Shown here piece by piece: positions 1 to 64,000 of a stretch of DNA of 64,000 bases. Within the stretch, counting starts at the first letter, position 1; each line of letters begins with the position of its first letter. The DNA is from Gammaproteobacteria bacterium. GTDB lineage: Bacteria > Pseudomonadota > Gammaproteobacteria > Eutrophobiales > Eutrophobiaceae. A program made the position numbers and the translations under genes. The stretch is from NCBI GenBank assembly GCA_963422205.2, contig CAXMWX010000005.1:224001-288000 (forward strand), read 5' to 3'. A model generated the notes under the pieces. That model did no database searches. It had not been told where the DNA came from and saw only the letters and a program-made list of their open reading frames with translations.

Positions 1-1
1 T

Positions 2-187
2 CAGTATCTTAATCTGCAAGGCGAGCCAGTGCATGCAGAGACGGGCGACCTGCTGGCGGTCTGTATACAGCATGAGATCGATCACCTCGATGGCAAGCTG
101 TTCATCGATTATTTATCGCCTCTGAAGAGACAACGCCTACGCAAAAAAATCGAAAAACAGGCACGAACGCAAAACCCCATCTTGTGA
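2..187 (+). CDS. def: peptide deformylase, 3' part (runs off window start)
   Basis: Frame 2 reads ...[29 protein letters not shown]..., with the QHEXDH metal motif; the stop overlaps the fmt start. Confidence 0.95.
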
Positions 188-1119
188 GCAATGCCCCATT
201 ACGGCTGGCCTTTGCCGGCACACCGGAGATCGCCGCTACCATCCTTGACAGTCTCCTGCAATCTGCCGACCTGACTGTCGAGCGCATCTACACACAGCCG
301 GACAAGCCAGCCGGGCGCGGACGAAAATTACATGCCAGCCCGGTAAAGCGACTGGCCCTGGCACACGGCTTGGCGGTCAAACAGCCGGGCAATGCGGCGG
401 CACTGGCCGCTGATGAATCACTTGCCGAGGATGATGTGATGGTGGTCGTTGCCTACGGCATGATCCTGCCCGCCACGGTATTACACCGGCCCCGTGCCGG
501 TTGCATCAATATCCACCCCTCCTTACTGCCGCGCTGGCGTGGGGCCGCCCCGATCCAGCGCGCCATTCAACATGGGGATCAACAAACCGGAATCAGCATC
601 ATACAAATGGACGAAGGCATTGATACGGGCGCGATCCTGCTGCAATCGTGCTGCCCCATCCGGCCGGATGATACCGCAGCGAGCCTGCATGAGAAGCTGG
701 CCGGGCTGGGCAGCGACTGTCTGCTGGAGGCACTCAGGCGGTTACAGCAAAACCGGCTGAGTGCAAAGGCGCAGGGGGAGACCGGCGCCTGCCATGCGGC
801 CAGGATCAGCAAGGCCGAGGCAGAAATTAACTGGCACGCCACCGCCGCCGAGATCGATCAGCTGATCCGCGCCTTTAACCCCGCACCCGTGGCCTTCACG
901 CAGATAGCGGGCAAAACCCTTCGCGTGTGGCAGGCGGTGGTTTGCGAGACCGGCCCGATAGATGTTGCACCCGGCAGCATCGTTGGGTACACCAGGGCGG
1001 GCCTGGAGATCGCCTGCCGGGACGGCATCGTGCGTATCACCCGGCTGCAATTACCCGGCAAAAAAGCACAAGCCATCGACGACTTCCACAATGGGCAACC
1101 GCAACTTTTCAACCACTGA
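184..1119 (+). CDS. fmt: methionyl-tRNA formyltransferase
   Basis: [16 protein letters not shown] and [21 protein letters not shown] motifs; follows def. Confidence 0.97.
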
Positions 1120-2473
1120 GCCTGGCATCAACACACCGCCATACAAAACCGCCACGAACACCCGCACCATCATGGCCCGGGTACTCACAGCGGTACTCCA
1201 GCAAGGCAGGCGGCTGGATGAGGCCCTTCGGTATGCGTTGGTACAGCATCCGACATCAGGCGATCACCGCTTGATCCGGGAAGTCTGTTATGGCGTCATC
1301 AGACATTACCCGGCGTTATATCACACGGCCGGGCAGTTGCTGGATAAACCCCTCAGAGCCAGGGATATGGATATCACCGCGCTCATTTTATGCGGGCTAT
1401 ACCAGCTACACTACTTAAACACTGCCGAACATGCGGCCATTGCCGAGACGGTTGCTGCCGTTGCCGGTTTGAAGAAAGCCTGGGCCAAGTCGCTGGTCAA
1501 TGCCGTGCTGAGACGCTCACAGCGGGAGTGGGACCCCCGCCGCCTCGCCATGCACCCGGACACCCGCCTCAGGTATTTACACCCCGACTGGCTCATCCGG
1601 CGGCTGCAACAGGACTGGCCGCACCACTGGCAGGCCATCCTGCATGCCAACAACAGCCGCCCGCCGCTACACCTGCGCGTTGATGTGACAAAAATCCGCC
1701 GGGAAGATTATCTGCATACATTGAAAAAAGAGGCGATCCCGGCCGAGGCCATGCCGGAGGCCAATACGGCGATTCGGGTAGTCAAGCCAGTGGCGGTAGA
1801 AAGGCTGCCGGGGTTTGATAGCGGCCTGTGTACGGTCCAGGATGCCGGCGCCCAGCTTGCCGCCCTGCTCTTGCAACCCCGGGCGGGGGAGCGGCTGCTG
1901 GATGGGTGTGCCGCCCCCGGCGGCAAGACCAGCCATTTATATCAGCATTGCCCGGGCCTGGCCGGGCTGCTGGCGCTGGATGTCAGCCCGAAGCGATGTC
2001 AATTATTGCAGGCAACCATGCAGCGCACGGGCACCCGTGCCACTGTCATCTGTGCCGATATCTGTGCACCGGACGACTGGTGGGACGGGCGGGCGTTTGA
2101 TCGTATCCTGCTGGATGTGCCTTGCAGTGCCAGCGGCATCATCCGGCGTCATCCTGATATTAAGCTGCTGCACACCGAAGAGCAACTGGCCGGTCTTTAT
2201 CAGAAACAACTCGCCATCCTGCAAAGTGCCTGGTCAGTGCTTAAACCCGGCGGCACATTATTGTATTGTACCTGCTCGGTTTTTGCCTGCGAGAACGATG
2301 CCGTCATCGCCGATTTTTCACGCCCCCGAACAGACACAGACATTATGACGATCACACCCGCCATGGCCCCGGTAATGGCAACCGCCCGGGCAACGGCATA
2401 CGGCAGACAGCTCTTGCCGGGCCAGCATGATACGGATGGTTTTTATTATTCTCTGCTGCGTAAAAATACATGA
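1091..2473 (+). CDS. rsmB: 16S rRNA m5C967 methyltransferase RsmB (start uncertain)
   Basis: NusB-like N-terminus; VQDAGAQ, DGCAAPGGKT, DVPCSASG and YCTCS motifs; def-fmt-rsmB synteny. Confidence 0.95.
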   Translation: MGNRNFSTTEPGINTPPYKTATNTRTIMARVLTAVLQQGRRLDEALRYALVQHPTSGDHRLIREVCYGVIRHYPALYHTAGQLLDKPLRARDMDITALILCGLYQLHYLNTAEHAAIAETVAAVAGLKKAWAKSLVNAVLRRSQREWDPRRLAMHPDTRLRYLHPDWLIRRLQQDWPHHWQAILHANNSRPPLHLRVDVTKIRREDYLHTLKKEAIPAEAMPEANTAIRVVKPVAVERLPGFDSGLCTVQDAGAQLAALLLQPRAGERLLDGCAAPGGKTSHLYQHCPGLAGLLALDVSPKRCQLLQATMQRTGTRATVICADICAPDDWWDGRAFDRILLDVPCSASGIIRRHPDIKLLHTEEQLAGLYQKQLAILQSAWSVLKPGGTLLYCTCSVFACENDAVIADFSRPRTDTDIMTITPAMAPVMATARATAYGRQLLPGQHDTDGFYYSLLRKNT

Positions 2474-3024
2474 ACGCCGTCAAGCACATGGCCCTGCTGC
2501 TGCTCATCCTGCTCATGGCCCCAGCTTCTGCCGAGGATATTCAGGTGGCGTATGCCCATGCCAGCCGGGTCGCCGATGCCTGGTACTTAGATGCCAGGAT
2601 TGATTTTGCATTTCATGATGATGTGACGGCCGCATTGAACGCTGGCGTTGATCTGAGCATTGATATTCAGATCCTGATAAAAGAGCAGCGCACCTGGTTA
2701 TGGGACAAGGTGATCAAGGAAAGCCTGATTAAATTCAAGCTGGTGCATCAGCCATTAGCGAACCTGTATATCGTCACGCATGTATCGAACCATCAGCGGG
2801 TGCAGTTTGACGATTTGCAGCTGGCGCTGCGTTATCTGGGCACGATCAACCACCATCGGCTGCTCAATGCCGCCATGATTGATCCGGCGAAGGACTACAT
2901 CAGCCACATCAGCGTACGCCTGAACATGGAAGACTTACCGCCCGCATTAAAACCGGTGGCCTATCTGTCCAACCGCTGGCGGCTTAACAGCCAGGACTAC
3001 ATCTGGCATTTTCAGTCGCCATGA
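2470..3024 (+). CDS. DUF4390-like exported protein
   Basis: Signal peptide, LPPALKP...W C-terminus, conserved position between rsmB and ntrY. Confidence 0.8.
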   Translation: MNAVKHMALLLLILLMAPASAEDIQVAYAHASRVADAWYLDARIDFAFHDDVTAALNAGVDLSIDIQILIKEQRTWLWDKVIKESLIKFKLVHQPLANLYIVTHVSNHQRVQFDDLQLALRYLGTINHHRLLNAAMIDPAKDYISHISVRLNMEDLPPALKPVAYLSNRWRLNSQDYIWHFQSP

Positions 3025-5207
3025 ACCACAGCGGCAAACACATATTATTCATCGGCATCCTGCTGTTCTGCTTTATGCTGTTCTCGCTGCTGCTGATGAG
3101 CGATTCGCTGCAAAACTCCGAGCGCTTTGGTGACTATTATTCCGGCCTGCTGCTGTTTAATGCTGTCGGTCTGTTCAGTCTTGTCATACTCATTGCGCTG
3201 AATATTCGCTCCTTGTTAAGGCAATTAAAACAGCGCATCGCCGGTGCCAGGATGACTGTACGCATGGTCAGCATGTTCGTCCTGTTGTCCGTCACGCCGG
3301 TCTTGATTCTGTATTATTTCTCCCTGGATTTTCTCCATCGGGGGATAGATAGCTGGTTTGATCTCAGGGTAGAGCAGGCACTGCAAGACTCGCTGGAATT
3401 AAGCCGACTGGCACTGGATACACGCATGAAAGAGCTGCTAAGGCAAACAGAGAAAACCGCCGAAGAGCTCGCCGATATCAGTAACAGCGCCATGGCGTTT
3501 GAGATTGATGGCTACCGCATCCGTAGCGGGGCGGAGGAGTTTACGCTGATGACCAGGCAGGGCAGCATCATCGCCGCCAGCACCAGTGATGCCACCAGCC
3601 TGGTGCCTGAATCGCCCGATGAGACAGTCTTGTTCCAGCTACAACAGGGCAGCAGCTATATCGGTGTGGATCTCATCCAAAATACCAATCTTTCGATCCG
3701 GGTGGTGGTAAATATCCCGGCGAATGATTTTAACCGTGCCGAGCGCATTGTGCAGGTCATCTTCCCGGTGACCGAGCGGGTCAATGAGCTGACCAACAGC
3801 GTGCAGACGGCATTTATTGACTACCAGGAGCTGTCCTATCTGCGTGAGCAGCTAAAAATCAGCTTCATCGTGGTGCTGACCCTTGTCTTGTTATTCAGTA
3901 TCTTCTCGGCGGTCTGGGCAGCGTTTTACTCGGCTCAACGACTGGCCGAGCCAATCCGAGACCTGGCCGAAGGCACCCAGTCTGTGGCCGAAGGCGATTA
4001 CAAAAAACGCCTGCCGGTACACAGCAACGATGAGCTGGGTGTGCTGGTGGCCTCGTTCAATACCATGACCTCGGCTATCGGTGCTGCCCGTGATGCCGCA
4101 AAAGCCAGCCATGAGCAGGCCGAGGCACAGCACAAATATCTGGAGGCGATATTAAGCCGCTTGTCATCCGGTGTCTGGGTGCTGGATGATGCAAAAAACA
4201 TCCGCACGGCAAACATCCGCAGCGGCCGGATCTTAGGCATCGCCATCGATGAGATTATCGGGCATTCACTGGCCGAGGTTGGTACACACCATCCTTACCT
4301 GAAGTCATTATTACAGACATTCTCCGGGCGCATCGATCAAGGCATATCCGACTGGCGTGAACAGAGCACGTTGATCGGCAGCTGTGGCCGGCAGATATTA
4401 ATCTCTACCGGTACGTCACTCACCGTCACCAAAGAGCAGGCGGCGGTCTATGTGATTGTGTTTGATGATGTGACCGCCTTGGTGCAGAGCCAGCGTGATG
4501 CCGCCTGGACTGAGATGGCGAGGCGGCTGGCACATGAGATTAAAAATCCGCTGACCCCGATCAAATTATCTGCCGATCGATTGCGAGACAAATACCTGAC
4601 CACCTTACCCGCCGATCAGGCCAGGATGCTGGACCGGCTGACCACCACCATCATCAATCAAGTCGATACCATGAGGGAGATGGTCGACAGCTTTTCTGAG
4701 TATGCACACACCCCCACCAGGCGCCCGCAACCACTGGATATCAACAGCCTGATCAGAGAGATACTGGATTTGTACAGAAATCTTGATCCCGAAGCGCACA
4801 TTGAACTTGCACTGACAGATGAACTCCCGGCAATCAAGGCAGATGCCGGCCGGCTGCGGCAGGTGTTTAACAATCTTATCCGCAATGCCTTTGATGCCAG
4901 TGCGATCAGGGCGCAAAAGCAACTGGCAATCGCAACAGACAACAAACAGGTGGCGGGGGTAGACTCTATTGAAATCCGCATCAAGGATGCCGGCTGTGGT
5001 TTGGATGAGGCCATCATAGGCAGCCTGTTTGATCCCTATGTGACGACCAAGTCGGATGGGACCGGGCTGGGCTTGCCGATAGTAAAGAAGATCATCGAGG
5101 AACACGGGGGGGCTGTGTGGTTAGAAAATAATACCGATGGCAAGGGTGCCTGTGCAATAATACGGCTGCCGGTGCTGGCAGATGTTGCGATGGCACGCCT
5201 GGCCTGA
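3021..5207 (+). CDS. ntrY: NtrY-like sensor histidine kinase (HAMP, PAS, HisKA, HATPase)
   Basis: TM segments; AW.EMARRLAHEIKNPLTPI H-box; N box; GTGLGL G2 box. Confidence 0.9.
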   Translation: MNHSGKHILFIGILLFCFMLFSLLLMSDSLQNSERFGDYYSGLLLFNAVGLFSLVILIALNIRSLLRQLKQRIAGARMTVRMVSMFVLLSVTPVLILYYFSLDFLHRGIDSWFDLRVEQALQDSLELSRLALDTRMKELLRQTEKTAEELADISNSAMAFEIDGYRIRSGAEEFTLMTRQGSIIAASTSDATSLVPESPDETVLFQLQQGSSYIGVDLIQNTNLSIRVVVNIPANDFNRAERIVQVIFPVTERVNELTNSVQTAFIDYQELSYLREQLKISFIVVLTLVLLFSIFSAVWAAFYSAQRLAEPIRDLAEGTQSVAEGDYKKRLPVHSNDELGVLVASFNTMTSAIGAARDAAKASHEQAEAQHKYLEAILSRLSSGVWVLDDAKNIRTANIRSGRILGIAIDEIIGHSLAEVGTHHPYLKSLLQTFSGRIDQGISDWREQSTLIGSCGRQILISTGTSLTVTKEQAAVYVIVFDDVTALVQSQRDAAWTEMARRLAHEIKNPLTPIKLSADRLRDKYLTTLPADQARMLDRLTTTIINQVDTMREMVDSFSEYAHTPTRRPQPLDINSLIREILDLYRNLDPEAHIELALTDELPAIKADAGRLRQVFNNLIRNAFDASAIRAQKQLAIATDNKQVAGVDSIEIRIKDAGCGLDEAIIGSLFDPYVTTKSDGTGLGLPIVKKIIEEHGGAVWLENNTDGKGACAIIRLPVLADVAMARLA

Positions 5208-5229
5208 TCGCAAGCAGGTAAGTTAAATA

Positions 5230-6543
5230 ATGGCCGATAAAATTTTAGTCGTTGACGATGAGAGCGAAATCCGCCAGCTTATCGAGGAGATTCTTGTGGA
5301 TGAAGGCTATGAGGTGGCGACCGCCGAAAATGGCACAGAGGCCCGCCGCCAGTTGGAAAAAACACGCCCGGATCTGATCCTGCTGGACATCTGGATGCCG
5401 GATATTGATGGTATCTCCGTGCTCAAGGAATGGCAGGGAAAAGACCGGATGACCGCCCCGGTGATCATGATGTCCGGCCACGGCAATGTTGAGACCGCGG
5501 TCGAAGCCACCCGGCTGGGGGCGTATGATTATCTGGAAAAACCCTTATCGCTGGCCAAGTTGCTGCTTACCATCAAAAACGCCCTGAATGCCCACCGGCT
5601 GAAAACTGAAAACCAGCGACTGAAACATACCCGCACGCCAACACCGGAGATCATCGGCAAAAGCGAAAAGATCACGCATTTAAGAGAACAGATCAGCCGC
5701 ATCATCGATCTTAACACCCCGGTATTATTGCTGGGAGGGTCCGGCACGGACAAAGAATCCATCGCCAGATACATACACATCAACAGCAAGCGCAGCACAG
5801 CGCCCTTTATTGCCGTCAATGCCGCCACGCTTGCCAGTGAAGCTGACATGGCAGCAGTCTTTGCTGAGGCGGGCGGTGGTGTGGTCTTTGTTAAAGATAT
5901 CGCAGATCTTGACCTGCAAATGCAGACCGCACTGCACCGCATCCTCGATCAACAGCGCCCGCCGGCGGTTCGGGCCGATAGCCCGCAGCAACCCGATGCC
6001 AGGCTGATTGCGGCCAGCCGGAAAGACCTGAAGCTGGCGGCAGATGAGGGCAGTTTCAAAGATGCCCTGTTGTTTCAGTTAAATATTGTGCCGTTGAAAA
6101 TCCCCATGCTGCGTGAGCATTATGAGGATGTGCCGGAGTTGCTGGAATACTATGCCAATTTTTTCGCCCAGAGCGATGGCCTGCCCTACCGGCATTTCTC
6201 CACCGCCGCCCAAAACCGGCTGCGCCATTATGGCTGGCCGGGCAATATCCGGGAGTTACGCAATCTGGTGCAGCGGCTGATGATCCTGGGCAATGCCGAG
6301 ACCATCGAGTTGGACGAGGTTGATGTCGTGCTGGGAGAGCAACCTGCACGCCGCAACGCTGATGATCTCAGTAATTTTGATCTGCCCCTGCGGGAAGCCA
6401 GAGAGAATTTTGAAAAAGCCTACCTTAAATATCAACTCAAACAATCCAATGGCAGCGTCAGCAAAATTGCCAGGACCGTCGGCATGGAACGCACCCATCT
6501 GTACAGAAAACTGAAATCCCTCGGCATCGACATCAAAAGCTGA
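5230..6543 (+). CDS. ntrX: NtrX-like response regulator (REC, degenerate AAA+, Fis HTH)
   Basis: ILVVDDE, LLDIWMP, WPGNIRELRN, GMERTHLYRKL; follows ntrY. Confidence 0.88.
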   Translation: MADKILVVDDESEIRQLIEEILVDEGYEVATAENGTEARRQLEKTRPDLILLDIWMPDIDGISVLKEWQGKDRMTAPVIMMSGHGNVETAVEATRLGAYDYLEKPLSLAKLLLTIKNALNAHRLKTENQRLKHTRTPTPEIIGKSEKITHLREQISRIIDLNTPVLLLGGSGTDKESIARYIHINSKRSTAPFIAVNAATLASEADMAAVFAEAGGGVVFVKDIADLDLQMQTALHRILDQQRPPAVRADSPQQPDARLIAASRKDLKLAADEGSFKDALLFQLNIVPLKIPMLREHYEDVPELLEYYANFFAQSDGLPYRHFSTAAQNRLRHYGWPGNIRELRNLVQRLMILGNAETIELDEVDVVLGEQPARRNADDLSNFDLPLREARENFEKAYLKYQLKQSNGSVSKIARTVGMERTHLYRKLKSLGIDIKS

Positions 6544-6620
6544 TGCTGGCCTCTTTAACTGGCAACAGGCAAACGATGAGAACTGCCCCCGCCCCAGTCC
6601 GGCAGAGAAATTAAAAACTC

Positions 6621-7994
6621 ATGAAAATTATCATCCTGGGCGCCGGTCAGGTGGGCGCCTCTGTCGCGGCCAACCTGTGTGGTGAAGCCAACGATATCAC
6701 GGTGATCGATCGCAACCCGGACGTATTGAGCACCCTGCAGGAAAAGTACGATCTAAAAGCCATCACCGGCCAGGCATCACACCCCTCCATACTGACACAC
6801 GCCGGTGCCAACGATGCCGATATGATCATTGCGGTCACCAACAGTGATGAGACCAATATGATCGCCTGCCAAGTGGCTTATACCTTGTTTCACACACCGA
6901 CCAAAATTGCCCGGATCAGAAATGTCGAATACCTGCGAAATAACGCATTGTTTACCCAGGACGCCCTGCCGATTGATGTCCTCATCAGCCCGGAACAACT
7001 GGTCACGGACTACGTTGCCAGACTGATCAGTTTTCCCGGTGCCTTGCAGGTGCTGGACTTTGCCGATGGCAAGGCGCAGATGGTGGCCGTGCGGGTCAGT
7101 GCCGAGAGCATTCTGCTGAATAAAAAAATAGCCGCGCTCTGTCATTATCTGCCGGTTAATGATTTTCGCATCGTCTCTATCTTCCGTCACGGGCAGGCGA
7201 TTATCCCGGATGGCGACAGCCATATTCAGATGGATGATGAGGTCTTTATTATTGGCGCACCGAAGCATATCAAAAGCCTGCTAAAGCCAATCCGGCCATT
7301 GGATAAACCGGTAAAACGCGTGATGCTCGCCAGCGGCGGCAACATCGGCATGCGTCTGGCACGTGCGCTGGAGGCAAAATACCGGGTCAAGGTGATTGAA
7401 CTCTCGCCCACCCAGGCCAATAAAGCCGCCGAGGATTTAAAACACACCATCGTGCTGCACGGCGATGCCGCTGATGAGGAGTTGCTCATGGAAGAGAACA
7501 TTGACCAGACCGATGTTTTTTGTGCGCTCACCAATGCCGATACTGCCAATATCATTTCCTGTATGCTGGCAAAACGCTTAGGGGCGGCCAAGGTGCTGGC
7601 GCTGATTAACCGTGCCTCTTATGTCGATTTGGTGCAAAGCAATGTCATCGATATCGCCATATCCCCGCAACAGGCCACCATCGGCAGCCTGCTGGCCCAT
7701 ATCAGAAAAGGGGATGTGGTCGTTGTGCATTCACTGCGGCGGGGTGCCGCCGAGGCGATAGAGGCGATCGCCCACGGTGATCGCAAATCATCCAAAGTGG
7801 TTGGCCGCAGCATTGAAGAAATCGCCTTGCCGCCCAAGACCAGCATCGGGGCGATCGTCCGGGGGGATGATGTGATTATCGCCCATCATGACACGGTGAT
7901 TGCGCCCGAAGACCATGTCATCCTGCTGGTTGCCGATAAAAAACAGGTGCCCGAGGTAGAAGCCCTGTTCCAGGTTGGCGTCACCTTCCTGTAG
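6621..7994 (+). CDS. trkA: Trk potassium uptake NAD-binding subunit
   Basis: MKIIILGAGQVG, two RCK domains, HSLRRGAAEAIE. Confidence 0.97.
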   Translation: MKIIILGAGQVGASVAANLCGEANDITVIDRNPDVLSTLQEKYDLKAITGQASHPSILTHAGANDADMIIAVTNSDETNMIACQVAYTLFHTPTKIARIRNVEYLRNNALFTQDALPIDVLISPEQLVTDYVARLISFPGALQVLDFADGKAQMVAVRVSAESILLNKKIAALCHYLPVNDFRIVSIFRHGQAIIPDGDSHIQMDDEVFIIGAPKHIKSLLKPIRPLDKPVKRVMLASGGNIGMRLARALEAKYRVKVIELSPTQANKAAEDLKHTIVLHGDAADEELLMEENIDQTDVFCALTNADTANIISCMLAKRLGAAKVLALINRASYVDLVQSNVIDIAISPQQATIGSLLAHIRKGDVVVVHSLRRGAAEAIEAIAHGDRKSSKVVGRSIEEIALPPKTSIGAIVRGDDVIIAHHDTVIAPEDHVILLVADKKQVPEVEALFQVGVTFL

Positions 7995-7998
7995 CCAG

Positions 7999-9450
7999 AT
8001 GCAGTTCGCCGTGATACAAAAAATTCTTGGCCTGTTGCTGGCACTGTTCAGCATCACCATGTTGCCACCGCTGCTGATCAGCCTGATCAGTCAGGACGGG
8101 GTCAGCCGGGTCTTCCTGTCTGCCTTCGGTATCATCCTTGCCATCGGCCTGCTGTTGTGGCTGCCCGTCAGGCAGGCTAATAAGGAATTACGCCTGCGCG
8201 ATGGGTTTATTGTGGTGGTGCTGTTCTGGGCTGGCCTCGGCTTAATTGGTGCCACCCCGTTTGTGCTGTTGCCGGAGCCTAAGATCAGCCTCACCGATGC
8301 GGTGTTTGAGTCCTTATCCGGGCTGACAACCACCGGTGCCACCGTGCTGACCGGCATCGATGCCCTGCCACGTTCGATTTTATTTTATCGCCAGCAACTG
8401 CAATGGCTGGGCGGGATGGGGATTATCGTGCTGGCGGTGGCCATCTTGCCCATGCTGGGTATCGGTGGTATGCAGTTATATCGGGCCGAATCCCCGGGGC
8501 CGGTAAAAGACACCAAGCTGACGCCACGTATTACCGAAACCGCCAAGGCGCTGTGGTATATCTACCTGTGCCTGACGATAGCGTGCGGCGGGCTGTATTT
8601 TCTGGCCGGCATGAGCTGGTTTGATGCCATTGGTCACAGCTTCTCCACCGTCTCCATCGGCGGCTTCTCCACCCATGATGCCAGCATCGGGTATTATGAA
8701 AGCCGGCTGATTGATTATATTGCCGTGCTGTTCATGATGCTCTCCGGCATCAACTTTACCCTGCACTTTGTCGCCTGGCGCCGCCGCTCAATCCGCGGCT
8801 ATCTGCGCGATTCTGAACTAAAAATGTTCTTCTCCGTGCTGCTGATCATCTGCATGATTACCTGCCTGTATCTGCTCTATGCCAACACCTACGACAGCCC
8901 GGTTGATGCCATTACCCACGGCATCTTCCAGACCATCTCCATCACCACCACCACCGGCTTCACCACCACAACGTATCAGGACTGGCCAACCTTCCTGCCC
9001 GTGCTGCTGATCTTTGCCAGTTTTATGGGCGCCTGTGCCGGTTCAACCGGCGGCGGCCTGAAAGTCATTCGCATCCTGCTGCTGTGTAAACAGGGCGGGC
9101 GTGAGATCAAAAAACTGGTACACCCGAATGCGGTTATGCACATCAAGATCAGCGGTAAACCGGTCAACGAGACTGTGATCAATGCGGTCTGGGGATTCTT
9201 TGCCGCCTATGTCGGCATCTTCATCCTGCTGCTGCTGTTAATGATGGCCACCGGCATGGATCAGGTCACGTCATTTTCAGCCGTGGCCGCCTGCCTGAAT
9301 AACCTTGGCCCCGGCCTCGGCGATGTCAGCACACACTACGGCGGCATAGATGCACTGGCCAAATGGTTACTCTGCTTCGCCATGTTATTGGGTCGGCTGG
9401 AAATCTTCACCTTGCTGGTATTACTCACCCCAACATTCTGGCGCAAATAA
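7999..9450 (+). CDS. trkH: Trk potassium uptake membrane subunit
   Basis: FESLSGLTTTGA, QWLGGMG, GSTGGGLK, GRLEIF; ATG at 7999. Confidence 0.97.
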   Translation: MQFAVIQKILGLLLALFSITMLPPLLISLISQDGVSRVFLSAFGIILAIGLLLWLPVRQANKELRLRDGFIVVVLFWAGLGLIGATPFVLLPEPKISLTDAVFESLSGLTTTGATVLTGIDALPRSILFYRQQLQWLGGMGIIVLAVAILPMLGIGGMQLYRAESPGPVKDTKLTPRITETAKALWYIYLCLTIACGGLYFLAGMSWFDAIGHSFSTVSIGGFSTHDASIGYYESRLIDYIAVLFMMLSGINFTLHFVAWRRRSIRGYLRDSELKMFFSVLLIICMITCLYLLYANTYDSPVDAITHGIFQTISITTTTGFTTTTYQDWPTFLPVLLIFASFMGACAGSTGGGLKVIRILLLCKQGGREIKKLVHPNAVMHIKISGKPVNETVINAVWGFFAAYVGIFILLLLLMMATGMDQVTSFSAVAACLNNLGPGLGDVSTHYGGIDALAKWLLCFAMLLGRLEIFTLLVLLTPTFWRK

Positions 9451-10031
9451 TGGCGGCTGCCGAGCGCGAAAAATGGAATGCCATCTATGCAGACAAGGCC
9501 GCGGCTGATGTTAAGGCGGCCTGGGTATTGCAGCAGCATCGCTGGTTATTGCCGGCGGGCGGGCGGGCGCTGGACCTTGCCTGTGGTCGTGGTGGTAATG
9601 CCTTGCTGATGGCCGCACAGGGCCTGGAAACCGAGGCGTGGGATATCTCTGATACAGCCATTAGGCAGTTACAACAACGGGCGGCGCACAGCGGACTGAG
9701 ATTAACGGCAGAGCAACGGGATGTCACCGCCCGGCCGCCAGCTGGCAACAGTTTTGATGTGATCGTCATCTCACGTTTTCTTGAACGTCAACTGCTGCCG
9801 GTGCTGCCTGCTGCCCTGCGACCATCCGGCCTGTTGTTCTACCAGAGCTTTGTTAAGGAAAAAACCCGGCAAGTCGGCCCCAGCAACCCAGACTACCTGC
9901 TGGGGCCGAATGAGTTGTTACGGGCGTTTGCCGATCTGCACCTTATTTACTACCTGGAAGCCGGCACGACCGGCAACCCCGCCGAGGGCCAGCGCAATGA
10001 AGCCATGCTGATCGCACAAAGGCGAGACTGA
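9450..10031 (+). CDS. class I SAM-dependent methyltransferase (TehB-like)
   Basis: ALDLACGRGGNA SAM motif; ATG overlaps the trkH stop. Confidence 0.85.
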   Translation: MAAAEREKWNAIYADKAAADVKAAWVLQQHRWLLPAGGRALDLACGRGGNALLMAAQGLETEAWDISDTAIRQLQQRAAHSGLRLTAEQRDVTARPPAGNSFDVIVISRFLERQLLPVLPAALRPSGLLFYQSFVKEKTRQVGPSNPDYLLGPNELLRAFADLHLIYYLEAGTTGNPAEGQRNEAMLIAQRRD

Positions 10032-10067
10032 ACCTGCGCCCCGCCTGGCAGCCGGGTAGCCCATGGC

Positions 10068-11033
10068 TCACTGCCCGGACAGGGCGGCATCATCATGGCA
10101 TGCCAGCGTGCCGATCAACTCACGCACGTTCGCCATGCCGTGTTGCTGTAGATAATCAACGATGCCCTGGTTGATGGTCTTGCAGATCAGCGGCTCATAG
10201 AACAGCGCAGTACCGAGCCCGATCCCGGTGGCACCGGCGATCAGAAACTCAAGGGCATCCGCAGTCGAAGTGATCCCGCCCTGGCCTATGATGGGGATGT
10301 TATGCTGCTGGCAGACCTGGTAGACCTGATGCACCATCAGCAGGGCAATCGGCCTGATGGCCGGGCCGGACAGGCCGCCCTGATTATTGCCGATGACCGG
10401 CTGGCGGCGGTGTATGTCAATCGTCATGCCCATCACCGTGTTGATCACGGAAAATGCATCGCTGCCGGCCTCAATACATTGCCGGGCGCTCTCGGCGATA
10501 TCGGTCTGGTTGGGGGATAACTTGGTGATCAGCGGCTTGCTCGTGGCCTGTCTGCACACCTCAACCACCCGGGCCGACAGTGCCGGATAATTGCCGAACA
10601 TCACCCCGCCCTGCTTCACATTCGGGCAGGAAATATTGATTTCAATCGCATCAATAGGGGAGTCATCAAAAATACGGGCCACCTGCTCATACTCTTCCAG
10701 GGTAGCACCGCAGATATTGGCAATAAAACGCGTCTCGGCAAAATCCAGTACGGGCAGACAGTCCGCCACCACGCGACGTGCGCCGGGGTTTTGCAGGCCA
10801 ATCGCATTCAACATTCCCATGGGGGTTTCGGCAAGGCGATGCGGGTTATTGCCCAGCCGGGGTTCCAGGGTTGTGCCTTTCAGGCAAATCGCACCGGCCT
10901 CCCGGTTGGAAAAACCCTGCACCCGGGTATATTCTTCGCCAAAACCGACACAGCCGGAGAGCAACACCAGCGGCGAATTAAATGCCAGGCCACAAAAATC
11001 CAGGGCGAGTTTACTGTCAGGTGCTGTTGTCAT
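10068..11033 (-). CDS. pyrD: dihydroorotate dehydrogenase, class 1
   Basis: MLNAIGLQNPG, EINISCPNV (Cys nucleophile), KLSPN, GGLSG. Confidence 0.92.
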   Translation of the reverse strand: MTTAPDSKLALDFCGLAFNSPLVLLSGCVGFGEEYTRVQGFSNREAGAICLKGTTLEPRLGNNPHRLAETPMGMLNAIGLQNPGARRVVADCLPVLDFAETRFIANICGATLEEYEQVARIFDDSPIDAIEINISCPNVKQGGVMFGNYPALSARVVEVCRQATSKPLITKLSPNQTDIAESARQCIEAGSDAFSVINTVMGMTIDIHRRQPVIGNNQGGLSGPAIRPIALLMVHQVYQVCQQHNIPIIGQGGITSTADALEFLIAGATGIGLGTALFYEPLICKTINQGIVDYLQQHGMANVRELIGTLACHDDAALSGQ

Positions 11034-11122
11034 TACCCCGTGGCCTGCGTTAATTAATGGATCGCCCGGGCTGGACTATCATCAATCTGCCAACGTAAAC
11101 CTGCACCCATCATTTGCCGATT

Positions 11123-12196
11123 TTATTGCCCGCCATCATCGCCTGTGCGGCTTGGGTCAGGCTCGCCCACACGTGCTAACCCGCCTATTCCTTTTGTCTC
11201 CCTGGCCATTTCTCTGGCCAGCAGATTCGCCACGCCTTGTGCCGGTGAGAGTTCGGCATCAATCACCTGCCTGACCTGGGTACTGATCGGCATCTCCACA
11301 TGATACAGGGCCGCCAGCTCACACACCACGCCTGCCGTCTTCACCCCCTCAATCGCCTGCCCAATCTCAGCGCTGGCCTGCGCCGGCGTCTCCCCCCTGG
11401 CCAGCGCCAGCCCAAAGCGCCGATTGCGCGACTGATTATCGGTGCATGTCAAGACCAAATCGCCCAGGCCCGCCAGCCCCATAAACGTCTCTGCCCGGCC
11501 ACCCATGGCAACGCCCAGACGGGTGATCTCGGCCAGGCCACGCGCAATCAATGCCGCCCGTGTATTGGCACCGAAACCCAGCCCATCGGCAATGCCGGCG
11601 GCAATCGCCAGCACATTTTTTACTGCCCCGCCCACCTGCACCCCCACCACATCATCATGGGTATAAATACGAAACTTATCGTTATGAAATAAGCCGGCAA
11701 ATTCGGCGGCAACGCTGGCCTGCTCTGCCGCCACCGTGACCGCCGTGGGCAAACCTTGTGCAACCTCGCCAGCAAACGATGGCCCGGACAGGATGGCCAG
11801 CTCAGCCAGCGGCAGATAATCCTGCACCAGGGTATGGTTTAAGTGTAATGTGGCTGGCTGCATGCCTTTACACGCCAGGCAGATTTTCAGTGTGCGTTGC
11901 GGGCCGGCCGCCAGGCTTTGCAAAACCGCTGGCAAGGCATCACAGGGCGAGGCAATCACGATATGGCTCACCCCATCCGGCAGGGGCTGGCATACATGCA
12001 CGGGTTGCAAACACGCAGGAAACGGGACCCCCGGCAGGTGGTGATGATTGCGGCGCTCGGCGATCAGGCGCACCATGTGTGCAGGTGCACTATCCCATAG
12101 CAGGGTATGCCGACCATTACGCGCCAGCACCAGTGCCAGGGCCGTACCCCACGAACCGGCACCGATAACCAATACCGAAGCAAGTTGCCGGCTCAG
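11123..12196 (-). CDS. gpsA: NAD(P)H-dependent glycerol-3-phosphate dehydrogenase (start uncertain: CTG at 12196 or TTG at 12172)
   Basis: GAGSWGTALA, SGPSFA, KNVLAIAAG, GLGDLVLTCT..SRNRRFG; downstream of secB. Confidence 0.95.
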   Translation of the reverse strand: MSRQLASVLVIGAGSWGTALALVLARNGRHTLLWDSAPAHMVRLIAERRNHHHLPGVPFPACLQPVHVCQPLPDGVSHIVIASPCDALPAVLQSLAAGPQRTLKICLACKGMQPATLHLNHTLVQDYLPLAELAILSGPSFAGEVAQGLPTAVTVAAEQASVAAEFAGLFHNDKFRIYTHDDVVGVQVGGAVKNVLAIAAGIADGLGFGANTRAALIARGLAEITRLGVAMGGRAETFMGLAGLGDLVLTCTDNQSRNRRFGLALARGETPAQASAEIGQAIEGVKTAGVVCELAALYHVEMPISTQVRQVIDAELSPAQGVANLLAREMARETKGIGGLARVGEPDPSRTGDDGGQ

Positions 12197-12651
12197 TGTT
12201 TTTGCGCCTCTTCCGCCAGTCTCTCCTGATGCCTTAAATACAGCGCCTCAAAATTCACCGGCGCCAGCAATAATTGCGGAAATCCGGCGCGGGTAACCAA
12301 ATCAGACACCACCTCGCGGGCAAAAGGAAATAAAATATTCAGGCAGACGGTGGCGGCCATCCGGGCAATCATATCGTTGGCAAAGCCGGCGATATGAAAG
12401 ATCCCCGCCTGTTGCACCTCAACCAGATACACGGGCTTGTCCTGTGCGCTCACTGTCACTGTGATCGACAAACACACCTCATACAGGGAGTCGGCCACGG
12501 CATCCACCGCATTGGATAAATCCATATTGACCGCCGGCTCCCATTGCTGCTGAAATATCTGCGGGCTGGCCGGGGTCTCCAGCGACATGTCTTTTAAGTA
12601 AATCTTTTCAATAGCAAACTGACCGGCGTTTGCGGCCTGCTCATCGGACAT
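12193..12651 (-). CDS. secB: protein export chaperone SecB
   Basis: IEKIYLKDMSLETP, EVQQAGIF, LFPFARE, PVNFEALY; start MSDEQ at 12651. Confidence 0.95.
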   Translation of the reverse strand: MSDEQAANAGQFAIEKIYLKDMSLETPASPQIFQQQWEPAVNMDLSNAVDAVADSLYEVCLSITVTVSAQDKPVYLVEVQQAGIFHIAGFANDMIARMAATVCLNILFPFAREVVSDLVTRAGFPQLLLAPVNFEALYLRHQERLAEEAQKH

Positions 12652-12700
12652 GATGTCCAGCCTCCTTATAGCAACGCCTGTTATACACGAACCTGCCCTG

Positions 12701-13126
12701 CTAAGTCTTGACGATGGGTAAATTGGCACTTTGCCAGCTATGCAAACCGCCCCGCAGCATATACACCTGTTCACGCCCCTGCATCCGCAACAGGCGACAT
12801 GCCTTGGCCGAATCTGTACCGTGGGCGCAGTAGATGACAACCGGCCGGTCGGCTTTGCCCGGCAGCTGTTTTATCCTGCTCTCAAATTCAGCCGTTGGTA
12901 TATGCAGTGAATCAATGATATGGCCGTTGTTATAAGCATCCTGGCTGCGAATATCCAGCAACAGCGCCTTATTTTTATTCACCATTTGCGTCAGTTCAGC
13001 CGTTGATATATGTTTTACCCCCATCATGGCCGTCCCCAGCAGATTCCACAGCAACATGCTTAGGATAGCGACAAACAGGGTCACCAAAATCAGGTGATTG
13101 GCGATGAACTCAGGCAGTTTTTCCAC
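12701..13126 (-). CDS. rhodanese-like membrane protein (YibN type)
   Basis: N-terminal TM helix; LDIR, GHI and LRGG..SW...NLP motifs; upstream of secB. Confidence 0.9.
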   Translation of the reverse strand: MEKLPEFIANHLILVTLFVAILSMLLWNLLGTAMMGVKHISTAELTQMVNKNKALLLDIRSQDAYNNGHIIDSLHIPTAEFESRIKQLPGKADRPVVIYCAHGTDSAKACRLLRMQGREQVYMLRGGLHSWQSANLPIVKT

Positions 13127-13330
13127 AATGCAGATCTTCCGGCAACAGGGGGTTTAAGGTATTTAAGGACAGCGCATCATACGTGATATGGCTGGCCGAC
13201 AAAACCATTTCGCCTGGCTATCGGTTTCCATCTGCTGGCATGCTAGAATGCCAGCCACTATCACAGACACCCCCATTGACCATGCAACACCTTCGCCTAT
13301 GATACCCTGGAAGCTGCCCGCCGGGTGAAC

Positions 13331-14935
13331 ATGACAAGACGCACAGCACTCAGCAAAAGACCGACCATCCTCATCATTCTGGATGGCTGGGGTTACTCGG
13401 AAGCGACCGCCTATAATGCGATTCACAGCGCAAATAAGCCCGTCTGGGACCGGCTTTGGGCTGACTACCCGCATACCCTGGTCAATGCCAGCGGATCAGA
13501 GGTGGGTCTGCCGGCCCGGCAGATGGGAAATTCCGAAGTCGGCCACATGAACATCGGTGCCGGCCGGGTGGTCGATCAGGAATTCACCCGCATCATGCGC
13601 GCGATTGAGGATAGAAGTTTTTTCTCCAATGCCGCCCTGTGCAAGGCGATTAAACGGGCAAAGGCCAGGGGCAAAGCCGTGCATATCTTGGGGCTGTTAT
13701 CGCCCGGCGGCGTACACAGCCATCAGGAACACATTGCCGCCCTGCTGGAAATGACGGCAGAGCATCATATCTCGCCGGTGTATGTGCATGCCTTCCTGGA
13801 CGGCAGAGATACCCCGCCCAGAAGTGCGGCCAACTACCTGCACACCATACACACCCAGATGCAGGCCCTTGGCAACAGCCGGTTTGCCAGCATCACCGGC
13901 CGCTATTATGCGATGGACAGAAACACGAACTGGCAGCGAACCCAGTCGGCCTATGATCTGATCATGCACGGCAGGGCGATGTTTCAAAGCCAGGATGTGT
14001 TTATCGCCGTTGATATGGCCTATGGGCGAGGTGAAACCGATGAGTTCGTACAGGCCACCGCCATCACCGACCAGCACGGCCAGCCCGCCACGGTGACCGA
14101 GGGGGATGTCATTATCTTTGCCAATTACCGTGCTGATCGCATCAGACAACTATCAACCGCCATGACCGCCAGGGATTTTTCTGCCTTCAAGCGGCCATTT
14201 GTGGTGGCCGATGACAGCATCATCAGCATGACAGAATACAAAGAAGAATTCACGTTCCCCCGTGCCTTCCCGCCGCAACAGTTGCCGAATGTCTTCGGCG
14301 ACTACCTGGCATCGCTGGGCATGAAGCAGCTACGTATTGCCGAGACGGAAAAATACGCCCATGTCACCTTCTTTTTTAATGGTGGCAGGGAGCCGGCCTG
14401 TCCGGGCGAGGATCGCATCCTGATCCCATCGCCCGATGTGCCGACCTACGATGCCCGACCTGAGATGAGCGCTTTTTGGCTCACCGGAAAACTGGTGCAG
14501 GCGATTCGCTCGGGAAAATACGATGCCATTATCTGTAATTTCGCCAATGCCGATATGGTCGGCCATACCGGTAACTTTGACGCTGCCGTCAAGGCCGTTG
14601 AGGCAATCGATACCTGCCTGGGGCAGATCATCGCCGCCACACAGGCCAGCGGGGGGGAGATAGTGATCACCGCCGATCACGGTAATGCCGAACAAATGCG
14701 CTCTCATATCACCGAGAAAATTCAAGCCGAACCCCACACAGCACACACCAGCAATCCCGTTCCTCTGCTCTACATTGGCCGTGAGGCCGAGGTTGTGCCA
14801 AACATCACTGCCCGGCTTTGTGACATCGCCCCCACCCTGCTGCACCTCATGGGCTTGCAACAGCCAGCTGAGATGACCGGTCAAGCCCTGTTGCAACTGT
14901 GCCAGCGCGCCGTACAGGTAGAAAACGTTGAATAA
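13331..14935 (+). CDS. gpmI: 2,3-bisphosphoglycerate-independent phosphoglycerate mutase
   Basis: LIILDGWG, MGNSEVGH, GRYYAMDR, AETEKYAHVTFF, DMVGHTG, TADHGN. Confidence 0.97.
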   Translation: MTRRTALSKRPTILIILDGWGYSEATAYNAIHSANKPVWDRLWADYPHTLVNASGSEVGLPARQMGNSEVGHMNIGAGRVVDQEFTRIMRAIEDRSFFSNAALCKAIKRAKARGKAVHILGLLSPGGVHSHQEHIAALLEMTAEHHISPVYVHAFLDGRDTPPRSAANYLHTIHTQMQALGNSRFASITGRYYAMDRNTNWQRTQSAYDLIMHGRAMFQSQDVFIAVDMAYGRGETDEFVQATAITDQHGQPATVTEGDVIIFANYRADRIRQLSTAMTARDFSAFKRPFVVADDSIISMTEYKEEFTFPRAFPPQQLPNVFGDYLASLGMKQLRIAETEKYAHVTFFFNGGREPACPGEDRILIPSPDVPTYDARPEMSAFWLTGKLVQAIRSGKYDAIICNFANADMVGHTGNFDAAVKAVEAIDTCLGQIIAATQASGGEIVITADHGNAEQMRSHITEKIQAEPHTAHTSNPVPLLYIGREAEVVPNITARLCDIAPTLLHLMGLQQPAEMTGQALLQLCQRAVQVENVE

Positions 14936-16121
14936 ACGGCGACACGGCGGGGAGTTCCATCGCCAGCGGATGCGGTGCGTGTTGCTCTGCTTTGCGTTCC
15001 TCCCACCGGCTTTTGCCGATGATACGAACGGCAGAGAGCAGCAATTAAAATCTGCCAGGGAATCGATCAGGGAGGTCATCAGCGAAGTTGAAATGAACTT
15101 GCAGCAGGCCCGGGATGAGTCCGAACAGTTGCTTGCTGAACTACAGAAGCTGGAGTCCAGCAGCCTGTCAGCGAAGGGAAAACTTGACCGGCTTGACGCT
15201 GAACTGGCAGCAAGCGATAGCCAAATCGCCCGGCTTAATCAGCAGCAAAGAGATGCTGAGGCAAACAGTGTCCTGGCACGGGAGAAACTGGCACAGCAAC
15301 TGCGTGCAACCTATATCACCGGCCGCCACAACATGCTGAAGCTGGTGCTCAATCAGGAAGACCCAACGCAACTGAGCCGGCTCATCGCCTATCACGACTA
15401 TATTAATCAGGCCCGTGGCCGCCAGATCGCCGCCATTGAGGCATCGTTGCTGCACATTGCCGAATTAAAGCAACAGATCACCGAGGCCAGCCAGGGCCAG
15501 CGTGAACTACAGCAGGCACAGCAAAATCAACTGGCAAAAATAGCTGAGGTAAAATCACAGCGTGAGGGCGTGTTAGATCGATTAAATCAACAGATTGCCG
15601 ACCGGGATAATCATCTTAAGACCCTGCGCCGAACGGAAACCGAATTATCGCAATTATTGCAGGGGCTCTCGGATGACAGTTCAAGGCGTGATGGTTTCGA
15701 AAACATCCCGCCGTTTCAATCACTTCAGGGTAAACTGAGCTTGCCGGTACAAGGCGATATTGACACCCGCTTCGGTGCCTACAAAAAAGGCGGCCGGATA
15801 AAGGCCACCGGAGTCACTTTCAACACAAAGAGAAAGGCAAAAGTCAAAGCCATCGCCAGTGGTCAGGTCATCTTTGCTGACTGGTTTCGCAACCTCGGCC
15901 TGCTGCTGATTATCAACCATGGCGATGATTACATCAGCCTGTATGGTCATAATGCGGCGATCGTAAAGCGAACAGGCGATTGGGTGAAGGCAGGCGAGAC
16001 CATCTCCATCGCCGGGGAGACCGGTGGCCGGGAAAATACCAGTTTATACTTTGAAATCCGCAAACAGGGCACGCCGTTAAATCCATTGCACTGGTGCAAA
16101 CGCGAACAACCGATCTTGTAA
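14928..16121 (+). CDS. envC: murein hydrolase activator EnvC (coiled coil + M23)
   Basis: Signal peptide, long coiled coil, degenerate LytM domain (YISLYGHN, LYFEIR). Confidence 0.88.
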   Translation: MNKRRHGGEFHRQRMRCVLLCFAFLPPAFADDTNGREQQLKSARESIREVISEVEMNLQQARDESEQLLAELQKLESSSLSAKGKLDRLDAELAASDSQIARLNQQQRDAEANSVLAREKLAQQLRATYITGRHNMLKLVLNQEDPTQLSRLIAYHDYINQARGRQIAAIEASLLHIAELKQQITEASQGQRELQQAQQNQLAKIAEVKSQREGVLDRLNQQIADRDNHLKTLRRTETELSQLLQGLSDDSSRRDGFENIPPFQSLQGKLSLPVQGDIDTRFGAYKKGGRIKATGVTFNTKRKAKVKAIASGQVIFADWFRNLGLLLIINHGDDYISLYGHNAAIVKRTGDWVKAGETISIAGETGGRENTSLYFEIRKQGTPLNPLHWCKREQPIL

Positions 16122-16189
16122 CATCGCCATAGTACAATGAATGCACGACTGTTGCCTCATCTTAACACAACCACACCATGATTTAAGGA

Positions 16190-17521
16190 ATGCTGATGAC
16201 ACCGTTACCTACCTATGCCTTTGCCATGAGTTTGCTGCTGGCTGGCAGCTTGAGCCCGCTGGCCTATGCCCAGCCTGATCAGGAAATCGACTCAATCGCC
16301 AGGAAAACGCCCATCCCCTTAAAGGAAATACGCACGTTTGCCGAGGTCTTCGCCAGGGTAAAAAAAGATTATGTCGAAGTGATTGATGATCGCAGTCTGC
16401 TGGAGAATGCCATTCGCGGTATGCTGGAGGGGCTGGACCCGCATTCCACCTATCTGGATCAGGAGGCGTACCTGGATCTGCAAGAGGGTACCTCGGGCGA
16501 GTTTGGCGGGCTTGGCATTGAGGTCGGGATGGAGAATGGCTTCATCAAGGTGATCTCGCCCATTGATGACACCCCGGCCGAGCGCGCCGGTGTCAAGGCG
16601 GGCGATTTGATTATCCGGCTGGATGAGATGCCGATCAAAGGCTTATCGTTAAGTGATGCGGTTAATCGTATGCGGGGCAAGCCGGGCACCGACATCATGC
16701 TGACCATTATGCGTGATGGCGAGCAAAAGCCCTTAAAGCTCACCATCACCCGGGATATTATCAAGGTAAAGAGTGTCAGATACCGCACCCTGGAGCCGGG
16801 CTTGGGGTATTTGCGTATTTCCAATTTCCAGACCCACACCGCAAGAGATGTCAAAACCAACCTGAAACAACTGATCCGGGAAAATGATAACCGGCTGCAA
16901 GGGCTGGTGCTGGATTTACGCAATAATCCTGGCGGGATCCTCAGCGCTGCGGTCGCCATTGCTGATTTGTTTCTGGAGAAGGGCTTGATTGTCTACACCG
17001 AAGGCCGGGTGCGTGACTCGAAACTGAAATTCAATGCCAAGCCCACAGATATACTGAATGGGGCACCGATGGTTGTGCTGGTCAATGCCGGTTCCGCCTC
17101 GGCTTCGGAGATCGTTGCCGGTGCCTTGCAGGATCATAAACGCGCCATCATCATGGGACAGAAGACCTTTGGGAAAGGCTCGGTGCAGACTATCCTGCCA
17201 ATTTCCAATGAGGCGGCCCTGAAATTGACAACCGCCCGTTACTTCACCCCGTCAGGGCGCTCCATACAGGCGGCGGGCATTGCCCCGGACATCGATCTCG
17301 ACCAGGTTAAAATAGAGAAAATCGAAGAGACCAATGTCATCAAAGAGCAGAACCTGAACCGGCATCTGGAAGGCACCGCCGAGAGAGAAGCAGCCGGGCA
17401 AGCCACAGACGAAGCCGATAAAGAAGCCAGTAAAGAGGAGTCGCTGGCAACCCGTGATTACGCCTTGTATGAAGCCTTGAACCTGTTAAAAGGCTTGACC
17501 CTCATGTCTGCTGATAACTAG
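16190..17521 (+). CDS. ctpA: S41 carboxy-terminal processing protease
   Basis: LDPHS, PDZ domain, LDLRNNPGG, SASASEIVAGALQD, TFGKGSVQ. Confidence 0.93.
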   Translation: MLMTPLPTYAFAMSLLLAGSLSPLAYAQPDQEIDSIARKTPIPLKEIRTFAEVFARVKKDYVEVIDDRSLLENAIRGMLEGLDPHSTYLDQEAYLDLQEGTSGEFGGLGIEVGMENGFIKVISPIDDTPAERAGVKAGDLIIRLDEMPIKGLSLSDAVNRMRGKPGTDIMLTIMRDGEQKPLKLTITRDIIKVKSVRYRTLEPGLGYLRISNFQTHTARDVKTNLKQLIRENDNRLQGLVLDLRNNPGGILSAAVAIADLFLEKGLIVYTEGRVRDSKLKFNAKPTDILNGAPMVVLVNAGSASASEIVAGALQDHKRAIIMGQKTFGKGSVQTILPISNEAALKLTTARYFTPSGRSIQAAGIAPDIDLDQVKIEKIEETNVIKEQNLNRHLEGTAEREAAGQATDEADKEASKEESLATRDYALYEALNLLKGLTLMSADN

Positions 17522-17525
17522 GCCG

Positions 17526-18317
17526 ATGCGGACAAAAGATGCAAACTATGTAATCGCCATCATCTTGCTCTGCATCAGCCTGCATGGTGTCGCCGCTGAT
17601 GGCTATACCTATCGTCAGGGGTATATCAGCATCATCATTGATGACATAGGCTATCGTATAAAAGATGATAAACGGGCCATCGCCCTGCCGGGGCCTGTCA
17701 CCTATGCCATCATGCCGTTCTCGCCCCATGCAAAGAAAATCAGCCAGGATCTGCAACGAAGAAATAAAGACATACTGTTACACATGCCCATGCAGGCCCT
17801 GCAACAAAAGCACAATCGATTTTTAGGGCCAGCGGCCTTAACCCTTGATATGGACAAGCCCCGATTTATTCGCACTGTGGATCGGGCGATCGCCTCTCTG
17901 CCAATCGCCGTTGGCATGAATAATCACATGGGCAGTTTATTGAGCCAGCAACCACAGCAGATGCAATGGCTGATGGAGGTGCTGAAGCGGCATGGCTTGT
18001 TTTATGTCGACAGTTTTACCATCAGACGCAGCCAGGCAAAAACAGCCGCCCGGCAATACCAGGTGCCTTATCTCCGCCGTGATGTGTTTCTGGATCACAA
18101 ACCCACAGCCGATGACATTCGGGCGCGATTCCAGGAATTGATCAACACGGCCCGCCGCAAAGGCACAGCCGTGGCCATCGGCCATCCACGCCCTGCCACC
18201 TTGAGCGTATTGGAAAAAGAACTGCAACGGCTGAATTATTATTCAGTCAAGCTGGTAAAACTCGGCGAGCTGTTGCAGCAGCGCAAACGACTGAGGCTGG
18301 CTGACAGCCGCTTGTAG
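17526..18317 (+). CDS. divergent polysaccharide deacetylase (YibQ-like)
   Basis: IIIDDIG, LHMPM, NNHMGS, RDVFLD, AIGHP. Confidence 0.9.
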   Translation: MRTKDANYVIAIILLCISLHGVAADGYTYRQGYISIIIDDIGYRIKDDKRAIALPGPVTYAIMPFSPHAKKISQDLQRRNKDILLHMPMQALQQKHNRFLGPAALTLDMDKPRFIRTVDRAIASLPIAVGMNNHMGSLLSQQPQQMQWLMEVLKRHGLFYVDSFTIRRSQAKTAARQYQVPYLRRDVFLDHKPTADDIRARFQELINTARRKGTAVAIGHPRPATLSVLEKELQRLNYYSVKLVKLGELLQQRKRLRLADSRL

Positions 18318-18323
18318 GCCGGG

Positions 18324-18782
18324 GTGAGCAGTTATGAGCAACTGCGGGCAGCGTTGAACGTACAGCTTCACAAGATGATCCCGATAACCGCCGCCATGCA
18401 GATCAAAATCACCGCATACAACGGCGAGCGCATCCGCCTGCAAGCACCGTTAGCCCCCAATATCAATGACAAGCAGACCGGTTTTGCCGGTAGCCTGGCG
18501 GCTATCGCCACCATCAGCGGCTGGTGTCTGCTACAGATGAAGCTTAACGAGCTCAAGATGAATGCCGATATTGCCGTCTATCAATCGGCCATACGTTATG
18601 TGCAGCCAGCGATGAGTGATTTTAATGCCTGCACGATGTTTGCCAGTGATACCGACAAGAAGATATTCATAACACAACTGAGAAATGACGGTAAGGCCAA
18701 AATTGCGCTTGGCACGACAGTCAGCGATCAGGAAAAACAGGTGTTGGAATTACAGGGCAAGTACGTTGCTGTTAAGCGATGA
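18324..18782 (+). CDS. YiiD C-terminal-like hot-dog thioesterase
   Basis: IP...AM, APLAPNINDKQTGFAGSL motif. Confidence 0.8.
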   Translation: MSSYEQLRAALNVQLHKMIPITAAMQIKITAYNGERIRLQAPLAPNINDKQTGFAGSLAAIATISGWCLLQMKLNELKMNADIAVYQSAIRYVQPAMSDFNACTMFASDTDKKIFITQLRNDGKAKIALGTTVSDQEKQVLELQGKYVAVKR

Positions 18783-18815
18783 CATGAGTATTTCATGGGG
18801 GTATTCCGGGTTGAC

Positions 18816-20486
18816 CTAATCCAGCTTCAAGATGACTTTGGCAATCAGGAACAAACCGGCTGAGCTGACGATCAAAGACGATAACGGCACCCCTAAAATT
18901 TTTATCGAGGTAATATCCAGCGAATAAATTAAAATACCGGCAATGATCAAGGCCGAGCCGGTGATCACCAGCACATTGTTACGATTATACTTCTGAAACT
19001 CATAACGCAATTCATCCAGACCGTGAGATTTCAACTCGATCATCAGCTTGCCACGCCGCAGGCGCTCTATCAGATCAATGGCCTTGGCCGGCATCCCGGG
19101 TAATTGATCCAGCCAGTAAGGGACATTCTCGGTCGTGCCTTTGAGTAAACCGCGCACACCAACACGGTTATTCATCCAGCGCTCCATGATGGGTTTTGCC
19201 GTGCGCCACAGATCAAGCTCAGGATACAAATCCCGGCCAAGGCCCTCGATATTCACCAGGGTTTTTTGCAGCAACACAAGCTGCGGCAGGATCACCATAT
19301 TAAAGCGCCGGGCGGTCTGGAACAGACGCAGTAACATGGTGCCGAAGGAGATCTCTTTTAGCGGCCGATCAAACAAAGGCTCACACACCGTCCGCACCGC
19401 AAATTCAAATTCATCCACCCGTGTGTTACCCGGCACCCAGCCGGAATCCACATGCAACTGTGCCACCTTGCGATAATCACGGTTGAGAAACGCAAGAAAA
19501 TTCTCGGCCAGATAGCGCTGATCAAATTCACTTAAAGAGCTCATGATACCAAAATCCACCATCATGATCCGTGGCTTGCCAGCAATATCGGGGTTGACAA
19601 AAATATTGCCCGGATGCATGTCCGCATGAAAATAGCTGTCACGAAACACCTGCGTGAAAAATAATTCCACTGTCGATTCTGCCAGCCATTTCAAATCAAG
19701 CCCGGCCGCCAGCAGGGCCTCATGATCGCTGATATGAATGCCCGATATCCTCTCCATAACCATCACATTGGCCGTGGTGTATTCCCACTCGATCTGCGGA
19801 ATGTACAAAACATCGGAGGTACTGAAATTCCGGCGTAGCTGCGAGGCGCTGGCTGCTTCACGCATAAGATCAAGCTCATCCAGCAGATGCTTTTCAAACT
19901 CAGCAACGACAGATGTCGGACGCAGCCGGCGTATATGATCGGAATGACGTTCAAAAGTCCGGGCGAGCTTGTGCATAATGCTGATATCCCGCCGCATGAC
20001 CTTCTCTATCTCCGGGCGCACCACCTTGACGATCATCTCCCGGCCATCATTCAGCGTGGCCGCATGCACCTGTGCGATCGATGCCGAGGCGAGCGGTGTC
20101 TCATCAAAGGTAAGAAAAATCTGCTCTATCTTTTTATCAAACGCCGCTTCAATGATCTGCTTCGCTTCAACACCGGAGAAAGGCGGCACCTTATCCTGTA
20201 ATTTTGCCAACTCAATGGCAATATCCTCAGGCAACATATCGCGCCGGGTGGAAAGCAGCTGCCCGAACTTGATAGAAATCGGCCCCAGGGTTTCCAATGT
20301 ACGCCGGACACGCACCGCCCTTGGCGCATTAAAACGCCGGACACGAAACCAGTTCCAGGGTAACAGATAACGCAGCCAGCGAACCGGGCGCAGCAGGCGC
20401 ATGGCAAACACCAACTCATCCAGGCCATTGTGCATAAACACGCGCTGTATCGTAAGCAGGCGCCATAGTTGCGCGAAACCCAGCAT
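18816..20486 (-). CDS. ubiB: ubiquinone biosynthesis kinase-like protein
   Basis: LGP..IKFGQ.LSTR, PLASASIAQVH, FHADMHPGN, DFGI; ubiE-ubiJ-ubiB order. Confidence 0.96.
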   Translation of the reverse strand: MLGFAQLWRLLTIQRVFMHNGLDELVFAMRLLRPVRWLRYLLPWNWFRVRRFNAPRAVRVRRTLETLGPISIKFGQLLSTRRDMLPEDIAIELAKLQDKVPPFSGVEAKQIIEAAFDKKIEQIFLTFDETPLASASIAQVHAATLNDGREMIVKVVRPEIEKVMRRDISIMHKLARTFERHSDHIRRLRPTSVVAEFEKHLLDELDLMREAASASQLRRNFSTSDVLYIPQIEWEYTTANVMVMERISGIHISDHEALLAAGLDLKWLAESTVELFFTQVFRDSYFHADMHPGNIFVNPDIAGKPRIMMVDFGIMSSLSEFDQRYLAENFLAFLNRDYRKVAQLHVDSGWVPGNTRVDEFEFAVRTVCEPLFDRPLKEISFGTMLLRLFQTARRFNMVILPQLVLLQKTLVNIEGLGRDLYPELDLWRTAKPIMERWMNNRVGVRGLLKGTTENVPYWLDQLPGMPAKAIDLIERLRRGKLMIELKSHGLDELRYEFQKYNRNNVLVITGSALIIAGILIYSLDITSIKILGVPLSSLIVSSAGLFLIAKVILKLD

Positions 20487-20488
20487 GA

Positions 20489-21136
20489 TTAATTCCCCGG
20501 TTTTTCCAGCCTGGCCATTCGCTGTTTCAAACGTGCAAGATCATCACGCAACTCATCCACAGCACGATTAAATTCCTCCAGTTCATCCGCATCAGCGATC
20601 ATGTCTTTTTCATATTTCAGAAACTCACCCAAATCGGATTCCAACTTGACGCCCAGCCCCTTGACCATCGACCACCCGGTGCGGATCAGCTGCGCCGACT
20701 TGTGCGCCAGGGTATCGCCAACATAGCCTGCAAGCTGCTCTTCCCAGTCGATCTCCATTTTTTTCACCAGGGCGGTAAGCTGCTGTGCCAGGGCGATATC
20801 GCCGGTTATCTCAAGATGACTGGCAAGCTCATTGGCGGGCGGGCGCTGACCATAACGCTGTGCAGCAACATAGGCCAGCAATGCCGCCGGTGTGCCGGTG
20901 ATTCGGACATTGACCTCACCAACCTGCCCGGTAAGCAGCTGAATGCCATCATGCTCGATCAAAAAAGTAAAACTCGCTGCCGTGTTCAGCAGCTTGATTT
21001 GTATGATATTACCCGCCAGGGCATAAATTTCCGCCGCCACCTCGGCATCCAACTGCAAGCAACGGTTCAGTAACAGATGGATATTTCCCGACATGATTGT
21101 CGCCCCATGATCGCCTCCTGCATGAGCACCATTCAC
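20489..21136 (-). CDS. ubiJ: ubiquinone biosynthesis accessory factor (SCP2 domain)
   Basis: GD..LAQ, IDWEE.L...GD, C-terminal coiled coil; lies between ubiE and ubiB. Confidence 0.88.
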   Translation of the reverse strand: MNGAHAGGDHGATIMSGNIHLLLNRCLQLDAEVAAEIYALAGNIIQIKLLNTAASFTFLIEHDGIQLLTGQVGEVNVRITGTPAALLAYVAAQRYGQRPPANELASHLEITGDIALAQQLTALVKKMEIDWEEQLAGYVGDTLAHKSAQLIRTGWSMVKGLGVKLESDLGEFLKYEKDMIADADELEEFNRAVDELRDDLARLKQRMARLEKPGN

Positions 21137-21885
21137 AGTTTATACGCCTGATGCTGGGCAACAATACCGCCTGACAGGTTAAAATACCGCACCTTCGAGA
21201 AACCGGCCTGCTGCAACATCTGCGTTAATGTTTCCTGATCCGGGTGCCTGCGGATCGACTCCACCAAGTATTGATAGCTGTCTTGATCCCTGGCAATCAG
21301 TTTGCCCAGCCAGGGAATGACGGCAAAAGAATACTGATCGTACAGTTTTTGCAGCAACGGCAGGGTTAGCCTGGAGAATTCCAGGATATTCACCCCCCCG
21401 CCATAGTTAAGTTTGGCAAACACAGAACTCAGCACTTTCTGTTGATTGCTGACATTACGCAGGCCAAAAGCCAGCATGATGCAATCAAACGTATTATCCG
21501 CATAAGGCAGGGCTTCGGCATCGCCCTGCACGAAATCCAGCCCATGATACAGCCCCTTATCATAGAGCTTATCGCGCCCCGTTGAGAGCATGTCCGCATT
21601 GATATCACAAACAACAACACGCCCCTTTTCATTCAGCCGTTTTTTTATCAGCCAAGCCATATCCGCAGTACCACCCGCCAGATCCAGCACCTGTGCATCG
21701 GGTTTAAGCCCGGCGATATGTACCGCATAGCGCTTCCAGAGGCGATGAATGCCGAATGACATCAAGTCATTCATCAGATCATACTGACCGGCCACCGAGG
21801 TAAACACCGCATTGACCCGACGGGTCTTCTCCCGCCTGCCCAGCGTTTGAAAACCAAAATCAACCAGTGGCGACTCAGACATCAC
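21133..21885 (-). CDS. ubiE: ubiquinone/menaquinone C-methyltransferase
   Basis: VF.SVA..YDLMNDLMSFGIHRLWK, LDLAGGT, AFGLRNV, YLVESIRRHP. Confidence 0.97.
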   Translation of the reverse strand: MMSESPLVDFGFQTLGRREKTRRVNAVFTSVAGQYDLMNDLMSFGIHRLWKRYAVHIAGLKPDAQVLDLAGGTADMAWLIKKRLNEKGRVVVCDINADMLSTGRDKLYDKGLYHGLDFVQGDAEALPYADNTFDCIMLAFGLRNVSNQQKVLSSVFAKLNYGGGVNILEFSRLTLPLLQKLYDQYSFAVIPWLGKLIARDQDSYQYLVESIRRHPDQETLTQMLQQAGFSKVRYFNLSGGIVAQHQAYKL

Positions 21886-22241
21886 ATCCCCTGGCGTTGA
21901 TGACCTGCCGCCTGCAAGGCCGCCAGGTATCTGGCAAATAACTGCTCTGCATCTCTGCCCAACTCATACAGATAATCCCAGGTATACAGGCCAGAATCAT
22001 GGCCATCATCAAACACCAGCTTGACGGCATAATTGCCGACTGGCTGTATCTCATCAATATTCACCCCCTCCTTGCCGGTTTGCAGGACGGCCTGCCCCGG
22101 GCTGTGTCCACGTACTTCTGCCGATGGTGAGTAGACACGCAGCAACTCACAATCGAGGGTAAACGTCTGACCATCTTCATAGCGCAGCACAAGCTGCCTG
22201 GATTGCTTTTTTAAGTTGATCGCTACCGGGATCTGGCTCAT
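21882..22241 (-). CDS. DUF971 / gamma-butyrobetaine hydroxylase-like N-terminal domain protein
   Basis: ELLRVYSPSAEVRGH, VGNYAV...FDDGHDSGLYTW. Confidence 0.9.
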   Translation of the reverse strand: MSQIPVAINLKKQSRQLVLRYEDGQTFTLDCELLRVYSPSAEVRGHSPGQAVLQTGKEGVNIDEIQPVGNYAVKLVFDDGHDSGLYTWDYLYELGRDAEQLFARYLAALQAAGHQRQGM

Positions 22242-22256
22242 GTGTTGATGATTCTC

Positions 22257-23579
22257 TTAGAGAATGTAACGACTCAGATCTTCGTCTTTTACCAACGCAT
22301 GCAGATGATCGGCAACATACGCAGCATCCACCATGACCACTTCACCCGAACGTTCAGGGGCATGGAATGAAAGCGATTCCAGCAGGCGCTCCATCACGGT
22401 ATGCAGACGCCGTGCGCCAATGTTCTCGGTCGACTCATTCACCTGACAGGCAATTTCGGCCAGCTTTCGGATGCCATCTTCAGCAAATTCCAGGGTGAGA
22501 CTTTCCGTCCTCATCAAAGCGGCGTATTGCTCGGTAAGCGCAGCATCCGGCTCTATCAGAATACGCACAAACTCTTCCACACCCAGGGCATCCAACTCCA
22601 CCCGGATCGGCAGGCGGCCTTGTAGCTCCGGGATCAGATCGGAGGGTTTGGACAAGTGAAACGCCCCCGAGGCGATGAATAAAATGTGATCGGTCTTGAT
22701 CATGCCATACTTGGTGGTCACCGTCGACCCCTCGACCAGCGGTAACAGATCCCGCTGCACGCCCTCTCTGGAGACATCCGGGCCGCTGACATCGGAACGG
22801 CGAGCAACCTTGTCAATCTCATCGAGAAACACCAGCCCGTTCTGCTCCAGATTCTCCAACGCACGCAGCTTGATCTCATCCTCGTTGATCAGCCTGGTTG
22901 CCTCCTCTTCGGCCAGAATTTTCAATGCCTCCGGCACTTTTAATTTACGCTGCCGCTTCCTGGGGCTGGCCATATTCTGAAACAAGCCCTGCAACTGGCT
23001 GGTCATCTCTTCCATGCCCGGCGGTGCCATGATCTCCACCCCAATGGCAGGCAGGCTCACCTCCACCTCGATCTCTTTATCATCCAGCCTGCCATCACGC
23101 AACATGGTGCGAAACTTCTCGCGGGTGCTATTGGCCGATTCGGTCTGCTCATCCACCGCCCGGGGCGCTGGCAGGAGGATATCCAGCACCCGATCCTCGG
23201 CGGCATCCTCGGCCCGATGTTTGACTTTTTCAATCTCCGCCTCCCGCTCCATCTTCACGGCCACATCGGCCAGATCTCTGATGATCGAATCAACATCCCG
23301 GCCAACATAACCGACCTCGGTAAACTTGGTGGCCTCCACCTTGATAAAAGGCGCATTGGCCAGCTTTGCCAGGCGTCTAGCTATCTCGGTCTTGCCCACA
23401 CCGGTTGGCCCGATCATGAGAATATTCTTGGGTGTGATCTCGCCTCGTAACACCTCATCCACCTGCGCCCGTCGCCAGCGATTACGCAAGGCAATAGCAA
23501 CCGCACGCTTGGCCGCATCCTGACCAATAATGTGCTTGTCCAGCTCGGCAACGATTTCCTTCGGGGTCAACGCCTGCAT
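22257..23579 (-). CDS. hslU: HslUV protease ATPase subunit
   Basis: [37 protein letters not shown]. Confidence 0.98.
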
Positions 23580-23584
23580 ATCGC

Positions 23585-24130
23585 CTAAGTCTCGCCCTTC
23601 AACTCTGCCAGCGTGAGATGGGTATTGGTGTACACGCAGATCTCGGCGGCGATGGTAAGGGATTTTTCAACCACAGCACGGGCAGATAATTCGGTGTTCA
23701 TCAGCAGGGCACGGGCGGCTGACTTGGCAAAGGCACCGCCGGAGCCTATCGCCATGATATTGTCCTCCGGCTCGATCACATCCCCGTTACCGGAAATAAT
23801 CAGCGAATGGTGTTTGTCTACCACGCACAACATGGCCTCCAGACGACGCAGCAGACGATCGGTGCGCCAGTCCTTGGCCAACTCAACGGCAGCACGCATA
23901 AAATGCCCCTGATGGGCCTCCAGCTTCGCTTCAAAGCGCTCAAACAAGGTAAACGCATCCGCCGTCCCGCCGGCAAAACCGGCCAATACCTGATCACGGT
24001 ATAATTTACGCACCTTGTTGGCATTGCCCTTCATCACGGTATCGCCCAAAGAGACCTGGCCATCACCGCCAATCACCACCTCATTCTCACGCCGCACAGA
24101 CAGAATGGTTGTACCGCTGAATTGTTGCAA
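23585..24130 (-). CDS. hslV: HslUV protease peptidase subunit
   Basis: [21 protein letters not shown]. Confidence 0.98.
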
Positions 24131-24263
24131 ATCACTCCCCTCACAAACCGTAAAGTCAAGCCATTGTACATCATGCCAACGATGAATTCAGGCGATCAGC
24201 AAAGCTGAAGAGGTGCTTAACGCAAGCTAAGCGATTGCAGATCACCGTCCGGCTCATCGCTGA

Positions 24264-25163
24264 TTAATCTGTCTTTTTGGCGCGCGGGTGGGCCTTGTCA
24301 TACACCTTGGCCAGATGCTGAAAATCAAGATGGGTATAGACCTGCGTGGTGCTGATATCCGCATGCCCCAGCAACTCCTGCACGGCACGCAAATCACCGC
24401 TGGACTCCAGCAGATGGGTGGCAAAAGAATGCCGCAACATGTGCGGGTGTACATGCGTATTTAATCCCTGTTTAACCGCCCATTCACGCAGGCGCACCTG
24501 CACCGTGCGGACACTGATGCGTTTGCCTCTGCGGCTGACAAACAGCGCTGGCTCATCCTCAGCCGCTAACTCAGCACGCCGCACCCGCCATGCCGCCAGC
24601 GCCTGGGCGGCTTTTTTGCCTACCGGCAGCTTGCGCTCTTTGCTCCCCTTACCCAGAACCGTGACCGTCATCTCCGCATGATCAAGGCTGTTAAGATTGA
24701 GCCCGACACACTCCGATACACGCAAACCGGAAGAGTAGATAAGCTCCAGCATCGCCCGATCCCGACAGCCCAGCAGGCTGTCATCATTAATGCTCATCAG
24801 GCGCCCGGATTGCTCGGTGTCCAGGGTGGCAGGCAGGCGCTTCTCCGCCCTGGGCGGGCGCACGCCGCTGGCCGGGTTTTGCGTCAGCTCGCCGCGCGCC
24901 ATGAGGTAACGGTAAAACGCCCGCAGCGCTGAAAGATGACGTTGCAGGCTGCGACCATTAAGGCCCTGGCGGTGTCGTTGGGTGATAAAACCACGCACCT
25001 GATGGCTGTCAACAGCCCGCCAATCGGTCACGGCATGTGCCTGGCAATACTGCTGGAAAAATTTCAGATCCCGTGCATAAGCCTTGCGGGTATGCCCGGA
25101 GAGATGGCTGATGCTGGCAAGAAACTCGGCCAGTTTATCCAGCGCAACCTGTCTCACAGGCAC
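24264..25163 (-). CDS. xerC: tyrosine recombinase XerC
   Basis: YSSGLRVSE, GKG.KER, HPHMLRHSFATH, LGHADISTTQVY; dapF-DUF484-xerC synteny. Confidence 0.95.
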   Translation of the reverse strand: MPVRQVALDKLAEFLASISHLSGHTRKAYARDLKFFQQYCQAHAVTDWRAVDSHQVRGFITQRHRQGLNGRSLQRHLSALRAFYRYLMARGELTQNPASGVRPPRAEKRLPATLDTEQSGRLMSINDDSLLGCRDRAMLELIYSSGLRVSECVGLNLNSLDHAEMTVTVLGKGSKERKLPVGKKAAQALAAWRVRRAELAAEDEPALFVSRRGKRISVRTVQVRLREWAVKQGLNTHVHPHMLRHSFATHLLESSGDLRAVQELLGHADISTTQVYTHLDFQHLAKVYDKAHPRAKKTD

Positions 25164-25219
25164 ACCGGGCAGAGTGAAGCCAGCATCAGCAGAACGGGTG
25201 GGCGCATGTTAATCTGAAT

Positions 25220-25909
25220 CTATTCCTTGTCCTCATCCACCCAGGGCTTGAGGATGAAGGATAACACCTCGGCCATATTGGCCAGCAATTCAACCCCCAT
25301 GCTGGCCTGGAAACGATCATGATCGCAACTGCCGATCGCCATGATGCCGCCCCAGCCATTACCCTGCAAAGGCACCAGCACCGCTGAGGCAATATCATGC
25401 CCTTCATCACCGAACAAAAATCGCTGCTGCTGGTGTGGCAAATCGCCGCTGATCGGCAACCGGTTATCAATCAGGGATTTGAACAGGCCATGTTCGGCAC
25501 CGTCCGGGTCGGCAAATTCCGGGCCGGGCAGTCCATCCATGCACGCCGGTCTGGCAAACAATCGCACCGCTACCTTGTCAGCCCGGAAATGACGACTCAG
25601 GTTATCGTACAGGGTCTTAAAAATAGCCTCTGGATCAGCCGCATCCATCAGCGTCAGGGTCAGGTGATGCATGCGATGCGCCAGTTCTTCATTTTGCTTG
25701 GCAATCTCGATCAACTCATGCAGGCGTTTGCGGGTTTGCTCGTTCTGCTCCCGCAATACCTTGACCTGCCTTTCCACCAGGGAAATCGCATCACCAGAGA
25801 CATGCGGGACTCGTATCTCCGCCAGTAAATCTGGATACCTGTTGAAAAAATCAGGATGGTTGCGAAGATAATCAGCAACACCCTCATGCGTCGTATCAGT
25901 CATTTGCAC
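25220..25909 (-). CDS. DUF484 family protein (YigA-like)
   Basis: VADYL..HPDFF, SLVERQV..LR; lies between dapF and xerC. Confidence 0.9.
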   Translation of the reverse strand: MQMTDTTHEGVADYLRNHPDFFNRYPDLLAEIRVPHVSGDAISLVERQVKVLREQNEQTRKRLHELIEIAKQNEELAHRMHHLTLTLMDAADPEAIFKTLYDNLSRHFRADKVAVRLFARPACMDGLPGPEFADPDGAEHGLFKSLIDNRLPISGDLPHQQQRFLFGDEGHDIASAVLVPLQGNGWGGIMAIGSCDHDRFQASMGVELLANMAEVLSFILKPWVDEDKE

Positions 25910-25921
25910 TGCTGTTTATGC

Positions 25922-26758
25922 TCATATCGCTATCTGCCCGGTGTACACCTCGATCGCCGGGCCGATCATCCACACCGGCTCGCCCTCTCCCTGCCATGAT
26001 ACCTGTAAGTCACCGCCTTGCAATGTTACCGTGACCTCATTATCCAGATCGCCGTTCAAGATACCGGCAATCGTGGCCGCACAGGCACCTGTCCCACATG
26101 CCAGGGTCTCACCCACGCCACGTTCATACACCCGCAAGCGGATGCGCTGCCGATCGATCACCTGCATGAAACCCACATTCACACCGGCCGGAAACAAGCC
26201 ATGCCGCTGAATGGCCGTACCCAGCCTCTCCACCTCGGCGCTGGCGGTATCGGCTACCGACAACACCGCATGAGGATTACCCAGAGATAACACCATCGCC
26301 GTAACCTCATCCCCGCCATCGGCCAGTGCAATCGCCACCGGGTTATGCAGCTCGGCAACGGACAACGGTATCGCCTCGGCACGAAAGACCGGGATGCCCA
26401 TGGCGACTTTTACCTGCCCATCGGCCAGCAGCTCGGCCCTGACGATGCCGGCAGCCGTCTCGACAAGCAGCGTTGTATCATCATGCAGCCCTCGATCATA
26501 GAGGTAGCGGGCGATGCAGCGAAGGCCGTTACCACACTGTTCAACCTCGCCGCCATCGGCATTGAAGATACGATAACGAACAGCGGCCTGTTGCAGATCG
26601 CTGGCCTGGAGCAGCAGTAACTGATCACAACCGATACCCAGGCGGCGATCGGCAAGCCGCCTGATCTGCCCGGCGGTCAAGGACAAGGCATTAGCAAAGT
26701 CTTCCAGCACGATAAAGTCGTTCCCCAGCCCCTGCATTTTTGTAAAACAGATATTCAT
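25922..26758 (-). CDS. dapF: diaminopimelate epimerase
   Basis: FTKMQGLGNDF, CGNG.RC, GNPH, ERGVGETLACGTGA. Confidence 0.97.
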   Translation of the reverse strand: MNICFTKMQGLGNDFIVLEDFANALSLTAGQIRRLADRRLGIGCDQLLLLQASDLQQAAVRYRIFNADGGEVEQCGNGLRCIARYLYDRGLHDDTTLLVETAAGIVRAELLADGQVKVAMGIPVFRAEAIPLSVAELHNPVAIALADGGDEVTAMVLSLGNPHAVLSVADTASAEVERLGTAIQRHGLFPAGVNVGFMQVIDRQRIRLRVYERGVGETLACGTGACAATIAGILNGDLDNEVTVTLQGGDLQVSWQGEGEPVWMIGPAIEVYTGQIAI

Positions 26759-26808
26759 ACCAGCCCTATCCCGGCGAGCGCAATCGGTTCAAGCCAACAG
26801 CCAGGCGG

Positions 26809-27900
26809 TCAAGGCTTTACCTCGGGCGCCGATTCTGCCAAGTGCAGAGTCGTGGTCGGAAAGGCACATTCCGCCCCATGCTGTTCAATGATGCGGATAA
26901 TTCGCAACATGACATCTTGCTTGATCTCATGAAAACGTACCCATTCAGTCGTCTTGGTAAACGTATAGACAAAGAAATTGAGCGAAGAATCAGCAAACTC
27001 ATTGAAATTGACGATCAAGGTGGCCTTGCTGTCGATCTCCTCATGGGCGATTAACATGTCCTTAACATCCGCTGTGATTCTCTCCATCTTGTCCATGTCT
27101 TCATAGCGAATCCCCACTATCTCATAGATCCGCCGGTTGCTCATGCGTGATGGATTCTCAACCACGATGGTGGTAAATATCGCATTGGGTACATACAGGG
27201 GACGTTTATCAAAGGTAAGGATCCGGGTCAAACGCCAGCCGATCTTCTCTACCGTGCCTTCAATCTCCCGGTCCGGCGAGCGGATCCAGTCGCCAACAAC
27301 AAACGGCCGGTCCATATAGATCATCAGGCCACCGAAAAAATTAGCCAGCATGTCACGGGCGGCAAACCCAACGGCAATACCGCCCACACCACCAAAGGCA
27401 AGCACGCCGGATATGCTGTAACCCAGGGTTTGCAGGATGATCAGAAACGCCGTGATAACCACAGAAATGCGTAACAATTTGGCAATCGCATCGGCTGTTG
27501 TCAGATCAACCGGCCTGCCGGCCTGTGCACGTTTGCTGATGATGTTTTGCTCGGCACGGGCGACAAAGCGCACCAGAAACCATGCCAGCAATGCAATCAC
27601 ACCCACGCCACGTGCCGGATCAATGATCTCAAAGATGACCGCATCGGATTGGCTTTTTACAATATCGGCGGCAAACAACAAACCCAGCAGCCAGATGAGC
27701 ATACTCAAGGGGCGACTGGCTGCCTCAATTAAGGCATCGTCCCAGTAGGTAGGGGTTCTCCGTAATTGCTCAAGCAGCTTTATCAGCAGGCGTTTTTGCA
27801 ATCGGGCGATCAGCAGGGTACCGAAGACGATAATAAAAATCTGTATCGCCCAGGCTTCGTGCGCGAGAAACCCGGGCAACTTCTCTAACCATTTATCCAT
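26809..27900 (-). CDS. MscS-family mechanosensitive channel
   Basis: TM helices, GIAVGFAA, DRPF.VGDWI, YVPN, FP motif. Confidence 0.93.
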   Translation of the reverse strand: MDKWLEKLPGFLAHEAWAIQIFIIVFGTLLIARLQKRLLIKLLEQLRRTPTYWDDALIEAASRPLSMLIWLLGLLFAADIVKSQSDAVIFEIIDPARGVGVIALLAWFLVRFVARAEQNIISKRAQAGRPVDLTTADAIAKLLRISVVITAFLIILQTLGYSISGVLAFGGVGGIAVGFAARDMLANFFGGLMIYMDRPFVVGDWIRSPDREIEGTVEKIGWRLTRILTFDKRPLYVPNAIFTTIVVENPSRMSNRRIYEIVGIRYEDMDKMERITADVKDMLIAHEEIDSKATLIVNFNEFADSSLNFFVYTFTKTTEWVRFHEIKQDVMLRIIRIIEQHGAECAFPTTTLHLAESAPEVKP

Positions 27901-28867
27901 CAGATAATTTTAAGGAGTCGTGTTCAACCAGGCGGATGTTATAGCCGCGTTTTTTCAGCGAAGCAAGCACGCCATCCGTACCCGGCAAATGCAACACACC
28001 GATGGCGATAAAGGCGCCGCCCTGTTGCAGCCAGGGCTGCATTCTCTGTACCATTTTGGTATTCCGGGCATGCAGCAGACGCACAGCCAAGTCCTCATAC
28101 AAGGTATTATCAGCAAATGAATAACGCTGGCTGTAGCGATACATCGCCTGTAGATCAGCAGATAAATATAAGTCAATCAGCTTCTCAAAATCCTGCTCCA
28201 GCAGATCATAATGACAGACGCTATCGATCAGTAACTGCGCCTGCTCATCCGGTGAATAAGCGGTGAATACATCCGCCAGCTCCAGCATGCTCTCAAGGCC
28301 ATGAACAGCAGCACCGGATTGCTGTGCCAGCACTAGTAACTGCTCATCGAGAATCTGTCTCATGCTGGGCGGATAACTCATGGTCAGATAAGCCCCCCAG
28401 GGGCGCAACTTTGAGATCAGCGCTTCGGGCAAGTGATACGCACCGAGTATCTCAACAGCCCGGCGATAAACGTCCTCCGGGAGATAATCATACAGATAAG
28501 CATCTGCCTGGCTGAAGGACATCAGCATTTGCAGCTGCATGATCTGCTGCGGCTCAGGCAAGGCTTCCATGATGAAAGTATGACTGCCTTGAAGATACGG
28601 CCTGACAGTCTCCAGCGTGGCATCCACCTCATCATCGGCCACATGGATGGTACCAAACAGGTAGTTTGCTTCACGCCCCGGTTTGCTCACCTCCCACAGC
28701 AGGCCGTGTTTAAACTCACCAACGGGCAAGGCGGCCATCGCCTCTACCCGGACCGGACGACAGGCAGGCGAGGTAAACTTATCGGCAAACGCCAGCTCTG
28801 CCGACAGCAGGCAGGTAAATACAATAATCCAATAGCTAGGTAGTAATCTGATCATCATCCAGGTCAC
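27893..28867 (-). CDS. TraB/GumN family protein
   Basis: LLW.V, YLFGTIH, GLES, RN..M, IG..HL.G.DGV. Confidence 0.9.
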   Translation of the reverse strand: MTWMMIRLLPSYWIIVFTCLLSAELAFADKFTSPACRPVRVEAMAALPVGEFKHGLLWEVSKPGREANYLFGTIHVADDEVDATLETVRPYLQGSHTFIMEALPEPQQIMQLQMLMSFSQADAYLYDYLPEDVYRRAVEILGAYHLPEALISKLRPWGAYLTMSYPPSMRQILDEQLLVLAQQSGAAVHGLESMLELADVFTAYSPDEQAQLLIDSVCHYDLLEQDFEKLIDLYLSADLQAMYRYSQRYSFADNTLYEDLAVRLLHARNTKMVQRMQPWLQQGGAFIAIGVLHLPGTDGVLASLKKRGYNIRLVEHDSLKLSDG

Positions 28868-29897
28868 GCTCCGGGGTGATAGTTAATTGTGCCAGTTGCT
28901 CTGCCACTGCCAGGTGGCGCCGGCTGATAAGTAACTGTGAGATGTCCTGCGGCGGGCGACCATGCAGGCGCATGATACGCACTTGGGTGACCGGATCGTG
29001 TTCATAGCGCAACTCATCAAGCACGGTTATTGTCGCCCGATGATTATTGCAGATCAATACCATATCACACCCTGCGGCCAGGGCGGCCTCTGCACGCTCG
29101 GTATAACCGCCCGCCACCTCGGCCCCGGCCATGCTGATGTCATCGCTGAACACGGCCCCCGTAAAGCCCAGTTGCTGACGTAACACATCCTGTAGCCACT
29201 GACGGGAAAAGCCCGCCGGCCTCTCATCCACCGCCGGATAGATCACATGCGCCGGCATGATGGCCGACAACCCCTGGTTGATCAAACGCTCAAACGGCAC
29301 CATGTCCTGCATCAGGATATCCGCATAACAGCGCTCATCAATGGGGGTGATGTGATGGGAATCGGCGGCCACATACCCATGGCCGGGGAAATGTTTGCCG
29401 ACCGCCGTCATGCCAGCCGACCGCATCCCGCACATAAGACGATGCGCCAGATTCGACACCACATCCACGTCACGATGAAATGCACGATCACCGATCACGG
29501 CGCTTACCCCGTAATTCAGATCCAGCACCGGCGCAAAACTCAAATCCACGCCTGCCGCCAGTAGCTCGCTTGCCAGCAACCAGCCGGCCTCCTCACACAC
29601 ATCACGTGCGCGCTGGCAATGCCGGGCATACAGATCACCAAAGCAGGCGGCAGGCGGCAGCCGGGTAAAGCCCTGATGAAAACGCTGCACCCGGCCTCCC
29701 TCATGATCAACGGCGATGAGCAGGCGTGGTTCACGCACGGCATGGAGCTGTGCGGTGAGTGCCTGTAGCTGCGCCGGATCATGGTAATTGCGGGCAAACA
29801 GGATCACCCCGCCGGCCAGCGGATGACATAACAACTCCCGCTCCTCAGCGCTCAACTCCAGCCCCTGTATATCAAACATGATCGGGCCTAGCGACAT
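28836..29897 (-). CDS. nagZ: beta-N-acetylhexosaminidase
   Basis: GGVILFARN, DHEGGRVQR, KHFPGHG...DSH, SDD..M. Confidence 0.96.
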   Translation of the reverse strand: MSLGPIMFDIQGLELSAEERELLCHPLAGGVILFARNYHDPAQLQALTAQLHAVREPRLLIAVDHEGGRVQRFHQGFTRLPPAACFGDLYARHCQRARDVCEEAGWLLASELLAAGVDLSFAPVLDLNYGVSAVIGDRAFHRDVDVVSNLAHRLMCGMRSAGMTAVGKHFPGHGYVAADSHHITPIDERCYADILMQDMVPFERLINQGLSAIMPAHVIYPAVDERPAGFSRQWLQDVLRQQLGFTGAVFSDDISMAGAEVAGGYTERAEAALAAGCDMVLICNNHRATITVLDELRYEHDPVTQVRIMRLHGRPPQDISQLLISRRHLAVAEQLAQLTITPERDLDDDQITT

Positions 29898-30404
29898 GCT
29901 CTGTACCCCCCGTGTTAATCAACAGCAGGATAACGCCATAAACAAACCGTTACAGACAACACGGCGTACTGTCATGACGATGATCATAATATACAAGTGA
30001 CAGATAACGATAAGCAAATGCGGCCAGCGGCAGAGAAAGATATCGTATTACCGCCCGTGCGTGTTATGGGCGGCTGGTTACTTATAAGCCCTCATCGCCG
30101 TATAAAACCGGGTTAGATCAGAAAGCAACAAACCGGTCGGCCATGTCAAGACCCGCCAGGGCCGCAACCCACCAGGGCCGCAACAACGGCACCGGGCGCC
30201 CCTGGAAATGCCAACAAAGCAGTACGCTGCTCTACCGCCCGGACGACTTCTTTGAATTGCTGATTGAGCTGAGTGCACCGAGGGTGCGGGCAGCTATGCC
30301 ATGCAAATAGCAACGACCAACACAGCAGGCAAATGACTTCGCCGATGAGCTGTCAGGTGATCGCATTGGTCACGCCGGGGCGAAGCCGCCGCCTGTCGAA
30401 CAGT

Positions 30405-31961
30405 TTATTCTTTAAGTTGCAGGGCATGGCGCATCACATGGTAGAGATAGTTTTGCTCATGCACGCCGGTCAGCAGGTGCGCCCAGGGGCCGCTGGCAAA
30501 AACGGCCACATCTTCGCCGCCGTGCGTCTCTGAGGATAACGGTATCAGAGACTCATGCACATAGGAGCGGGCGGTTGTATCCGTTGAGGTGAGATCACGG
30601 CGATGCGGCTCTACCCGGCAATACGGCGGCTTGCATACGTGTGCATGTTCTGTTGTCAGACGGCGACCGCCGTTCATATAACCCAGCGTGGTGTAAGGCA
30701 GGCCATCGTCAGCCAGTGCATATAACGGCCAGGGGCCGCCCGATGCTGGCCAGTTGGGTTTCACCTTGCCCAAAATAGGATTGCCCCGAAGCGGATAGCC
30801 GGCGATGGTGAAAACATGACTGTGATCGGCGGTGACGATGATCAGCGTATTGTCGGGATCAACCATGGACAACGCCTGTTTGACGGCATCTGATAATGCA
30901 ATGGTATCGTGCAATGCCAGGTGAGCATTGGCCACATGATGACCATGATCGATACGACCGGCCTCCACCAGCAAAAAATACCCCCGACTGTTACGTTGCA
31001 GGATAGTCAGCGACCTGGCCACCATCTCAGCCAGACCAGGCTCGCCTGCCGCATCATTCGGCCGGTCAACCTGATAGCGCATGTGGCCGGGCTCAAACAA
31101 GCCCAGCAGTTTTTCCACCCTATGCACATCAACCGACTCAAATTGCTCGGCATTCCAGACATACTCCCCCTTAGGGTAACGTCTTTGCCAGGTCTCAATC
31201 AGGTTCTGCCCATCCTCACGTTCGCCCGTCAGCAAAACAGGGTATTCAGGATCGCTGCTCTGCACGGGCAGGAACTTGCTCCGCCCCCCGCCCAGCACCA
31301 CATCCATGCCATCACCATAGGGAAAGTCAACGAATTGCTGTGCTATATCTTTACATCCCTGGCCTATGGCAACGGGCGGCATATCGGCATCCGACTCCCA
31401 TCCACGTTCCGGGGTATGTGCATAGCTTGCCGCCGGGGTAGCATGTGTGATCCTGGTCGTGCTGATGATCCCGGTGCTGTATCCTGCTTGTTCCAAGAGC
31501 TCAAGCAACGTCATCATCTGCTTGCCCCTGGCGCTGCGGCAATCGCCTCGCATCGCTTCCTGATTAACGCTGATAAAACCCGCCCGGGTCTTGATCCCCG
31601 TCATGATAGCCGACATGGTACCGGCAGAGTCAGCCACCTGCTGATCGGTGTTATAGGTCTTGACCAACGCCGTATAGGGCAGCATCTCAAAAGCCAGGCT
31701 GTTCTCCTCGCCGCTCCTGCCCTGTTGCTGGCCTTGCAGAATGCGCGCCGCGGTGATGGTCGATATCCCCATCCCATCACCTAAAAATAAAATAATATTG
31801 CGGGCCGGCCGGGTATTGATTTTCTGCTCAAGCCCCCTCATCAAGGCCGCCTGACCGTGCCGATACCAACTATCAGGGGTTTCATCGGCAAGCAAAAATT
31901 CACCGCCGCCGATAAAAGCAAACATGAACACCGCCAGGCAGGCAACAGGTCTACACATCAT
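30405..31961 (-). CDS. alkaline phosphatase (PhoA family)
   Basis: Signal peptide, IILFLGDGMG, DSAGT, THATPA, EAGRIDHGHH, TADHSH, HGGEDV. Confidence 0.95.
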   Translation of the reverse strand: MMCRPVACLAVFMFAFIGGGEFLLADETPDSWYRHGQAALMRGLEQKINTRPARNIILFLGDGMGISTITAARILQGQQQGRSGEENSLAFEMLPYTALVKTYNTDQQVADSAGTMSAIMTGIKTRAGFISVNQEAMRGDCRSARGKQMMTLLELLEQAGYSTGIISTTRITHATPAASYAHTPERGWESDADMPPVAIGQGCKDIAQQFVDFPYGDGMDVVLGGGRSKFLPVQSSDPEYPVLLTGEREDGQNLIETWQRRYPKGEYVWNAEQFESVDVHRVEKLLGLFEPGHMRYQVDRPNDAAGEPGLAEMVARSLTILQRNSRGYFLLVEAGRIDHGHHVANAHLALHDTIALSDAVKQALSMVDPDNTLIIVTADHSHVFTIAGYPLRGNPILGKVKPNWPASGGPWPLYALADDGLPYTTLGYMNGGRRLTTEHAHVCKPPYCRVEPHRRDLTSTDTTARSYVHESLIPLSSETHGGEDVAVFASGPWAHLLTGVHEQNYLYHVMRHALQLKE

Positions 31962-31972
31962 ACTGATCTCCG

Positions 31973-31993
31973 ATTGGTGCCGATGGCCGGACT
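31973..31993. repeat. island attachment site (distal copy): 21-bp duplication of the tRNA-Leu 3' end
   Basis: ATTGGTGCCGATGGCCGGACT, identical to 60635-60655. Confidence 0.95.
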
Positions 31994-32356
31994 AAGAATT
32001 AGCTTATTAAACAAATATTTATGTAATAAATATCGTAAAATAATCGTAGGTAATGCCTCTTTTGTGACGATTTTAGCACTAATATATATTACTATTATGA
32101 CTATAAATAAAGAATATTATCTTGATTGCGGTACTACACTAAAAAGAGACTAATGATATTGATGATATGTAAGAATAATAGCAGAAGTTCTTTCGGTGCC
32201 AATCGTCCGCTTGATATGATCCAGAGGTTGAATTCAAGGGTAGGGTTCGACAGCTTGAATACACTGTTTGATTAGCCCGTCACCAAATTTTGAGAATGAC
32301 TCGCCTGTTTTCTTTGGGAATCGCCAAAGTCGAAAAGTAGTGAAGGGGTTCACATT

Positions 32357-33733
32357 ATGGTGCTCACAATGGTAAAGCTACAACCATTGCCAATCACTCT
32401 TGCGCTGTTGTGTTATGTTATCCTGCTTGCTTCTGCAAAGGCTTGCGAAGGAGTGTTTTTCGTGGATCCTGAGGGACGGGGTGCTGGTAGCTTTTACATA
32501 GTTAAAAGCCAAGACGGGTCTTGGTCACGGCGAGGTTATCTCCCAGCGGGAAGCCTCGTTCGAAGTAAGGGATTTTCTGGGATCGTTCTTGTGCAGGAGA
32601 AATTGTACCATAAGAGTAAACACTATACTCCATTCGTCTCAGAGTTTGGGCAGGCTGGCTTCATTCGCTGGTCTGACATAAAGCACGGAGCGATCTCCAA
32701 AATCGACGGGGCCCCCATCCAAGGAATGGACAAGCGACTTGATTGTAATGAGATTGAACGCTTTGTCGCTCCGGACAGTTGGAATAAGGGATTTCGAATT
32801 TTAGCCAAGCCAGAGGACGGTTCCAAGGTACTGGATAATCCGAGTGCTTCTTCTATGGCTGCTGTATTTGTGGTTAAAGGTGATTATCAGGAACGAAAGC
32901 CAGGTGGACAGCGTTTCCTGAAGGTTCACTATCGTGTAGGGACACAAGGTCCAGTTGTTATTGGATACGTGGATCGAAGAGAACAAACCAACGAAATCGA
33001 TCCTGGTCGCTTCAGATTAACGCAGCGAGTCGAAGACATCCAAACTGTGAAGGGCGTCTCACGAGATAAAGAATGTAAAGGTACTTGCTGGGGCTCGGTT
33101 CTACAGGATTTCTACCAATCAGTTAAGAACTTTGATTTGGTAGGCAAGACTTTGGCCCAAAAGCCGTGCACTCGGGAAGCCAATGTCGAGTTCATGCTCT
33201 CTGTAGATTCTGGGGCTACGGTGTCACTCGTCGAATGGCTTAACGTTGGCGCTTCCGCAGTCGTCGAAGCATCTCTCAAGTTCACTATCCCAGATGATGA
33301 AGTATTGACCACAGAGCGGTGGTTCCTTGGTGAAAGAACTGAGATTGGTGTGCAACGCACCCATAAATGTGCTGACACAGAAAAAGGGCCTGCTAAATTT
33401 ATCGGTTTGCGTTTTGCTAACTATGAGAACCCTGTCCGGCTCCTCGTAGGTGATCTGGAAAGCGCTTGTTTCTCTCAGTTGCCAGCGTTTCTTCGACACT
33501 ACCACTCGAACGGAATGTTTATCGTCGGACGATCCGATAGAGTTATTTTCCCACGCTATGTTTCCCTGCGCCATCTTATTCAAAATAGGATTGGCAATCT
33601 TATCGACAGTGGCTTTCTTTCGGACAAACAACTCCAAGAACTAGACCGGTTAACTTGGTTGTCTATTGAACAGGTGCTTGAGCATCAACACCCTAAGGCA
33701 TACGGAATACCACCGAATCCTTGCCGTTCTTAA
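32357..33733 (+). CDS. hypothetical exported Cys-containing protein (458 aa)
   Basis: Long uninterrupted ORF, hydrophobic N-terminal signal ending ASAKA, GAAGGGG RBS-like sequence; no family recognised. Confidence 0.75.
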   Translation: MVLTMVKLQPLPITLALLCYVILLASAKACEGVFFVDPEGRGAGSFYIVKSQDGSWSRRGYLPAGSLVRSKGFSGIVLVQEKLYHKSKHYTPFVSEFGQAGFIRWSDIKHGAISKIDGAPIQGMDKRLDCNEIERFVAPDSWNKGFRILAKPEDGSKVLDNPSASSMAAVFVVKGDYQERKPGGQRFLKVHYRVGTQGPVVIGYVDRREQTNEIDPGRFRLTQRVEDIQTVKGVSRDKECKGTCWGSVLQDFYQSVKNFDLVGKTLAQKPCTREANVEFMLSVDSGATVSLVEWLNVGASAVVEASLKFTIPDDEVLTTERWFLGERTEIGVQRTHKCADTEKGPAKFIGLRFANYENPVRLLVGDLESACFSQLPAFLRHYHSNGMFIVGRSDRVIFPRYVSLRHLIQNRIGNLIDSGFLSDKQLQELDRLTWLSIEQVLEHQHPKAYGIPPNPCRS

Positions 33734-33748
33734 TTGTGAAAACGACCT

Positions 33749-34950
33749 TTAAGCAAACAATCTAACGATAAATCGTTCGCCCTGCTCAACTAAGTCAGGG
33801 TTGGTACCGTTGTGTTCTTGCATACCTTTTATGATTTTTCGGGGTATACCCATTCCCATATGCTCTAGGTATCGGTAGTCTCTCATCACGTCCTTCAGTA
33901 TCTGGTTTCGCGCAGCCCGTGTGCCCGTCCGCATCCGCTCCGGGGTTATTCCGTTAGGAAGCCGACCGGGTGAAATGATTTCCAGTCTGTCGTTATAAAT
34001 CGCCAACTCAACATCCGTACTTGTAAGGAGATAATCCCGGTGAATAAGAGCGTTCACAATACCTTCACGGAGTGTGTCTTTTGGATATGTTGTCTGTTCT
34101 ATGCGTCTCCCACCTTCTGCCTTGATAGTATTGCGAGTATTGCGTTGTACAAAATTTAACGCTTGTTCCACCAGTCCATTTTCGACAATATTACCGCTTT
34201 CATTGAGTAGCGGTGCCATAGGCCCATATAACTTTATATGCTCTTGCGCTTTATAGTCTTTGTCAGTCCCTGAATAGGCAACAGCATCTATACCAGCATA
34301 AGGCAGGAATTTATTCAGTGTTTTTCCAAAAAGCAGCATTCCTGAAAGAGTTACACCATATTCGATCATGATCTCTGTGTTGGCGAGAAGCGTCAGCCAC
34401 CCCCCTTCATCGCCATCCTCGGGAACCTCCTGATCTCGGATATGTTGGAAGTAATTCTTAAGGCGGCGATAGTCTAGATTGTTAATTGTAGCACCAGATA
34501 CTGGTTGTAATTCAGCACGTATTGAACCTCGTTGCTGTAGCAAACGCGAAAGTTCTTCTTGGCTCGCTTCCCGGCTCTGTGTGCCTACTCTTATCAGGTA
34601 CTTACTCGTATTGTTATGCCACAAGGCATGCACAGCAGCACCGCGCGATACGCTCACGACTGCAACATCCTTGCCTGATTCCACGTCCTTGATGGTTTCA
34701 AAAAAGGGGATTATGCCTGGTCTGATCTTGTCTCGGCATGCCGTCATTACCCATTATTCAAGGCCTGGTCTGTTAAGTCCCGAAATATTACCGTTATCCT
34801 CTACACCGATAAGTACATGCCGCCCTCTAAATTCGAGAAGGCCCCCAATTCTTTAGCGAAGTCTTGAATCGTCAGGCTGTCTCGTTTGAACTCTACTCCA
34901 GAATTCTCTTCGTTGGCAATAATCTCCAGCAGTTCTGTTCGCGTAGTCAT
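33749..34950 (-). pseudogene. AlbA_2 (Schlafen-like) + HATPase_c_4 protein, frameshifted near the N-terminus
   Basis: MTTRTELLEIIANEENSGVEFKRD from ATG 34950, then a frame change; C-terminal LREGIVNALIHRDY, EIISPGRLP, RN, G.GI. Confidence 0.8.
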
Positions 34951-34953
34951 ACT

Positions 34954-37574
34954 TTAGAATCCGTACTTGGAGTAACGCATCTCGAATGCCGCCTTGCCGC
35001 CCTCAAGAATTTCCTCAACCAGTTCTCGTACTGCCCCAGCGTCTATCGATCCCCTATGTTCATCCGCTATCTTCGCAAAACCCTCTCTAGCTTCCCCGGT
35101 TGCCGCAAGGCCGAGGATCAGTTCTGCATCGCCGAGGACAGGAATATTGGCGTTATGCGTTGAGAAAACGAATTGGCGATGTTGCTTTTCCTGCCGCATG
35201 ATCGGCACTATCCCTTCTGTAATGAAACGGTTATCGAGATCATCCTCTGGCTGATCGACAACGAGCGGTTCTTCGGATTCGAATAAAAGCAGCAACAGGA
35301 CGGCGGTCGCCTTCTGACCAGTGGAGAGAGTCTGTAGTTTTTACCACACCGCTGGTTTACCTTCTGGGGCGGTATTCAGTTCGATTTCTGTTGTCGTTGG
35401 TAGTTCTAGTTCCTCGATTCTCATGTGTAAGTCAAAACTGGCCTGGGCGATTCGCTCCGCTGCACCAGGCGGCAGATTGTAATGCTCTACCAACGACTCC
35501 TTGCCTTCTCTACACCGCTGTGCTAACTCAGCAGGGATAACTGGTCATGTGACCGCAGTCGATCAATCGCTGCTGCAAGATTGCCGCCAACCTCACGCAG
35601 GAGTTGCTCAAGTGGCTTGATGTTTCCGGCCTTTGTTACTTGAATTTGAGTCCTGTTGTAAAGTTTGCGTGATGCTCGCTTTGCTGCAGTCTTGATGTCC
35701 TTATACTCGCTGGCTTTGATGTCTTCCCATTAGAGGTCGTAATTCTTCAATTTGTTGACGAAGCTGGATGAACTCAGCGCCGTCTATCTTTGACTTCTGA
35801 AGTTCTCGCAGGAGCTTCTCATAGGTGTCCTCTATCGCCATGCGGCACTTGTTCCAGTGCGATTTCATCTCCGAGATCGCATGATCGGCGTTGGTCAGTG
35901 CTTCGCTGAATTGATCGCTAACCGTCTTGAGTCGCATACTTAGCGTTTCAAGGATTCTCTCAATTTCCGACAGAATAGCTGCGTTCGGCAGTGCTTCAAG
36001 CGCTTTGTCGGAGACGAATGCCGCATCGATCGGCAAGCACTCCATCAGTGTATTCTGAATCACTCGATACTGCTCCAGTCGTTCCTCAAGACTGAAAAAC
36101 AACTGTTCTTCCCGGATGAGAGGGCTTTTTTCCTTGAGCCGTCCTTCAAGCCCTGCCTCCTGGAAACGCTTTTGTGTCTCCTCAAGACCGGGTAACGCTT
36201 CTATACGCTCTTGCAATTGTTTCATTTCTCGGCACACATCCACGGTCCGTCTTCGCGACCGCTCAAGTTCAAGTCGGATCTTCGATTTTCGGCCAGATAG
36301 CAACGGATCGTTTTCCACAAACCGTTTCAGCAATAAAGTAAGCCTTTCTGGACTCTTTGTCAGTTCGGAAATTTCATGCTGGCCGAATACTTCCACGTCC
36401 GCCATCACATCACGCGGTGAGAGAGGCAACACTTTACTGGTTTCATCCTTCACAATGGGTGGATTAGGCACTGTCCTTTCAATTATGTAGCGGCGCTCGG
36501 ATGGTTTATGGGATTGCACAAGCATTGAAATCTTTGTCCCAGCTTGTAAAACGTACTGGATTATATTATCATGCGCCTTGCGCGCCTCGTCGCCGAGTGG
36601 ATCAAGGCCGAACACATAGCATATACTTTCGATCACTGTCGATTTGCCAGTGCCGCGCCCGCCGATCAATACATTGAGATTCTCGTTAAAGTGGATGGCT
36701 GTATCACGCAAAAAACCACCATCCCAAGTCATTGCCAGTAATTCAGTATGGGACTCGGGTGGTGGATCACTGTGTAGCCGGATACGTGATTCCGGATCAA
36801 GAAACGCCTGCCGGAGTCCCTCAATGGATACCTTCGACATTTTGACATAGCACGACAACGCCTCTTTATCTAAGTCTTTCGGGTCGTTTACATCCGAGGC
36901 ATTTAGAATTGCCGGAATACGATCGCGCCTGTACTGGATATCCTTGTTTTCAAGGATTGACCTGATGTTCTCTGGTACGTTGCTGACTGGGCCGGGCAGA
37001 GTGCACAGGCAAGCAGGTTCGGCGATGTCCAGACATTGATTCTCGATTGTCCGGATAGCTTCTTCAGCAACCCACCGCTGGAGGCCACATGGGCAGCGAT
37101 GCAGGCTGAGCTCCAGTCCTTTGAGCACTCCAAAAGTTCTAGACAGTCAAACTTGCCAGACGGCGATGGTTGATCGTGATTATGAATACCGCAATCGCCG
37201 ATATATCGCTCCAGACTATTATCCTTATCTGGATCGAACAGGCACAGAAAATGCACTCCATCCTTGGTAACAGCTTCAAATCCACTGAAGGCATACAGTC
37301 CAGCTTCGCGCGCTTCACATACAAGATTCATGGAATGATTGACACGGTAGTGATCTGTCACCGCTATGATTTCAATGCCGATTTCTTTACAGGTTTTGAT
37401 TATCGCCTTGTTGTACTCTTCTTCCGATGTAAAAGTCGTTTCTTTGTTATATCTCTCAAGGTACTCAAATGGGTTGATCTGCAAGGCGCAACGGTAAAAT
37501 CGCGCACCATTTGAAAATTTTAATGCGTTTTGTAGGCATTCCGAACGCACCTGACTTGTGGCACCCAATATCAT
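34954..37574 (-). pseudogene. PHP domain + SMC-like ABC ATPase (TrlF/Ppl-like), split by several frameshifts and stops
   Basis: IAVTDHY, GVHFLCLF and IAAHV (PHP); GGRGTGKST Walker A; LSTGQK signature; LVVDQPEDDLD Walker B; STHNAN; spread over ORFs 36903-37574, 35701-37128 and 34954-35295. Confidence 0.85.
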
Positions 37575-37657
37575 ATTTTCTGCTTCGTAAAATTATAGGT
37601 ATTATATGGAAGGTTGATAAATGCAAGGACAAAAGCAGCTATTTACAATTACTCATC

Positions 37658-38974
37658 TCACCGCCCCTCCAACGTCCTCGCCGTCCATACCACTGCACCA
37701 ATCACCACCATATCATCTGCCCAGCTCATAGACTCCCAGGTCGGATGGTCACTGATGAGCTGCCATTTGCTGCTCTCCTTATTCAAGCGCCTAACGACCA
37801 GGCCATCGTCAGTGCGGATGACATAAATGCGCTTTGACCGGCGCCGAGTACGGGCGCGGTCTACCAGTATCTTCGTTCCATCTGTCAGTGTCGGCTCCAT
37901 CGACTCACCAGATACCCCAATCACGGCGCATTGGGTTGGGTCAAGTGCATGCTCATCTAACCAGTCGCGGCAAAACCATAGTCGGCCTGAGATCTCCTCG
38001 GACAATGCCTCCATCCCACCACCTGCGGCACAAGCTAACTCAATCACGTCCACTGGCCGAGTGCTGGATGACACCCCAGTGTTCTTCTCATTTGCCACCC
38101 CATCGGTTAGTAAGACATCACGTAAATCATTCGGGATCGGGTCGCCACCGATGGCATGTACTGCACGCACCAGATTTTGAGTGCTGGCTTCGAACTCATC
38201 GCGGTGGTCAGCTACAAGCGGCCTCGGCACTGCCTGCTGCCACTCATAAGCCCTGGGGTCGGGTACTAGCAAGGCCGTTAAGCCCACTGCCGGCTTATCC
38301 CGAAACACCCCCACCACGGCACCCTGGCGGGCGATAAAACTTCGATTGACCTGCTCACCCACACTGCTGGTCTGGCCACTATGCGGCTTTCCCCAGCCGC
38401 GCAGTGTCAGGTGCGTGGCAGTAAAACCCAGTAATCGTTTGATGCGCTTGGAACCATATTCATCCTCCATCCACGGCCTCTGCCCAACCGCCAGCGGGGT
38501 GTTGGGTGATACGACACAGTAATCATCAGGCGAGATTCCTTCGGGGATCATGGATGATCCCTTGGCAATCGCATAGAAGGCATCTGGGTCGCCCGTTAAG
38601 CCCTGTGGCTCCGGCAGGTCGTTCTCAACCTGTTCAACATGTTTGCGGTGCTTCTGTGAATCCAGACCACAAGCGGCATGACCATCGACTGGTAAGTCGA
38701 CATCGACAAATGTTAGCGGAGTAGTGCCTGTGGTGCAGATGGCAGGCGATTCGGCTACCTGATCACCAGCCTTTCCACGGGGCGGGCCGATGTAAAACTC
38801 AAGGTCAAGAGCACGGCAGATTTCGGCCAGCCTATCGGATTTTGTGGCACGTTTTTCTAACACATAGCGAATCGCGTTGCCTGGCATCCCAGCATTGAGG
38901 GAAGCACGATATGGGGTCACTCCTCTGCGTTCTAATTCTTGGCGAACAACAGTCGTAATTTCCTCTGCTTCCAT
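37658..38974 (-). CDS. CI/LexA-like repressor: N-terminal HTH plus two S24 peptidase domains
   Basis: HTH (LAEICRALDL); domain 1 AKGSSMIP...IKRL; domain 2 VSGESMEPTL..G..ILVD...VVRRL...LISD...VIG.VVW. Confidence 0.88.
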   Translation of the reverse strand: MEAEEITTVVRQELERRGVTPYRASLNAGMPGNAIRYVLEKRATKSDRLAEICRALDLEFYIGPPRGKAGDQVAESPAICTTGTTPLTFVDVDLPVDGHAACGLDSQKHRKHVEQVENDLPEPQGLTGDPDAFYAIAKGSSMIPEGISPDDYCVVSPNTPLAVGQRPWMEDEYGSKRIKRLLGFTATHLTLRGWGKPHSGQTSSVGEQVNRSFIARQGAVVGVFRDKPAVGLTALLVPDPRAYEWQQAVPRPLVADHRDEFEASTQNLVRAVHAIGGDPIPNDLRDVLLTDGVANEKNTGVSSSTRPVDVIELACAAGGGMEALSEEISGRLWFCRDWLDEHALDPTQCAVIGVSGESMEPTLTDGTKILVDRARTRRRSKRIYVIRTDDGLVVRRLNKESSKWQLISDHPTWESMSWADDMVVIGAVVWTARTLEGR

Positions 38975-38990
38975 TAGCTATATATAGCTA
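38975..38990. promoter_or_regulatory. perfect 16-bp palindrome filling the cI/cro gap (candidate operator)
   Basis: TAGCTATATATAGCTA is self-complementary and sits between the divergent ATGs at 38974 and 38990. Confidence 0.6.
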
Positions 38991-39244
38991 TGGATAGCAA
39001 AATTATTCTCCAACTCGCCAAAATCTATGCTCAGGTAACAGGGCTTTCCTTGTCAACGGTATCAAATTACATGGCCGGATCAGGTGATTTTTTCGATCGC
39101 CTTGAGCGTGGTTGCGATGTTACTACCCGCCGTGCCGCCCGAGTTGTGCAACGTCTCAGCGATCACTGACCGCCCAACACACCTTGGCCTGTCGATATCC
39201 CCCGCCCTGCGCCAGATGCAACGGCGGTGAAGGAGGCAGCGTAA
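38990..39244 (+). pseudogene. Cro-like small regulator with a premature TGA at 39167
   Basis: MDSKIILQLAKIYAQVTGLSLSTVSNYMAGSGDFFDRLERGCDVTTRRAARVVQRLSDH*PPNTPWPVDIPRP...EAA; divergent from cI. Confidence 0.75.
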
Positions 39245-39384
39245 TGCAACGATTTATCAAGCCCGGTCTGACCCCACAGGGCTATCTCCGCTGCCAGTGT
39301 GGCGCCGAATGGAATCAGTCACCTATGGGACTGGAGCCACTGGATGCAAAAGCCTCGGCCGCCGCCGAGGCCAAGGGGTTTTGA
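39244..39384 (+). CDS. small phage-type hypothetical protein with CxC
   Basis: TAATG coupling to cro; AAGGAGG RBS; MQRFIKPGLTPQGYLRCQCGAEW. Confidence 0.5.
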   Translation: MQRFIKPGLTPQGYLRCQCGAEWNQSPMGLEPLDAKASAAAEAKGF

Positions 39385-39554
39385 TGTCATCAATGCACGC
39401 CGCCAGGTTGTCATCCTCATCCAGGCTCCAGAGGGTGCATACGCTGCGGGCCAATGGTGCCGAGATTAGTTGTCGCCAAATTATCCACCCGACCACGGGT
39501 GAGCGCCTATGGCTCTATCGACTAGCGAACCCAGCATCCCAGGAGGCAGCATGA
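39384..39554 (+). CDS. small phage-type hypothetical protein (possibly an internally deleted HTH protein)
   Basis: TGATG coupling; MHAARL...RLQRVH..LRANGAEI.CRQ...WLYR; ends in EAA. Confidence 0.45.
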   Translation: MSSMHAARLSSSSRLQRVHTLRANGAEISCRQIIHPTTGERLWLYRLANPASQEAA

Positions 39555-39582
39555 GACAGTCTAAACAGACAATGCAGCCAGG

Positions 39583-39822
39583 CTACAACAATTTTCCCAG
39601 CATGGCCACCACGCCGATACCGATGACCATCAAAGAGCCCAAACGCAGGGTTAAATCGTGTTTCAGACGGAGTTCCAGCATTTTCAGGTCTTCCTTGGTA
39701 GCCAGGCGCTCATCAATCAAGCGTGCTTGGGACTCAGCCAGTGCTTCCGCCTGCTGTTCGGTAAAACCAGCTTCTTTTAGGGTTTTGGCGTACGCCAGAC
39801 TATCAAAGGCCAATGCGCCCAT
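39583..39822 (-). CDS. DUF1640-like small coiled-coil membrane protein
   Basis: AFDSLAYAKTLKEAGFTEQQAEA...LATKEDL...C-terminal TM helix. Confidence 0.85.
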   Translation of the reverse strand: MGALAFDSLAYAKTLKEAGFTEQQAEALAESQARLIDERLATKEDLKMLELRLKHDLTLRLGSLMVIGIGVVAMLGKLL

Positions 39823-39858
39823 AGTTCATCCGTTTATGCTGTATCAACGAGGTGATAT

Positions 39859-40126
39859 TACCACAGGCTTGACAACGGCTAAAGCCAGGGCTAGGCCTCA
39901 TCGTACATCAACAAAATCTGATGTCGGGATTCGCATCCTGTTGCACAGAGCGTCCAAGGCGCTCAACCGAAGCGCTTTTTTTGTGTCTGCAATTTATGGC
40001 AGGCTGTTCAGGAGCACTTCGGTGCGCCGTCCTCTGTGCGGTAATGCGAATCCTGTACAGCCTGCCACCCGCTTAATTGACCTTAATGGTGGCAGTTCTC
40101 AAACCAACACAGAGGACACTGCCATG
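39859..40126 (+). repeat. C4/ash-type immunity cassette, copy 1 (TTGACA promoter, target sites, terminator-like hairpin, antisense RNA)
   Basis: Near-identical to 40406-40667 except at the specificity segments; TTGACA at 39869; GCGCT..AGCGC-T7 hairpin at ~39958-39983. Confidence 0.85.
39996..40068 (+). ncRNA. C4-type antisense RNA, copy 1
   Basis: TGGCAGGCTGT/ACAGCCTGCCA closing stem, GCAC-TTCG-GTGC hairpin, CCG-loop-CGG hairpin; both loops are complementary to flanking sites, as in P1 C4 / P4 CI RNA. Confidence 0.8.
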
Positions 40127-40193
40127 ATTGATGGCCGGCCTTGCCGCCGTGCGGGTTTTTTATGGGCATGGGCCTACTGCTGGCAAGCTAGGG

Positions 40194-40394
40194 TTAAGAG
40201 AAGGCTTTAAGGTATGGGAGAATTTCAACCACAATCACCAGCCCAATCATCCATTTTATGATGAGCAAATCCCGTTCAATTTTATTAAATCGATTCTCGT
40301 AAGAGGAAATTGCCTCGGCGGCTTTCCTCGCTTTCTCATCACTTGCGCCAGCATCAATCAGCGCATCGTAAACTTCTTTAATCATCGTTGCCAT
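40194..40394 (-). CDS. small coiled-coil membrane protein (DUF1640-like architecture)
   Basis: MATMIKEVYDALIDAGASDEKARKAAEAI...LLIIKWMIGLVIVV. Confidence 0.8.
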   Translation of the reverse strand: MATMIKEVYDALIDAGASDEKARKAAEAISSYENRFNKIERDLLIIKWMIGLVIVVEILPYLKAFS

Positions 40395-40405
40395 GCCGGG
40401 CAGTC

Positions 40406-40667
40406 TACCACAGGCTTGAAAACGGCTAAAGCCAAGGCTTCATCGTACATCAGCAAAATCTGATGTCGGGATTAGCACCCCGTGTTCACGAGCGCCAAGG
40501 CGCTCATCCGAAGCGCTTTTTTTGTGTCTGCAATTTATGGCAGGCTGTTCAGGAGCACTTCGGTGCGCCGTCCTCTGTGCGGTAAGGTCAATCCTGTTCG
40601 GCCTGCCGCCCTTAATTTGGAACTTAATGGTGGCAGTTCTTTCACCTTGACAAAGGAGGCCACCATG
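40406..40667 (+). repeat. C4/ash-type immunity cassette, copy 2
   Basis: Direct repeat of 39859-40126 with -35 TTGAAA, a short deletion around the -10, and different target sites. Confidence 0.85.
40537..40609 (+). ncRNA. C4-type antisense RNA, copy 2
   Basis: Same fold as copy 1; loop a identical (GTCCTCTGTG), loop b different (TAAGGTCAAT). Confidence 0.8.
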
Positions 40668-40750
40668 CCTGATTTACTCTCTATTGCCCGATCAGGCATG
40701 ACCCTATTCTTCCCTCGCTCAACTGCTGTGCTCGCACAGGAGATGGTCGC

Positions 40751-41056
40751 ATGATCTACCTGCATCCTGCCTCAGCCTGTTCACCAGAGCGCATACGAGC
40801 GGTTGAGAAAACCACTGGCCTGACTGCTGTAGTCGACATGGATGGTAAGGCGATTATGTCCAGGAAGTACGGTATGCCGCGGGTGCAGGGATGCACAAGA
40901 GTGGCTTTACCCTTATGTCCGCAGACCTCCTCCTCAAATTGTGAGCTCTCTGCGGCTACCTTTACCCATCGCACTGGATCAGATTCCCCTAATGATGTAG
41001 CCCCCGGTGCGGTGGGTATTTTTTCTGTGGATGCACAAGAGAGGGAATCCAGATGA
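40751..41056 (+). CDS. phage-type hypothetical protein
   Basis: ATGA-coupled ORF MIYLHPASACSPERIRAVEKTTGLTAVV. Confidence 0.45.
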   Translation: MIYLHPASACSPERIRAVEKTTGLTAVVDMDGKAIMSRKYGMPRVQGCTRVALPLCPQTSSSNCELSAATFTHRTGSDSPNDVAPGAVGIFSVDAQERESR

Positions 41057-41495
41057 ACACTAACGTATTCAAGCATCGGAGCAGAATATCAGAGAATGTG
41101 AAGTATAAATATATTGGCCTTAGCACTGATGAGGTTCTCTGGTAGCTGGTAACACTACAGGGCGAGCCTTGGCGTTTTTTGATGGTCAGCTGGTTCTTGC
41201 AGCCCTGAAACCATTAAAGGTCAAAGATACATCGGCCTATGACCGGCACCGTGATTTAGCTGGTTTGGTCAAGCATTGGATAGCTGCAGTTAAAGAGGTC
41301 TACATCGTCAAAGTCGACAGAAAAAGCAGCAGGCTAAAACATCCTATTGGATTTTCCGATGGGCAATTTCTAAAAGCCATGAAACAGGCTTATGGTTTGC
41401 CGCTAGAAGGCCGGAATGGTCACTATGCGCCTATTCAAGCCGCCTCTGATCATGCTGCGCCCACACAATTACCTGGTGAGGATATTTGCCCATGA
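41053..41495 (+). pseudogene. hypothetical protein with an in-frame TAG (41143) and a frameshift
   Basis: ATGA-coupled start at 41053; continues in ORF 41169-41495. Confidence 0.45.
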
Positions 41496-41686
41496 AACCT
41501 GAGACTGTTTTAAAGCAGATCAAGCCGATTTTGACACAGGAGCAGGAAAATAAAGTCGAGCACCTAATCAGCATATGTCATACCTTTCAGAGTTTGTTTA
41601 AGGATGGTTCGGTTGAGTTGTTGTCGCCTCAACCTGATGCCATGCCGATCTATGTCGAACGCAATGGTTCAGTAGCAACCCGGTGA
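41492..41686 (+). CDS. small hypothetical protein
   Basis: ATGA overlap and GGTGAGG RBS. Confidence 0.5.
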   Translation: MKPETVLKQIKPILTQEQENKVEHLISICHTFQSLFKDGSVELLSPQPDAMPIYVERNGSVATR

Positions 41687-41697
41687 GGATATAACGC

Positions 41698-41994
41698 ATG
41701 AGCACACCAAATGAAGTCGTGACCACCCATTTGTACCAGCACTACACCAATGATGAGCTGATACATACACGTTCAATAAGCGATGACCCGCTGGTGCGGC
41801 TGCTGGTTGAGCGTTTGGAAGCAGCGATCTGCAATGATTTTGGTTCAGGTAACAGCCCGACAAAAGAACAGCTGACACAGATGGGAGAGTACTGCGACCA
41901 ACTAGAGGATGAAGCATCCGCCCTGACATCATCTATTGAAAAGCTAAGAGACAGACTGGACACAATGAAACAAAACTTGGGTAACAAACCATGA
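41698..41994 (+). CDS. hypothetical coiled-coil protein
   Basis: GAGGA RBS; heptad-like C-terminus. Confidence 0.6.
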   Translation: MSTPNEVVTTHLYQHYTNDELIHTRSISDDPLVRLLVERLEAAICNDFGSGNSPTKEQLTQMGEYCDQLEDEASALTSSIEKLRDRLDTMKQNLGNKP

Positions 41995-42260
41995 CGAGTA
42001 CAGCATATTCCGGCAGCAAGCAGATGCGTGATCACAAAACACAAATCCAGGCATTACTCCAAAGTGCAAAAATCAACCTGTTAAGCGCCGGCAGCCAGCT
42101 CATCATGGATGATAACAAGGCGGCAGCGAACCGGCTTGCTGCTGTGGCGCATAAGATTGAGACCATCCGGCGTGAACTGCCTGACTGCCACCATAATTCA
42201 GCTTCATCTGTATCTGCCGCAACACATACGAGGGAAACATCATCATGCCCCGGAATATGA
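41991..42260 (+). CDS. hypothetical protein
   Basis: ATGA overlap with the previous ORF. Confidence 0.5.
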   Translation: MTSTAYSGSKQMRDHKTQIQALLQSAKINLLSAGSQLIMDDNKAAANRLAAVAHKIETIRRELPDCHHNSASSVSAATHTRETSSCPGI

Positions 42261-42367
42261 GCTTTTCCCTCACCACAGCGCAGTTTATGAGTAAACAAAA
42301 AACGGTTACTCGGCGGCTGGGCTGGCAGTTTCTAAAAGCCGGCGATGTCGTTTGTGGTGTTAGGTAG
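42245..42367 (+). pseudogene. ASCH-domain phage protein, N-terminal fragment
   Basis: MPRNMSFSLTTAQFMSKQKTVTRRLGWQFLKAGD, the typical ASCH start (KTVTRR), truncated. Confidence 0.7.
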
Positions 42368-42404
42368 TGAGTTTCTATAACGAATTTGTTACAGGTTTAA
42401 GATT

Positions 42405-42692
42405 ATGAATAATGTAGAGAAACTGGTAGAGCGACTGATGCGCTATGCCGATGATGCCTTATGGAATTACGATGATATTGCTGAGTATACGCACCTGGGC
42501 AGGCAAACGGTACAAAAGAAAATCGTTACAGAGACCGGTTTCCCTCGCGCTATCAGGCTGCCCTCTGGCGGTCGGCGGTGGATTGCCAAAGAAGTCAAAG
42601 ATTATCTGAAGCGGCAACGGGAGCCTTATGCATCTGATGGTGCTAAGGTTCGCATCAAGCCGGCGAGCACTCCATCGGTTGGGTTGGAGTGA
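42405..42692 (+). CDS. AlpA/excisionase-like DNA-binding protein
   Basis: W..DDIAEY..LGRQTV......GFPRAIRL....RRW...EV. Confidence 0.85.
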   Translation: MNNVEKLVERLMRYADDALWNYDDIAEYTHLGRQTVQKKIVTETGFPRAIRLPSGGRRWIAKEVKDYLKRQREPYASDGAKVRIKPASTPSVGLE

Positions 42693-42736
42693 TTCTGACA
42701 TGATGGCATTAATCTGGGTTGTCAGGTGGAGGTGTG

Positions 42737-43546
42737 GATACCCTTTGATATACCCCTTCAATACCTTATAGATACCCTATCGAATACCCTTTGGGAACCC
42801 TTTAGCGAGGTAAAAATTATGCGAGATTATGGCACGATAGACTGTCGGTTGTGGGATCATCCTGATTTTAAGAGCCTGTCCGTTGAGGCCAAGCTGTTGA
42901 TAGCCTATCTACGGACTTGCAAGCACTGCAATCTCATCTGGTGTTATCACCTTCCGGTTGGGTATATCGCATCAGATCTTGGATACCCCATTGATAGGGT
43001 ATGGGATACCCTATCCGAGGCTGCTCAAAATAGCTTTGCCAGGTATTGCAAGACTACTGAATATGTATTTATCCCCAAGTATCTGGATGAGTTTCCGATC
43101 AAGGGTGAAAAACAGCAGTTGGGAGCTTTGAAGATCATTCAGTCAATTCCCAACAAGTGTGTTTATCTTACTGACTTAATCACCCGGTTCCTGGAGCGCG
43201 ATGACCTGCATGAGAGAATAAGAAATACCCTATCCGATACCCTATCTAATACCCTATTTGATACCCAACCCCATACCCATTCTGCTCCATCGGATACCCT
43301 TTCGATGCCTTCTAAATTAGACAGACAGGAGCAGAAAAACACGGCTACAGCTGACGTTCCAGCCACGGTTGCGGATATGACGGCAGCTACGCCTGCCACT
43401 CCCGAAACTACACCCGTTATTGTTTCCGATAAAAGTACGCATGTTATTGATTTAGTTAATAAGTTCCAAGGTGATGAGAAAATGGAAAATACCCTATCCC
43501 ATACCCTATCGGATACCCCTTCAATACCCCATACCATACCCCCCCC
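42737..43546 (+). repeat. iteron arrays (ATACCCTATC-type unit, ~12-bp period): putative replication origin
   Basis: Four clusters at ~42737-42805, 42981-43015, 43225-43303 and 43489-43546, upstream of and inside the rep gene. Confidence 0.8.
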
Positions 43547-43986
43547 GATTACAGGAACAGGATCAGGAACGGAAAAAAACCTTTGTCCCGCAAGCGGGAC
43601 GATCGAAACGCTCAGGACAGGTACAAGCCGTTTTCCAGGCTTGGCAACGATACTGCAAGCACCCCAGGGCAAACCTGGACGACAAGCGCAAGCGCCATAT
43701 CGCCAAGGCGCTGAAAGCTGGCTACAGCGTGGAGCAGTGCATTACTGCGATACGAGGCTGTACCAACACGCCACACAACATGGGCGCCAACGAAGGTGGC
43801 GAGCGCTATGACGGCATCCATGTAATTTTTCGTGATGCTGACCAGATTGACCGTTTCATTCACAATTTTCACAACCCACCAGTGCCAAAGACCGAGGCAG
43901 AGAAGCGAGTGATGTCTAACATCCAGGCTGCACAAGCGGCGATGCAAAAATTGCAGGAACAGGAAAATAATTATGCACAACACTGA
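42819..43986 (+). pseudogene. phage replication initiator (O-like), frameshifted at ~43540-43580
   Basis: MRDYG...LW...FKSLS.EAKLL..YL.TC.H N-terminus; iteron-coded linker; C-terminal VF..W...HPRA.LD.KR...AI.GC...P.NMG domain lies in the +1 frame. Confidence 0.8.
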
Positions 43987-44572
43987 CCAACGGCCTTTTT
44001 TTGAAATCCTGATTGGCGTAGCTGCAATTTATGGCAAGGAGCTCTCAGTGGTCGCCCAGATGCTGTACTGGCAGTGCTTGCAGCAATACGAACTGGATGT
44101 GGTGAGATCGGCATTGCGACGCCATGTGACGGATGTCGATAGTGGACAGTACATGCCCAAGCCTGCGGATATTGTTCGACAAATTGTTGGCAGCAATGAA
44201 GACCGGGCGCTATTGGCCTGGGTATTGGTTGAGAAAGCGATGAAGCGGGTGGGGGGTTACCAGTCTGTAGCGTTTGATGATCTGATTATCCATACGGTGA
44301 TTCGTGATCTCGGTGGTTGGATCAAACTCTGTCAAATCAGCTATGACGAGCTTCCATTCAGGCGGATAGATTTTCTCAAACTGTATTCCGCTTATGCCAA
44401 GCGGCAGAGCATACCGGCGCATGAGCCGATGTTGATCGGTTTGGTTAATGCCGATCGGCAGAGGCAAGGGTTAGCGTTGGAAGCGCCAATACGAGTTGGT
44501 GCCGACAATACGCCCCGCAGACGAACCACAACAATCGCTACACAAGCCCAGGTAATGGAGCGTGTCGCATGA
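43973..44572 (+). CDS. DUF6475-like protein (helicase loader / P-like position)
   Basis: YW..L..Y.L..V..AL..H, MPKPADI, AW..V..A...VG.Y.SV.FDD.IIH.VI.DLGGW; directly after rep. Confidence 0.8.
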   Translation: MHNTDQRPFFEILIGVAAIYGKELSVVAQMLYWQCLQQYELDVVRSALRRHVTDVDSGQYMPKPADIVRQIVGSNEDRALLAWVLVEKAMKRVGGYQSVAFDDLIIHTVIRDLGGWIKLCQISYDELPFRRIDFLKLYSAYAKRQSIPAHEPMLIGLVNADRQRQGLALEAPIRVGADNTPRRRTTTIATQAQVMERVA

Positions 44573-45096
44573 TTCATCAAATCCTTTTCTGGTTTTCAGG
44601 TTATCTGCCGTGCCGTTTGATTAACAACGATGGTCAGCCTTACCTGGAGCGGTATTTTTTATTTTCCTGTTGTGGACTGACGGCGTACCTGCACCGCTTT
44701 GTGGGGCAGGATGGCGATCGAGGGCTGCACGATCACCCATGGGACTACTCGCTGGCTATCGTTCTGGCTGGCGGGTATGTTGAGGAGCGTTTGAACGGCT
44801 TTGATCCTGCTGTTGGTCTGGTTATCGGTGAGCGGCTAGTCAGATGGTGTAATCTCATCACAGCGCATGATTTTCATCGCATTAGTCGGACACAGAGAGA
44901 TACCTGGACGCTGTTCATTCATACAAAGCGTATAAAGGGCTAGGGGTTTATGGAGTATGGCCATCCGGGTGAGCGAGTGCATCGCTTTCTCTACCACCAG
45001 CCTGAATTACCGGGGACGCATCACAACTGGATGGAAGCAGCATCACGAGGCAGTGAGGCAGCTCGTCAACCTCTGGTTGCTTCAGGAGTGAGGTGA
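44569..45096 (+). pseudogene. phage cupin-like protein with TAG at 44941 (in a G-W-G-F motif)
   Basis: YLERY, LHRF...D.DR.LHDHPW, GGY.EE, FHRI, WTLF; the frame stays open after the stop to a TGA overlapping the MTase start. Confidence 0.7.
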
Positions 45097-45800
45097 GTGT
45101 GCGGGTACTTGATCTGTTCAGTGGTATCGGTGGTTTTAGTCTCGGTCTTGCGATGGCGAGCAAGGCATTTCGGACTATTGCTTTTTGCGAGCGAGATGAG
45201 AAATGTCAGAAGCTGCTTAATCTGCGTTGGCCTGGCATTCCAGTTTACCCGGATATTAGAAAGCTAAATGCAAGTGAAATACAAACAGATGTCGTTGTTG
45301 GTGGATACCCATGTCAGCCCTTTTCCGTGGCCGGGAAGCGCCGTGGCGAAGCGGATGACCGCTATCTCTGGCCAGAGATGTTACGAGTTATCAAGGATTG
45401 CAGGCCACGATGGGTTATTGGTGAGAACGTTGCTGGTCACTTATCGATGGGGATCGACAATGTGTTATCTGACTTGGAAGCCGAGGGCTACGCCTGCTGG
45501 CCGACCATTATTCCAGCTTGTGCCGTCAATGCCCCGCACCGGCGGGACAGAGTATGGATTATTGCCAACGCCGACGGCACAGGATGCAAAAAACAAGGGC
45601 TCGCAGAGCCAACAGAAGCGCAATACCAAATCGCTGAACGCAGTTGTCGGCGGGCCGCTGAACCCGCAGTGGGTAGAGTGGTTAATGGGTTACCCAATAG
45701 GGTGGACAGACTTAGGCAACTCGGCAACAGCGTCGTCCCTCAAGTCGTCGCAGCTATTGGATGTGCAATAATACGAGCGGAGCGGAAATATGAATCATAA
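45093..45800 (+). CDS. DNA (cytosine-5) methyltransferase, large subunit
   Basis: DLFSGIGGF (I), GGYPCQPFS (IV), ENV (VI), HRRDRVWI (VIII), LGNSVVP (X). Confidence 0.92.
   Translation: MSVRVLDLFSGIGGFSLGLAMASKAFRTIAFCERDEKCQKLLNLRWPGIPVYPDIRKLNASEIQTDVVVGGYPCQPFSVAGKRRGEADDRYLWPEMLRVIKDCRPRWVIGENVAGHLSMGIDNVLSDLEAEGYACWPTIIPACAVNAPHRRDRVWIIANADGTGCKKQGLAEPTEAQYQIAERSCRRAAEPAVGRVVNGLPNRVDRLRQLGNSVVPQVVAAIGCAIIRAERKYES
45268..45771 (+). CDS. nested alternative-frame small subunit of the C5 methyltransferase (start uncertain)
   Basis: LLPTPTA...LNPQWVEWLMGYPIGWTD, a motif IX-like segment missing from the main frame. Confidence 0.7.
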   Translation: MQVKYKQMSLLVDTHVSPFPWPGSAVAKRMTAISGQRCYELSRIAGHDGLLVRTLLVTYRWGSTMCYLTWKPRATPAGRPLFQLVPSMPRTGGTEYGLLPTPTAQDAKNKGSQSQQKRNTKSLNAVVGGPLNPQWVEWLMGYPIGWTDLGNSATASSLKSSQLLDVQ

Positions 45801-46062
45801 ATCCACTTTTTTAGAGAAACAAATACACAAAATAGTCTCCTCAGCTCTTAACACTGTAAGCGACACAGTCCCTGAATAGCTACGCAATATAGTCACGTCA
45901 GTTACTGACACCGGGAGGTGTATCAATCCACCAATAGGCTGTGGTCAACCAATAACAAAATTCAGAGACGATCTAAGCATGAAGGAATATGGCATATCCG
46001 GGCTATGCCAGGCGTGTCAGGATGAGTTCTTTGGTGGTGATGATAGCGGGATAGTTGCATGA
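45790..46062 (+). pseudogene. small Zn-finger-like phage protein with TAG at 45877
   Basis: C.....GCG...FRDDLSMKEYGISGLCQACQDEFF. Confidence 0.65.
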
Positions 46063-46631
46063 CTGCTTGTATCAACACTGTCGTTCTGGATAGAGATTTC
46101 CGGTATGCGCTGAGGGATTATTTTAATACCTTGTCTGCTGATAAGTGCGAGGACTATATGCAGCGTTGCGGTGTGACATATACGTATGCCAAATCGCATT
46201 TAATCAAAACACGCTCTGAGGCGTCACACATGCCAGGCAAAATGTTGATCTATGCCTTGGCCGATGAGAGTGAGAGGTATGTGACACGTCTTCAGTCTGT
46301 ATACCATTTTTATCCGGAAATTCGTGATGGTCTGGAGTGCATCGTCAAGGCTGGGCAGATGATAAATTGCAGACAGGAGCAACTGAGATTACCCGAATAT
46401 CTCTACAGCTTGTCTGATGAGGCAAAATCAGATTATGCGAGGCGAGTGGGTTCAACACGCCGGTACGTTACCGGTCGTCTGATTCGCAAGCAAACCATTC
46501 CGGCCTGTATCCCCAACAAGCCTCTACTGCTTGCTTTGGCTGATGAAGGCGAGGGTCAGGTGAGTCGTTTTCAAGCACTGTTTTACTACTTTCCTGAGAT
46601 TGGGCAGGATGTACTCAACCTGATTCAATAA
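46059..46631 (+). CDS. protein with two tandem Cro-like HTH repeats
   Basis: LRDYFNTLS...DYMQRCGVTYTY..SHLI...P...L..ALADES and LPEYLYSLS...DYARRVGSTRRY..GRLI...P...L..ALADEG. Confidence 0.65.
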   Translation: MTACINTVVLDRDFRYALRDYFNTLSADKCEDYMQRCGVTYTYAKSHLIKTRSEASHMPGKMLIYALADESERYVTRLQSVYHFYPEIRDGLECIVKAGQMINCRQEQLRLPEYLYSLSDEAKSDYARRVGSTRRYVTGRLIRKQTIPACIPNKPLLLALADEGEGQVSRFQALFYYFPEIGQDVLNLIQ

Positions 46632-46647
46632 CAGGTAGGATTGGATA

Positions 46648-47311
46648 ATGACTAACGCTAATCAATCAAGTGAGACAGCAGACAATTCCTTGCACGGCGT
46701 TGGTGCTGTGCTGGAGCGCAATCACTGGTATCGGGATCGCTATATTGTTCAGATCAGGATCACGGCATTGCTTATCCTGCTTTGTGTCCTGCTTGCCTTA
46801 ATTCTGGCCTGGGTGGTAAGCCATCCTACCCAACCGAAGTATTTTGCGACCACGACCAGTGGTGAGTTAATACCATTGGTGCCTTTGGATAAGCCAAATA
46901 CTACGAACGATATCTTGTTGAATTGGACAGCCAGGGTTGTCAGGCGGGCTTATACGTATGATGCAGTGAATTACCGTGAGCAGCTTGCCAGGCTGGAGCC
47001 GTTTTTTACGGACAAGGGCTATGAGGGTTTTCTGGCTGCATTGAATGCGTCAGGCAATATTGCTGCGGTGACCGAAAAGCGTTTGATTGCCTCAGCGATA
47101 GTAAATGGTGGCGTGATCACGGCCATAAGGAGTAGCCGGCGGGGTATACACCTGGAAGGTTGAATTACGACTCACGGTAACCTACACATCATCTGAAGAG
47201 AATATTACTCAACCGCTGACGGTATTGGTGTTGATACTTCGCACGTCCACTCTGCAAAATCCTGAAGGGCTGGCTATTCATCAAATTCTATCCAGGCCGG
47301 GGGTTGGTTGA
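46648..47311 (+). pseudogene. icmL: type IVB secretion protein IcmL/DotI (TraM-like), frameshifted near 47120-47135
   Basis: TM helix, then YFATT.SG..IPL.PL..P, YD.VNYR.QL, FT..G...F..AL..SGN; YTW.V C-terminus in another frame. Confidence 0.85.
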
Positions 47312-47312
47312 G

Positions 47313-48000
47313 ATGTTCTGGCGGCGATTGTTATTACCTCTCATGTTTTGTTTGGTTACTGCCATTCATGCAGAGGATACAACCGATGGTGAAAAAAATG
47401 TGAAGTCTGTGAAAGACAGTTCTGTCAGTCATGAGGTAGAGGCAGATGGTATTTCCCCTGCATTTACACCGAGTTGGCGGGAGAATTTGCCGATGAGCCC
47501 AGAGGAGATTCGTCTTTGGCGTGATATTCTGTAAGGTAAATCAGCAGCGGCTTATGAGGCACATACTCCTGCCACGATCTCATCCAAACCATCCCAGTAA
47601 ATATTGCACCAGGTACTGCTACCCCACACATCCAATTACTGCCGGGCTATACCATTACTTTTGAGGTGATGGATCGGAATGGGCAACCCTGGGGTATTGT
47701 TAGCGCTATTTCCGGCAATCCAGAACTGTTTCAGGTTATTGTCTATGAGCTCAAGACACCCAACATTATTACCATTACGCCCAAAACTCTGTTTGGTGGC
47801 AGTAATCTGGTCTTGCTGTTAGACGATCGTCATATTCCCATCACCCTCAACCTGTCAAGCAATCCGGAGTTGGATGTGTATCATGATCGCATAGCGTTGC
47901 TGATCAACGCTGCTGGCCCTGCATCGCCTGTGCCCAGCGTGTCAAATGATACCGATATCAGCGCTTCTTCCCATCTGATGGAGGTACTGGATGGCATTGT
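47313..48000 (+). pseudogene. icmK: type IVB secretion protein IcmK/DotH (TraN-like) with stop, frameshift and truncation
   Basis: Signal peptide, PMSPEEIR, PG..P.I.L..GY, D..GQPW.I, N.ITI.P, N...L...P. Confidence 0.8.
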
Positions 48001-48012
48001 GTATGCCGCCAG

Positions 48013-48470
48013 ATGTTAGCCTCTGATCATACAGATGATAGCTGGCGAGCTTTGCTGCCGGGTGATCCACTACCACAGCGCATCAATGATGTTGTCTGTG
48101 ATGATTATTCAGATGTCCTGTGGCCGCCTTTGAGTCAGCAACTTTTTCCCAATGGTATTGAGATGAAGAGCCTTAACACTGTTGAGACAGGCAATCGGCT
48201 GTATGCGCCAGTATCGATGTTACTGGGGCCACAGACACTGCAACCCTTTAATATGCTCTATAGGCGATTATTGGGCGATAACATTCCTTACGCACTCTCG
48301 ATACGGATTATCTCCGATGGCGAGGGGCTGGTGGCGCACAAGAGATTACTCGCTTCACTGCTATCGTTTGCCGATCGCACCTCCCGCATGGTGCGCCGGT
48401 CACTGGACATCCTGGGCTTGGCAGTAGAGAGTGGCGAGCATATCGTTGGCTTGCAGGTCAACCTGCAAGC
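48013..48470 (+). pseudogene. icmB: internal fragment of the type IVB ATPase IcmB/DotO (TraU-like)
   Basis: W.ALLPGD.LP, D.SD.LWP.L..Q.FP, G.R.Y, PF..L, IP...S..I.SDG. Confidence 0.7.
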
Positions 48471-48532
48471 AATAGTGATATGCCTGCCTCCACGGAGGCA
48501 GAGCGAGCCTACCCAGAGAGCTGCCTGTAGTC

Positions 48533-50791
48533 ATGCTCAAAAAGATTCAAGGGCTCAAAGAGCGACAGGTCTATGATGCCGATCGGTATTTACGTGATAC
48601 CAACTCAATCGGCGAGCGCATCTACGCGGTATTGGGCGATCCGATATTGGTATGTAGTCTGATTGTACTGCTGCTTGTTATCAGTTGTTACTATACTGTA
48701 CTCATTCATTTTGCATTGCCTGTGACCGGATTACTGACACTGCTTTGGTATACGCACCGGGATGAGAATGTTTTGCCTTTACGGCTTCCTGTGGAAGCCA
48801 GGATGACGGACTACAACGATCCGAAACCCGGTATACGGGGTGGATTTCATAAGGCCAGAGGCATGTATTACTTCGGCAATGAAATTGATACTCATCAGGA
48901 GATCTTTCTTAACCGGGACGATATTCTGCAACACAGCTTATTCCTCGGTACCACGGGGGCTGGCAAGACCGAGGTCATGACGGCGCTGATGGCCAATACC
49001 CTGACGATGGGTGGTGGTTGTGTCTATGGCGATGCCAAAGGTGCTGCCGATGTCCTGTGGACAACAGCCGCTATGGCCAGAGCAATGGGCCGGGAAGATG
49101 ATTTGCTGGTCATCAATTACATCACTGGCGGGCGCAATGTGGCAGTCTAGGATACCGAGCGTCTATCCAACTACACCAACCCCTTTGCCAGAGGCTCGGC
49201 CGACAGCAATACGCAGATGCTGACCTCTCTGCTGAAAGAGCAAGAGGGTGATAATGCCGTTTTCTTTGAGCGTGCCGTCTCGTTAGTCAGCTCAATTATG
49301 TATCCTCTGACCGAGCTTCGTGACCAGGGCGAGTTGGAACTGGGCGCATCGGTCATACGCCAGTACCTGAATCTGGAAAAAGTGGTAGAGTTATCACAAC
49401 GATCCGATTTATCCGAAAAATCCTTGAATGCCGTGCATGAGTACCTGCGCTCCTTGCCGGGTTATAATCCTGACAAGTCACTGCAAGATCAGCCACCTGA
49501 AGTATCCAAACAATTCGGGTTTGCACAGATGTATTTCACTCGTGCCTTATCCTCGCTGTCCGATACCTATGGGCACATCTACTGGACAACCCTAGGTGAG
49601 ATTGATTACTTTGATGTGATCATGAACCGGCGTATTTTGGTGTTTATGCTGCCAGCGATTGAAAAAGCAGGCGCCGAGCGGAAGAACCTGGGTAAGATTA
49701 TTCTCTCTGGCATCAAAGATGCGTTGGCTGTTGGCCTTGGGAGGCATGTGGAGGGCGACCGGGAGGATGTGCTGGATAACAAGCCGACCAGCTCGGCCAT
49801 ACCGACTTCCATTATCCTGGATGAGTACGGCTACATGGCGGTGGAGGATTTTGCTGTTCTGCCAGCCCAGGGGCGCAGCATGGGTTTTTCCTTTGCCTTT
49901 GGTGCCCAGGACTGGCCGGGGATAAAAAAGGCCGGTGAGGAGGAGGCCGGCCAAGTCTGGAGCAATACCAATATCAAGTGGTTTGGGCGTTTGAACGATG
50001 AGGAATCGATTGAGAAGTGTATCAAAGCCGCTGGTGAAGCCTACACCACCATCAGTGCTGGCTTTGACCGACCACGTGATGGGCTGGGCCTGGATTACAT
50101 TGATAATCTATCAGCGCAAATAGAAAAACGAGAGCGGGTGACGACTACCGATCTGCAACAGCAGTCCGAAGGTGAGTTCCATTTGTTGTTCAAGGGCAAG
50201 ATTATTCGTGGACACTCGTTTTTTACCGCCATACAAAAGTTGCAGAAATTTCGGATCAACCGCTTTATCAAAGTTCCGCCACGCACTGGTGAGAGCCTGC
50301 TGGCCGCAGTCACGCCGGGCATTGACCGGCCGCCGAGGCAGGATGAGCAGGTACCTCTTTTGGTTAAGGAAGCCATACAGGCATCGCCTGATGACGCTAA
50401 GGGGGAAGGTCGTAGCAAAGATGATACCCGTAATACGTCCCAGGGCGGCGATAATCAGGCTACCACTACGCAAAGCCCTTCATTGATAAACGAACATGCG
50501 GATTTATTCACATCAGATGAGCAGGATGGGCAAGCGGCCAAAGAGCAACAGGCACATACCATTCGCAGCACTGACGAACTGTCTGATAACTTTCTGGATG
50601 AGGTTGTCAGAGCAGAAGGGCAAGCCACTTATACTGGCAGAGGAGCACAGTTGGCAGATGGAGAAAAAGTGATAGAGGCAGCGCTTGATACCACCAACCC
50701 GGACCCGGTAGCAAAGACGGCTGAAGCCGCATTGGATGAAGGCGAGAAGTTACTCTCTGCTGCCGTTCATGAGCTAAGGGGGATGGAGTGA
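48533..50791 (+). pseudogene. icmO: type IVB coupling protein IcmO/DotL (TrbC-like) interrupted by a single in-frame TAG (49148-49150)
   Basis: N-terminal TMs, GTTGAGKTE Walker A, DAKG, N..NPF..G, ILDEYGY Walker B, AQGRS.GF, NTNIK; ORFs 48533 and 49217 share a frame. Confidence 0.88.
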
Positions 50792-50895
50792 GGGTCAGTT
50801 TCTATTTATTCTGTCAAGACGTGTTGATGATAAATATACCCTAAAGTACAATCTCCAAACCATGTTGATCAAAGTAGTAAGTAACAACCAACCAC

Positions 50896-51333
50896 ATGCC
50901 TCATAGCAAGAATCAACCCCAACACCTGATGCTTCCTGTCAGCCTGCTAAAAAAACTGGAGTTGTATGCAGATGGCATCATGGCAGTAGAGACGCTGATT
51001 GAGCAATTGACTGTGATGGTGTTAGTGAATTTAAGGAAAGAAAGTCAATCGTTAAATGATGGTCACTCTTTCGTAGAAAAACGCATTGCCAGCTTACAGG
51101 AGAAGCTGCATGTTGGTCAGACAATGAACAAAGGCAAAGGGTTTGGTGAGGATCGATTGCAAAACATCAATGTACGGAAAACATGCCATATCTCCAGAGC
51201 ACTTGGGGATGAACTTGTTACCCTGGGCGAATCGCTTAATCTCTCCACACCAAAGCTCCTGGTACCGCTTGTTATGCTTGGAATTGAACTGGTTGAAAAA
51301 ATAATGGCCGGATACGGAAGACATCCGGTATAA
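50896..51333 (+). CDS. hypothetical protein, possibly tandem ribbon-helix-helix
   Basis: Two strand-helix-helix patterns (HLMLP-VSLLKKLELYA...; KTCHIS-RALGDELVTLGE-SLNLSTPKLL). Confidence 0.55.
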   Translation: MPHSKNQPQHLMLPVSLLKKLELYADGIMAVETLIEQLTVMVLVNLRKESQSLNDGHSFVEKRIASLQEKLHVGQTMNKGKGFGEDRLQNINVRKTCHISRALGDELVTLGESLNLSTPKLLVPLVMLGIELVEKIMAGYGRHPV

Positions 51334-51411
51334 AGTTTAATGATAAAGGCATGGGGCAGACTACCCTTAACCTGCGAAACCTGTAATAGCGCTGACATGA
51401 GTGACCATTGA

Positions 51412-52713
51412 GTGATGATTGAAGAGAAGTCCCTGGATGAATTGCTTTCGGGGTTTTTAGAACAGTCCTCAGATGAGATAAAAGGATTGATTTATACCAC
51501 TACTCAAGATGCCCGCCCAAAACATATTGGCAGGTTTAAATATGACAATGAGACAGACACGCTTAGTCTTTCCATCTCAGAGAGCGGGTTTATTGTTAAT
51601 ATAAAGGGCATGCCGCTAGGTGATACTCCTGATGAGTATCAATATGAATTGATCAATCCGTCTCCTTTTCAGTTGGAGTCGTTGTTCAATGTACCATCGG
51701 GTTACCTGGCACAAGTGCTTGCCAAAAGATATCCTGAAGAATTAACACCCAATGCCAAACAATGGACTTCTCAGGAAATATTAAAAGCGATGTTGTTTGC
51801 TGGCAATGACTTGTCAGGTGGCGTGATGTTTTTTGAAAATGAACGGGAAATGCAAAACGCGTTTAATCAACCCTTTGATAAAGAGGCGTCGTATCACATT
51901 GGCGAGGGTGAACTCAACCGGATTAAAGTCATACAGATGCAATATCAGAACCTGTCGGCATCAAGGAAAAGTAATCTTGGCGGGGCTAAACCGAAATTCC
52001 TGGCCAGTAGAATTCATGCAGATGGCACGTATGATAACGTAATGATTAAGTACAGCACGCCGGATGATCCATTATTTGATGAGGTATCCAGGCAGTTAGT
52101 ATTGGAACATGCCTGTCTTAAGGCATTACGTTTAAATGGTATCAGCGCAGTTGACGCAAGATTGATAAGGGACGATGTAACGGGGCAGGTTTTTTTCGAG
52201 TCTGTAAGAGCTGTTCGAAGTCTACGCAATAGTCCCGATCAGCACCCGGCTGTTAATCATTGGATATCGGCGCAGGCATGGCATACCACAAGAGGTGGTG
52301 TCTCCAGCGACCCCGTATATATTATTGTCAGGCAATTACACGCAAACAGGCGAAGTAATGCTACAACGAATGACGATGGAGAACTGGACTATCGTCCACA
52401 AGACACACAGGCGATTCATGATTTTATCACTCTGGCGGCATTTAATTATTTGGTTGGGAACTCGGATTTGCATGGTGGTAATCTGTCCTTGCAGCATCAG
52501 GGGATTGATAAAAATGGCGAGGTTATCATCGGCCATTCCCCAGCCTATGATATAGAGCCATATATGCTGAGAATCAATGAACCCGTGCCTAAATGGGCTA
52601 AAAACAAAAATATGAAAGACATTCAGCCCTCCGATCTCCCACATGGGGCATTACTTTTCAATAAGAACCCGGCAGACTTTGAACGGGCAAAAAAATACGG
52701 GGTGATATGCTGA
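51412..52713 (+). CDS. HipA-family (YjjJ-like) kinase; extreme C-terminus probably frameshifted
   Basis: PSGYL, LGGAKPKF, IKYS, LEH..L, FNYLVGNSDLHGGNLS, SPAYD. Confidence 0.85.
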   Translation: MMIEEKSLDELLSGFLEQSSDEIKGLIYTTTQDARPKHIGRFKYDNETDTLSLSISESGFIVNIKGMPLGDTPDEYQYELINPSPFQLESLFNVPSGYLAQVLAKRYPEELTPNAKQWTSQEILKAMLFAGNDLSGGVMFFENEREMQNAFNQPFDKEASYHIGEGELNRIKVIQMQYQNLSASRKSNLGGAKPKFLASRIHADGTYDNVMIKYSTPDDPLFDEVSRQLVLEHACLKALRLNGISAVDARLIRDDVTGQVFFESVRAVRSLRNSPDQHPAVNHWISAQAWHTTRGGVSSDPVYIIVRQLHANRRSNATTNDDGELDYRPQDTQAIHDFITLAAFNYLVGNSDLHGGNLSLQHQGIDKNGEVIIGHSPAYDIEPYMLRINEPVPKWAKNKNMKDIQPSDLPHGALLFNKNPADFERAKKYGVIC

Positions 52714-52997
52714 ATATTGTGAAAGAACTGGCAAGCGACCACTACCTGGGGCATCAGGATATGCAGAAGATAAATCAATTTTTTTCAGGATGCGGTAACG
52801 CGCCAGCATTATCGCGAGAAGCCGAGGCATTACACGGCATGGAAATGTAACACTGGCATTCATGCCTCTGGTGAGGGAGCCAGGCTACGGAGTAAAGACG
52901 GTTGAAGCCACATTGAGGGCTGGGCATGTGATAAACAACTTATACGCCTTCTGTTACCCCCGCATAACATCTGAAACTGTTGAGATGAAGGCAAATC

Positions 52998-53615
52998 TCA
53001 CATCCCCGGCCCGGTTTCCGGCTCAAGGGTTGGCTTGGGAGATGGGTTATCCGGCCACAGCGCACTGAGCGGGAAAGTAATCGCATCGAACGGCGGGACT
53101 GAGACTGACGCATCGCCAGCGAGCGAGGCGTTCAAAACCCAATGTTCATCTTTGAGTTGGAAGGCTTCCAGGGTGCGGGCATCAGGATCGACAAACCACA
53201 GATAGTCTACCCCCTCACGGGCATAGATGTCGCGCTTGTCGGTCAAATCGAGCTGGCGGGTGGATGGCGATAACACCTCGCAAACCCAGTCCGGGGCAAG
53301 TTCAAAGAAGGCGGCATTTGGGAGGCTGGGCATAGTCTCGCGTCGCCAACCGGCCAAGTCCGGCACCAGAATGTCCTCGCCCAGGTGCAGCTCCGGCTCA
53401 TCAATAATCCACCAGCCTCCCGGGCCGCCATCACCATATCCAAAGGGCGGTGAAATTTTAGCGCCTATCCCGGAACTCGCCCAGGCATGAGGTATAGCGG
53501 GGCGGGGCTGCATCCTAAGCACGCCATAGATGACTTCTGCCACCTTGTGAGGCGGCGCATCCAGCACATCCTGGTAGGTGGCCTTAGCCTGGGTTTTGCG
53601 TGCGGAGGTAATCAT
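52998..53615 (-). CDS. Uma2 (DUF820) family endonuclease
   Basis: ATY.D...P, EPEL.L...LVPDLAGWR, APDWVCEVLSPST..D...K..YA..GV..LW.VDP. Confidence 0.93.
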   Translation of the reverse strand: MITSARKTQAKATYQDVLDAPPHKVAEVIYGVLRMQPRPAIPHAWASSGIGAKISPPFGYGDGGPGGWWIIDEPELHLGEDILVPDLAGWRRETMPSLPNAAFFELAPDWVCEVLSPSTRQLDLTDKRDIYAREGVDYLWFVDPDARTLEAFQLKDEHWVLNASLAGDASVSVPPFDAITFPLSALWPDNPSPKPTLEPETGPGM

Positions 53616-53757
53616 CTAAATCAGTTTAGCATAGCATATCGGCATTTGTAGCGTTCCTCATAAAGCCAGTAAAACGGGTTTGAAACTGGCTTTTATTACA
53701 AGTAACATTTTGTTTGCTTTATCTTTTACTTGGATTGCTGGAAATGGCACAGATAAC

Positions 53758-54151
53758 ATGAAGTTGATTGAAAACGTCATATCCGAGCGCATGATTGATG
53801 AATAGATTGACTACGGGTTTGGATGAGGCTGGCTTTACTGCATCACTTGATGATGATTTTCCGCAACACCTGACACGGGATGATGAGCAAAAGCTGCTGG
53901 ATTTATGTGCTTCACGTTCCTTGGAGATAAGGTCTTGGGCGAAGATGGGCTCACCTTGCTTTATGGCGGGGGTGGCCGTGATGCTCGCTAGTGTTGCTGG
54001 GTTCGACCGCTGTAGTTTGTTGGCCTTGGCAGAGCGGCTCTATCCCGGGGCCAGCCAACCGGCAACATTTGCTCGCTGGTTAAAACATAGCCCGCTTCAA
54101 CCTTCGCGCTTCCTGGCGATGTTGGATAGAGAACTTGCCCATGCGCCCTGA
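53758..54151 (+). pseudogene. hypothetical protein (partner of the nucleotidyltransferase), broken at the N-terminus
   Basis: ATG 53758 hits an early TAG; the body continues in ORF 53795-54151, overlapping the next gene. Confidence 0.5.
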
Positions 54152-54413
54152 AGCCAAAGCACAAATGGAATATGTCGTTGCTTTCAGGGAAATCGCTGGG
54201 CGTATTGCCAAATCATTCAGCGGGGTAGCGGAGCAGGTATTGCCCATCAAAATGTATGTCGCTGGCGGGGCTGCGCTGCATTTTTATACCGGTGAACGTA
54301 TATCCAGGGATATTGATGCCAGCTTCTCGCACCGGATAATCCTGCCGGATGATCTGGAAGTCAGCTATCGTGCTGCCGATGGTGCCGCCCGTTTGTTGTA
54401 TTTCGACCGCTAG
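54141..54413 (+). pseudogene. DUF6036-like nucleotidyltransferase, truncated
   Basis: MYVAGGAA..FY...R.S.DID motif; TAG after LLYFDR and the rest is missing. Confidence 0.75.
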
Positions 54414-54432
54414 TATAAGGATAATACATTGA

Positions 54433-55326
54433 TTATCCCCACTGCATTGCTGTTCGAAGTGGGGTTTTAATCGACAGGAGCAACCGATGATGATCTGTGC
54501 GCCGTAAAGGAATGGATAATGCTGTGCTATGAAGAGAGTCCGCAAGGTGTTTTAGAATACGTGATAGCGGTGATAAATTTCTTGTTGTTTTTAATATTTG
54601 AACCATGCCTTTATGCACATCAAGGGCATTTAATTTAATGAATTTCTCTCTTAATGCGGCATACATCTCAGTGTTTGGGACATCAGGAACAGGGATATTC
54701 ATCAATTTTAGAATTCTTATCGCTTCATTCATACGGAGAGAATCGTATATGACTGCCGGAGAGATTCTGTCTGGTCGCTCCGATGCTGCCCTCAATGTGG
54801 AAATTTGATGCCTTGCTGACAGTTTGAGTATGCCAACATCTTCGGACACAATAGAGCGTACGCTGCCCTCATGATTTTCCCCTGCAATAACGCAAACATT
54901 AGCAAAAAATTGCTTGTAAGTTTCAATTTGTTGTTCAAGACGGGAAAGTGAGTCCCGTTCAGATTTGATCTCATAAGCTGTCGCTGTTCCATTGATGATT
55001 GCCAAATCTACTTTACACTCACCCACACGAAACTCATTGAGCATTGTAGCTGTTTGCAGCGAATGCCTTCCAAGAAGTACGCGCTGCGTCAGTGCAGCTT
55101 TATAAACATACTCATGGCGGCATTCGGTTCTCTTCAAAACATCAAAGGCGGCACCAAAGAAATGAAACACATTCTGCTTCAGGTCATCAGGCTTAAAGAC
55201 ACCCAGTGCTTCCTTGGCCAGTCGTGCAAATAGTGGTGATTTACCACGACCGGTCAATTCTCTCATCACGCTTGAAGAGAATAGGCGGGATATAGCTGAT
55301 ATTTGATTTGGTGAGAGCATATTCAA
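54433..55326 (-). CDS. sce7726-family protein (PD-(D/E)xK-like)
   Basis: EYVYK, LLG.HSL.TA.ML.EFRVG..K.DL..ING...YEIKSERDSL.RL..Q..Y. Confidence 0.85.
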   Translation of the reverse strand: MNMLSPNQISAISRLFSSSVMRELTGRGKSPLFARLAKEALGVFKPDDLKQNVFHFFGAAFDVLKRTECRHEYVYKAALTQRVLLGRHSLQTATMLNEFRVGECKVDLAIINGTATAYEIKSERDSLSRLEQQIETYKQFFANVCVIAGENHEGSVRSIVSEDVGILKLSARHQISTLRAASERPDRISPAVIYDSLRMNEAIRILKLMNIPVPDVPNTEMYAALREKFIKLNALDVHKGMVQILKTTRNLSPLSRILKHLADSLHSTALSIPLRRTDHHRLLLSIKTPLRTAMQWG

Positions 55327-55474
55327 CTACATCCTGTTTTCTTCACGGCATCTTAATGGAATTTTTTTGCCAGATAAACTAAAATCGGTTGAATTGAAAT
55401 CCTGATCTGCTAAAAATAAACTGCTGACTGGCAAAGCTGCAATGGATTAGTCGATCTCGGTGTGCTACAGGCCA

Positions 55475-55996
55475 TTATAACTTATTCTTAGCCACACGTT
55501 TCTCAACCCCATGCCGGGTTCTGACCTCGATCTCCTGTTCCATGAAGGCCATGAGCTTATCCAAAATCACCTTTCGCTCGGCCTTGTTTTTGCCCTGCTT
55601 GAGCGCCTGCTGCACCACGTAAGCCCAGCGATACACCGTGGGATACGGGGTCTTGAACTGGGCAAACCATTCAGTCACTTGCGGGTAGGAGCGCCCTAAC
55701 AGCCGCACCAGATCATACTTGCCGAAGGTCTTGTCCACGTGCCTGTGAATATACGCCAGCAACTCGGTGGGGTGCGGGAAGCGGGGCAGAAAATACGCCT
55801 CTGGATGTTCGTACAGGTACCGTGTCAGGGCGCTGGTCGCCAAGTCCTTGATGGCATTTTTATCATTGGCAGGGGCAATCATGTTCGGGATATTCAAGCC
55901 CAGCAGGAAGACAAGATCGCGCTGCCGCAGATCTTCTATATCGGCCAGGGCACGGGCATGACCGTAAGTGACCGGCTTATCAGATTCAGGTTTCAT
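55475..55996 (-). CDS. hypothetical protein, possibly HTH DNA-binding
   Basis: Intact ORF, ATG 55996 with GAGAGA RBS; DLVRLLGRSYPQVTEWF resembles an HTH. Confidence 0.6.
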   Translation of the reverse strand: MKPESDKPVTYGHARALADIEDLRQRDLVFLLGLNIPNMIAPANDKNAIKDLATSALTRYLYEHPEAYFLPRFPHPTELLAYIHRHVDKTFGKYDLVRLLGRSYPQVTEWFAQFKTPYPTVYRWAYVVQQALKQGKNKAERKVILDKLMAFMEQEIEVRTRHGVEKRVAKNKL

Positions 55997-56087
55997 TATC
56001 TCTCTCGTTGTGTATTTAGTATCTGGTATGATTATATACACTATGTGATATAATGCTACTGCATAGACATCACGTACAAGCCAAACC

Positions 56088-56660
56088 ATGTCCATCTCCA
56101 CCCTAAGCGGCTATTATAGCTACCGCCATCGTGTCCCGGCCAGGGTCAAGTTGAAATCCATCATCACCTCGCCCGCCCCGCCACGGAGCGGGATTACCCT
56201 GGGCTGTCTTGAAACCCAGCGTGCCCTGATCAGCCGGGTCTATCGGCGTGAGCAGGCAAAAGGCCGGCAGCTTGTTCGTATTGAGGTCAAACTGGAATTG
56301 GGCGAGATGCAGAACCTGGCACGTCCTGACCTGTCGGATTTGCCCCACCTGACCCTGCTGCATTTGGCCTTTATCAAAAAACGCCTGCGGGAGTCTATTG
56401 CGGATTACCTGATCGCCTATCAGCGAGGAGGCCGAGGCAAGCAGGTCTATGCCGACCCCAGAGAGGCGGTCAAATACCAGCCGGGCTTGTTGGATAAACT
56501 GCTACGGGAGCCCGCCTTCTCTCATGTCCGCATGGTGATCTGGCAGCCTGAATCTGTGGAGGGCGATATGCCCGGGCCTATCCAGGTGGCCACGCTGTTC
56601 AATACCCGCCATATCGTCAGCGCCACGGCCGTGAATAGGAAAACGAAGGTGGTGTATTGA
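56088..56660 (+). CDS. hypothetical protein
   Basis: Intact 190-aa ORF divergent from the 55996 gene; TATAAT in the gap. Confidence 0.65.
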   Translation: MSISTLSGYYSYRHRVPARVKLKSIITSPAPPRSGITLGCLETQRALISRVYRREQAKGRQLVRIEVKLELGEMQNLARPDLSDLPHLTLLHLAFIKKRLRESIADYLIAYQRGGRGKQVYADPREAVKYQPGLLDKLLREPAFSHVRMVIWQPESVEGDMPGPIQVATLFNTRHIVSATAVNRKTKVVY

Positions 56661-56796
56661 GCTGGTTTCTGAACTGGGACCGCTTCCGAGCACCAAAGCT
56701 ACCACAGCCCCGACAAGGGCAGCGCTGAGGGCAATCAGGTAGGACGTATGTACAAGTTCAAAAACCTATTGCCCTATTCGTAAGAGAGAGAACGAG

Positions 56797-57764
56797 AGCA
56801 CTATCAGCATATAGGGTATCGAATAAAAGGCTTTTATCGCACGGGCAGCCATGCAATAAGGGCGGACATGAATAATCAAATCGCCGCACAGCGTCCCTGC
56901 TTGCGTGCTGCGTGCAGGCAAGTCAGTGTGCTTAGATTCTGGGACAAGCATGGCCTGACCCGCCCTTGACCACAGTGGCAGTGGTTCGACAAGCTCACCC
57001 ACCAGAGCCGCCGTACCCTGTATGCCTGGCGCAAAGCCTACCGCGAGTGGGGACTGTCTGGCTTGTGTCCGACCCCCAAAGCACCGAAGCGCACTCGCCG
57101 CTGACCACAAGCGGTTATCCAGCAGATACGCCAACGGCGCCAAGACCTGCCCAATCTGGATAAAGAGCAGTGTCAGGTACTGCTCAGATCCTGGTGTCAG
57201 GCCAGGGGATTGCCCTGTCCCAGTACTTCGACCATTGGCCGCCCTGTCTGTGCGGGTACGCAGACGGGCTGATTGCCGATACCCCCGACAAGAGGCGAAT
57301 CTCACCCCCGGCCTTGAGCCCGAAGGGGAAAGCCAAAGCCTATCGAAGAACCCCCGTCACACGCCGCCCTAAAGGCTATCGCCCCAGCCAGATTGGCGAG
57401 TGTGTGGGACTGGACGCCATCGAGCGGCGTAGGCAGGTGGCCGGGGGGTATCTCCTCACCTCTATTGACGAAGCCAGTGGCTATGCCTTAGTCCTGGCGG
57501 TGCCGAAACGGAACAGCCGGGCAGCCAGAGACTTCTCTGAAAAGGCCCTCTCCCTGACCCCCTTCCCCATCCAGCAGGTGATTACCGACAGTGGCGTTAC
57601 GTTCAAGGGCGCGTTTGACCAACGGCTCAATGATAGTCAGATCCTGCATCTATACACCTATCCCAAAACCCCCAAAATGAATGCCGTGGCTGGTGAGCTT
57701 GTCGAACCATCTGTGAGCGTTCTAATCGCACCATGGTTGGTGAGCCTGTCGAACCCTATCCAGT
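56797..57764 (+). mobile_element. IS481-like transposase pseudogene
   Basis: FWDKHGL, SRRTLYAWRK (HTH); GECVGLD, TSIDEAS, ITDSG..F, YTYPKTPKMNA..CERF.NRT (DDE core); several frameshifts. Confidence 0.8.
56982..57755. repeat. three REP-like GGTGAGCYTGTCGAACC units (56982-56999 minus; 57692-57709 and 57739-57755 plus)
   Basis: First two copies are a perfect 18-bp inverted match; the third has 1 mismatch. Confidence 0.85.
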
Positions 57765-57873
57765 ACAACAAAAAGGGCAATAGGGGGTGGACTTATACAG
57801 ACTATACGCCAACAGATTTTGATCTATACTATTGTAGAGGCATATCACCTTTTGTAAATTGAAGAGGCATACA

Positions 57874-58642
57874 ATGAGAAGCTGGAATAGGTTATATTTA
57901 ACTCTGATTTTGCTGTTTTCACTGCCTGCACATGCAGACAAGGACATCTCTGGTTCTTTCAGCACGGCTAAAAGGTGGGCCGAGAAACACATCTACCACG
58001 ATAAACGACTCTCATTTTATTGTGGCTGTTCCTACACCGCAAATAAGGATGTTGACCAAACCTCTTGTGGATACACTCCAAGGAAGCCGTTTACCAGTAC
58101 TGGTAAGGAAAATACCAGAGATAACCGTATAGAATGGGAGCATGTTTTGCCAGCATCGCTAATGGGTAATCACTTAGCCTGCTGGGGAGCCGACAGAGGT
58201 AAATTCTCTCAATGTGTTAAATCCGACGGTAAACTTTACTCAGGTCGGAAATGTTGCCAGAGAGTGAATGACGTATTCAGAAAAGCGCATAATGATTTGG
58301 TGAATCTAGTGCCTGCGATTGGCGAGGTCAATGGTGACCGTTTCAATCACCGCTATGGAATAGTCCCTGGCGAGCCCCGCAAATATGGTCAGTGTGATTT
58401 TGAGTTCGAAGATAATGTCGCTGAGCCAGCGGCGAGTATCCGAGGAGATATAGCCAGGATGCAGATCTATATGTTGGAGACTTACGGGCCTGAGCTAGGG
58501 TTTTACGTTTGAGTCTGGACGGCTCCAAATGCTTAAAGAATGGGCTAAAAGTGATCCAGTGTCGGAGTGGGAAATAAAATGAAACCAACGGATATGTGAC
58601 AAACAGGGCACTGCGAATAACCAAATCAGTCAATGTAACTAA
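57874..58642 (+). pseudogene. endonuclease I (EndA/Dns family), frameshift near 58505 and TGA at 58580
   Basis: Signal peptide, SFS.AK, FYCGC, RIEWEHV.PAS, DL.NL.PAIGEVNGDR.N, RGDIAR, DPVS.WE. Confidence 0.88.
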
Positions 58643-58737
58643 GCAGGAGGAGACAGAGATTTGTGCCATTTGACTAGCTTGCGGGCGGTATGGGCAGGTT
58701 TAGCGCGCATTGATGTCTACGGGCTAATCAAATAAAT

Positions 58738-59076
58738 CTAACCAAATGTTGCCTCGATTTCTGAACGATAAAGAGAGAGAAAGCTATCTTCTTGAACCTT
58801 ACCAAATATTAACCATTCAATCATGTCATCCATAATCGACATGGCATCTTCGCTTAAATAATATTCTGTCATTGAATAAGAATTATAATGTGCGCCTATA
58901 GGCCGGATATGATCAAACCGAAGTATGGACTCATCTACGCCTGTCACAGGCAGTTTATCCCAGAAAAATTGTGGATACTCACAGTGACGGATAGCCTCCA
59001 CAAACTTGGGATTGTATCCAGCCCGACGGTTATTGTGTTCGGCACCATAGTAGGGCCGGCAATATCCTATAACCAC
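58738..59076 (-). pseudogene. probable C-terminal fragment of the partner (putative toxin) of the upstream Panacea-like gene
   Basis: Overlaps the upstream stop; PYYG...R, YPQFFWD.LP, ESILRFDHI.P; looks N-terminally shortened. Confidence 0.4.
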
Positions 59077-59775
59077 TTCACGCCTTCAACAAACATCTCA
59101 TCATCATAGATCTTCTTTCGTACAGGATTGGTACGTCTTGGTTTTCCTCCGCTTTGTTGCCTTTGCTGTCGGTATTGATTACCCAAACTACGCATTTTTT
59201 CAGCCAGGCGTTTTTTCTTTTTGTTTGAGAGCTGTTCATATTTAGTTAGTAGCGGCTCTTCTTGTATTTGTTCCGCTGGCATAGCTAAAGTAAAATTCAA
59301 GGGCTGCCGGGTGGGCAGAAAGCATGGGTGGAGTCCTATAGACATGATCTAAAAGAGATGGTGCGTCTTTGCCAAATTGATGTACACAGTGCCTAATAGC
59401 AGATGAAACCACTAAGGGAAGTTGGTACTCAATCTCTTCGAGTTTTCTTTCGTCCCTTAACCTCCAACGATACCATTCCCCCTCCTCTTCATATTCGCTT
59501 TCGAGGGTGTTCTTGGTCGCATTTATGTGTATAAGCGCAGGTTCAATTCTGTTATGTACTTCTACCGACCAAGGGCCAAATGTGTGAAACTTCCATGGCG
59601 TTCCCGTATAGGTTTGCCCCTGGTTTCCTTCAGCATGAGCCAAATCTGCCAGATAAACATATTTTAATAAATGGATAGGTCCGAGTTCTCCATCATGGTA
59701 GTCATCCTCTTCTCCAGCCATCAACAAGGCACACTGGATAAGTAAATCCACTTTCTGCAGATCAATTTGCATCAT
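59067..59775 (-). pseudogene. Panacea/SocA-like (DUF4065) protein, frameshifted near 59300
   Basis: LGPIHLLKYVYLADL.H......TG..W.F..FGP.S..V; L...VY.T.PM; continues in ORF 59067-59345. Confidence 0.65.
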
Positions 59776-59836
59776 AAGAATTGTATCAGGTCAAGTTGGC
59801 AAAGATTAGCATATTTGCTATGTCGTCCCGCAACCA

Positions 59837-60634
59837 TCACCCCAGCCGTTCAGCGATCTCGGTCGGCGTCGGATTATAATAAATCATCAACGAGCGAGGG
59901 TCACGATGCCCCACCATCTTGGCCAAGTCCAGAACATCCAGCTTCCTTGCTAACCGGGTCAAGGCTTCATGCCGGCTGTCATGGAAGGTCAGATTCTCAA
60001 TACCCGCCAACCTGACCGCTTTGCGAAAATAAATGGCACCGCTTTCCTGGGGTACAGAGAACACATTGCCCGATTTTTTAGGTTCCATTGCCTGCAGTAA
60101 TGCTATCGCCGTGCTGGATAAGGGGACATGACGACTGCTGCCGTTCTTGGTGTCATGCAGGGTAAGGTAGCGGCCAGCAAAATCAATATCCGACCAGTCC
60201 AATCCCCATATCTCGCCTTGACGCATGGCTGTCTCCAGGGCAAGCAAAAACGCATAACCGGTCTGCTTTCGGGCTGTCAGGCCGCCATCCTCATCAAAAT
60301 ATAACGCCTGTAGTAGCTTGTCGATCTCAACCTTGGATATGCGCCGCTCCTTGGGCGGCGTAGCCTTCGGGCGCTTGCATTCCTTACAGGGATTGACCTT
60401 ACATCCATTTCCACTTGACACAGTGGGTGAAAATGGAAGACAAGAGATTCAAGTCACGGTTGATTGTGCTGGCCGAAGTCGTTTGTTCAGCAATCCATCG
60501 GTCAATATCCGCCGTGGTCAACTGCTCCAACATGACATCAGCCAAGGGGTCACGCCGGTGTTTGTTGATGCGTATCCTGTCCCAGCGCTCGCCTTTCCTG
60601 TCACTGGACACGCCAGCTTCATAGCGGTATAGCC
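59837..60634 (-). pseudogene. tyrosine integrase, N-terminally deleted and frameshifted at ~60401
   Basis: LETAMRQGEI, TKNG..R.VPLS, FHDSRHEA, GHRD....YY; the upstream part (STINRDLNLLS..F...WKW) is in another frame. Confidence 0.92.
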
Positions 60635-60655
60635 ATTGGTGCCGATGGCCGGACT
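60635..60655. repeat. island attachment site (tRNA-proximal copy)
   Basis: Identical to 31973-31993; overlaps the tRNA 3' end. Confidence 0.95.
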
Positions 60656-60721
60656 CGAACCGGCACGCCGTCAGGCACTACCCCCTCAAGATAGCGTGTC
60701 TACCAATTCCACCACATCGGC
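60637..60721 (-). tRNA. tRNA-Leu (anticodon GAG)
   Basis: GCCGATG acceptor stem, TGGTAGA D-loop, CTATC-TTGAGGG-GGTAG anticodon arm, long variable arm, GGTTCGAGTCC, CCA end; follows secG. Confidence 0.97.
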
Positions 60722-60734
60722 GTTGTGAATTAAT

Positions 60735-61118
60735 TTACTGCTCTTCAGGTATGCTTGGCAGCGCCTCATCGGCGGCAGGTTCGGCTGGGACCTGCACCGG
60801 GATGTCCGGCACAGCATCTGCCTTCTCGGTCACTGCCGTGGTACCGATATCCAGATTCAGCGCTCTCGTTTGCTCAAGCCTCACCTTGGCCAGATAAGCC
60901 AGCCCCAGACTGTTCGCCAGAAAAATGACCGCCAGTGCGGTTGTCAGCCGGGTAAGAAAATTGCCTGAGCCCTGAGCGCCAAACACGGTCGCCGATGCCC
61001 CACTGCCAAAGGCAGCGCCTGCATCCGCCCCCTTGCCATGCTGTATCAGGATAAGCAGGATCAGGCCCAACGCCACCAGCACTTGTAATGCAAATAATAC
61101 GATTTGTAAGGTCTCCAT
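60735..61118 (-). CDS. secG: preprotein translocase subunit SecG
   Basis: LIQHGKGADAGAAFGSGASATVFGAQGSGNFLTR. Confidence 0.96.
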   Translation of the reverse strand: METLQIVLFALQVLVALGLILLILIQHGKGADAGAAFGSGASATVFGAQGSGNFLTRLTTALAVIFLANSLGLAYLAKVRLEQTRALNLDIGTTAVTEKADAVPDIPVQVPAEPAADEALPSIPEEQ

Positions 61119-61151
61119 TATCACTCCATCAACTGTTATATCGCCCAACTG

Positions 61152-61904
61152 TTATATCGCGTGGTATATCGCCAGGAAATCATCGATGTTGAGCGAGGCA
61201 CCACCAATCAGCCCGCCATCAACATCGGCCATGGCAAAAATCCCGGCCGCATTGCCTGCCTTGACACTGCCGCCATACAAAATTCTTATGTTATTGGCTA
61301 TGACATCATCATATCTGGCCAACTGCAAGCGAATAAAGTGATGCGCCTGTTGCACTTGTTCGGGAGTTGCCGTTAATCCCGTACCAATCGCCCAGACCGG
61401 CTCATAAGCCAGCACCGCACCCGCAAAGGCCGCCACCCCTGCCCGGCTGATCACCGCCTCCAGTTGCCCGGCCAGCACCTGTTCGGTGCTGCCATCCTCT
61501 CTCTCCGCCATGCTCTCGCCCAGGCACAGGATCACCTTCAGCCCGCTGGCCCGGGCAAGGGTAAATTTCGCCGCCACCATCGCATGGGTTTCGCCATAGC
61601 CATGGCGTCTTTCCGAATGGCCGATGATGACGTATTGGCAGCCATAGTCCTGCAACATGGAGACAGCTATCTCGCCAGTGTAGGCACCTGCTGTGTGTTG
61701 CGAGACATTTTGTGCGCCAACATGAATGCCCGAACCCGACAACAACTCAGCGGCCAGAGGAATGTAAATCGCTGGCGCACACACCACCATCTCTGCACCA
61801 GCAGCAGCAAAGCCGCCTTTAAGCCCGGCCAGCAGCGCGCTCACAGAGGCACGGCTGCCGTTCATTTTCCAGTTGGCGGCGATCAGCGGCTGCCTGCCTG
61901 CCAT
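61152..61904 (-). CDS. tpiA: triosephosphate isomerase
   Basis: ANWKMNG, IGHSERR, AYEPVWAIGTG, LYGGSV, GGL.GGASL. Confidence 0.98.
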   Translation of the reverse strand: MAGRQPLIAANWKMNGSRASVSALLAGLKGGFAAAGAEMVVCAPAIYIPLAAELLSGSGIHVGAQNVSQHTAGAYTGEIAVSMLQDYGCQYVIIGHSERRHGYGETHAMVAAKFTLARASGLKVILCLGESMAEREDGSTEQVLAGQLEAVISRAGVAAFAGAVLAYEPVWAIGTGLTATPEQVQQAHHFIRLQLARYDDVIANNIRILYGGSVKAGNAAGIFAMADVDGGLIGGASLNIDDFLAIYHAI

Positions 61905-61989
61905 TGGGCTACCGGCTCCTTACACGTGAACACAGAAAAAAGGCTGTCAAGCGTAACGCAAATGCCCGGAAAGTGAAAGCCTGTTGTCC

Positions 61990-62646
61990 TCACGGCGGGT
62001 AAAAATCCGGGGCTTCAACAAGGCAGTGCGTACACATCCGTGTTGCTGAACATCGCTGTTTGGCATGCTGCACGATGAGGGCATGATATTCATTAAACAG
62101 GCGATAATCCGGCGGCAGGTTCTCGGTAAACAAACGGCTCAACGTCTGGTAGGACTCATCGCCGTTAATCAGTTGCAATGCCTGCAACAAACGCCGGGTA
62201 TAGGCATCGATCACAAACACCGGTCGATCAAAGGCATAGAGCAGAATAGCATCGGCTGTCTCCGGCCCGATACCCTTGACCTGCAACAACCCGGCCCGCA
62301 AGGCGGCCGTATCCTGCCGGGCTAATGCGGCGATACCTCCCTCTGCTGTTGCCCATGCACTCAGGTTCTTTAACCGGTGCGCTTTGACATTAAAATAACC
62401 GGCTGGCCGGATCAGCCCGGCCAGCTCTGCTTCGCTCAAGGCGTGCAGATGTGCCAGCGATAACCGGCTGGCGGTGCGAAGAGTGGCGATTGCCCGCTCA
62501 ACGTTTTGCCAGCGGGTATTTTGAGTAAGCACGGCCCCGATCATGACCTCACCGGGACTGTCCGCCGGCCACCAGTGTTGCGGGCCGTAGGCAGCGAGAA
62601 GACGATCGTACAGCGTAAGCAGCCGGGTTGTCAGAGGGATCGCCAT
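61990..62646 (-). CDS. endonuclease III-related HhH-GPD glycosylase
   Basis: GPQHWWP, GAVLTQNT.W.NV, KGIGPETADAILLYA, FVIDAYT. Confidence 0.88.
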   Translation of the reverse strand: MAIPLTTRLLTLYDRLLAAYGPQHWWPADSPGEVMIGAVLTQNTRWQNVERAIATLRTASRLSLAHLHALSEAELAGLIRPAGYFNVKAHRLKNLSAWATAEGGIAALARQDTAALRAGLLQVKGIGPETADAILLYAFDRPVFVIDAYTRRLLQALQLINGDESYQTLSRLFTENLPPDYRLFNEYHALIVQHAKQRCSATRMCTHCLVEAPDFYPP

Positions 62647-62691
62647 GCTACCGATGCACCAGCACGCTCATGCCAGGGCGTTAAGATAAGT

Positions 62692-63423
62692 CTACCCTGT
62701 ATCTGCCTGCAATGCCCTGATCTCATCTGCTGTCAACTCCCAGAATTGGCCGGGGCGTCTCTTGCGTGGCAGGATATAAGCACCATAACGTGTACGTATC
62801 AAGCGGCTCACCGTCAGGCCCTGCGACTCCCACAGGCGCCTGACCTCCCGGTTGCGACCGGCCATGATCACCACATGGTACCAGTGATTACTGCCAGCAC
62901 CACCGCTATCGACAATGTCGGTAAAACGTGCAGTGCCCTCTTCCAGCGTCACGCCAGCGCGCAGATTGTGTAACTGCCGGGGAGTCGCCCGCCCCAGTAC
63001 CCGCACGGCGTATTCCCGTTCGATCACGGAGCCAGGGTGCATCAGCCGGTTGGCCAGCTCGCCGTTATTGGTGAACAGCAACAGGCCGGTGGTATTGAAA
63101 TCCAGCCTGCCGATGCTGATCCAGCGGCCGCGCTTTAGCCTGGGCAGGTGCTGAAAAACGGTGCGGCGTCCCTCCGGGTCGCGTTGTGTGCAGATCTCGC
63201 CCGCCGGCTTGTAGTAGGCCAGCACCCGGGTGCGGGCAGATTGATGCACCCTGCCGCCACATAGCCTGCCGTCTACTTTTACCTTATCGCCGGGCTGCAT
63301 TCGATCGCCCAGGCGCACCGTCCTGCCGTTAATCTGGATACGACCGGCCTTGATCATCGCTTCAATCTGACGGCGGGAGCCGATGGCCAGACTCGCCAGG
63401 ACTTTTTGCACACGCTCGGTCAT
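62692..63423 (-). CDS. rluB: 23S rRNA pseudouridine synthase (RluB type)
   Basis: S4 domain (ERVQK.LA...GSRR), GRLDFNTTGLLL, EREY.VRV, GRNREVRR. Confidence 0.9.
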   Translation of the reverse strand: MTERVQKVLASLAIGSRRQIEAMIKAGRIQINGRTVRLGDRMQPGDKVKVDGRLCGGRVHQSARTRVLAYYKPAGEICTQRDPEGRRTVFQHLPRLKRGRWISIGRLDFNTTGLLLFTNNGELANRLMHPGSVIEREYAVRVLGRATPRQLHNLRAGVTLEEGTARFTDIVDSGGAGSNHWYHVVIMAGRNREVRRLWESQGLTVSRLIRTRYGAYILPRKRRPGQFWELTADEIRALQADTG

Positions 63424-63489
63424 GGCCGGGGGTTGGGCTTTGACAGGCGGGTAACAGAGAAACGCTGCGCCCGGTCCGGTGGGCAGAGG

Positions 63490-64000
63490 CTAGTGGCTGA
63501 AGGGAACAACGTTATCCTCTACCACAACCACATCCTCGGCAGCAGGTGCTTGTTCAGCCTCTGCCGCCCATGCCTCCTGCCCAGGCCCGGCGCTGTTCGC
63601 CGCCGCACTGGCCTCGGCAGGCGGTTGTGCCGTGATTGCCTGGCTGGCCTCTCTCTCCAGGGCGGCAAACAGGTCGGGGTTGATTTTATCGAAGTCCTTG
63701 ATCTCTGCCAGCGGTGGCAGATCAGCGAGTTTTTTCAGGTTAAAATAGTCGAGAAACTGCCGGGTCGTTGCCAGCAGTTCTGGCTTGCCGGGCACGTCCC
63801 GATAGCCAACCACTTTTATCCATTCCCGCTCCTGCAGGGTACGGATAATATTCGTGTTCACACTCACCCCGCGAATCGCCTCAATCTCACCCCGGGTCAG
63901 CGGCTGCTTGTAGGCGATGATCGCCAGCGTCTCCAGCAAGGCACGGGAATAGCGCTGTGGCCGTGCATCAAACAGCGTATTTACCCAGGCGGCACAATCG
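63490..64000 (-). CDS. scpB: SMC-Scp complex subunit ScpB, 5' end beyond the window
   Basis: RYSRALLETLAIIAYKQP.TRGEIE.IRGV, G...PG.P...TT..FL.YF.L..L..LP. Confidence 0.95.
   Translation of the reverse strand, partial: DCAAWVNTLFDARPQRYSRALLETLAIIAYKQPLTRGEIEAIRGVSVNTNIIRTLQEREWIKVVGYRDVPGKPELLATTRQFLDYFNLKKLADLPPLAEIKDFDKINPDLFAALEREASQAITAQPPAEASAAANSAGPGQEAWAAEAEQAPAAEDVVVVEDNVVPFSH

Follow-up and report, generated by a model that had tools for sequence, protein, structure and literature searches.

A decayed tRNA-Leu(GAG) island probably derived from an integrative element combining an SXT-like early module with type IVB transfer genes

Control of SXT/R391 elements by a lambda-like SetR/CroS switch has been described (PMC4542580; PMC8460599). 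ICEs of the MPF-I type are extremely rare, none being present in the dataset of Cury et al. 2017 (PMC5587801), and the kib type IVB system of Pseudomonas putida IsoF, which lies on a 67-kb integrase-bearing genomic island, is described as killing bacteria (PMC9519443). A 28.7-kb island was analyzed within a window of 64,000 nucleotides, the whole stretch of DNA under study, to which all coordinates refer (Table 1). The original prediction was that this island is the relic of an inducible element replicating like a phage and transferring by a type IVB system. This was partly supported, as the switch, the replicon and the type IVB genes are there and virion genes are not, although the combination is less exotic than claimed.

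The island is bounded by a perfect 21-bp direct repeat, ATTGGTGCCGATGGCCGGACT, whose right copy forms the 3' end of tRNA-Leu(GAG), and its GC content (0.43-0.55) falls below that of the flanks (0.56-0.61), confirming an att-bounded element, with a single att pair and a single integrase. At least eight genes are damaged by frameshift, truncation or stop (rep, icmL, icmK, icmB, the coupling-protein gene, a small ORF, the integrase and Ppl), so that its description as a relic holds; all features predicted are present, many of them broken. Terminase, capsid, portal, tail and lysis families were not found among 38 island ORFs with Pfam or 20 with PHROGs, in agreement with the expected absence of virion genes, and the same scans of island ORFs yielded no antiterminator family. 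The Ppl-like defence gene of the left cargo is broken in two, its AAA part lying at 35701-37128 and its PHP part at 36903-37574; its matches were PADLOC Ppl (E 7.9e-13) and, under the cut-off, Pfam PHP (E 0.0014).

Table 1. Features of the island, with positions in the window
Feature	Position	Strand	Evidence or remarks
attL	31973..31993	.	left repeat copy, 100% identical to 60635-60655
Left cargo	32357..37574	.	458-aa protein without assignment (+), 332-aa HATPase_c_4 protein (-), Ppl-like gene (-)
cI/SetR-like repressor, 438 aa	37658..38974	-	PF00717 E 1.8e-22; phrog_4, phrog_6201 CI-like
Cro-like candidate, 59-aa ORF divergent from cI	38990..39169	+	position and size alone
Two tandem isrK-like + C4 antisense RNA units	39905..40613	+	RNA matches, duplication; unit 1: isrK-like 39905-39982, C4 39992-40072 (63.7 bits); unit 2: isrK-like 40447-40523, C4 40533-40613 (56.6 bits)
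AlpA/excisionase-like HTH protein, 95 aa	42405..42692	+	HTH_17 E 0.0068; phrog_4996 E 2.2e-12; phrog_66 excisionase E 5.9e-6
Rep initiator pseudogene	42726..43986	+	phrog_1701 DnaD-like loader (N-terminal part); relatives
DUF6475 protein, 199 aa	43973..44572	+	PF20081 E 3.6e-24; phrog_10105 E 2e-58; fold
124-aa protein	44569..44943	+	phrog_4786 (PHROGs)
C5 cytosine methyltransferase, 235 aa	45093..45800	+	Pfam; ORF 45268-45771 overlaps in +1 frame
Small Cys-rich ORF	45790..46062	+	broken by in-frame TAG 45877-45879
190-aa protein	46059..46631	+	internal two-fold repeat; no family match
icmL/dotI pseudogene	46648..47296	+	frameshift near 47125, one TAA; PF11393 E 5.9e-31; NF038072 E 1.4e-39
icmK/dotH fragments	47304..48019	+	pieces 47304-47534 and 47612-48019; PF12293 E 9.1e-15
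icmB/dotO-like VirB4-family ATPase fragment	47998..48465	+	ORF 48013-48576
TrbC/DotL(IcmO)-type coupling protein	48533..50791	+	in-frame TAG 49148-49150
Right cargo region	50896..59775	.	includes a 145-aa ORF
HipA-like kinase	51412-52713		right cargo
Uma2/PDC-S03	52998-53615	-	right cargo
sce7726 family	54433-55326	-	right cargo
rve fragment	57170-57862		right cargo
Endonuclease I	57859-58512		right cargo
Vsr-like	59067-59345	-	right cargo
SocA-like	59242-59775	-	right cargo
Tyrosine integrase, frameshift-split	59837..60611	-	pieces 59837-60421 and 60399-60611
attR + tRNA-Leu(GAG)	60635..60721	-	attR 60635-60655; tRNA 60637-60721

Switch, O-like initiator, loader-like gene and type IVB genes follow one another along one strand, as predicted. 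The repressor contains two Peptidase_S24 stretches and an N-terminal HTH-like region, the latter judged by eye; of the proposed cI/cro pair the cI-like half was confirmed by Pfam and PHROGs, cro being a candidate. The C4 RNAs anticipated were both found, the C4/isrK-like pairs sitting within a 541-bp tandem duplication (repeat spacing 541-547). Such RNAs are hallmarks of phage immunity regions, and neither C4 nor isrK RNAs were found in seven ICE-type loci searched. The expected AlpA/Xis-like gene is also present, with a weak match, and its position directly upstream of rep is an arrangement like that of phage satellites.

The rep gene is frameshifted at some point from about 43545 to about 43615, its N-domain being in frame with 42726 and its C-domain with 43471-43986; its relatives carry both domains within one ORF. 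Three clusters of iterons with 12-bp spacing lie inside the gene (42737-43541). Allowing at most two mismatches, GATACCCTATC matched 27 times in the window, 15 of these within 42737-43522, and none of 100 shuffles gave as many as 27 matches. The O-like rep foreseen does therefore bear iterons, although the gene itself is broken. For the loader-like gene, the predicted model of the DUF6475 protein (pLDDT 87.7) has as its two best fold matches the lambda P loader, which is the top PDB match (Foldseek E 0.027, prob 0.85; VIA Z 7.9, with an rmsd of 10.2 across 147 residues), and the G39P loader of SPP1 (Z 7.0, with an rmsd of 2.4 across 65 residues), Z values of 7-8 being in the range that the tool flags as potentially common among helical proteins. 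The protein is thus a candidate lambda-P/G39P-like helicase loader, in line with the prediction. Of the stop/start overlaps proposed further downstream, that at 45093 involves a 48-aa ORF and not the 124-aa gene, and the ORF 45790-46062 holds an in-frame stop.

All four type IVB families announced (icmL, icmK, a partial icmB and icmO) are represented, and all are broken. The larger icmK piece corresponds to about aa 94-221 of 301, the C-terminal 80 aa or so being gone, and the icmB fragment to residues 234-389 of an IcmB-like ATPase 1020 aa long. The ORF 48533-49150, formerly assigned to icmB, was rejected as such, since it encodes the N-terminal portion of the coupling protein, up to the in-frame TAG. 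Residue 221 of icmK is joined to residue 234 of icmB, and residue 389 of icmB to the coupling-protein leader; these two large deletions mean that junction-forming deletions did occur in this island. The best family of the coupling protein is the IncI-plasmid TrbC model NF041447 (C part E 8.9e-62, under the curated cut-off), and among the matching records of its nearest plasmid relatives (40-43% identity) 3339 of 3907 are on plasmids typed conjugative. Relaxases of three families (PF03432, PF07514, PF08751) were found neither in this genome nor in G028, G015 or G029, and a conjugative role is therefore unproven.

The Rep/DUF6475 pair recurs in other mobile elements. In the SXT/R391 ICE R997 (NZ_KY433363.1), a LexA/cI-like setR faces croS, followed by a Rep-like gene, DUF6475, setDC and tra genes; the Rep-like protein (289 aa) is 38% identical at its N-terminus to aa 32-152 of the island Rep (E 5e-24), and the DUF6475 proteins share 38.6% identity. 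A sample of 400 genomes of the class provided 42 other DUF6475 matches, and 19 of these loci were fetched. In 11 of the 19, DUF6475 is followed on its own strand, at a distance of up to about 15 kb, by type IV secretion genes, with an MPF-G-like set (DUF2895, DUF3438, TraC_F_IV, TraU) in four, R997-like TraB/C/U/H/G in two, and VirB11-like plus VirB4 genes in five. Homologues of the island Rep precede DUF6475 in all 19 loci (C-domain in 16) and in none of 22 phage or viral DUF6475 records (20 IMG/VR contigs, phage Bcep176 and phage-plasmid p2463-1). Iteron-like tandem repeats occur mid-gene in the Rep of four ICE-type loci; none were seen in the R997 Rep-like gene, unlike the strong ones of the island. 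The assumption that replicons of the O/P type are used by phages rather than ICEs thus fails for this pair, and the more interesting by-product of the analysis is that iteron replicons of the O/P-like kind seem to be common in ICEs. The co-occurrence suggested by the original prediction was found with other type IV secretion classes but not with icm genes, as no second locus joining Rep/DUF6475 to icm genes appeared among everything searched; in the sole genome with both within 20 kb, a tRNA-Pro lies between them. As for the relaxase likewise expected in relatives, 3 of the 11 secretion-linked loci have a relaxase-like gene of MobH type, 17.5 kb downstream.

Within the family, DUF6475 was above the cut-off in 1 of 126 genomes, that of the island, and IcmL occurred in two, this one and G029. 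The latter has an intact icmL-icmK-icmB cluster whose GC resembles that of its host, and close to it there is no homologue of rep, cI, the integrase or the coupling protein. Two genomes of sister genera contain relics. That of G028 comprises an integrase, a coupling protein preceded at about 250 bp by a 67-aa cI remnant, the 145-aa ORF, HipA and Uma2, whereas that of G015, at the same tRNA-Leu(GAG)-secG site, retains an integrase, SocA, Vsr, Uma2 and a cI remnant, with an icmB N-terminal remnant 1.8 kb from the latter. A homologous cI remnant is thus tied to a type IVB gene in both, that of the coupling protein in G028 and icmB in G015; the stretch from cI to the type IV genes was deleted in each, so they are uninformative on rep. 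The TAG stops in the coupling proteins of the island and of G028 differ, and their dN/dS of 0.107/1.06 indicates selection at work until recently.

We put at roughly 0.55 the probability that the island is the decayed remnant of one ICE-type integrative element in tRNA-Leu(GAG). So read, it belongs to the rare integrative elements of MPF-I type and has an early module like that of SXT. Distinctly less likely, a prophage or satellite carrying cI, cro, C4/isrK, AlpA, rep, DUF6475 and the methyltransferase entered or adjoined, at this tRNA-Leu, an island bearing type IVB genes; deletions then took the late or packaging genes, one integrase/att and some transfer genes, and the same-strand junction left within 45800-46650 would be fortuitous. 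This fusion, the alternative named by the original prediction, would fit the C4/isrK RNAs absent from the ICE-type loci and the satellite-like place of AlpA, and gains from the DUF6475 tree, where the island protein clusters with phage and IMG/VR rows and R997 (clade SH-aLRT 96) and the row closest to it, L042, is followed 3.4 kb on by a terminase; DUF6475 homologues also adjoin O or primosomal genes in 36 phage records, and the icm genes have undergone at least two large deletions. It is weakened by the single att pair and integrase, by a Rep type that goes with T4SS-linked DUF6475 genes, by the switch-Rep-DUF6475 order ahead of transfer genes in SXT/R391 and the 11 loci, by the cI remnants of the sister genera, and by the alike GC (0.47-0.53) of the switch/replicon and type IVB blocks; it still stands because the Rep/DUF6475-icm junction is unique. 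Quite improbable is that the type IVB system was never conjugative but delivered effectors or killed bacteria like kib, the island moving otherwise, if at all, for although the lack of the three relaxase families in four genomes, the chromosomal look of the G029 cluster and the mostly resident IcmL systems in 92 of 400 class genomes suit it, the TrbC-type coupling protein with its conjugative plasmid relatives and the conjugative gene sets accompanying the early module elsewhere argue against it, and a relaxase may have been lost with a deleted stretch.

For a single ICE-type element, we infer the following course. The cI/SetR-like S24 repressor would keep the rightward early operon silent until induction, probably via RecA-stimulated self-cleavage of the repressor, switches it on. 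The operon would express first the AlpA-type excision/activation factor and then the O-like initiator, which may bind the iterons within its own gene, the DUF6475 protein as a putative lambda-P-like helicase loader, the C5 methyltransferase and small regulators, and last the IncI/Dot-Icm-type (MPF-I) apparatus with its TrbC/DotL-type coupling protein. Replication of the excised circle could ensure its retention in the cell during transfer. The element is now inert, as point mutations and the two internal deletions broke rep, the integrase, the coupling protein, icmL, icmK and icmB.

Among known systems, kib resembles the island by description, as a type IVB cluster located on a genomic island that has an integrase and a GC below that of its host, but it is intact and kills bacteria, and the account of it mentions no cI/rep module (PMC9519443). 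The lambdoid early region shares the divergent repressor and small ORF, the initiator with in-gene iterons, the P/G39P-like next gene (by its model) and a methyltransferase, whereas the virion, lysis and antiterminator families of lambdoid prophages are missing, as is the Rep partner type from the viral DUF6475 records. With IncI/Dot-Icm (MPF-I) systems the island has in common IcmL/DotI, IcmK/DotH, a VirB4-like IcmB fragment and a TrbC/DotL-type coupling protein, in the icmL-icmK-...-icmB order of G029; it keeps four of many components and, unlike IncI plasmids, has them integrated behind a phage-type switch and replicon. From SXT/R391 it differs in its type IVB rather than F-type transfer genes, in the absence of a SetCD (FlhDC) family among scanned ORFs and of a detected MobH relaxase (three Pfam families), in its C4/isrK RNAs, absent from the R997 stretch searched, in being a dead copy, and in its tRNA-Leu site, prfC being the usual SXT attachment site. 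Its layout nevertheless echoes these conjugative elements: an integrated element free of virion genes and carrying defence and toxin-antitoxin cargo, with an S24 cI-like repressor opposite an early operon headed by a small HTH gene and continued by Rep, DUF6475, regulators and transfer genes.

The 28.7-kb island is bounded by a perfect 21-bp direct repeat, the right copy of which is the 3' end of a tRNA-Leu(GAG) gene adjoining secG. This tRNA-Leu(GAG)-secG pair is kept in relatives, with a flank match in 19 of 21 genomes, and GC content is 0.43-0.55 within the island and 0.56-0.61 in the flanks. The repeat at the tRNA gene and the GC drop thus uphold the island and its boundaries, as the original prediction of an att-bounded element had proposed. 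The early features it named are all present, namely a cI-like repressor, C4 RNAs, an AlpA-like protein, a rep gene with iterons, DUF6475 (PF20081, the gene after rep) and a C5 methyltransferase. Virion and lysis genes are lacking, as had been stated: no such family was found among 38 island ORFs compared with Pfam or among 20 compared with PHROGs. Decay of the element goes well beyond what had been described, with rep, the icm genes, the coupling protein and the integrase broken; the observation was confirmed, and its interpretation supported, in part. The integrase retains a Phage_integrase domain (E 2.9e-24) in a gene split by a frameshift, and the left cargo holds a Ppl-like defence gene whose PHP and AAA parts are now separate. 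We favour, with a probability of roughly 0.55, the reading that the island is a decayed element of the MPF-I (type IVB) kind and of a single lineage.

Positions of island features in the window
Feature	Position	Strand	Remark
Direct repeat, left copy	31973-31993		21 bp
cI-like repressor	37658-38974		S24
Small ORF	39583-39822	-	79 aa
Small ORF	40194-40394	-	66 aa
Iteron-rich stretch	42737-43522		15 iteron matches
rep, N-domain	42813-43256		frame differs from C-domain
rep, C-domain	43615-43974		frame differs from N-domain
C5 methyltransferase ORF	45093-45800		235 aa
Overlapping ORF	45268-45771		167 aa, +1 frame
ORF with in-frame TAG	45790-46062		TAG at 45877-45879
icmL frameshift	near 47125
icmK-icmB junction	~47998
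End of icmB homology	~48465
Coupling protein, first ORF	48533-49150		TAG at 49148-49150
Coupling protein, second ORF	49217-50791
Direct repeat, right copy	60635-60655		21 bp
tRNA-Leu(GAG)	60637-60721	-	adjoins secG

At 438 aa the repressor is unusually long, and read by eye each of its two S24-like stretches has a Ser-containing motif of its own. A 541-bp tandem duplication contains two C4 RNAs and two isrK-like RNAs. The two small ORFs, both with a C-terminal hydrophobic segment, occur one per isrK/C4 duplication copy, on the opposite strand and in or just beside the copy. The AlpA/excisionase-like HTH protein is a weak match, and its gene adjoins rep. Phage satellites of the PICI/P4-like kind carry an integrase, AlpA and a replication module together with capsid-redirecting or packaging genes.

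Among the type IVB genes, IcmL/DotI (PF11393, 107.8 bits, cut-off 27.7) and IcmK/DotH (PF12293, 54.8 bits, cut-off 25) are recognised in broken genes. The icmL homology is full-length, but is interrupted by a frameshift and one TAA. Two internal deletions mark the icmK/icmB block: at one, aa 94-221 of 301 of icmK are joined directly to aa 234-389 of 1020 of icmB, and at the other the icmB homology stops just short of the coupling-protein leader. The 156-aa fragment left of the IcmB-like ATPase is 47% identical to a 1020-aa ORF of G029, a relative in the same family, and its homologue in G015, another such relative, gave a weak TIGR02746 match (E 5.7e-8). In G029 the icmL-icmK-icmB cluster is intact (IcmL 55% identical) and of host-like GC, with no mobile-element genes nearby. 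In tblastn comparisons of the ORFs of this cluster with the island, IcmL, IcmK and IcmB matched and no others did. The remaining type IVB core (DotB, DotC, DotD, DotG, DotM and others) was not found among the ORFs scanned with Pfam and NCBIfam, and G000, the window's own genome, has no second IcmL copy. The two coupling-protein ORFs form one gene of TrbC/DotL type with an in-frame TAG. Its N part matches NF041447 TrbC at E 1.2e-28 and its C part at E 8.9e-62, neither reaching the curated cut-off, and the C-terminal family TraG-D_C is matched at E 2.4e-9.

The coupling-protein orthologue of G028, which like G015 belongs to a sister genus, has a sense codon (CAA) at the window's stop and a TAG of its own elsewhere. 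The dN/dS of the two genes is 0.107/1.06, which indicates selection until recently. Read-through or another genetic code was considered for the in-frame TAGs of both coupling proteins and the small ORF, and was rejected because G028 has a sense codon at the G000 stop, and vice versa. Three inactivating stops in the element family (two in the window, one in the G028 coupling protein, L007) are independent and all TAG; C-to-T changes at cytosines methylated by the element's own C5 methyltransferase are a possible source. No relaxase of PF03432, PF07514 or PF08751 was matched in G000. With no relaxase and with broken core genes, the island does not qualify as a functional ICE; it is itself dead, and in that sense ordinary genome debris.

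Relics of the same kind occur in both sister genera. In G028 the order is integrase (inverted relative to the window), Fic, a 67-aa C-terminal remnant of cI, coupling protein, a 145-aa ORF, HipA and Uma2, at 74-83% DNA identity to the window; the cI remnant precedes the coupling protein by about 250 bp. A 91-aa ORF upstream of that coupling protein showed no similarity to the DotM of a Pseudomonas megaplasmid. The G015 relic occupies the same tRNA-Leu(GAG)-secG site as the island and comprises a frameshifted integrase (69-81% aa identity), SocA-like (77%), Vsr-like (66%) and Uma2 (82%) genes and a cI remnant (44% over 80 aa), from which an N-terminal remnant of icmB (aa 11-68) is 1.8 kb distant. 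The stretch that holds all of these has no long ORF. At a second G015 locus, beside tRNA-Leu(CAG) (L009, G015:C1:1510000-1529999, 13545-19023), a 797-aa IcmB-like ORF is 71% identical to the window fragment. L009 also holds a 130-aa ORF matching the N-terminal part of the G029 IcmB, a 392-aa AAA_22 ATPase and an integrase N-terminal remnant. The parts shared by the three genomes indicate a common history of repressor, integrase, cargo and type IVB genes across three genera, and fit one element family that is now dead in each; the three decayed copies attest to the former spread of such an MPF-I-type element in the Eutrophobiaceae. The stretch where rep would lie is deleted in G028 and G015, so neither relic bears on rep.

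The candidate replicon consists of an O-like iteron initiator, Rep, followed by DUF6475. The iteron GATACCCTATC has 27 matches in the window at up to two mismatches, a number reached in 0 of 100 shuffles. In relatives rep is a single ORF with both domains, of 314-378 aa (one of 590 aa). Mid-gene tandem repeats occur in Rep at the ICE-type loci L065, L068, L055 and L054 and are not evident in the Rep-like gene of R997, an SXT/R391 ICE (NZ_KY433363.1). The predicted model of DUF6475 (pLDDT 87.7) found phage helicase loaders as its two best PDB fold matches: lambda P bound to DnaB (Foldseek E 0.027; VIA Z 7.9, 147 residues, rmsd 10.2) and the N-domain of SPP1 G39P (Z 7.0, 65 residues, rmsd 2.4). 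These Z scores are middling for helical proteins, and the model supports a loader-like protein. PDB sequence searches with Rep, the Rep C-domain and DUF6475 gave no meaningful match to any chain. As to the neighbouring methyltransferase, motifs I, IV, VI, VIII and X were read by eye, its target-recognition region is almost absent, and the product of the overlapping 167-aa ORF ends in a motif-IX-like LNPQWVEWLMGYPIGWTD. The viral contig L034 (2700-3700) shares this arrangement of two frames; when it is compared with the window across that DNA, the main frame is 47% identical over 60 aa, and the alternative frame is better conserved (58% over 50 aa, E 1e-14). Possible readings of the overlap are an overprinted gene, a methyltransferase of two subunits and a gene shifted twice.

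In a class sample of 400 genomes, DUF6475 occurred in 24. From the 42 matches outside G000, 19 were fetched, the best-scoring ones on long contigs, and type IV secretion genes lay downstream on the same strand at 11 of these 19. DUF2895, DUF3438, TraC_F_IV and TraU follow DUF6475 at four loci (L065, assigned by Pfam; L054, L066 and L070, by clustering and tblastn), homologues of R997 TraB/C/U/H/G at L068 and L069, and a VirB11-like ATPase with VirB4 (PF03135), 6-15 kb downstream, at L053, L055, L057, L059 and L067. A TraI_2 relaxase-like gene lies 17.5 kb downstream at three of the 11. Some of the eight loci without class assignment may be prophages, since a weak tape-measure-like match occurs in L061. 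The original prediction had made recurrence of Rep/DUF6475 with icm genes its test; the pair recurs with other type IV secretion systems (R997 and the 11 loci), and with icm genes it did not recur in the genome, family, metagenome and viral scans. DUF6475 scored above cut-off in G000 alone among 126 genomes of the family. Exact-word scans found no relative of a 524-aa part of the coupling protein in metagenome and viral contigs or of a 190-aa ORF and IcmL in viral contigs, and a two-sequence IcmL alignment found none in metagenomes. A DUF6475 scan of genome contigs gave three loci at 41-42% identity, none of which has an icm gene in the surrounding 10 kb; one of these genomes, G127, has three IcmL paralogues on a different contig stretch.

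IcmL was found in 16 of 23 other DUF6475 genomes and in 91 of 399 overall, an association inflated by kinship among them, and their icm clusters seem to be resident and separate from the DUF6475 islands. Up to five DUF6475 copies occur per genome (G175, G310). G307 was considered as a second element with icm genes and Rep/DUF6475 and rejected, a tRNA-Pro and a GC drop parting its resident icm cluster from a VirB11/VirB4 island; this island (Rep/DUF6475, VirB11-like, VirB4) starts at the tRNA-Pro (L053 6611-6687; G307:C2, ~51.6 kb), 6 kb past the resident icmB.

Fusion of two elements is an unlikely alternative to a single lineage. It is favoured by the failure of Rep/DUF6475 to appear with icm genes elsewhere in the metagenome, viral, genome or family scans, and by the placement of the window DUF6475 in a clade (SH-aLRT 96) whose other members are R997 and rows from phages and IMG/VR, the nearest of them, L042, carrying a terminase 3.4 kb downstream. 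Against it stand the joint travel of repressor, integrase, cargo and type IVB genes in three genera, and the type of Rep. Homologues of the window Rep domains lie just upstream of DUF6475 at all 19 class loci (E <= 1e-3; C-domain at 16), and one of the N-domain does so in R997 (E <= 1e-3); none at this threshold was found in 20 IMG/VR contigs, most of them checked with a small tblastn panel, in phage Bcep176 or in phage-plasmid p2463-1. Judged by sequence, the Rep partner discriminates between DUF6475 contexts, in sets that are not balanced, the viral contigs having been retrieved by likeness to the window DUF6475 and the class loci by Pfam model. A DUF6475 from a phage-rich clade beside an ICE-linked Rep indicates that the module moves between phages and ICEs.

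From the anatomy of the early module and type IVB genes within one att pair we infer, at every functional step, that an SOS-cleavable repressor would have controlled an early operon that excised the element, replicated it from in-gene iterons through the O/P-like pair of Rep and DUF6475, methylated it and expressed the type IVB transfer apparatus. That the type IVB genes served effector delivery or bacterial killing instead, a separate question of function on which the lack of the three relaxase families speaks in favour and for which the P. putida IsoF kib island is a killing precedent in the available text (PMC9519443), is improbable.

Of more interest than the island as a lead is the recurrence of the Rep/DUF6475 module in ICEs. 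We propose, tentatively, that Rep and DUF6475 could together act as a working theta-type replicon, encoded in an early operon under repressor control in many ICEs of proteobacteria, of the mating-pair classes F (including SXT/R391), G, T and, as a relic, I. Once induced, such ICEs would replicate in the manner of a lambdoid phage, with no need of their relaxase, and the group would gain in this island its first trace of an MPF-I member; a replicon of this kind would bear on the maintenance of ICEs after excision, clinically important ones included. A full-text literature search for DUF6475 gave no match, and nothing among the papers listed for ICEs with iterons and replication initiators pointed to the pair.

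The nearest known system is SXT/R391 by layout and IncI/Dot-Icm by transfer genes. In R997, setR (LexA/cI-like) faces croS, followed by a 289-aa Rep-like gene, DUF6475, a transglycosylase, setD, setC, eexS and tra genes; the N-terminus of the 289-aa protein is 38% identical to the window Rep, and the DUF6475 proteins are 38.6% identical. The island matches this early operon in its S24 repressor, a Cro-like candidate ORF (by position), Rep-like gene and DUF6475. Seven R997 early-operon genes fit the published passage, which in the portion available assigns no role to the Rep-like gene or to DUF6475. Membership of SXT/R391 fails because the island lacks SetCD, F-type transfer genes and a MobH relaxase and uses a different att site; FlhC/FlhD, F-type Tra and TraI_2 families were absent from the scanned ORFs and the G000 genome. 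Of the features of lambdoid prophages, in-gene iterons are clear in the island and the P-type loader is a candidate from its fold; virion and lysis families were absent from the scanned ORFs. In the available text of Cury et al. (2017; PMC5587801), MPF-I ICEs are extremely rare, with none in the survey; theta-replication proteins occur in 16 ICEs (15 MPF-T and one MPF-G), and F- and G-type ICEs have few or no replication systems. In contrast to that survey, a phage-type initiator/loader pair heads the transfer operons of SXT/R391 and of the 11 sampled loci.

Follow-up and report, generated by a model that had tools for sequence, protein, structure and literature searches.

Tandem C4-type antisense RNA cassettes with cross-complementary recognition sites in a gammaproteobacterial prophage

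A prophage region in the stretch of DNA analysed here (64,000 nucleotides of contig CAXMWX010000005.1, Gammaproteobacteria bacterium; hereafter the window) carries two tandem units that, judged by sequence, are genuine immI-type riboregulatory cassettes: in each, a terminator-bearing IsrK/a1b1 decoy is followed by a C4 antisense RNA and by a leader in which the Shine-Dalgarno (SD) sequence is flanked and covered by the b2 and a2 sites. C4/IsrK modules are a textbook example of immunity specificity set by RNA only, and descriptions of them have been of single, self-contained cassettes. Here, the sole full two-site RNA/leader pair that we predict is the one between the second RNA, C4-2, and the leader of the first cassette, T1. 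C4-1, for its part, is predicted to match fully only its own decoy, IsrK-1, and to reach T1 solely via the a' loop that both RNAs share. This cross-complementarity is a real and unusual feature; an interlocked gate built on it would be a prediction. The features of the region are collected in Table 1.

Table 1. Features of the two cassettes and of their surroundings (positions in the window)
Feature	Position	Strand	Remarks
CI-like repressor, 438 aa	37658-38974	-	S24 peptidase domains
Small phrog_7669 gene	38990-39169		59-aa product
Segment with both cassettes	39170-40748		~1.6 kb; missing from sibling prophage on contig C14
79-aa small ORF	39583-39822	-	weak CCDC90-like/DUF1640 match, phrog_17872; divergent from cassette 1
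Cassette 1 promoter-like TTGACA-17-TAGGCC	39869-39897	+	geometry as at other C4 loci; -10 hexamer imperfect
IsrK-1, a1b1-type decoy sRNA	39905-39985	+	isrK match 39905-39982, 46.8 bits, below gathering
IsrK-1 sites	b1 GGATTCGCAT 39927-36; a1 GCACAGAG 39943-50	+	
IsrK-1 terminator stem	39956-78	+	8 pairs, then U run
C4-1 antisense RNA	39992-40072	+	Rfam covariance model, 63.7 bits
C4-1 loops	a' 40029-38; b' ATGCGAATCC 40044-53	+	
Leader T1	40076-40126	+	SD, ATG 40124
T1 sites	b2 ATTGACCTTA 40076-85; a2/SD CACAGAGGAC 40108-17	+	b2 cognate to C4-2, not C4-1
T1 leader ORF	40124-40210	+	28 codons
66-aa small ORF	40194-40394	-	between the cassettes; no family match
Cassette 2 promoter remnant TTGAAA-12-AAGGCT	40416-40439	+	spacer shortened by 5-nt deletion
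IsrK-2	40447-40526	+	isrK match 40447-40523, 56.0 bits, above gathering
IsrK-2 site positions	b1 GGATTAGCAC 40469-78; a1 GTTCACGAG 40484-92	+	cognate to neither C4
IsrK-2 terminator stem	40497-40519	+	8 pairs, then U run
C4-2 antisense RNA	40533-40613	+	Rfam covariance model, 56.6 bits
C4-2 loops	a' 40570-79; b' TAAGGTCAAT 40583-92	+	
Leader T2	40617-40667	+	b2 position 40617-27; a2/SD 40649-58; ATG 40665
T2 leader ORF	40665-40754	+	29 codons; stop overlaps next early ORF's ATG (ATGA)

Both C4 RNAs exceeded the gathering score of the Rfam C4 family (RF01695; 45 bits), which bears out the C4-type call made for both units in an earlier, sequence-only reading of this DNA, and a custom C4 model returned the same two RNAs at 85.1 and 83.2 bits. 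In the cmscan alignments, both show the C4 fold, with a long closing stem around a UUCG-type hairpin, an a'-loop hairpin and a single-stranded b' segment; the closing stem contains one non-standard pair in C4-1 and two in C4-2. Minimum-free-energy folding gave the closing stem for both RNAs and, for C4-1, also the a' hairpin. A C4 gene is expected to yield a stable, processed RNA, about 77 nt in length, by which translation of the leader is repressed. An intrinsic terminator lies directly 5' of the C4 gene in both cassettes. Of the decoy models, isrK (RF01394) has a gathering score of 50 bits and c4-a1b1 (RF03163) one of 46.7 bits, and both c4-a1b1 matches remained below gathering, with 31.3 bits at 40434-40486 and 17.4 bits at 39892-39944.

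The two copies lie 541-547 nt apart and are 88% identical over 318 aligned columns (39823-40135 versus 40370-40676), an alignment that contains the ~265-nt cassettes. The copies share an identical block of 72 nt that extends from the terminator to include the a' loop; in contigs of two public runs, the common piece measures 78 nt. With a 5-nt indel entered as five columns, 23 of the 58 columns in the five recognition segments (b1, a1, b', b2 and a2) differ, compared with 21 of 207 elsewhere (Fisher p about 9e-7), in agreement with the earlier description of ~265-bp repeats that differ mainly at the pairing segments. Changes amount to 6-9 per 10-nt recognition segment, and the structural blocks are near-identical.

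Complementarity over 10 of 10 positions was found between b1 of IsrK-1 and b' of C4-1 (39927-36 with 40044-53), between a' of C4-1 and a2 of T1 (40029-38 with 40108-17), between b2 of T1 and b' of C4-2 (40076-85 with 40583-92) and between a2 of T1 and a' of C4-2 (40108-17 with 40570-79). In addition, a' is complementary to the 8-nt GCACAGAG at 39943-50. Expressed as runs, C4-2 matches T1 over 10 nt at b and 9-10 nt at a, and C4-1 matches IsrK-1 over 10 nt at b (12 with one G-U pair) and 7-8 nt at a; on T1, C4-1 attains 9-10 nt at a and only 3 nt at b. The flanks of cassette 2, IsrK-2 and T2, gave runs of 3-5 with either RNA, excepting a GGGATT/AATCC flank that is common to all b sites. With respect to its own cassette, C4-1 has a downstream a2 without b2 and C4-2 has neither site in T2, where its runs are 4-5 nt; own upstream a1 and b1 sites are present for cassette 1 (b 10, a 7-8) and absent for cassette 2. 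Computed duplex energies were -15.1 kcal/mol for a' on T1 versus -7.1 kcal/mol for a' on T2, and, on T1, -12.7 kcal/mol for b' of C4-2 versus -6.0 kcal/mol for b' of C4-1. The sequence-only reading had already paired loop b of the first RNA with its own upstream site, loop b of the second RNA and the shared loop a with the downstream leader of cassette 1, and the shared loop a in part with 39943-39950, and had found the sites of cassette 2 to fit neither RNA; each of these assignments recurs here, the first three pairings as exact 10/10 matches, the partial one as an 8-nt match and the last as runs of 3-5 only.

Each of the 10-mers occurs 2-8 times in the genome, both strands together, as compared with about 5.7 occurrences expected in 2.99 Mb. 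Given this near-expected frequency, a perfect partner that lies at the homologous site is more than chance would give. Moreover, among 643 comparisons of non-cognate RNAs and leaders from other loci, no b2 run of 9 was seen and a single a2 run reached 9. The runs of 3-5 at the flanks of cassette 2 coincide with the mode of this null distribution.

Site geometry at other loci was taken from 13 C4 loci; the class-wide sample had C4 in 7 of 150 other genomes. In the 13 loci, b2 lies 1-7 nt and a2 29-39 nt 3' of the RNA, with a2 over the SD, and b1 and a1 lie 41-67 nt 5' of the RNA, with runs of 7-10 nt. Among 131 unique C4-pattern matches, a set that includes the two window cassettes and five matches unconfirmed by the custom C4 model, b2 was cognate (run of at least 7) in 116 and a2 in 106, which upholds the earlier statement that one RNA normally serves both flanks. 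The typical b run is 7, as seen in 91 of the 131 pattern matches. Both downstream sites were missing in 5 of 124 other confirmed cassettes, and the upstream sites were still cognate in four of these five.

The genome (2.99 Mb, 98% complete) was searched for further C4 RNAs and targets. A third C4 gene was found neither among the best 150 of 702 genome candidates with Rfam nor among the best 150 of 935 with the custom model, both of which returned only the window's two, and blastn of the genome likewise gave only the two window copies. No RNA carrying both complements of the T2 or the IsrK-2 sites was present in the genome beyond the trivial antisense strand, in a search whose positive controls, C4-2 with T1 and C4-1 with IsrK-1, were both recovered. 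For the earlier suggestion that cassette 2 reads the C4 RNAs of other elements, this genome thus offers no candidate RNA. Searching it with a strict pattern for a leader of C4-1 returned only the antisense strand of C4-1, and a loose 7+7 scan of the genome for trans targets gave 34 and 37 matches, about background. The best of them, an 8+9-nt site on contig C9, was considered as a C4-2 target and rejected, as it lies within a long coding ORF and has the wrong spacing. Contig C5 carries a degenerate IsrK-like remnant without a C4. Of 125 further genomes from the family, none yielded a C4 (31 candidates scored per genome), and a search for a displaced leader in G039 gave pattern counts equal to those of the reversed-pattern control.

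Among loci fetched by the C4 pattern, the custom model confirmed a C4 in 154 of 160; three of these 154 (L232, L251 and L299) have two same-strand C4 genes within 1.5 kb, and a fourth tandem array (L032) came from the class sample. Tandem C4 arrays are rare but recurrent. The four arrays resemble the window in having two same-strand C4 genes, 0.26-1.2 kb apart. In each of them the downstream cassette fits its own RNA at every one of b1, a1, b2 and a2. As to the upstream C4, L032 and L251 have an orphan and L299 has an independent canonical cassette; that of L232 is a near-identical copy in which only b' departs, and its SD is mutated. They differ from the window in that the second RNA matches the first leader in none of them, which makes the wiring in the window unusual. 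Closer relatives did not emerge: 39560-41060 had no blastn match among phage records, a 21-nt core pattern was absent from species genomes and occurred once in IMG/VR, as a chance coding match without an Rfam match, and a window-specific stem pattern returned three single unrelated cassettes, and no close relative, from metagenome contigs. A 17-nt hairpin pattern was discarded, its matches being mostly chance ones in GC-rich genomes. In the available part of the C4, IsrK and immI literature, no description of tandem C4 arrays was found.

The cassettes occupy the early region of the prophage. In the window, the phrog_7669 gene next to the CI-like repressor gene is followed by the 79-aa ORF on the minus strand, cassette 1, the 66-aa ORF, likewise on the minus strand, and cassette 2. 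The two small ORFs show no detectable relationship to each other, and no C4 lies near the 14 loci with a homologue of the 66-aa ORF or near the one locus with a homologue of the 79-aa ORF. On the 3' side of cassette 2 lie small unknown ORFs, an HTH/excisionase-like gene, pieces of a replication initiator and a DNA methyltransferase; the initiator and the methyltransferase are each split into a pair of ORFs in overlapping frames, and the first early ORF carries an insertion of a dispersed repeat. The interval 40749-41024 was considered as a MITE and is actually a gene common to the sibling prophage plus a 57-nt repeat insertion. Ant, KilA and Bro domains were detected neither by Pfam in 10 ORFs scanned nor by PHROGs in 20, and the icd-like leader gene and antirepressor of a P1-type immI operon were sought here and not found. 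Since no antirepressor domain was detected in the scanned downstream ORFs, the target of the module is not a P1-type ant gene.

The sibling prophage, on contig C14 of the same genome, has a CI-like gene and a 97-aa phrog_7669 homologue, which is 49% identical to the 59-aa window product over 53 residues, runs on for a further 27 and directly overlaps the homologue of ORF 40751. Because these C14 genes join directly, the segment 39170-40748 represents an indel between two prophages.

The promoter-like element of cassette 1 lacks the usual final T of the -10 hexamer. At other C4 loci, canonical promoter geometry was found in 36 upstream regions out of 65 unique ones; a generic promoter scan returned no sigma-70-like site in 39400-41200. 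Because the promoter spacer of cassette 2 is 5 nt short, this cassette may depend on read-through past T1. In T1, a terminator-like hairpin (40140-55) with a T run lies 16-32 nt into the leader ORF, and in T2 the start codon lies under an 8-bp helix and a 10-bp hairpin (40664-73/40691-700). The start-codon hairpin is kept in both leaders, with different partner sequences against the same upstream block, suggesting that both leaders were recently under constraint. The 28-codon ORF behind T1 has no evident function. The path of read-through holds up to three terminator-like sites and the convergent 66-aa gene.

Several explanations of this arrangement have to be weighed. That it is an assembly artefact, a collapsed or chimeric repeat, is extremely improbable. 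Admittedly, the 72-78 identical nt are longer than many assembler words, and contigs of both public runs that we consulted break at the common 78 nt. However, a 523-nt piece (40015-40537), found in contigs of the two runs with 0 differences, joins unique parts of both cassettes and so connects b' of C4-1 with the C4-2 5' stem, and the 78-nt common piece is covered 2.1-2.2 times as deeply as the 523-nt piece in both runs, which come from one study and may represent the source sample. The independent contigs and the depth ratio of about 2 fit a stable tandem. A one-cassette subpopulation, suggested by a low depth of the 523-nt piece in run X2, was dropped from consideration, the ratio being 2.1-2.2 in both runs. 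We also consider it very unlikely that the cassettes are a decaying, non-functional relic in a defective prophage. The sites of cassette 2 match nothing, its promoter spacer has suffered a deletion, and the split initiator and methyltransferase and the repeat insertion in the first early ORF would be in keeping with decay. However, the changes cluster in the recognition segments, where decay should spread evenly, the C4 fold, the terminator and the leader hairpin are intact in both cassettes, and two pairs are still perfectly complementary over 10 nt.

Two functional explanations also deserve attention. The extra C4 genes might have their main targets in trans, in the leaders of phages that enter or share the cell, and so provide dual-specificity immunity with two immunity types, the local flanks being leftovers; we regard this as rather unlikely for the window. 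In its favor, L032 and L251 each have an intact orphan C4 5' of a canonical cassette, L232 has a near-identical copy with only b' changed, a cognate decoy without a cognate leader occurs in 4 of 124 other confirmed cassettes, both window RNAs score well above the family cut-off and, according to PMC6906374, a few immI nucleotides set the heteroimmunity of P1 and P7. Yet no matching C4-1 leader is present elsewhere in this genome, the one 8+9-nt site for C4-2, on contig C9, is coding and wrongly spaced, and the finding of C4 in 0 of 125 family genomes suggests that phages of this kind are rare in the lineage. Alternatively, the cassettes could form a selected two-RNA circuit, much like the interlocked gate proposed in the sequence-only reading, in which T1 would integrate C4-2, acting through b' and a', and C4-1, acting through a' and titrated by IsrK-1, to gate read-through into cassette 2 and the early operon; this we consider unlikely. 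A b run of 10 tops the natural range, as compared with the typical 7, cassette 2 seems to be without a properly spaced promoter, the terminator-like hairpin starts 16 nt into the T1 ORF, where ribosomes would melt it, and the leader hairpins are kept in both copies. On the other hand, the arrangement comes from a single genome, C4-2 alone carries both matching loops and would on paper suffice, the downstream cassette is self-cognate in 4 of 4 other arrays with none cross-wired, and the convergent 66-aa gene and the strong IsrK-2 terminator would obstruct read-through.

We incline to the view that the two cassettes, wired as read here, are a recombination mosaic of heteroimmune immI-type modules. 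Near-identical structural blocks beside recognition segments changed at 6-9 of 10 positions are unlike the outcome of neutral decay after duplication and fit an exchange among closely related heteroimmune alleles, in which the crossovers would have fallen in conserved stems. At least four b types (X, Y, Z and W) and three a types are present; in the order b1, b', b2, cassette 1 has X, X, Y and cassette 2 has Z, Y, W. The b2 core of T2 fits the general b2 consensus and shows an 8-nt match to b' of C4 genes from elsewhere, among them those in L258, L219 and L201. This b2 looks like an allele rather than the product of random decay, such matches being eased by the common scaffold. The mosaic needs several exchange events, and no single event was found that would lead to it from two canonical parents. 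Of the specificity-shuffling array proposed in the sequence-only reading, the mosaic pattern and the identical blocks of 72-78 nt support the shuffling, whereas ongoing exchange is unsupported, the depth ratio of ~2 fitting a stable tandem.

If the mosaic is active as it stands, its working may be sketched from the P1 immI model and the work on IsrK of Gifsy-1. By analogy, transcription would start from TTGACA-17-TAGGCC, most transcripts would end as IsrK-1, and read-through would yield C4-1 and T1. C4-2, with both cognate loops, would occlude the SD and the AUG at 40124, and C4-1 would offer T1 only its a' and could be titrated by the decoy IsrK-1. Translation of the T1 leader ORF would then decide whether transcription passes the internal terminator-like hairpin. 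Should cassette 2 rely on read-through from T1, C4-2 would limit its own synthesis in a negative feedback; the early operon behind T2 would be predicted to escape C4 control. We are doubtful of going further, to a selected RNA-RNA network in which C4-2 would throttle its own read-through and the early operon while C4-1 and IsrK-1 tune the common a2, or to arrays that would generate new specificities. In such a network, C4-1 and its decoy IsrK-1 would compete for the common a2 site and thereby tune the C4-2 gate. More generally, tandem arrays, with their identical stems and variable loops, may be a natural substrate for the origin of new immunity specificities by unequal exchange.

The window locus and the four other arrays show that C4 cassettes can be tandem and indicate that recombination at the conserved stems can reassort loops, decoys and leaders independently of one another. 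Should the non-self wiring be functional, it would constitute a natural small circuit of antisense RNAs and a ready system for studying two-loop specificity; if it is a scar, it would document a recombination route to heteroimmune types.

In the P1 immI mechanism, a' and b' reportedly pair with a2 and b2 over the ribosome-binding site of the leader, and with a1 and b1 upstream. Heteroimmunity of P1 and P7 arises via minor immI differences, according to PMC6906374. The present module resembles the P1/P7 immI operon (c4 - icd - ant1/2) in its RNA family, its two recognition elements and its short leader ORF. It differs in that the cassettes are tandem, with the cognate leader of the second RNA in the first cassette, in that no icd or ant homologue was detected, the module residing in a prophage that is integrated and encodes an S24 CI-type repressor, and in that it precedes early and replication genes. 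The CI immunity of P4 acts by premature termination with a single RNA, and in both respects differs from the module described here. The P4 CI RNA, with seqA, seqB and seqC, is an immunity RNA from the leader of the early/replication operon and pairs with both flanks, according to PMC4825925; the likeness lies in a leader-derived immunity RNA with pairing sites on either side of its gene. The same source reports for Gifsy-1 (Hershko-Shalev 2016, PMC4825925) that IsrK terminates leakily, that read-through yields the C4-like STnc1160 and an mRNA, and that IsrK is complementary to processed STnc1160. The isrK - orf45/STnc1160 - anrP module of Gifsy-1 shares with the window an IsrK-type sRNA and a terminator directly 5' of a C4-like RNA, and differs from it in being a single cassette with an antirepressor, whereas here IsrK-1 is cognate to C4-1 and IsrK-2 to nothing.

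A tandem duplication of 569 nt, comprising a whole cassette and its leader ORF, was also encountered in an alphaproteobacterial MAG (locus L232). The two C4 copies at this locus differ solely in the b' loop; copy 1 carries a mutated SD (AAGGA to AAGCA) and lacks a cognate b2. As the contig begins within the array, further copies may exist. Two other loci, L032 and L251, each hold an orphan C4 gene that scores well with the model, without cognate sites of either the upstream (a1/b1) or the downstream leader (a2/b2) type and immediately followed downstream by a fully canonical cassette. Furthermore, in four of the 124 confirmed cassettes (L057, L103, L194 and L212) the upstream a1/b1 sites are cognate and the downstream leader is not; the targets of these RNAs, if any exist, are located elsewhere.

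The own genome of the window harbors, on another contig (C5), a degenerate copy of the 5' part of a cassette. This remnant retains the promoter block, IsrK-like hairpins and a b1 site (GGATTCGCC) resembling type X, the b type of C4-1/IsrK-1 in the window, and is not followed by a C4 gene. Two sibling prophage regions on contig C14 both encode a related CI-like repressor. In the first of these, a phrog_7669-like gene and a homologue of ORF 40751, the early ORF just behind the cassette 2 leader ORF, are directly adjacent, with no C4 module. ORF 40751 itself (40751-41056) holds a 57-nt in-frame insertion, missing from its C14 sibling gene, that is a copy of a dispersed repeat of ~52 nt also present elsewhere in this genome and in those of several other members of its family.

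In the window prophage, homology to a replication initiator is divided between two overlapping frames, and so is homology to a DNA methyltransferase; frameshifts during prophage decay may account for this. At 438 aa, the CI-like repressor is longer than usual, and it contains two Peptidase_S24 stretches. A tRNA gene whose variable arm is long could represent an attachment site of this prophage.

Coordinates of features in the window, its genome and other loci
Feature	Location	Positions	Strand
Leader pairing segments	window	40085-40099 / 40118-40126
Leader pairing segments	window	40626-40640 / 40658-40667
CI-like repressor	window	37658-38974
Insertion in ORF 40751	window	40856-40912
Replication-initiator frames	window	42726-43811 / 43471-43986
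DNA-methyltransferase frames	window	45093-45800 / 45268-45771
tRNA gene	window	60640-60721	minus
Sibling prophage regions	G000:C14	14817-16709; 156825-158628
Cassette remnant	L023 (G000:C5)	2273-2367 (188772-188866)
Further ~52-nt repeat copies	G000:C9; G000:C14	171659-171710; 173155-173209
Tandem C4 copies	L232	46-129; 615-698
Orphan C4 gene	L032	1501-1584
Orphan C4 gene	L251	557-639

Both window leaders contain an identical block, AAUGGUGGCAGUUCU, that is able to pair with the region around the start codon; the partner sequence is ACUGCCAU in one leader and GCCACCAU in the second. Other C4 leaders show comparable GGUGG...CCACC-AUG arrangements.
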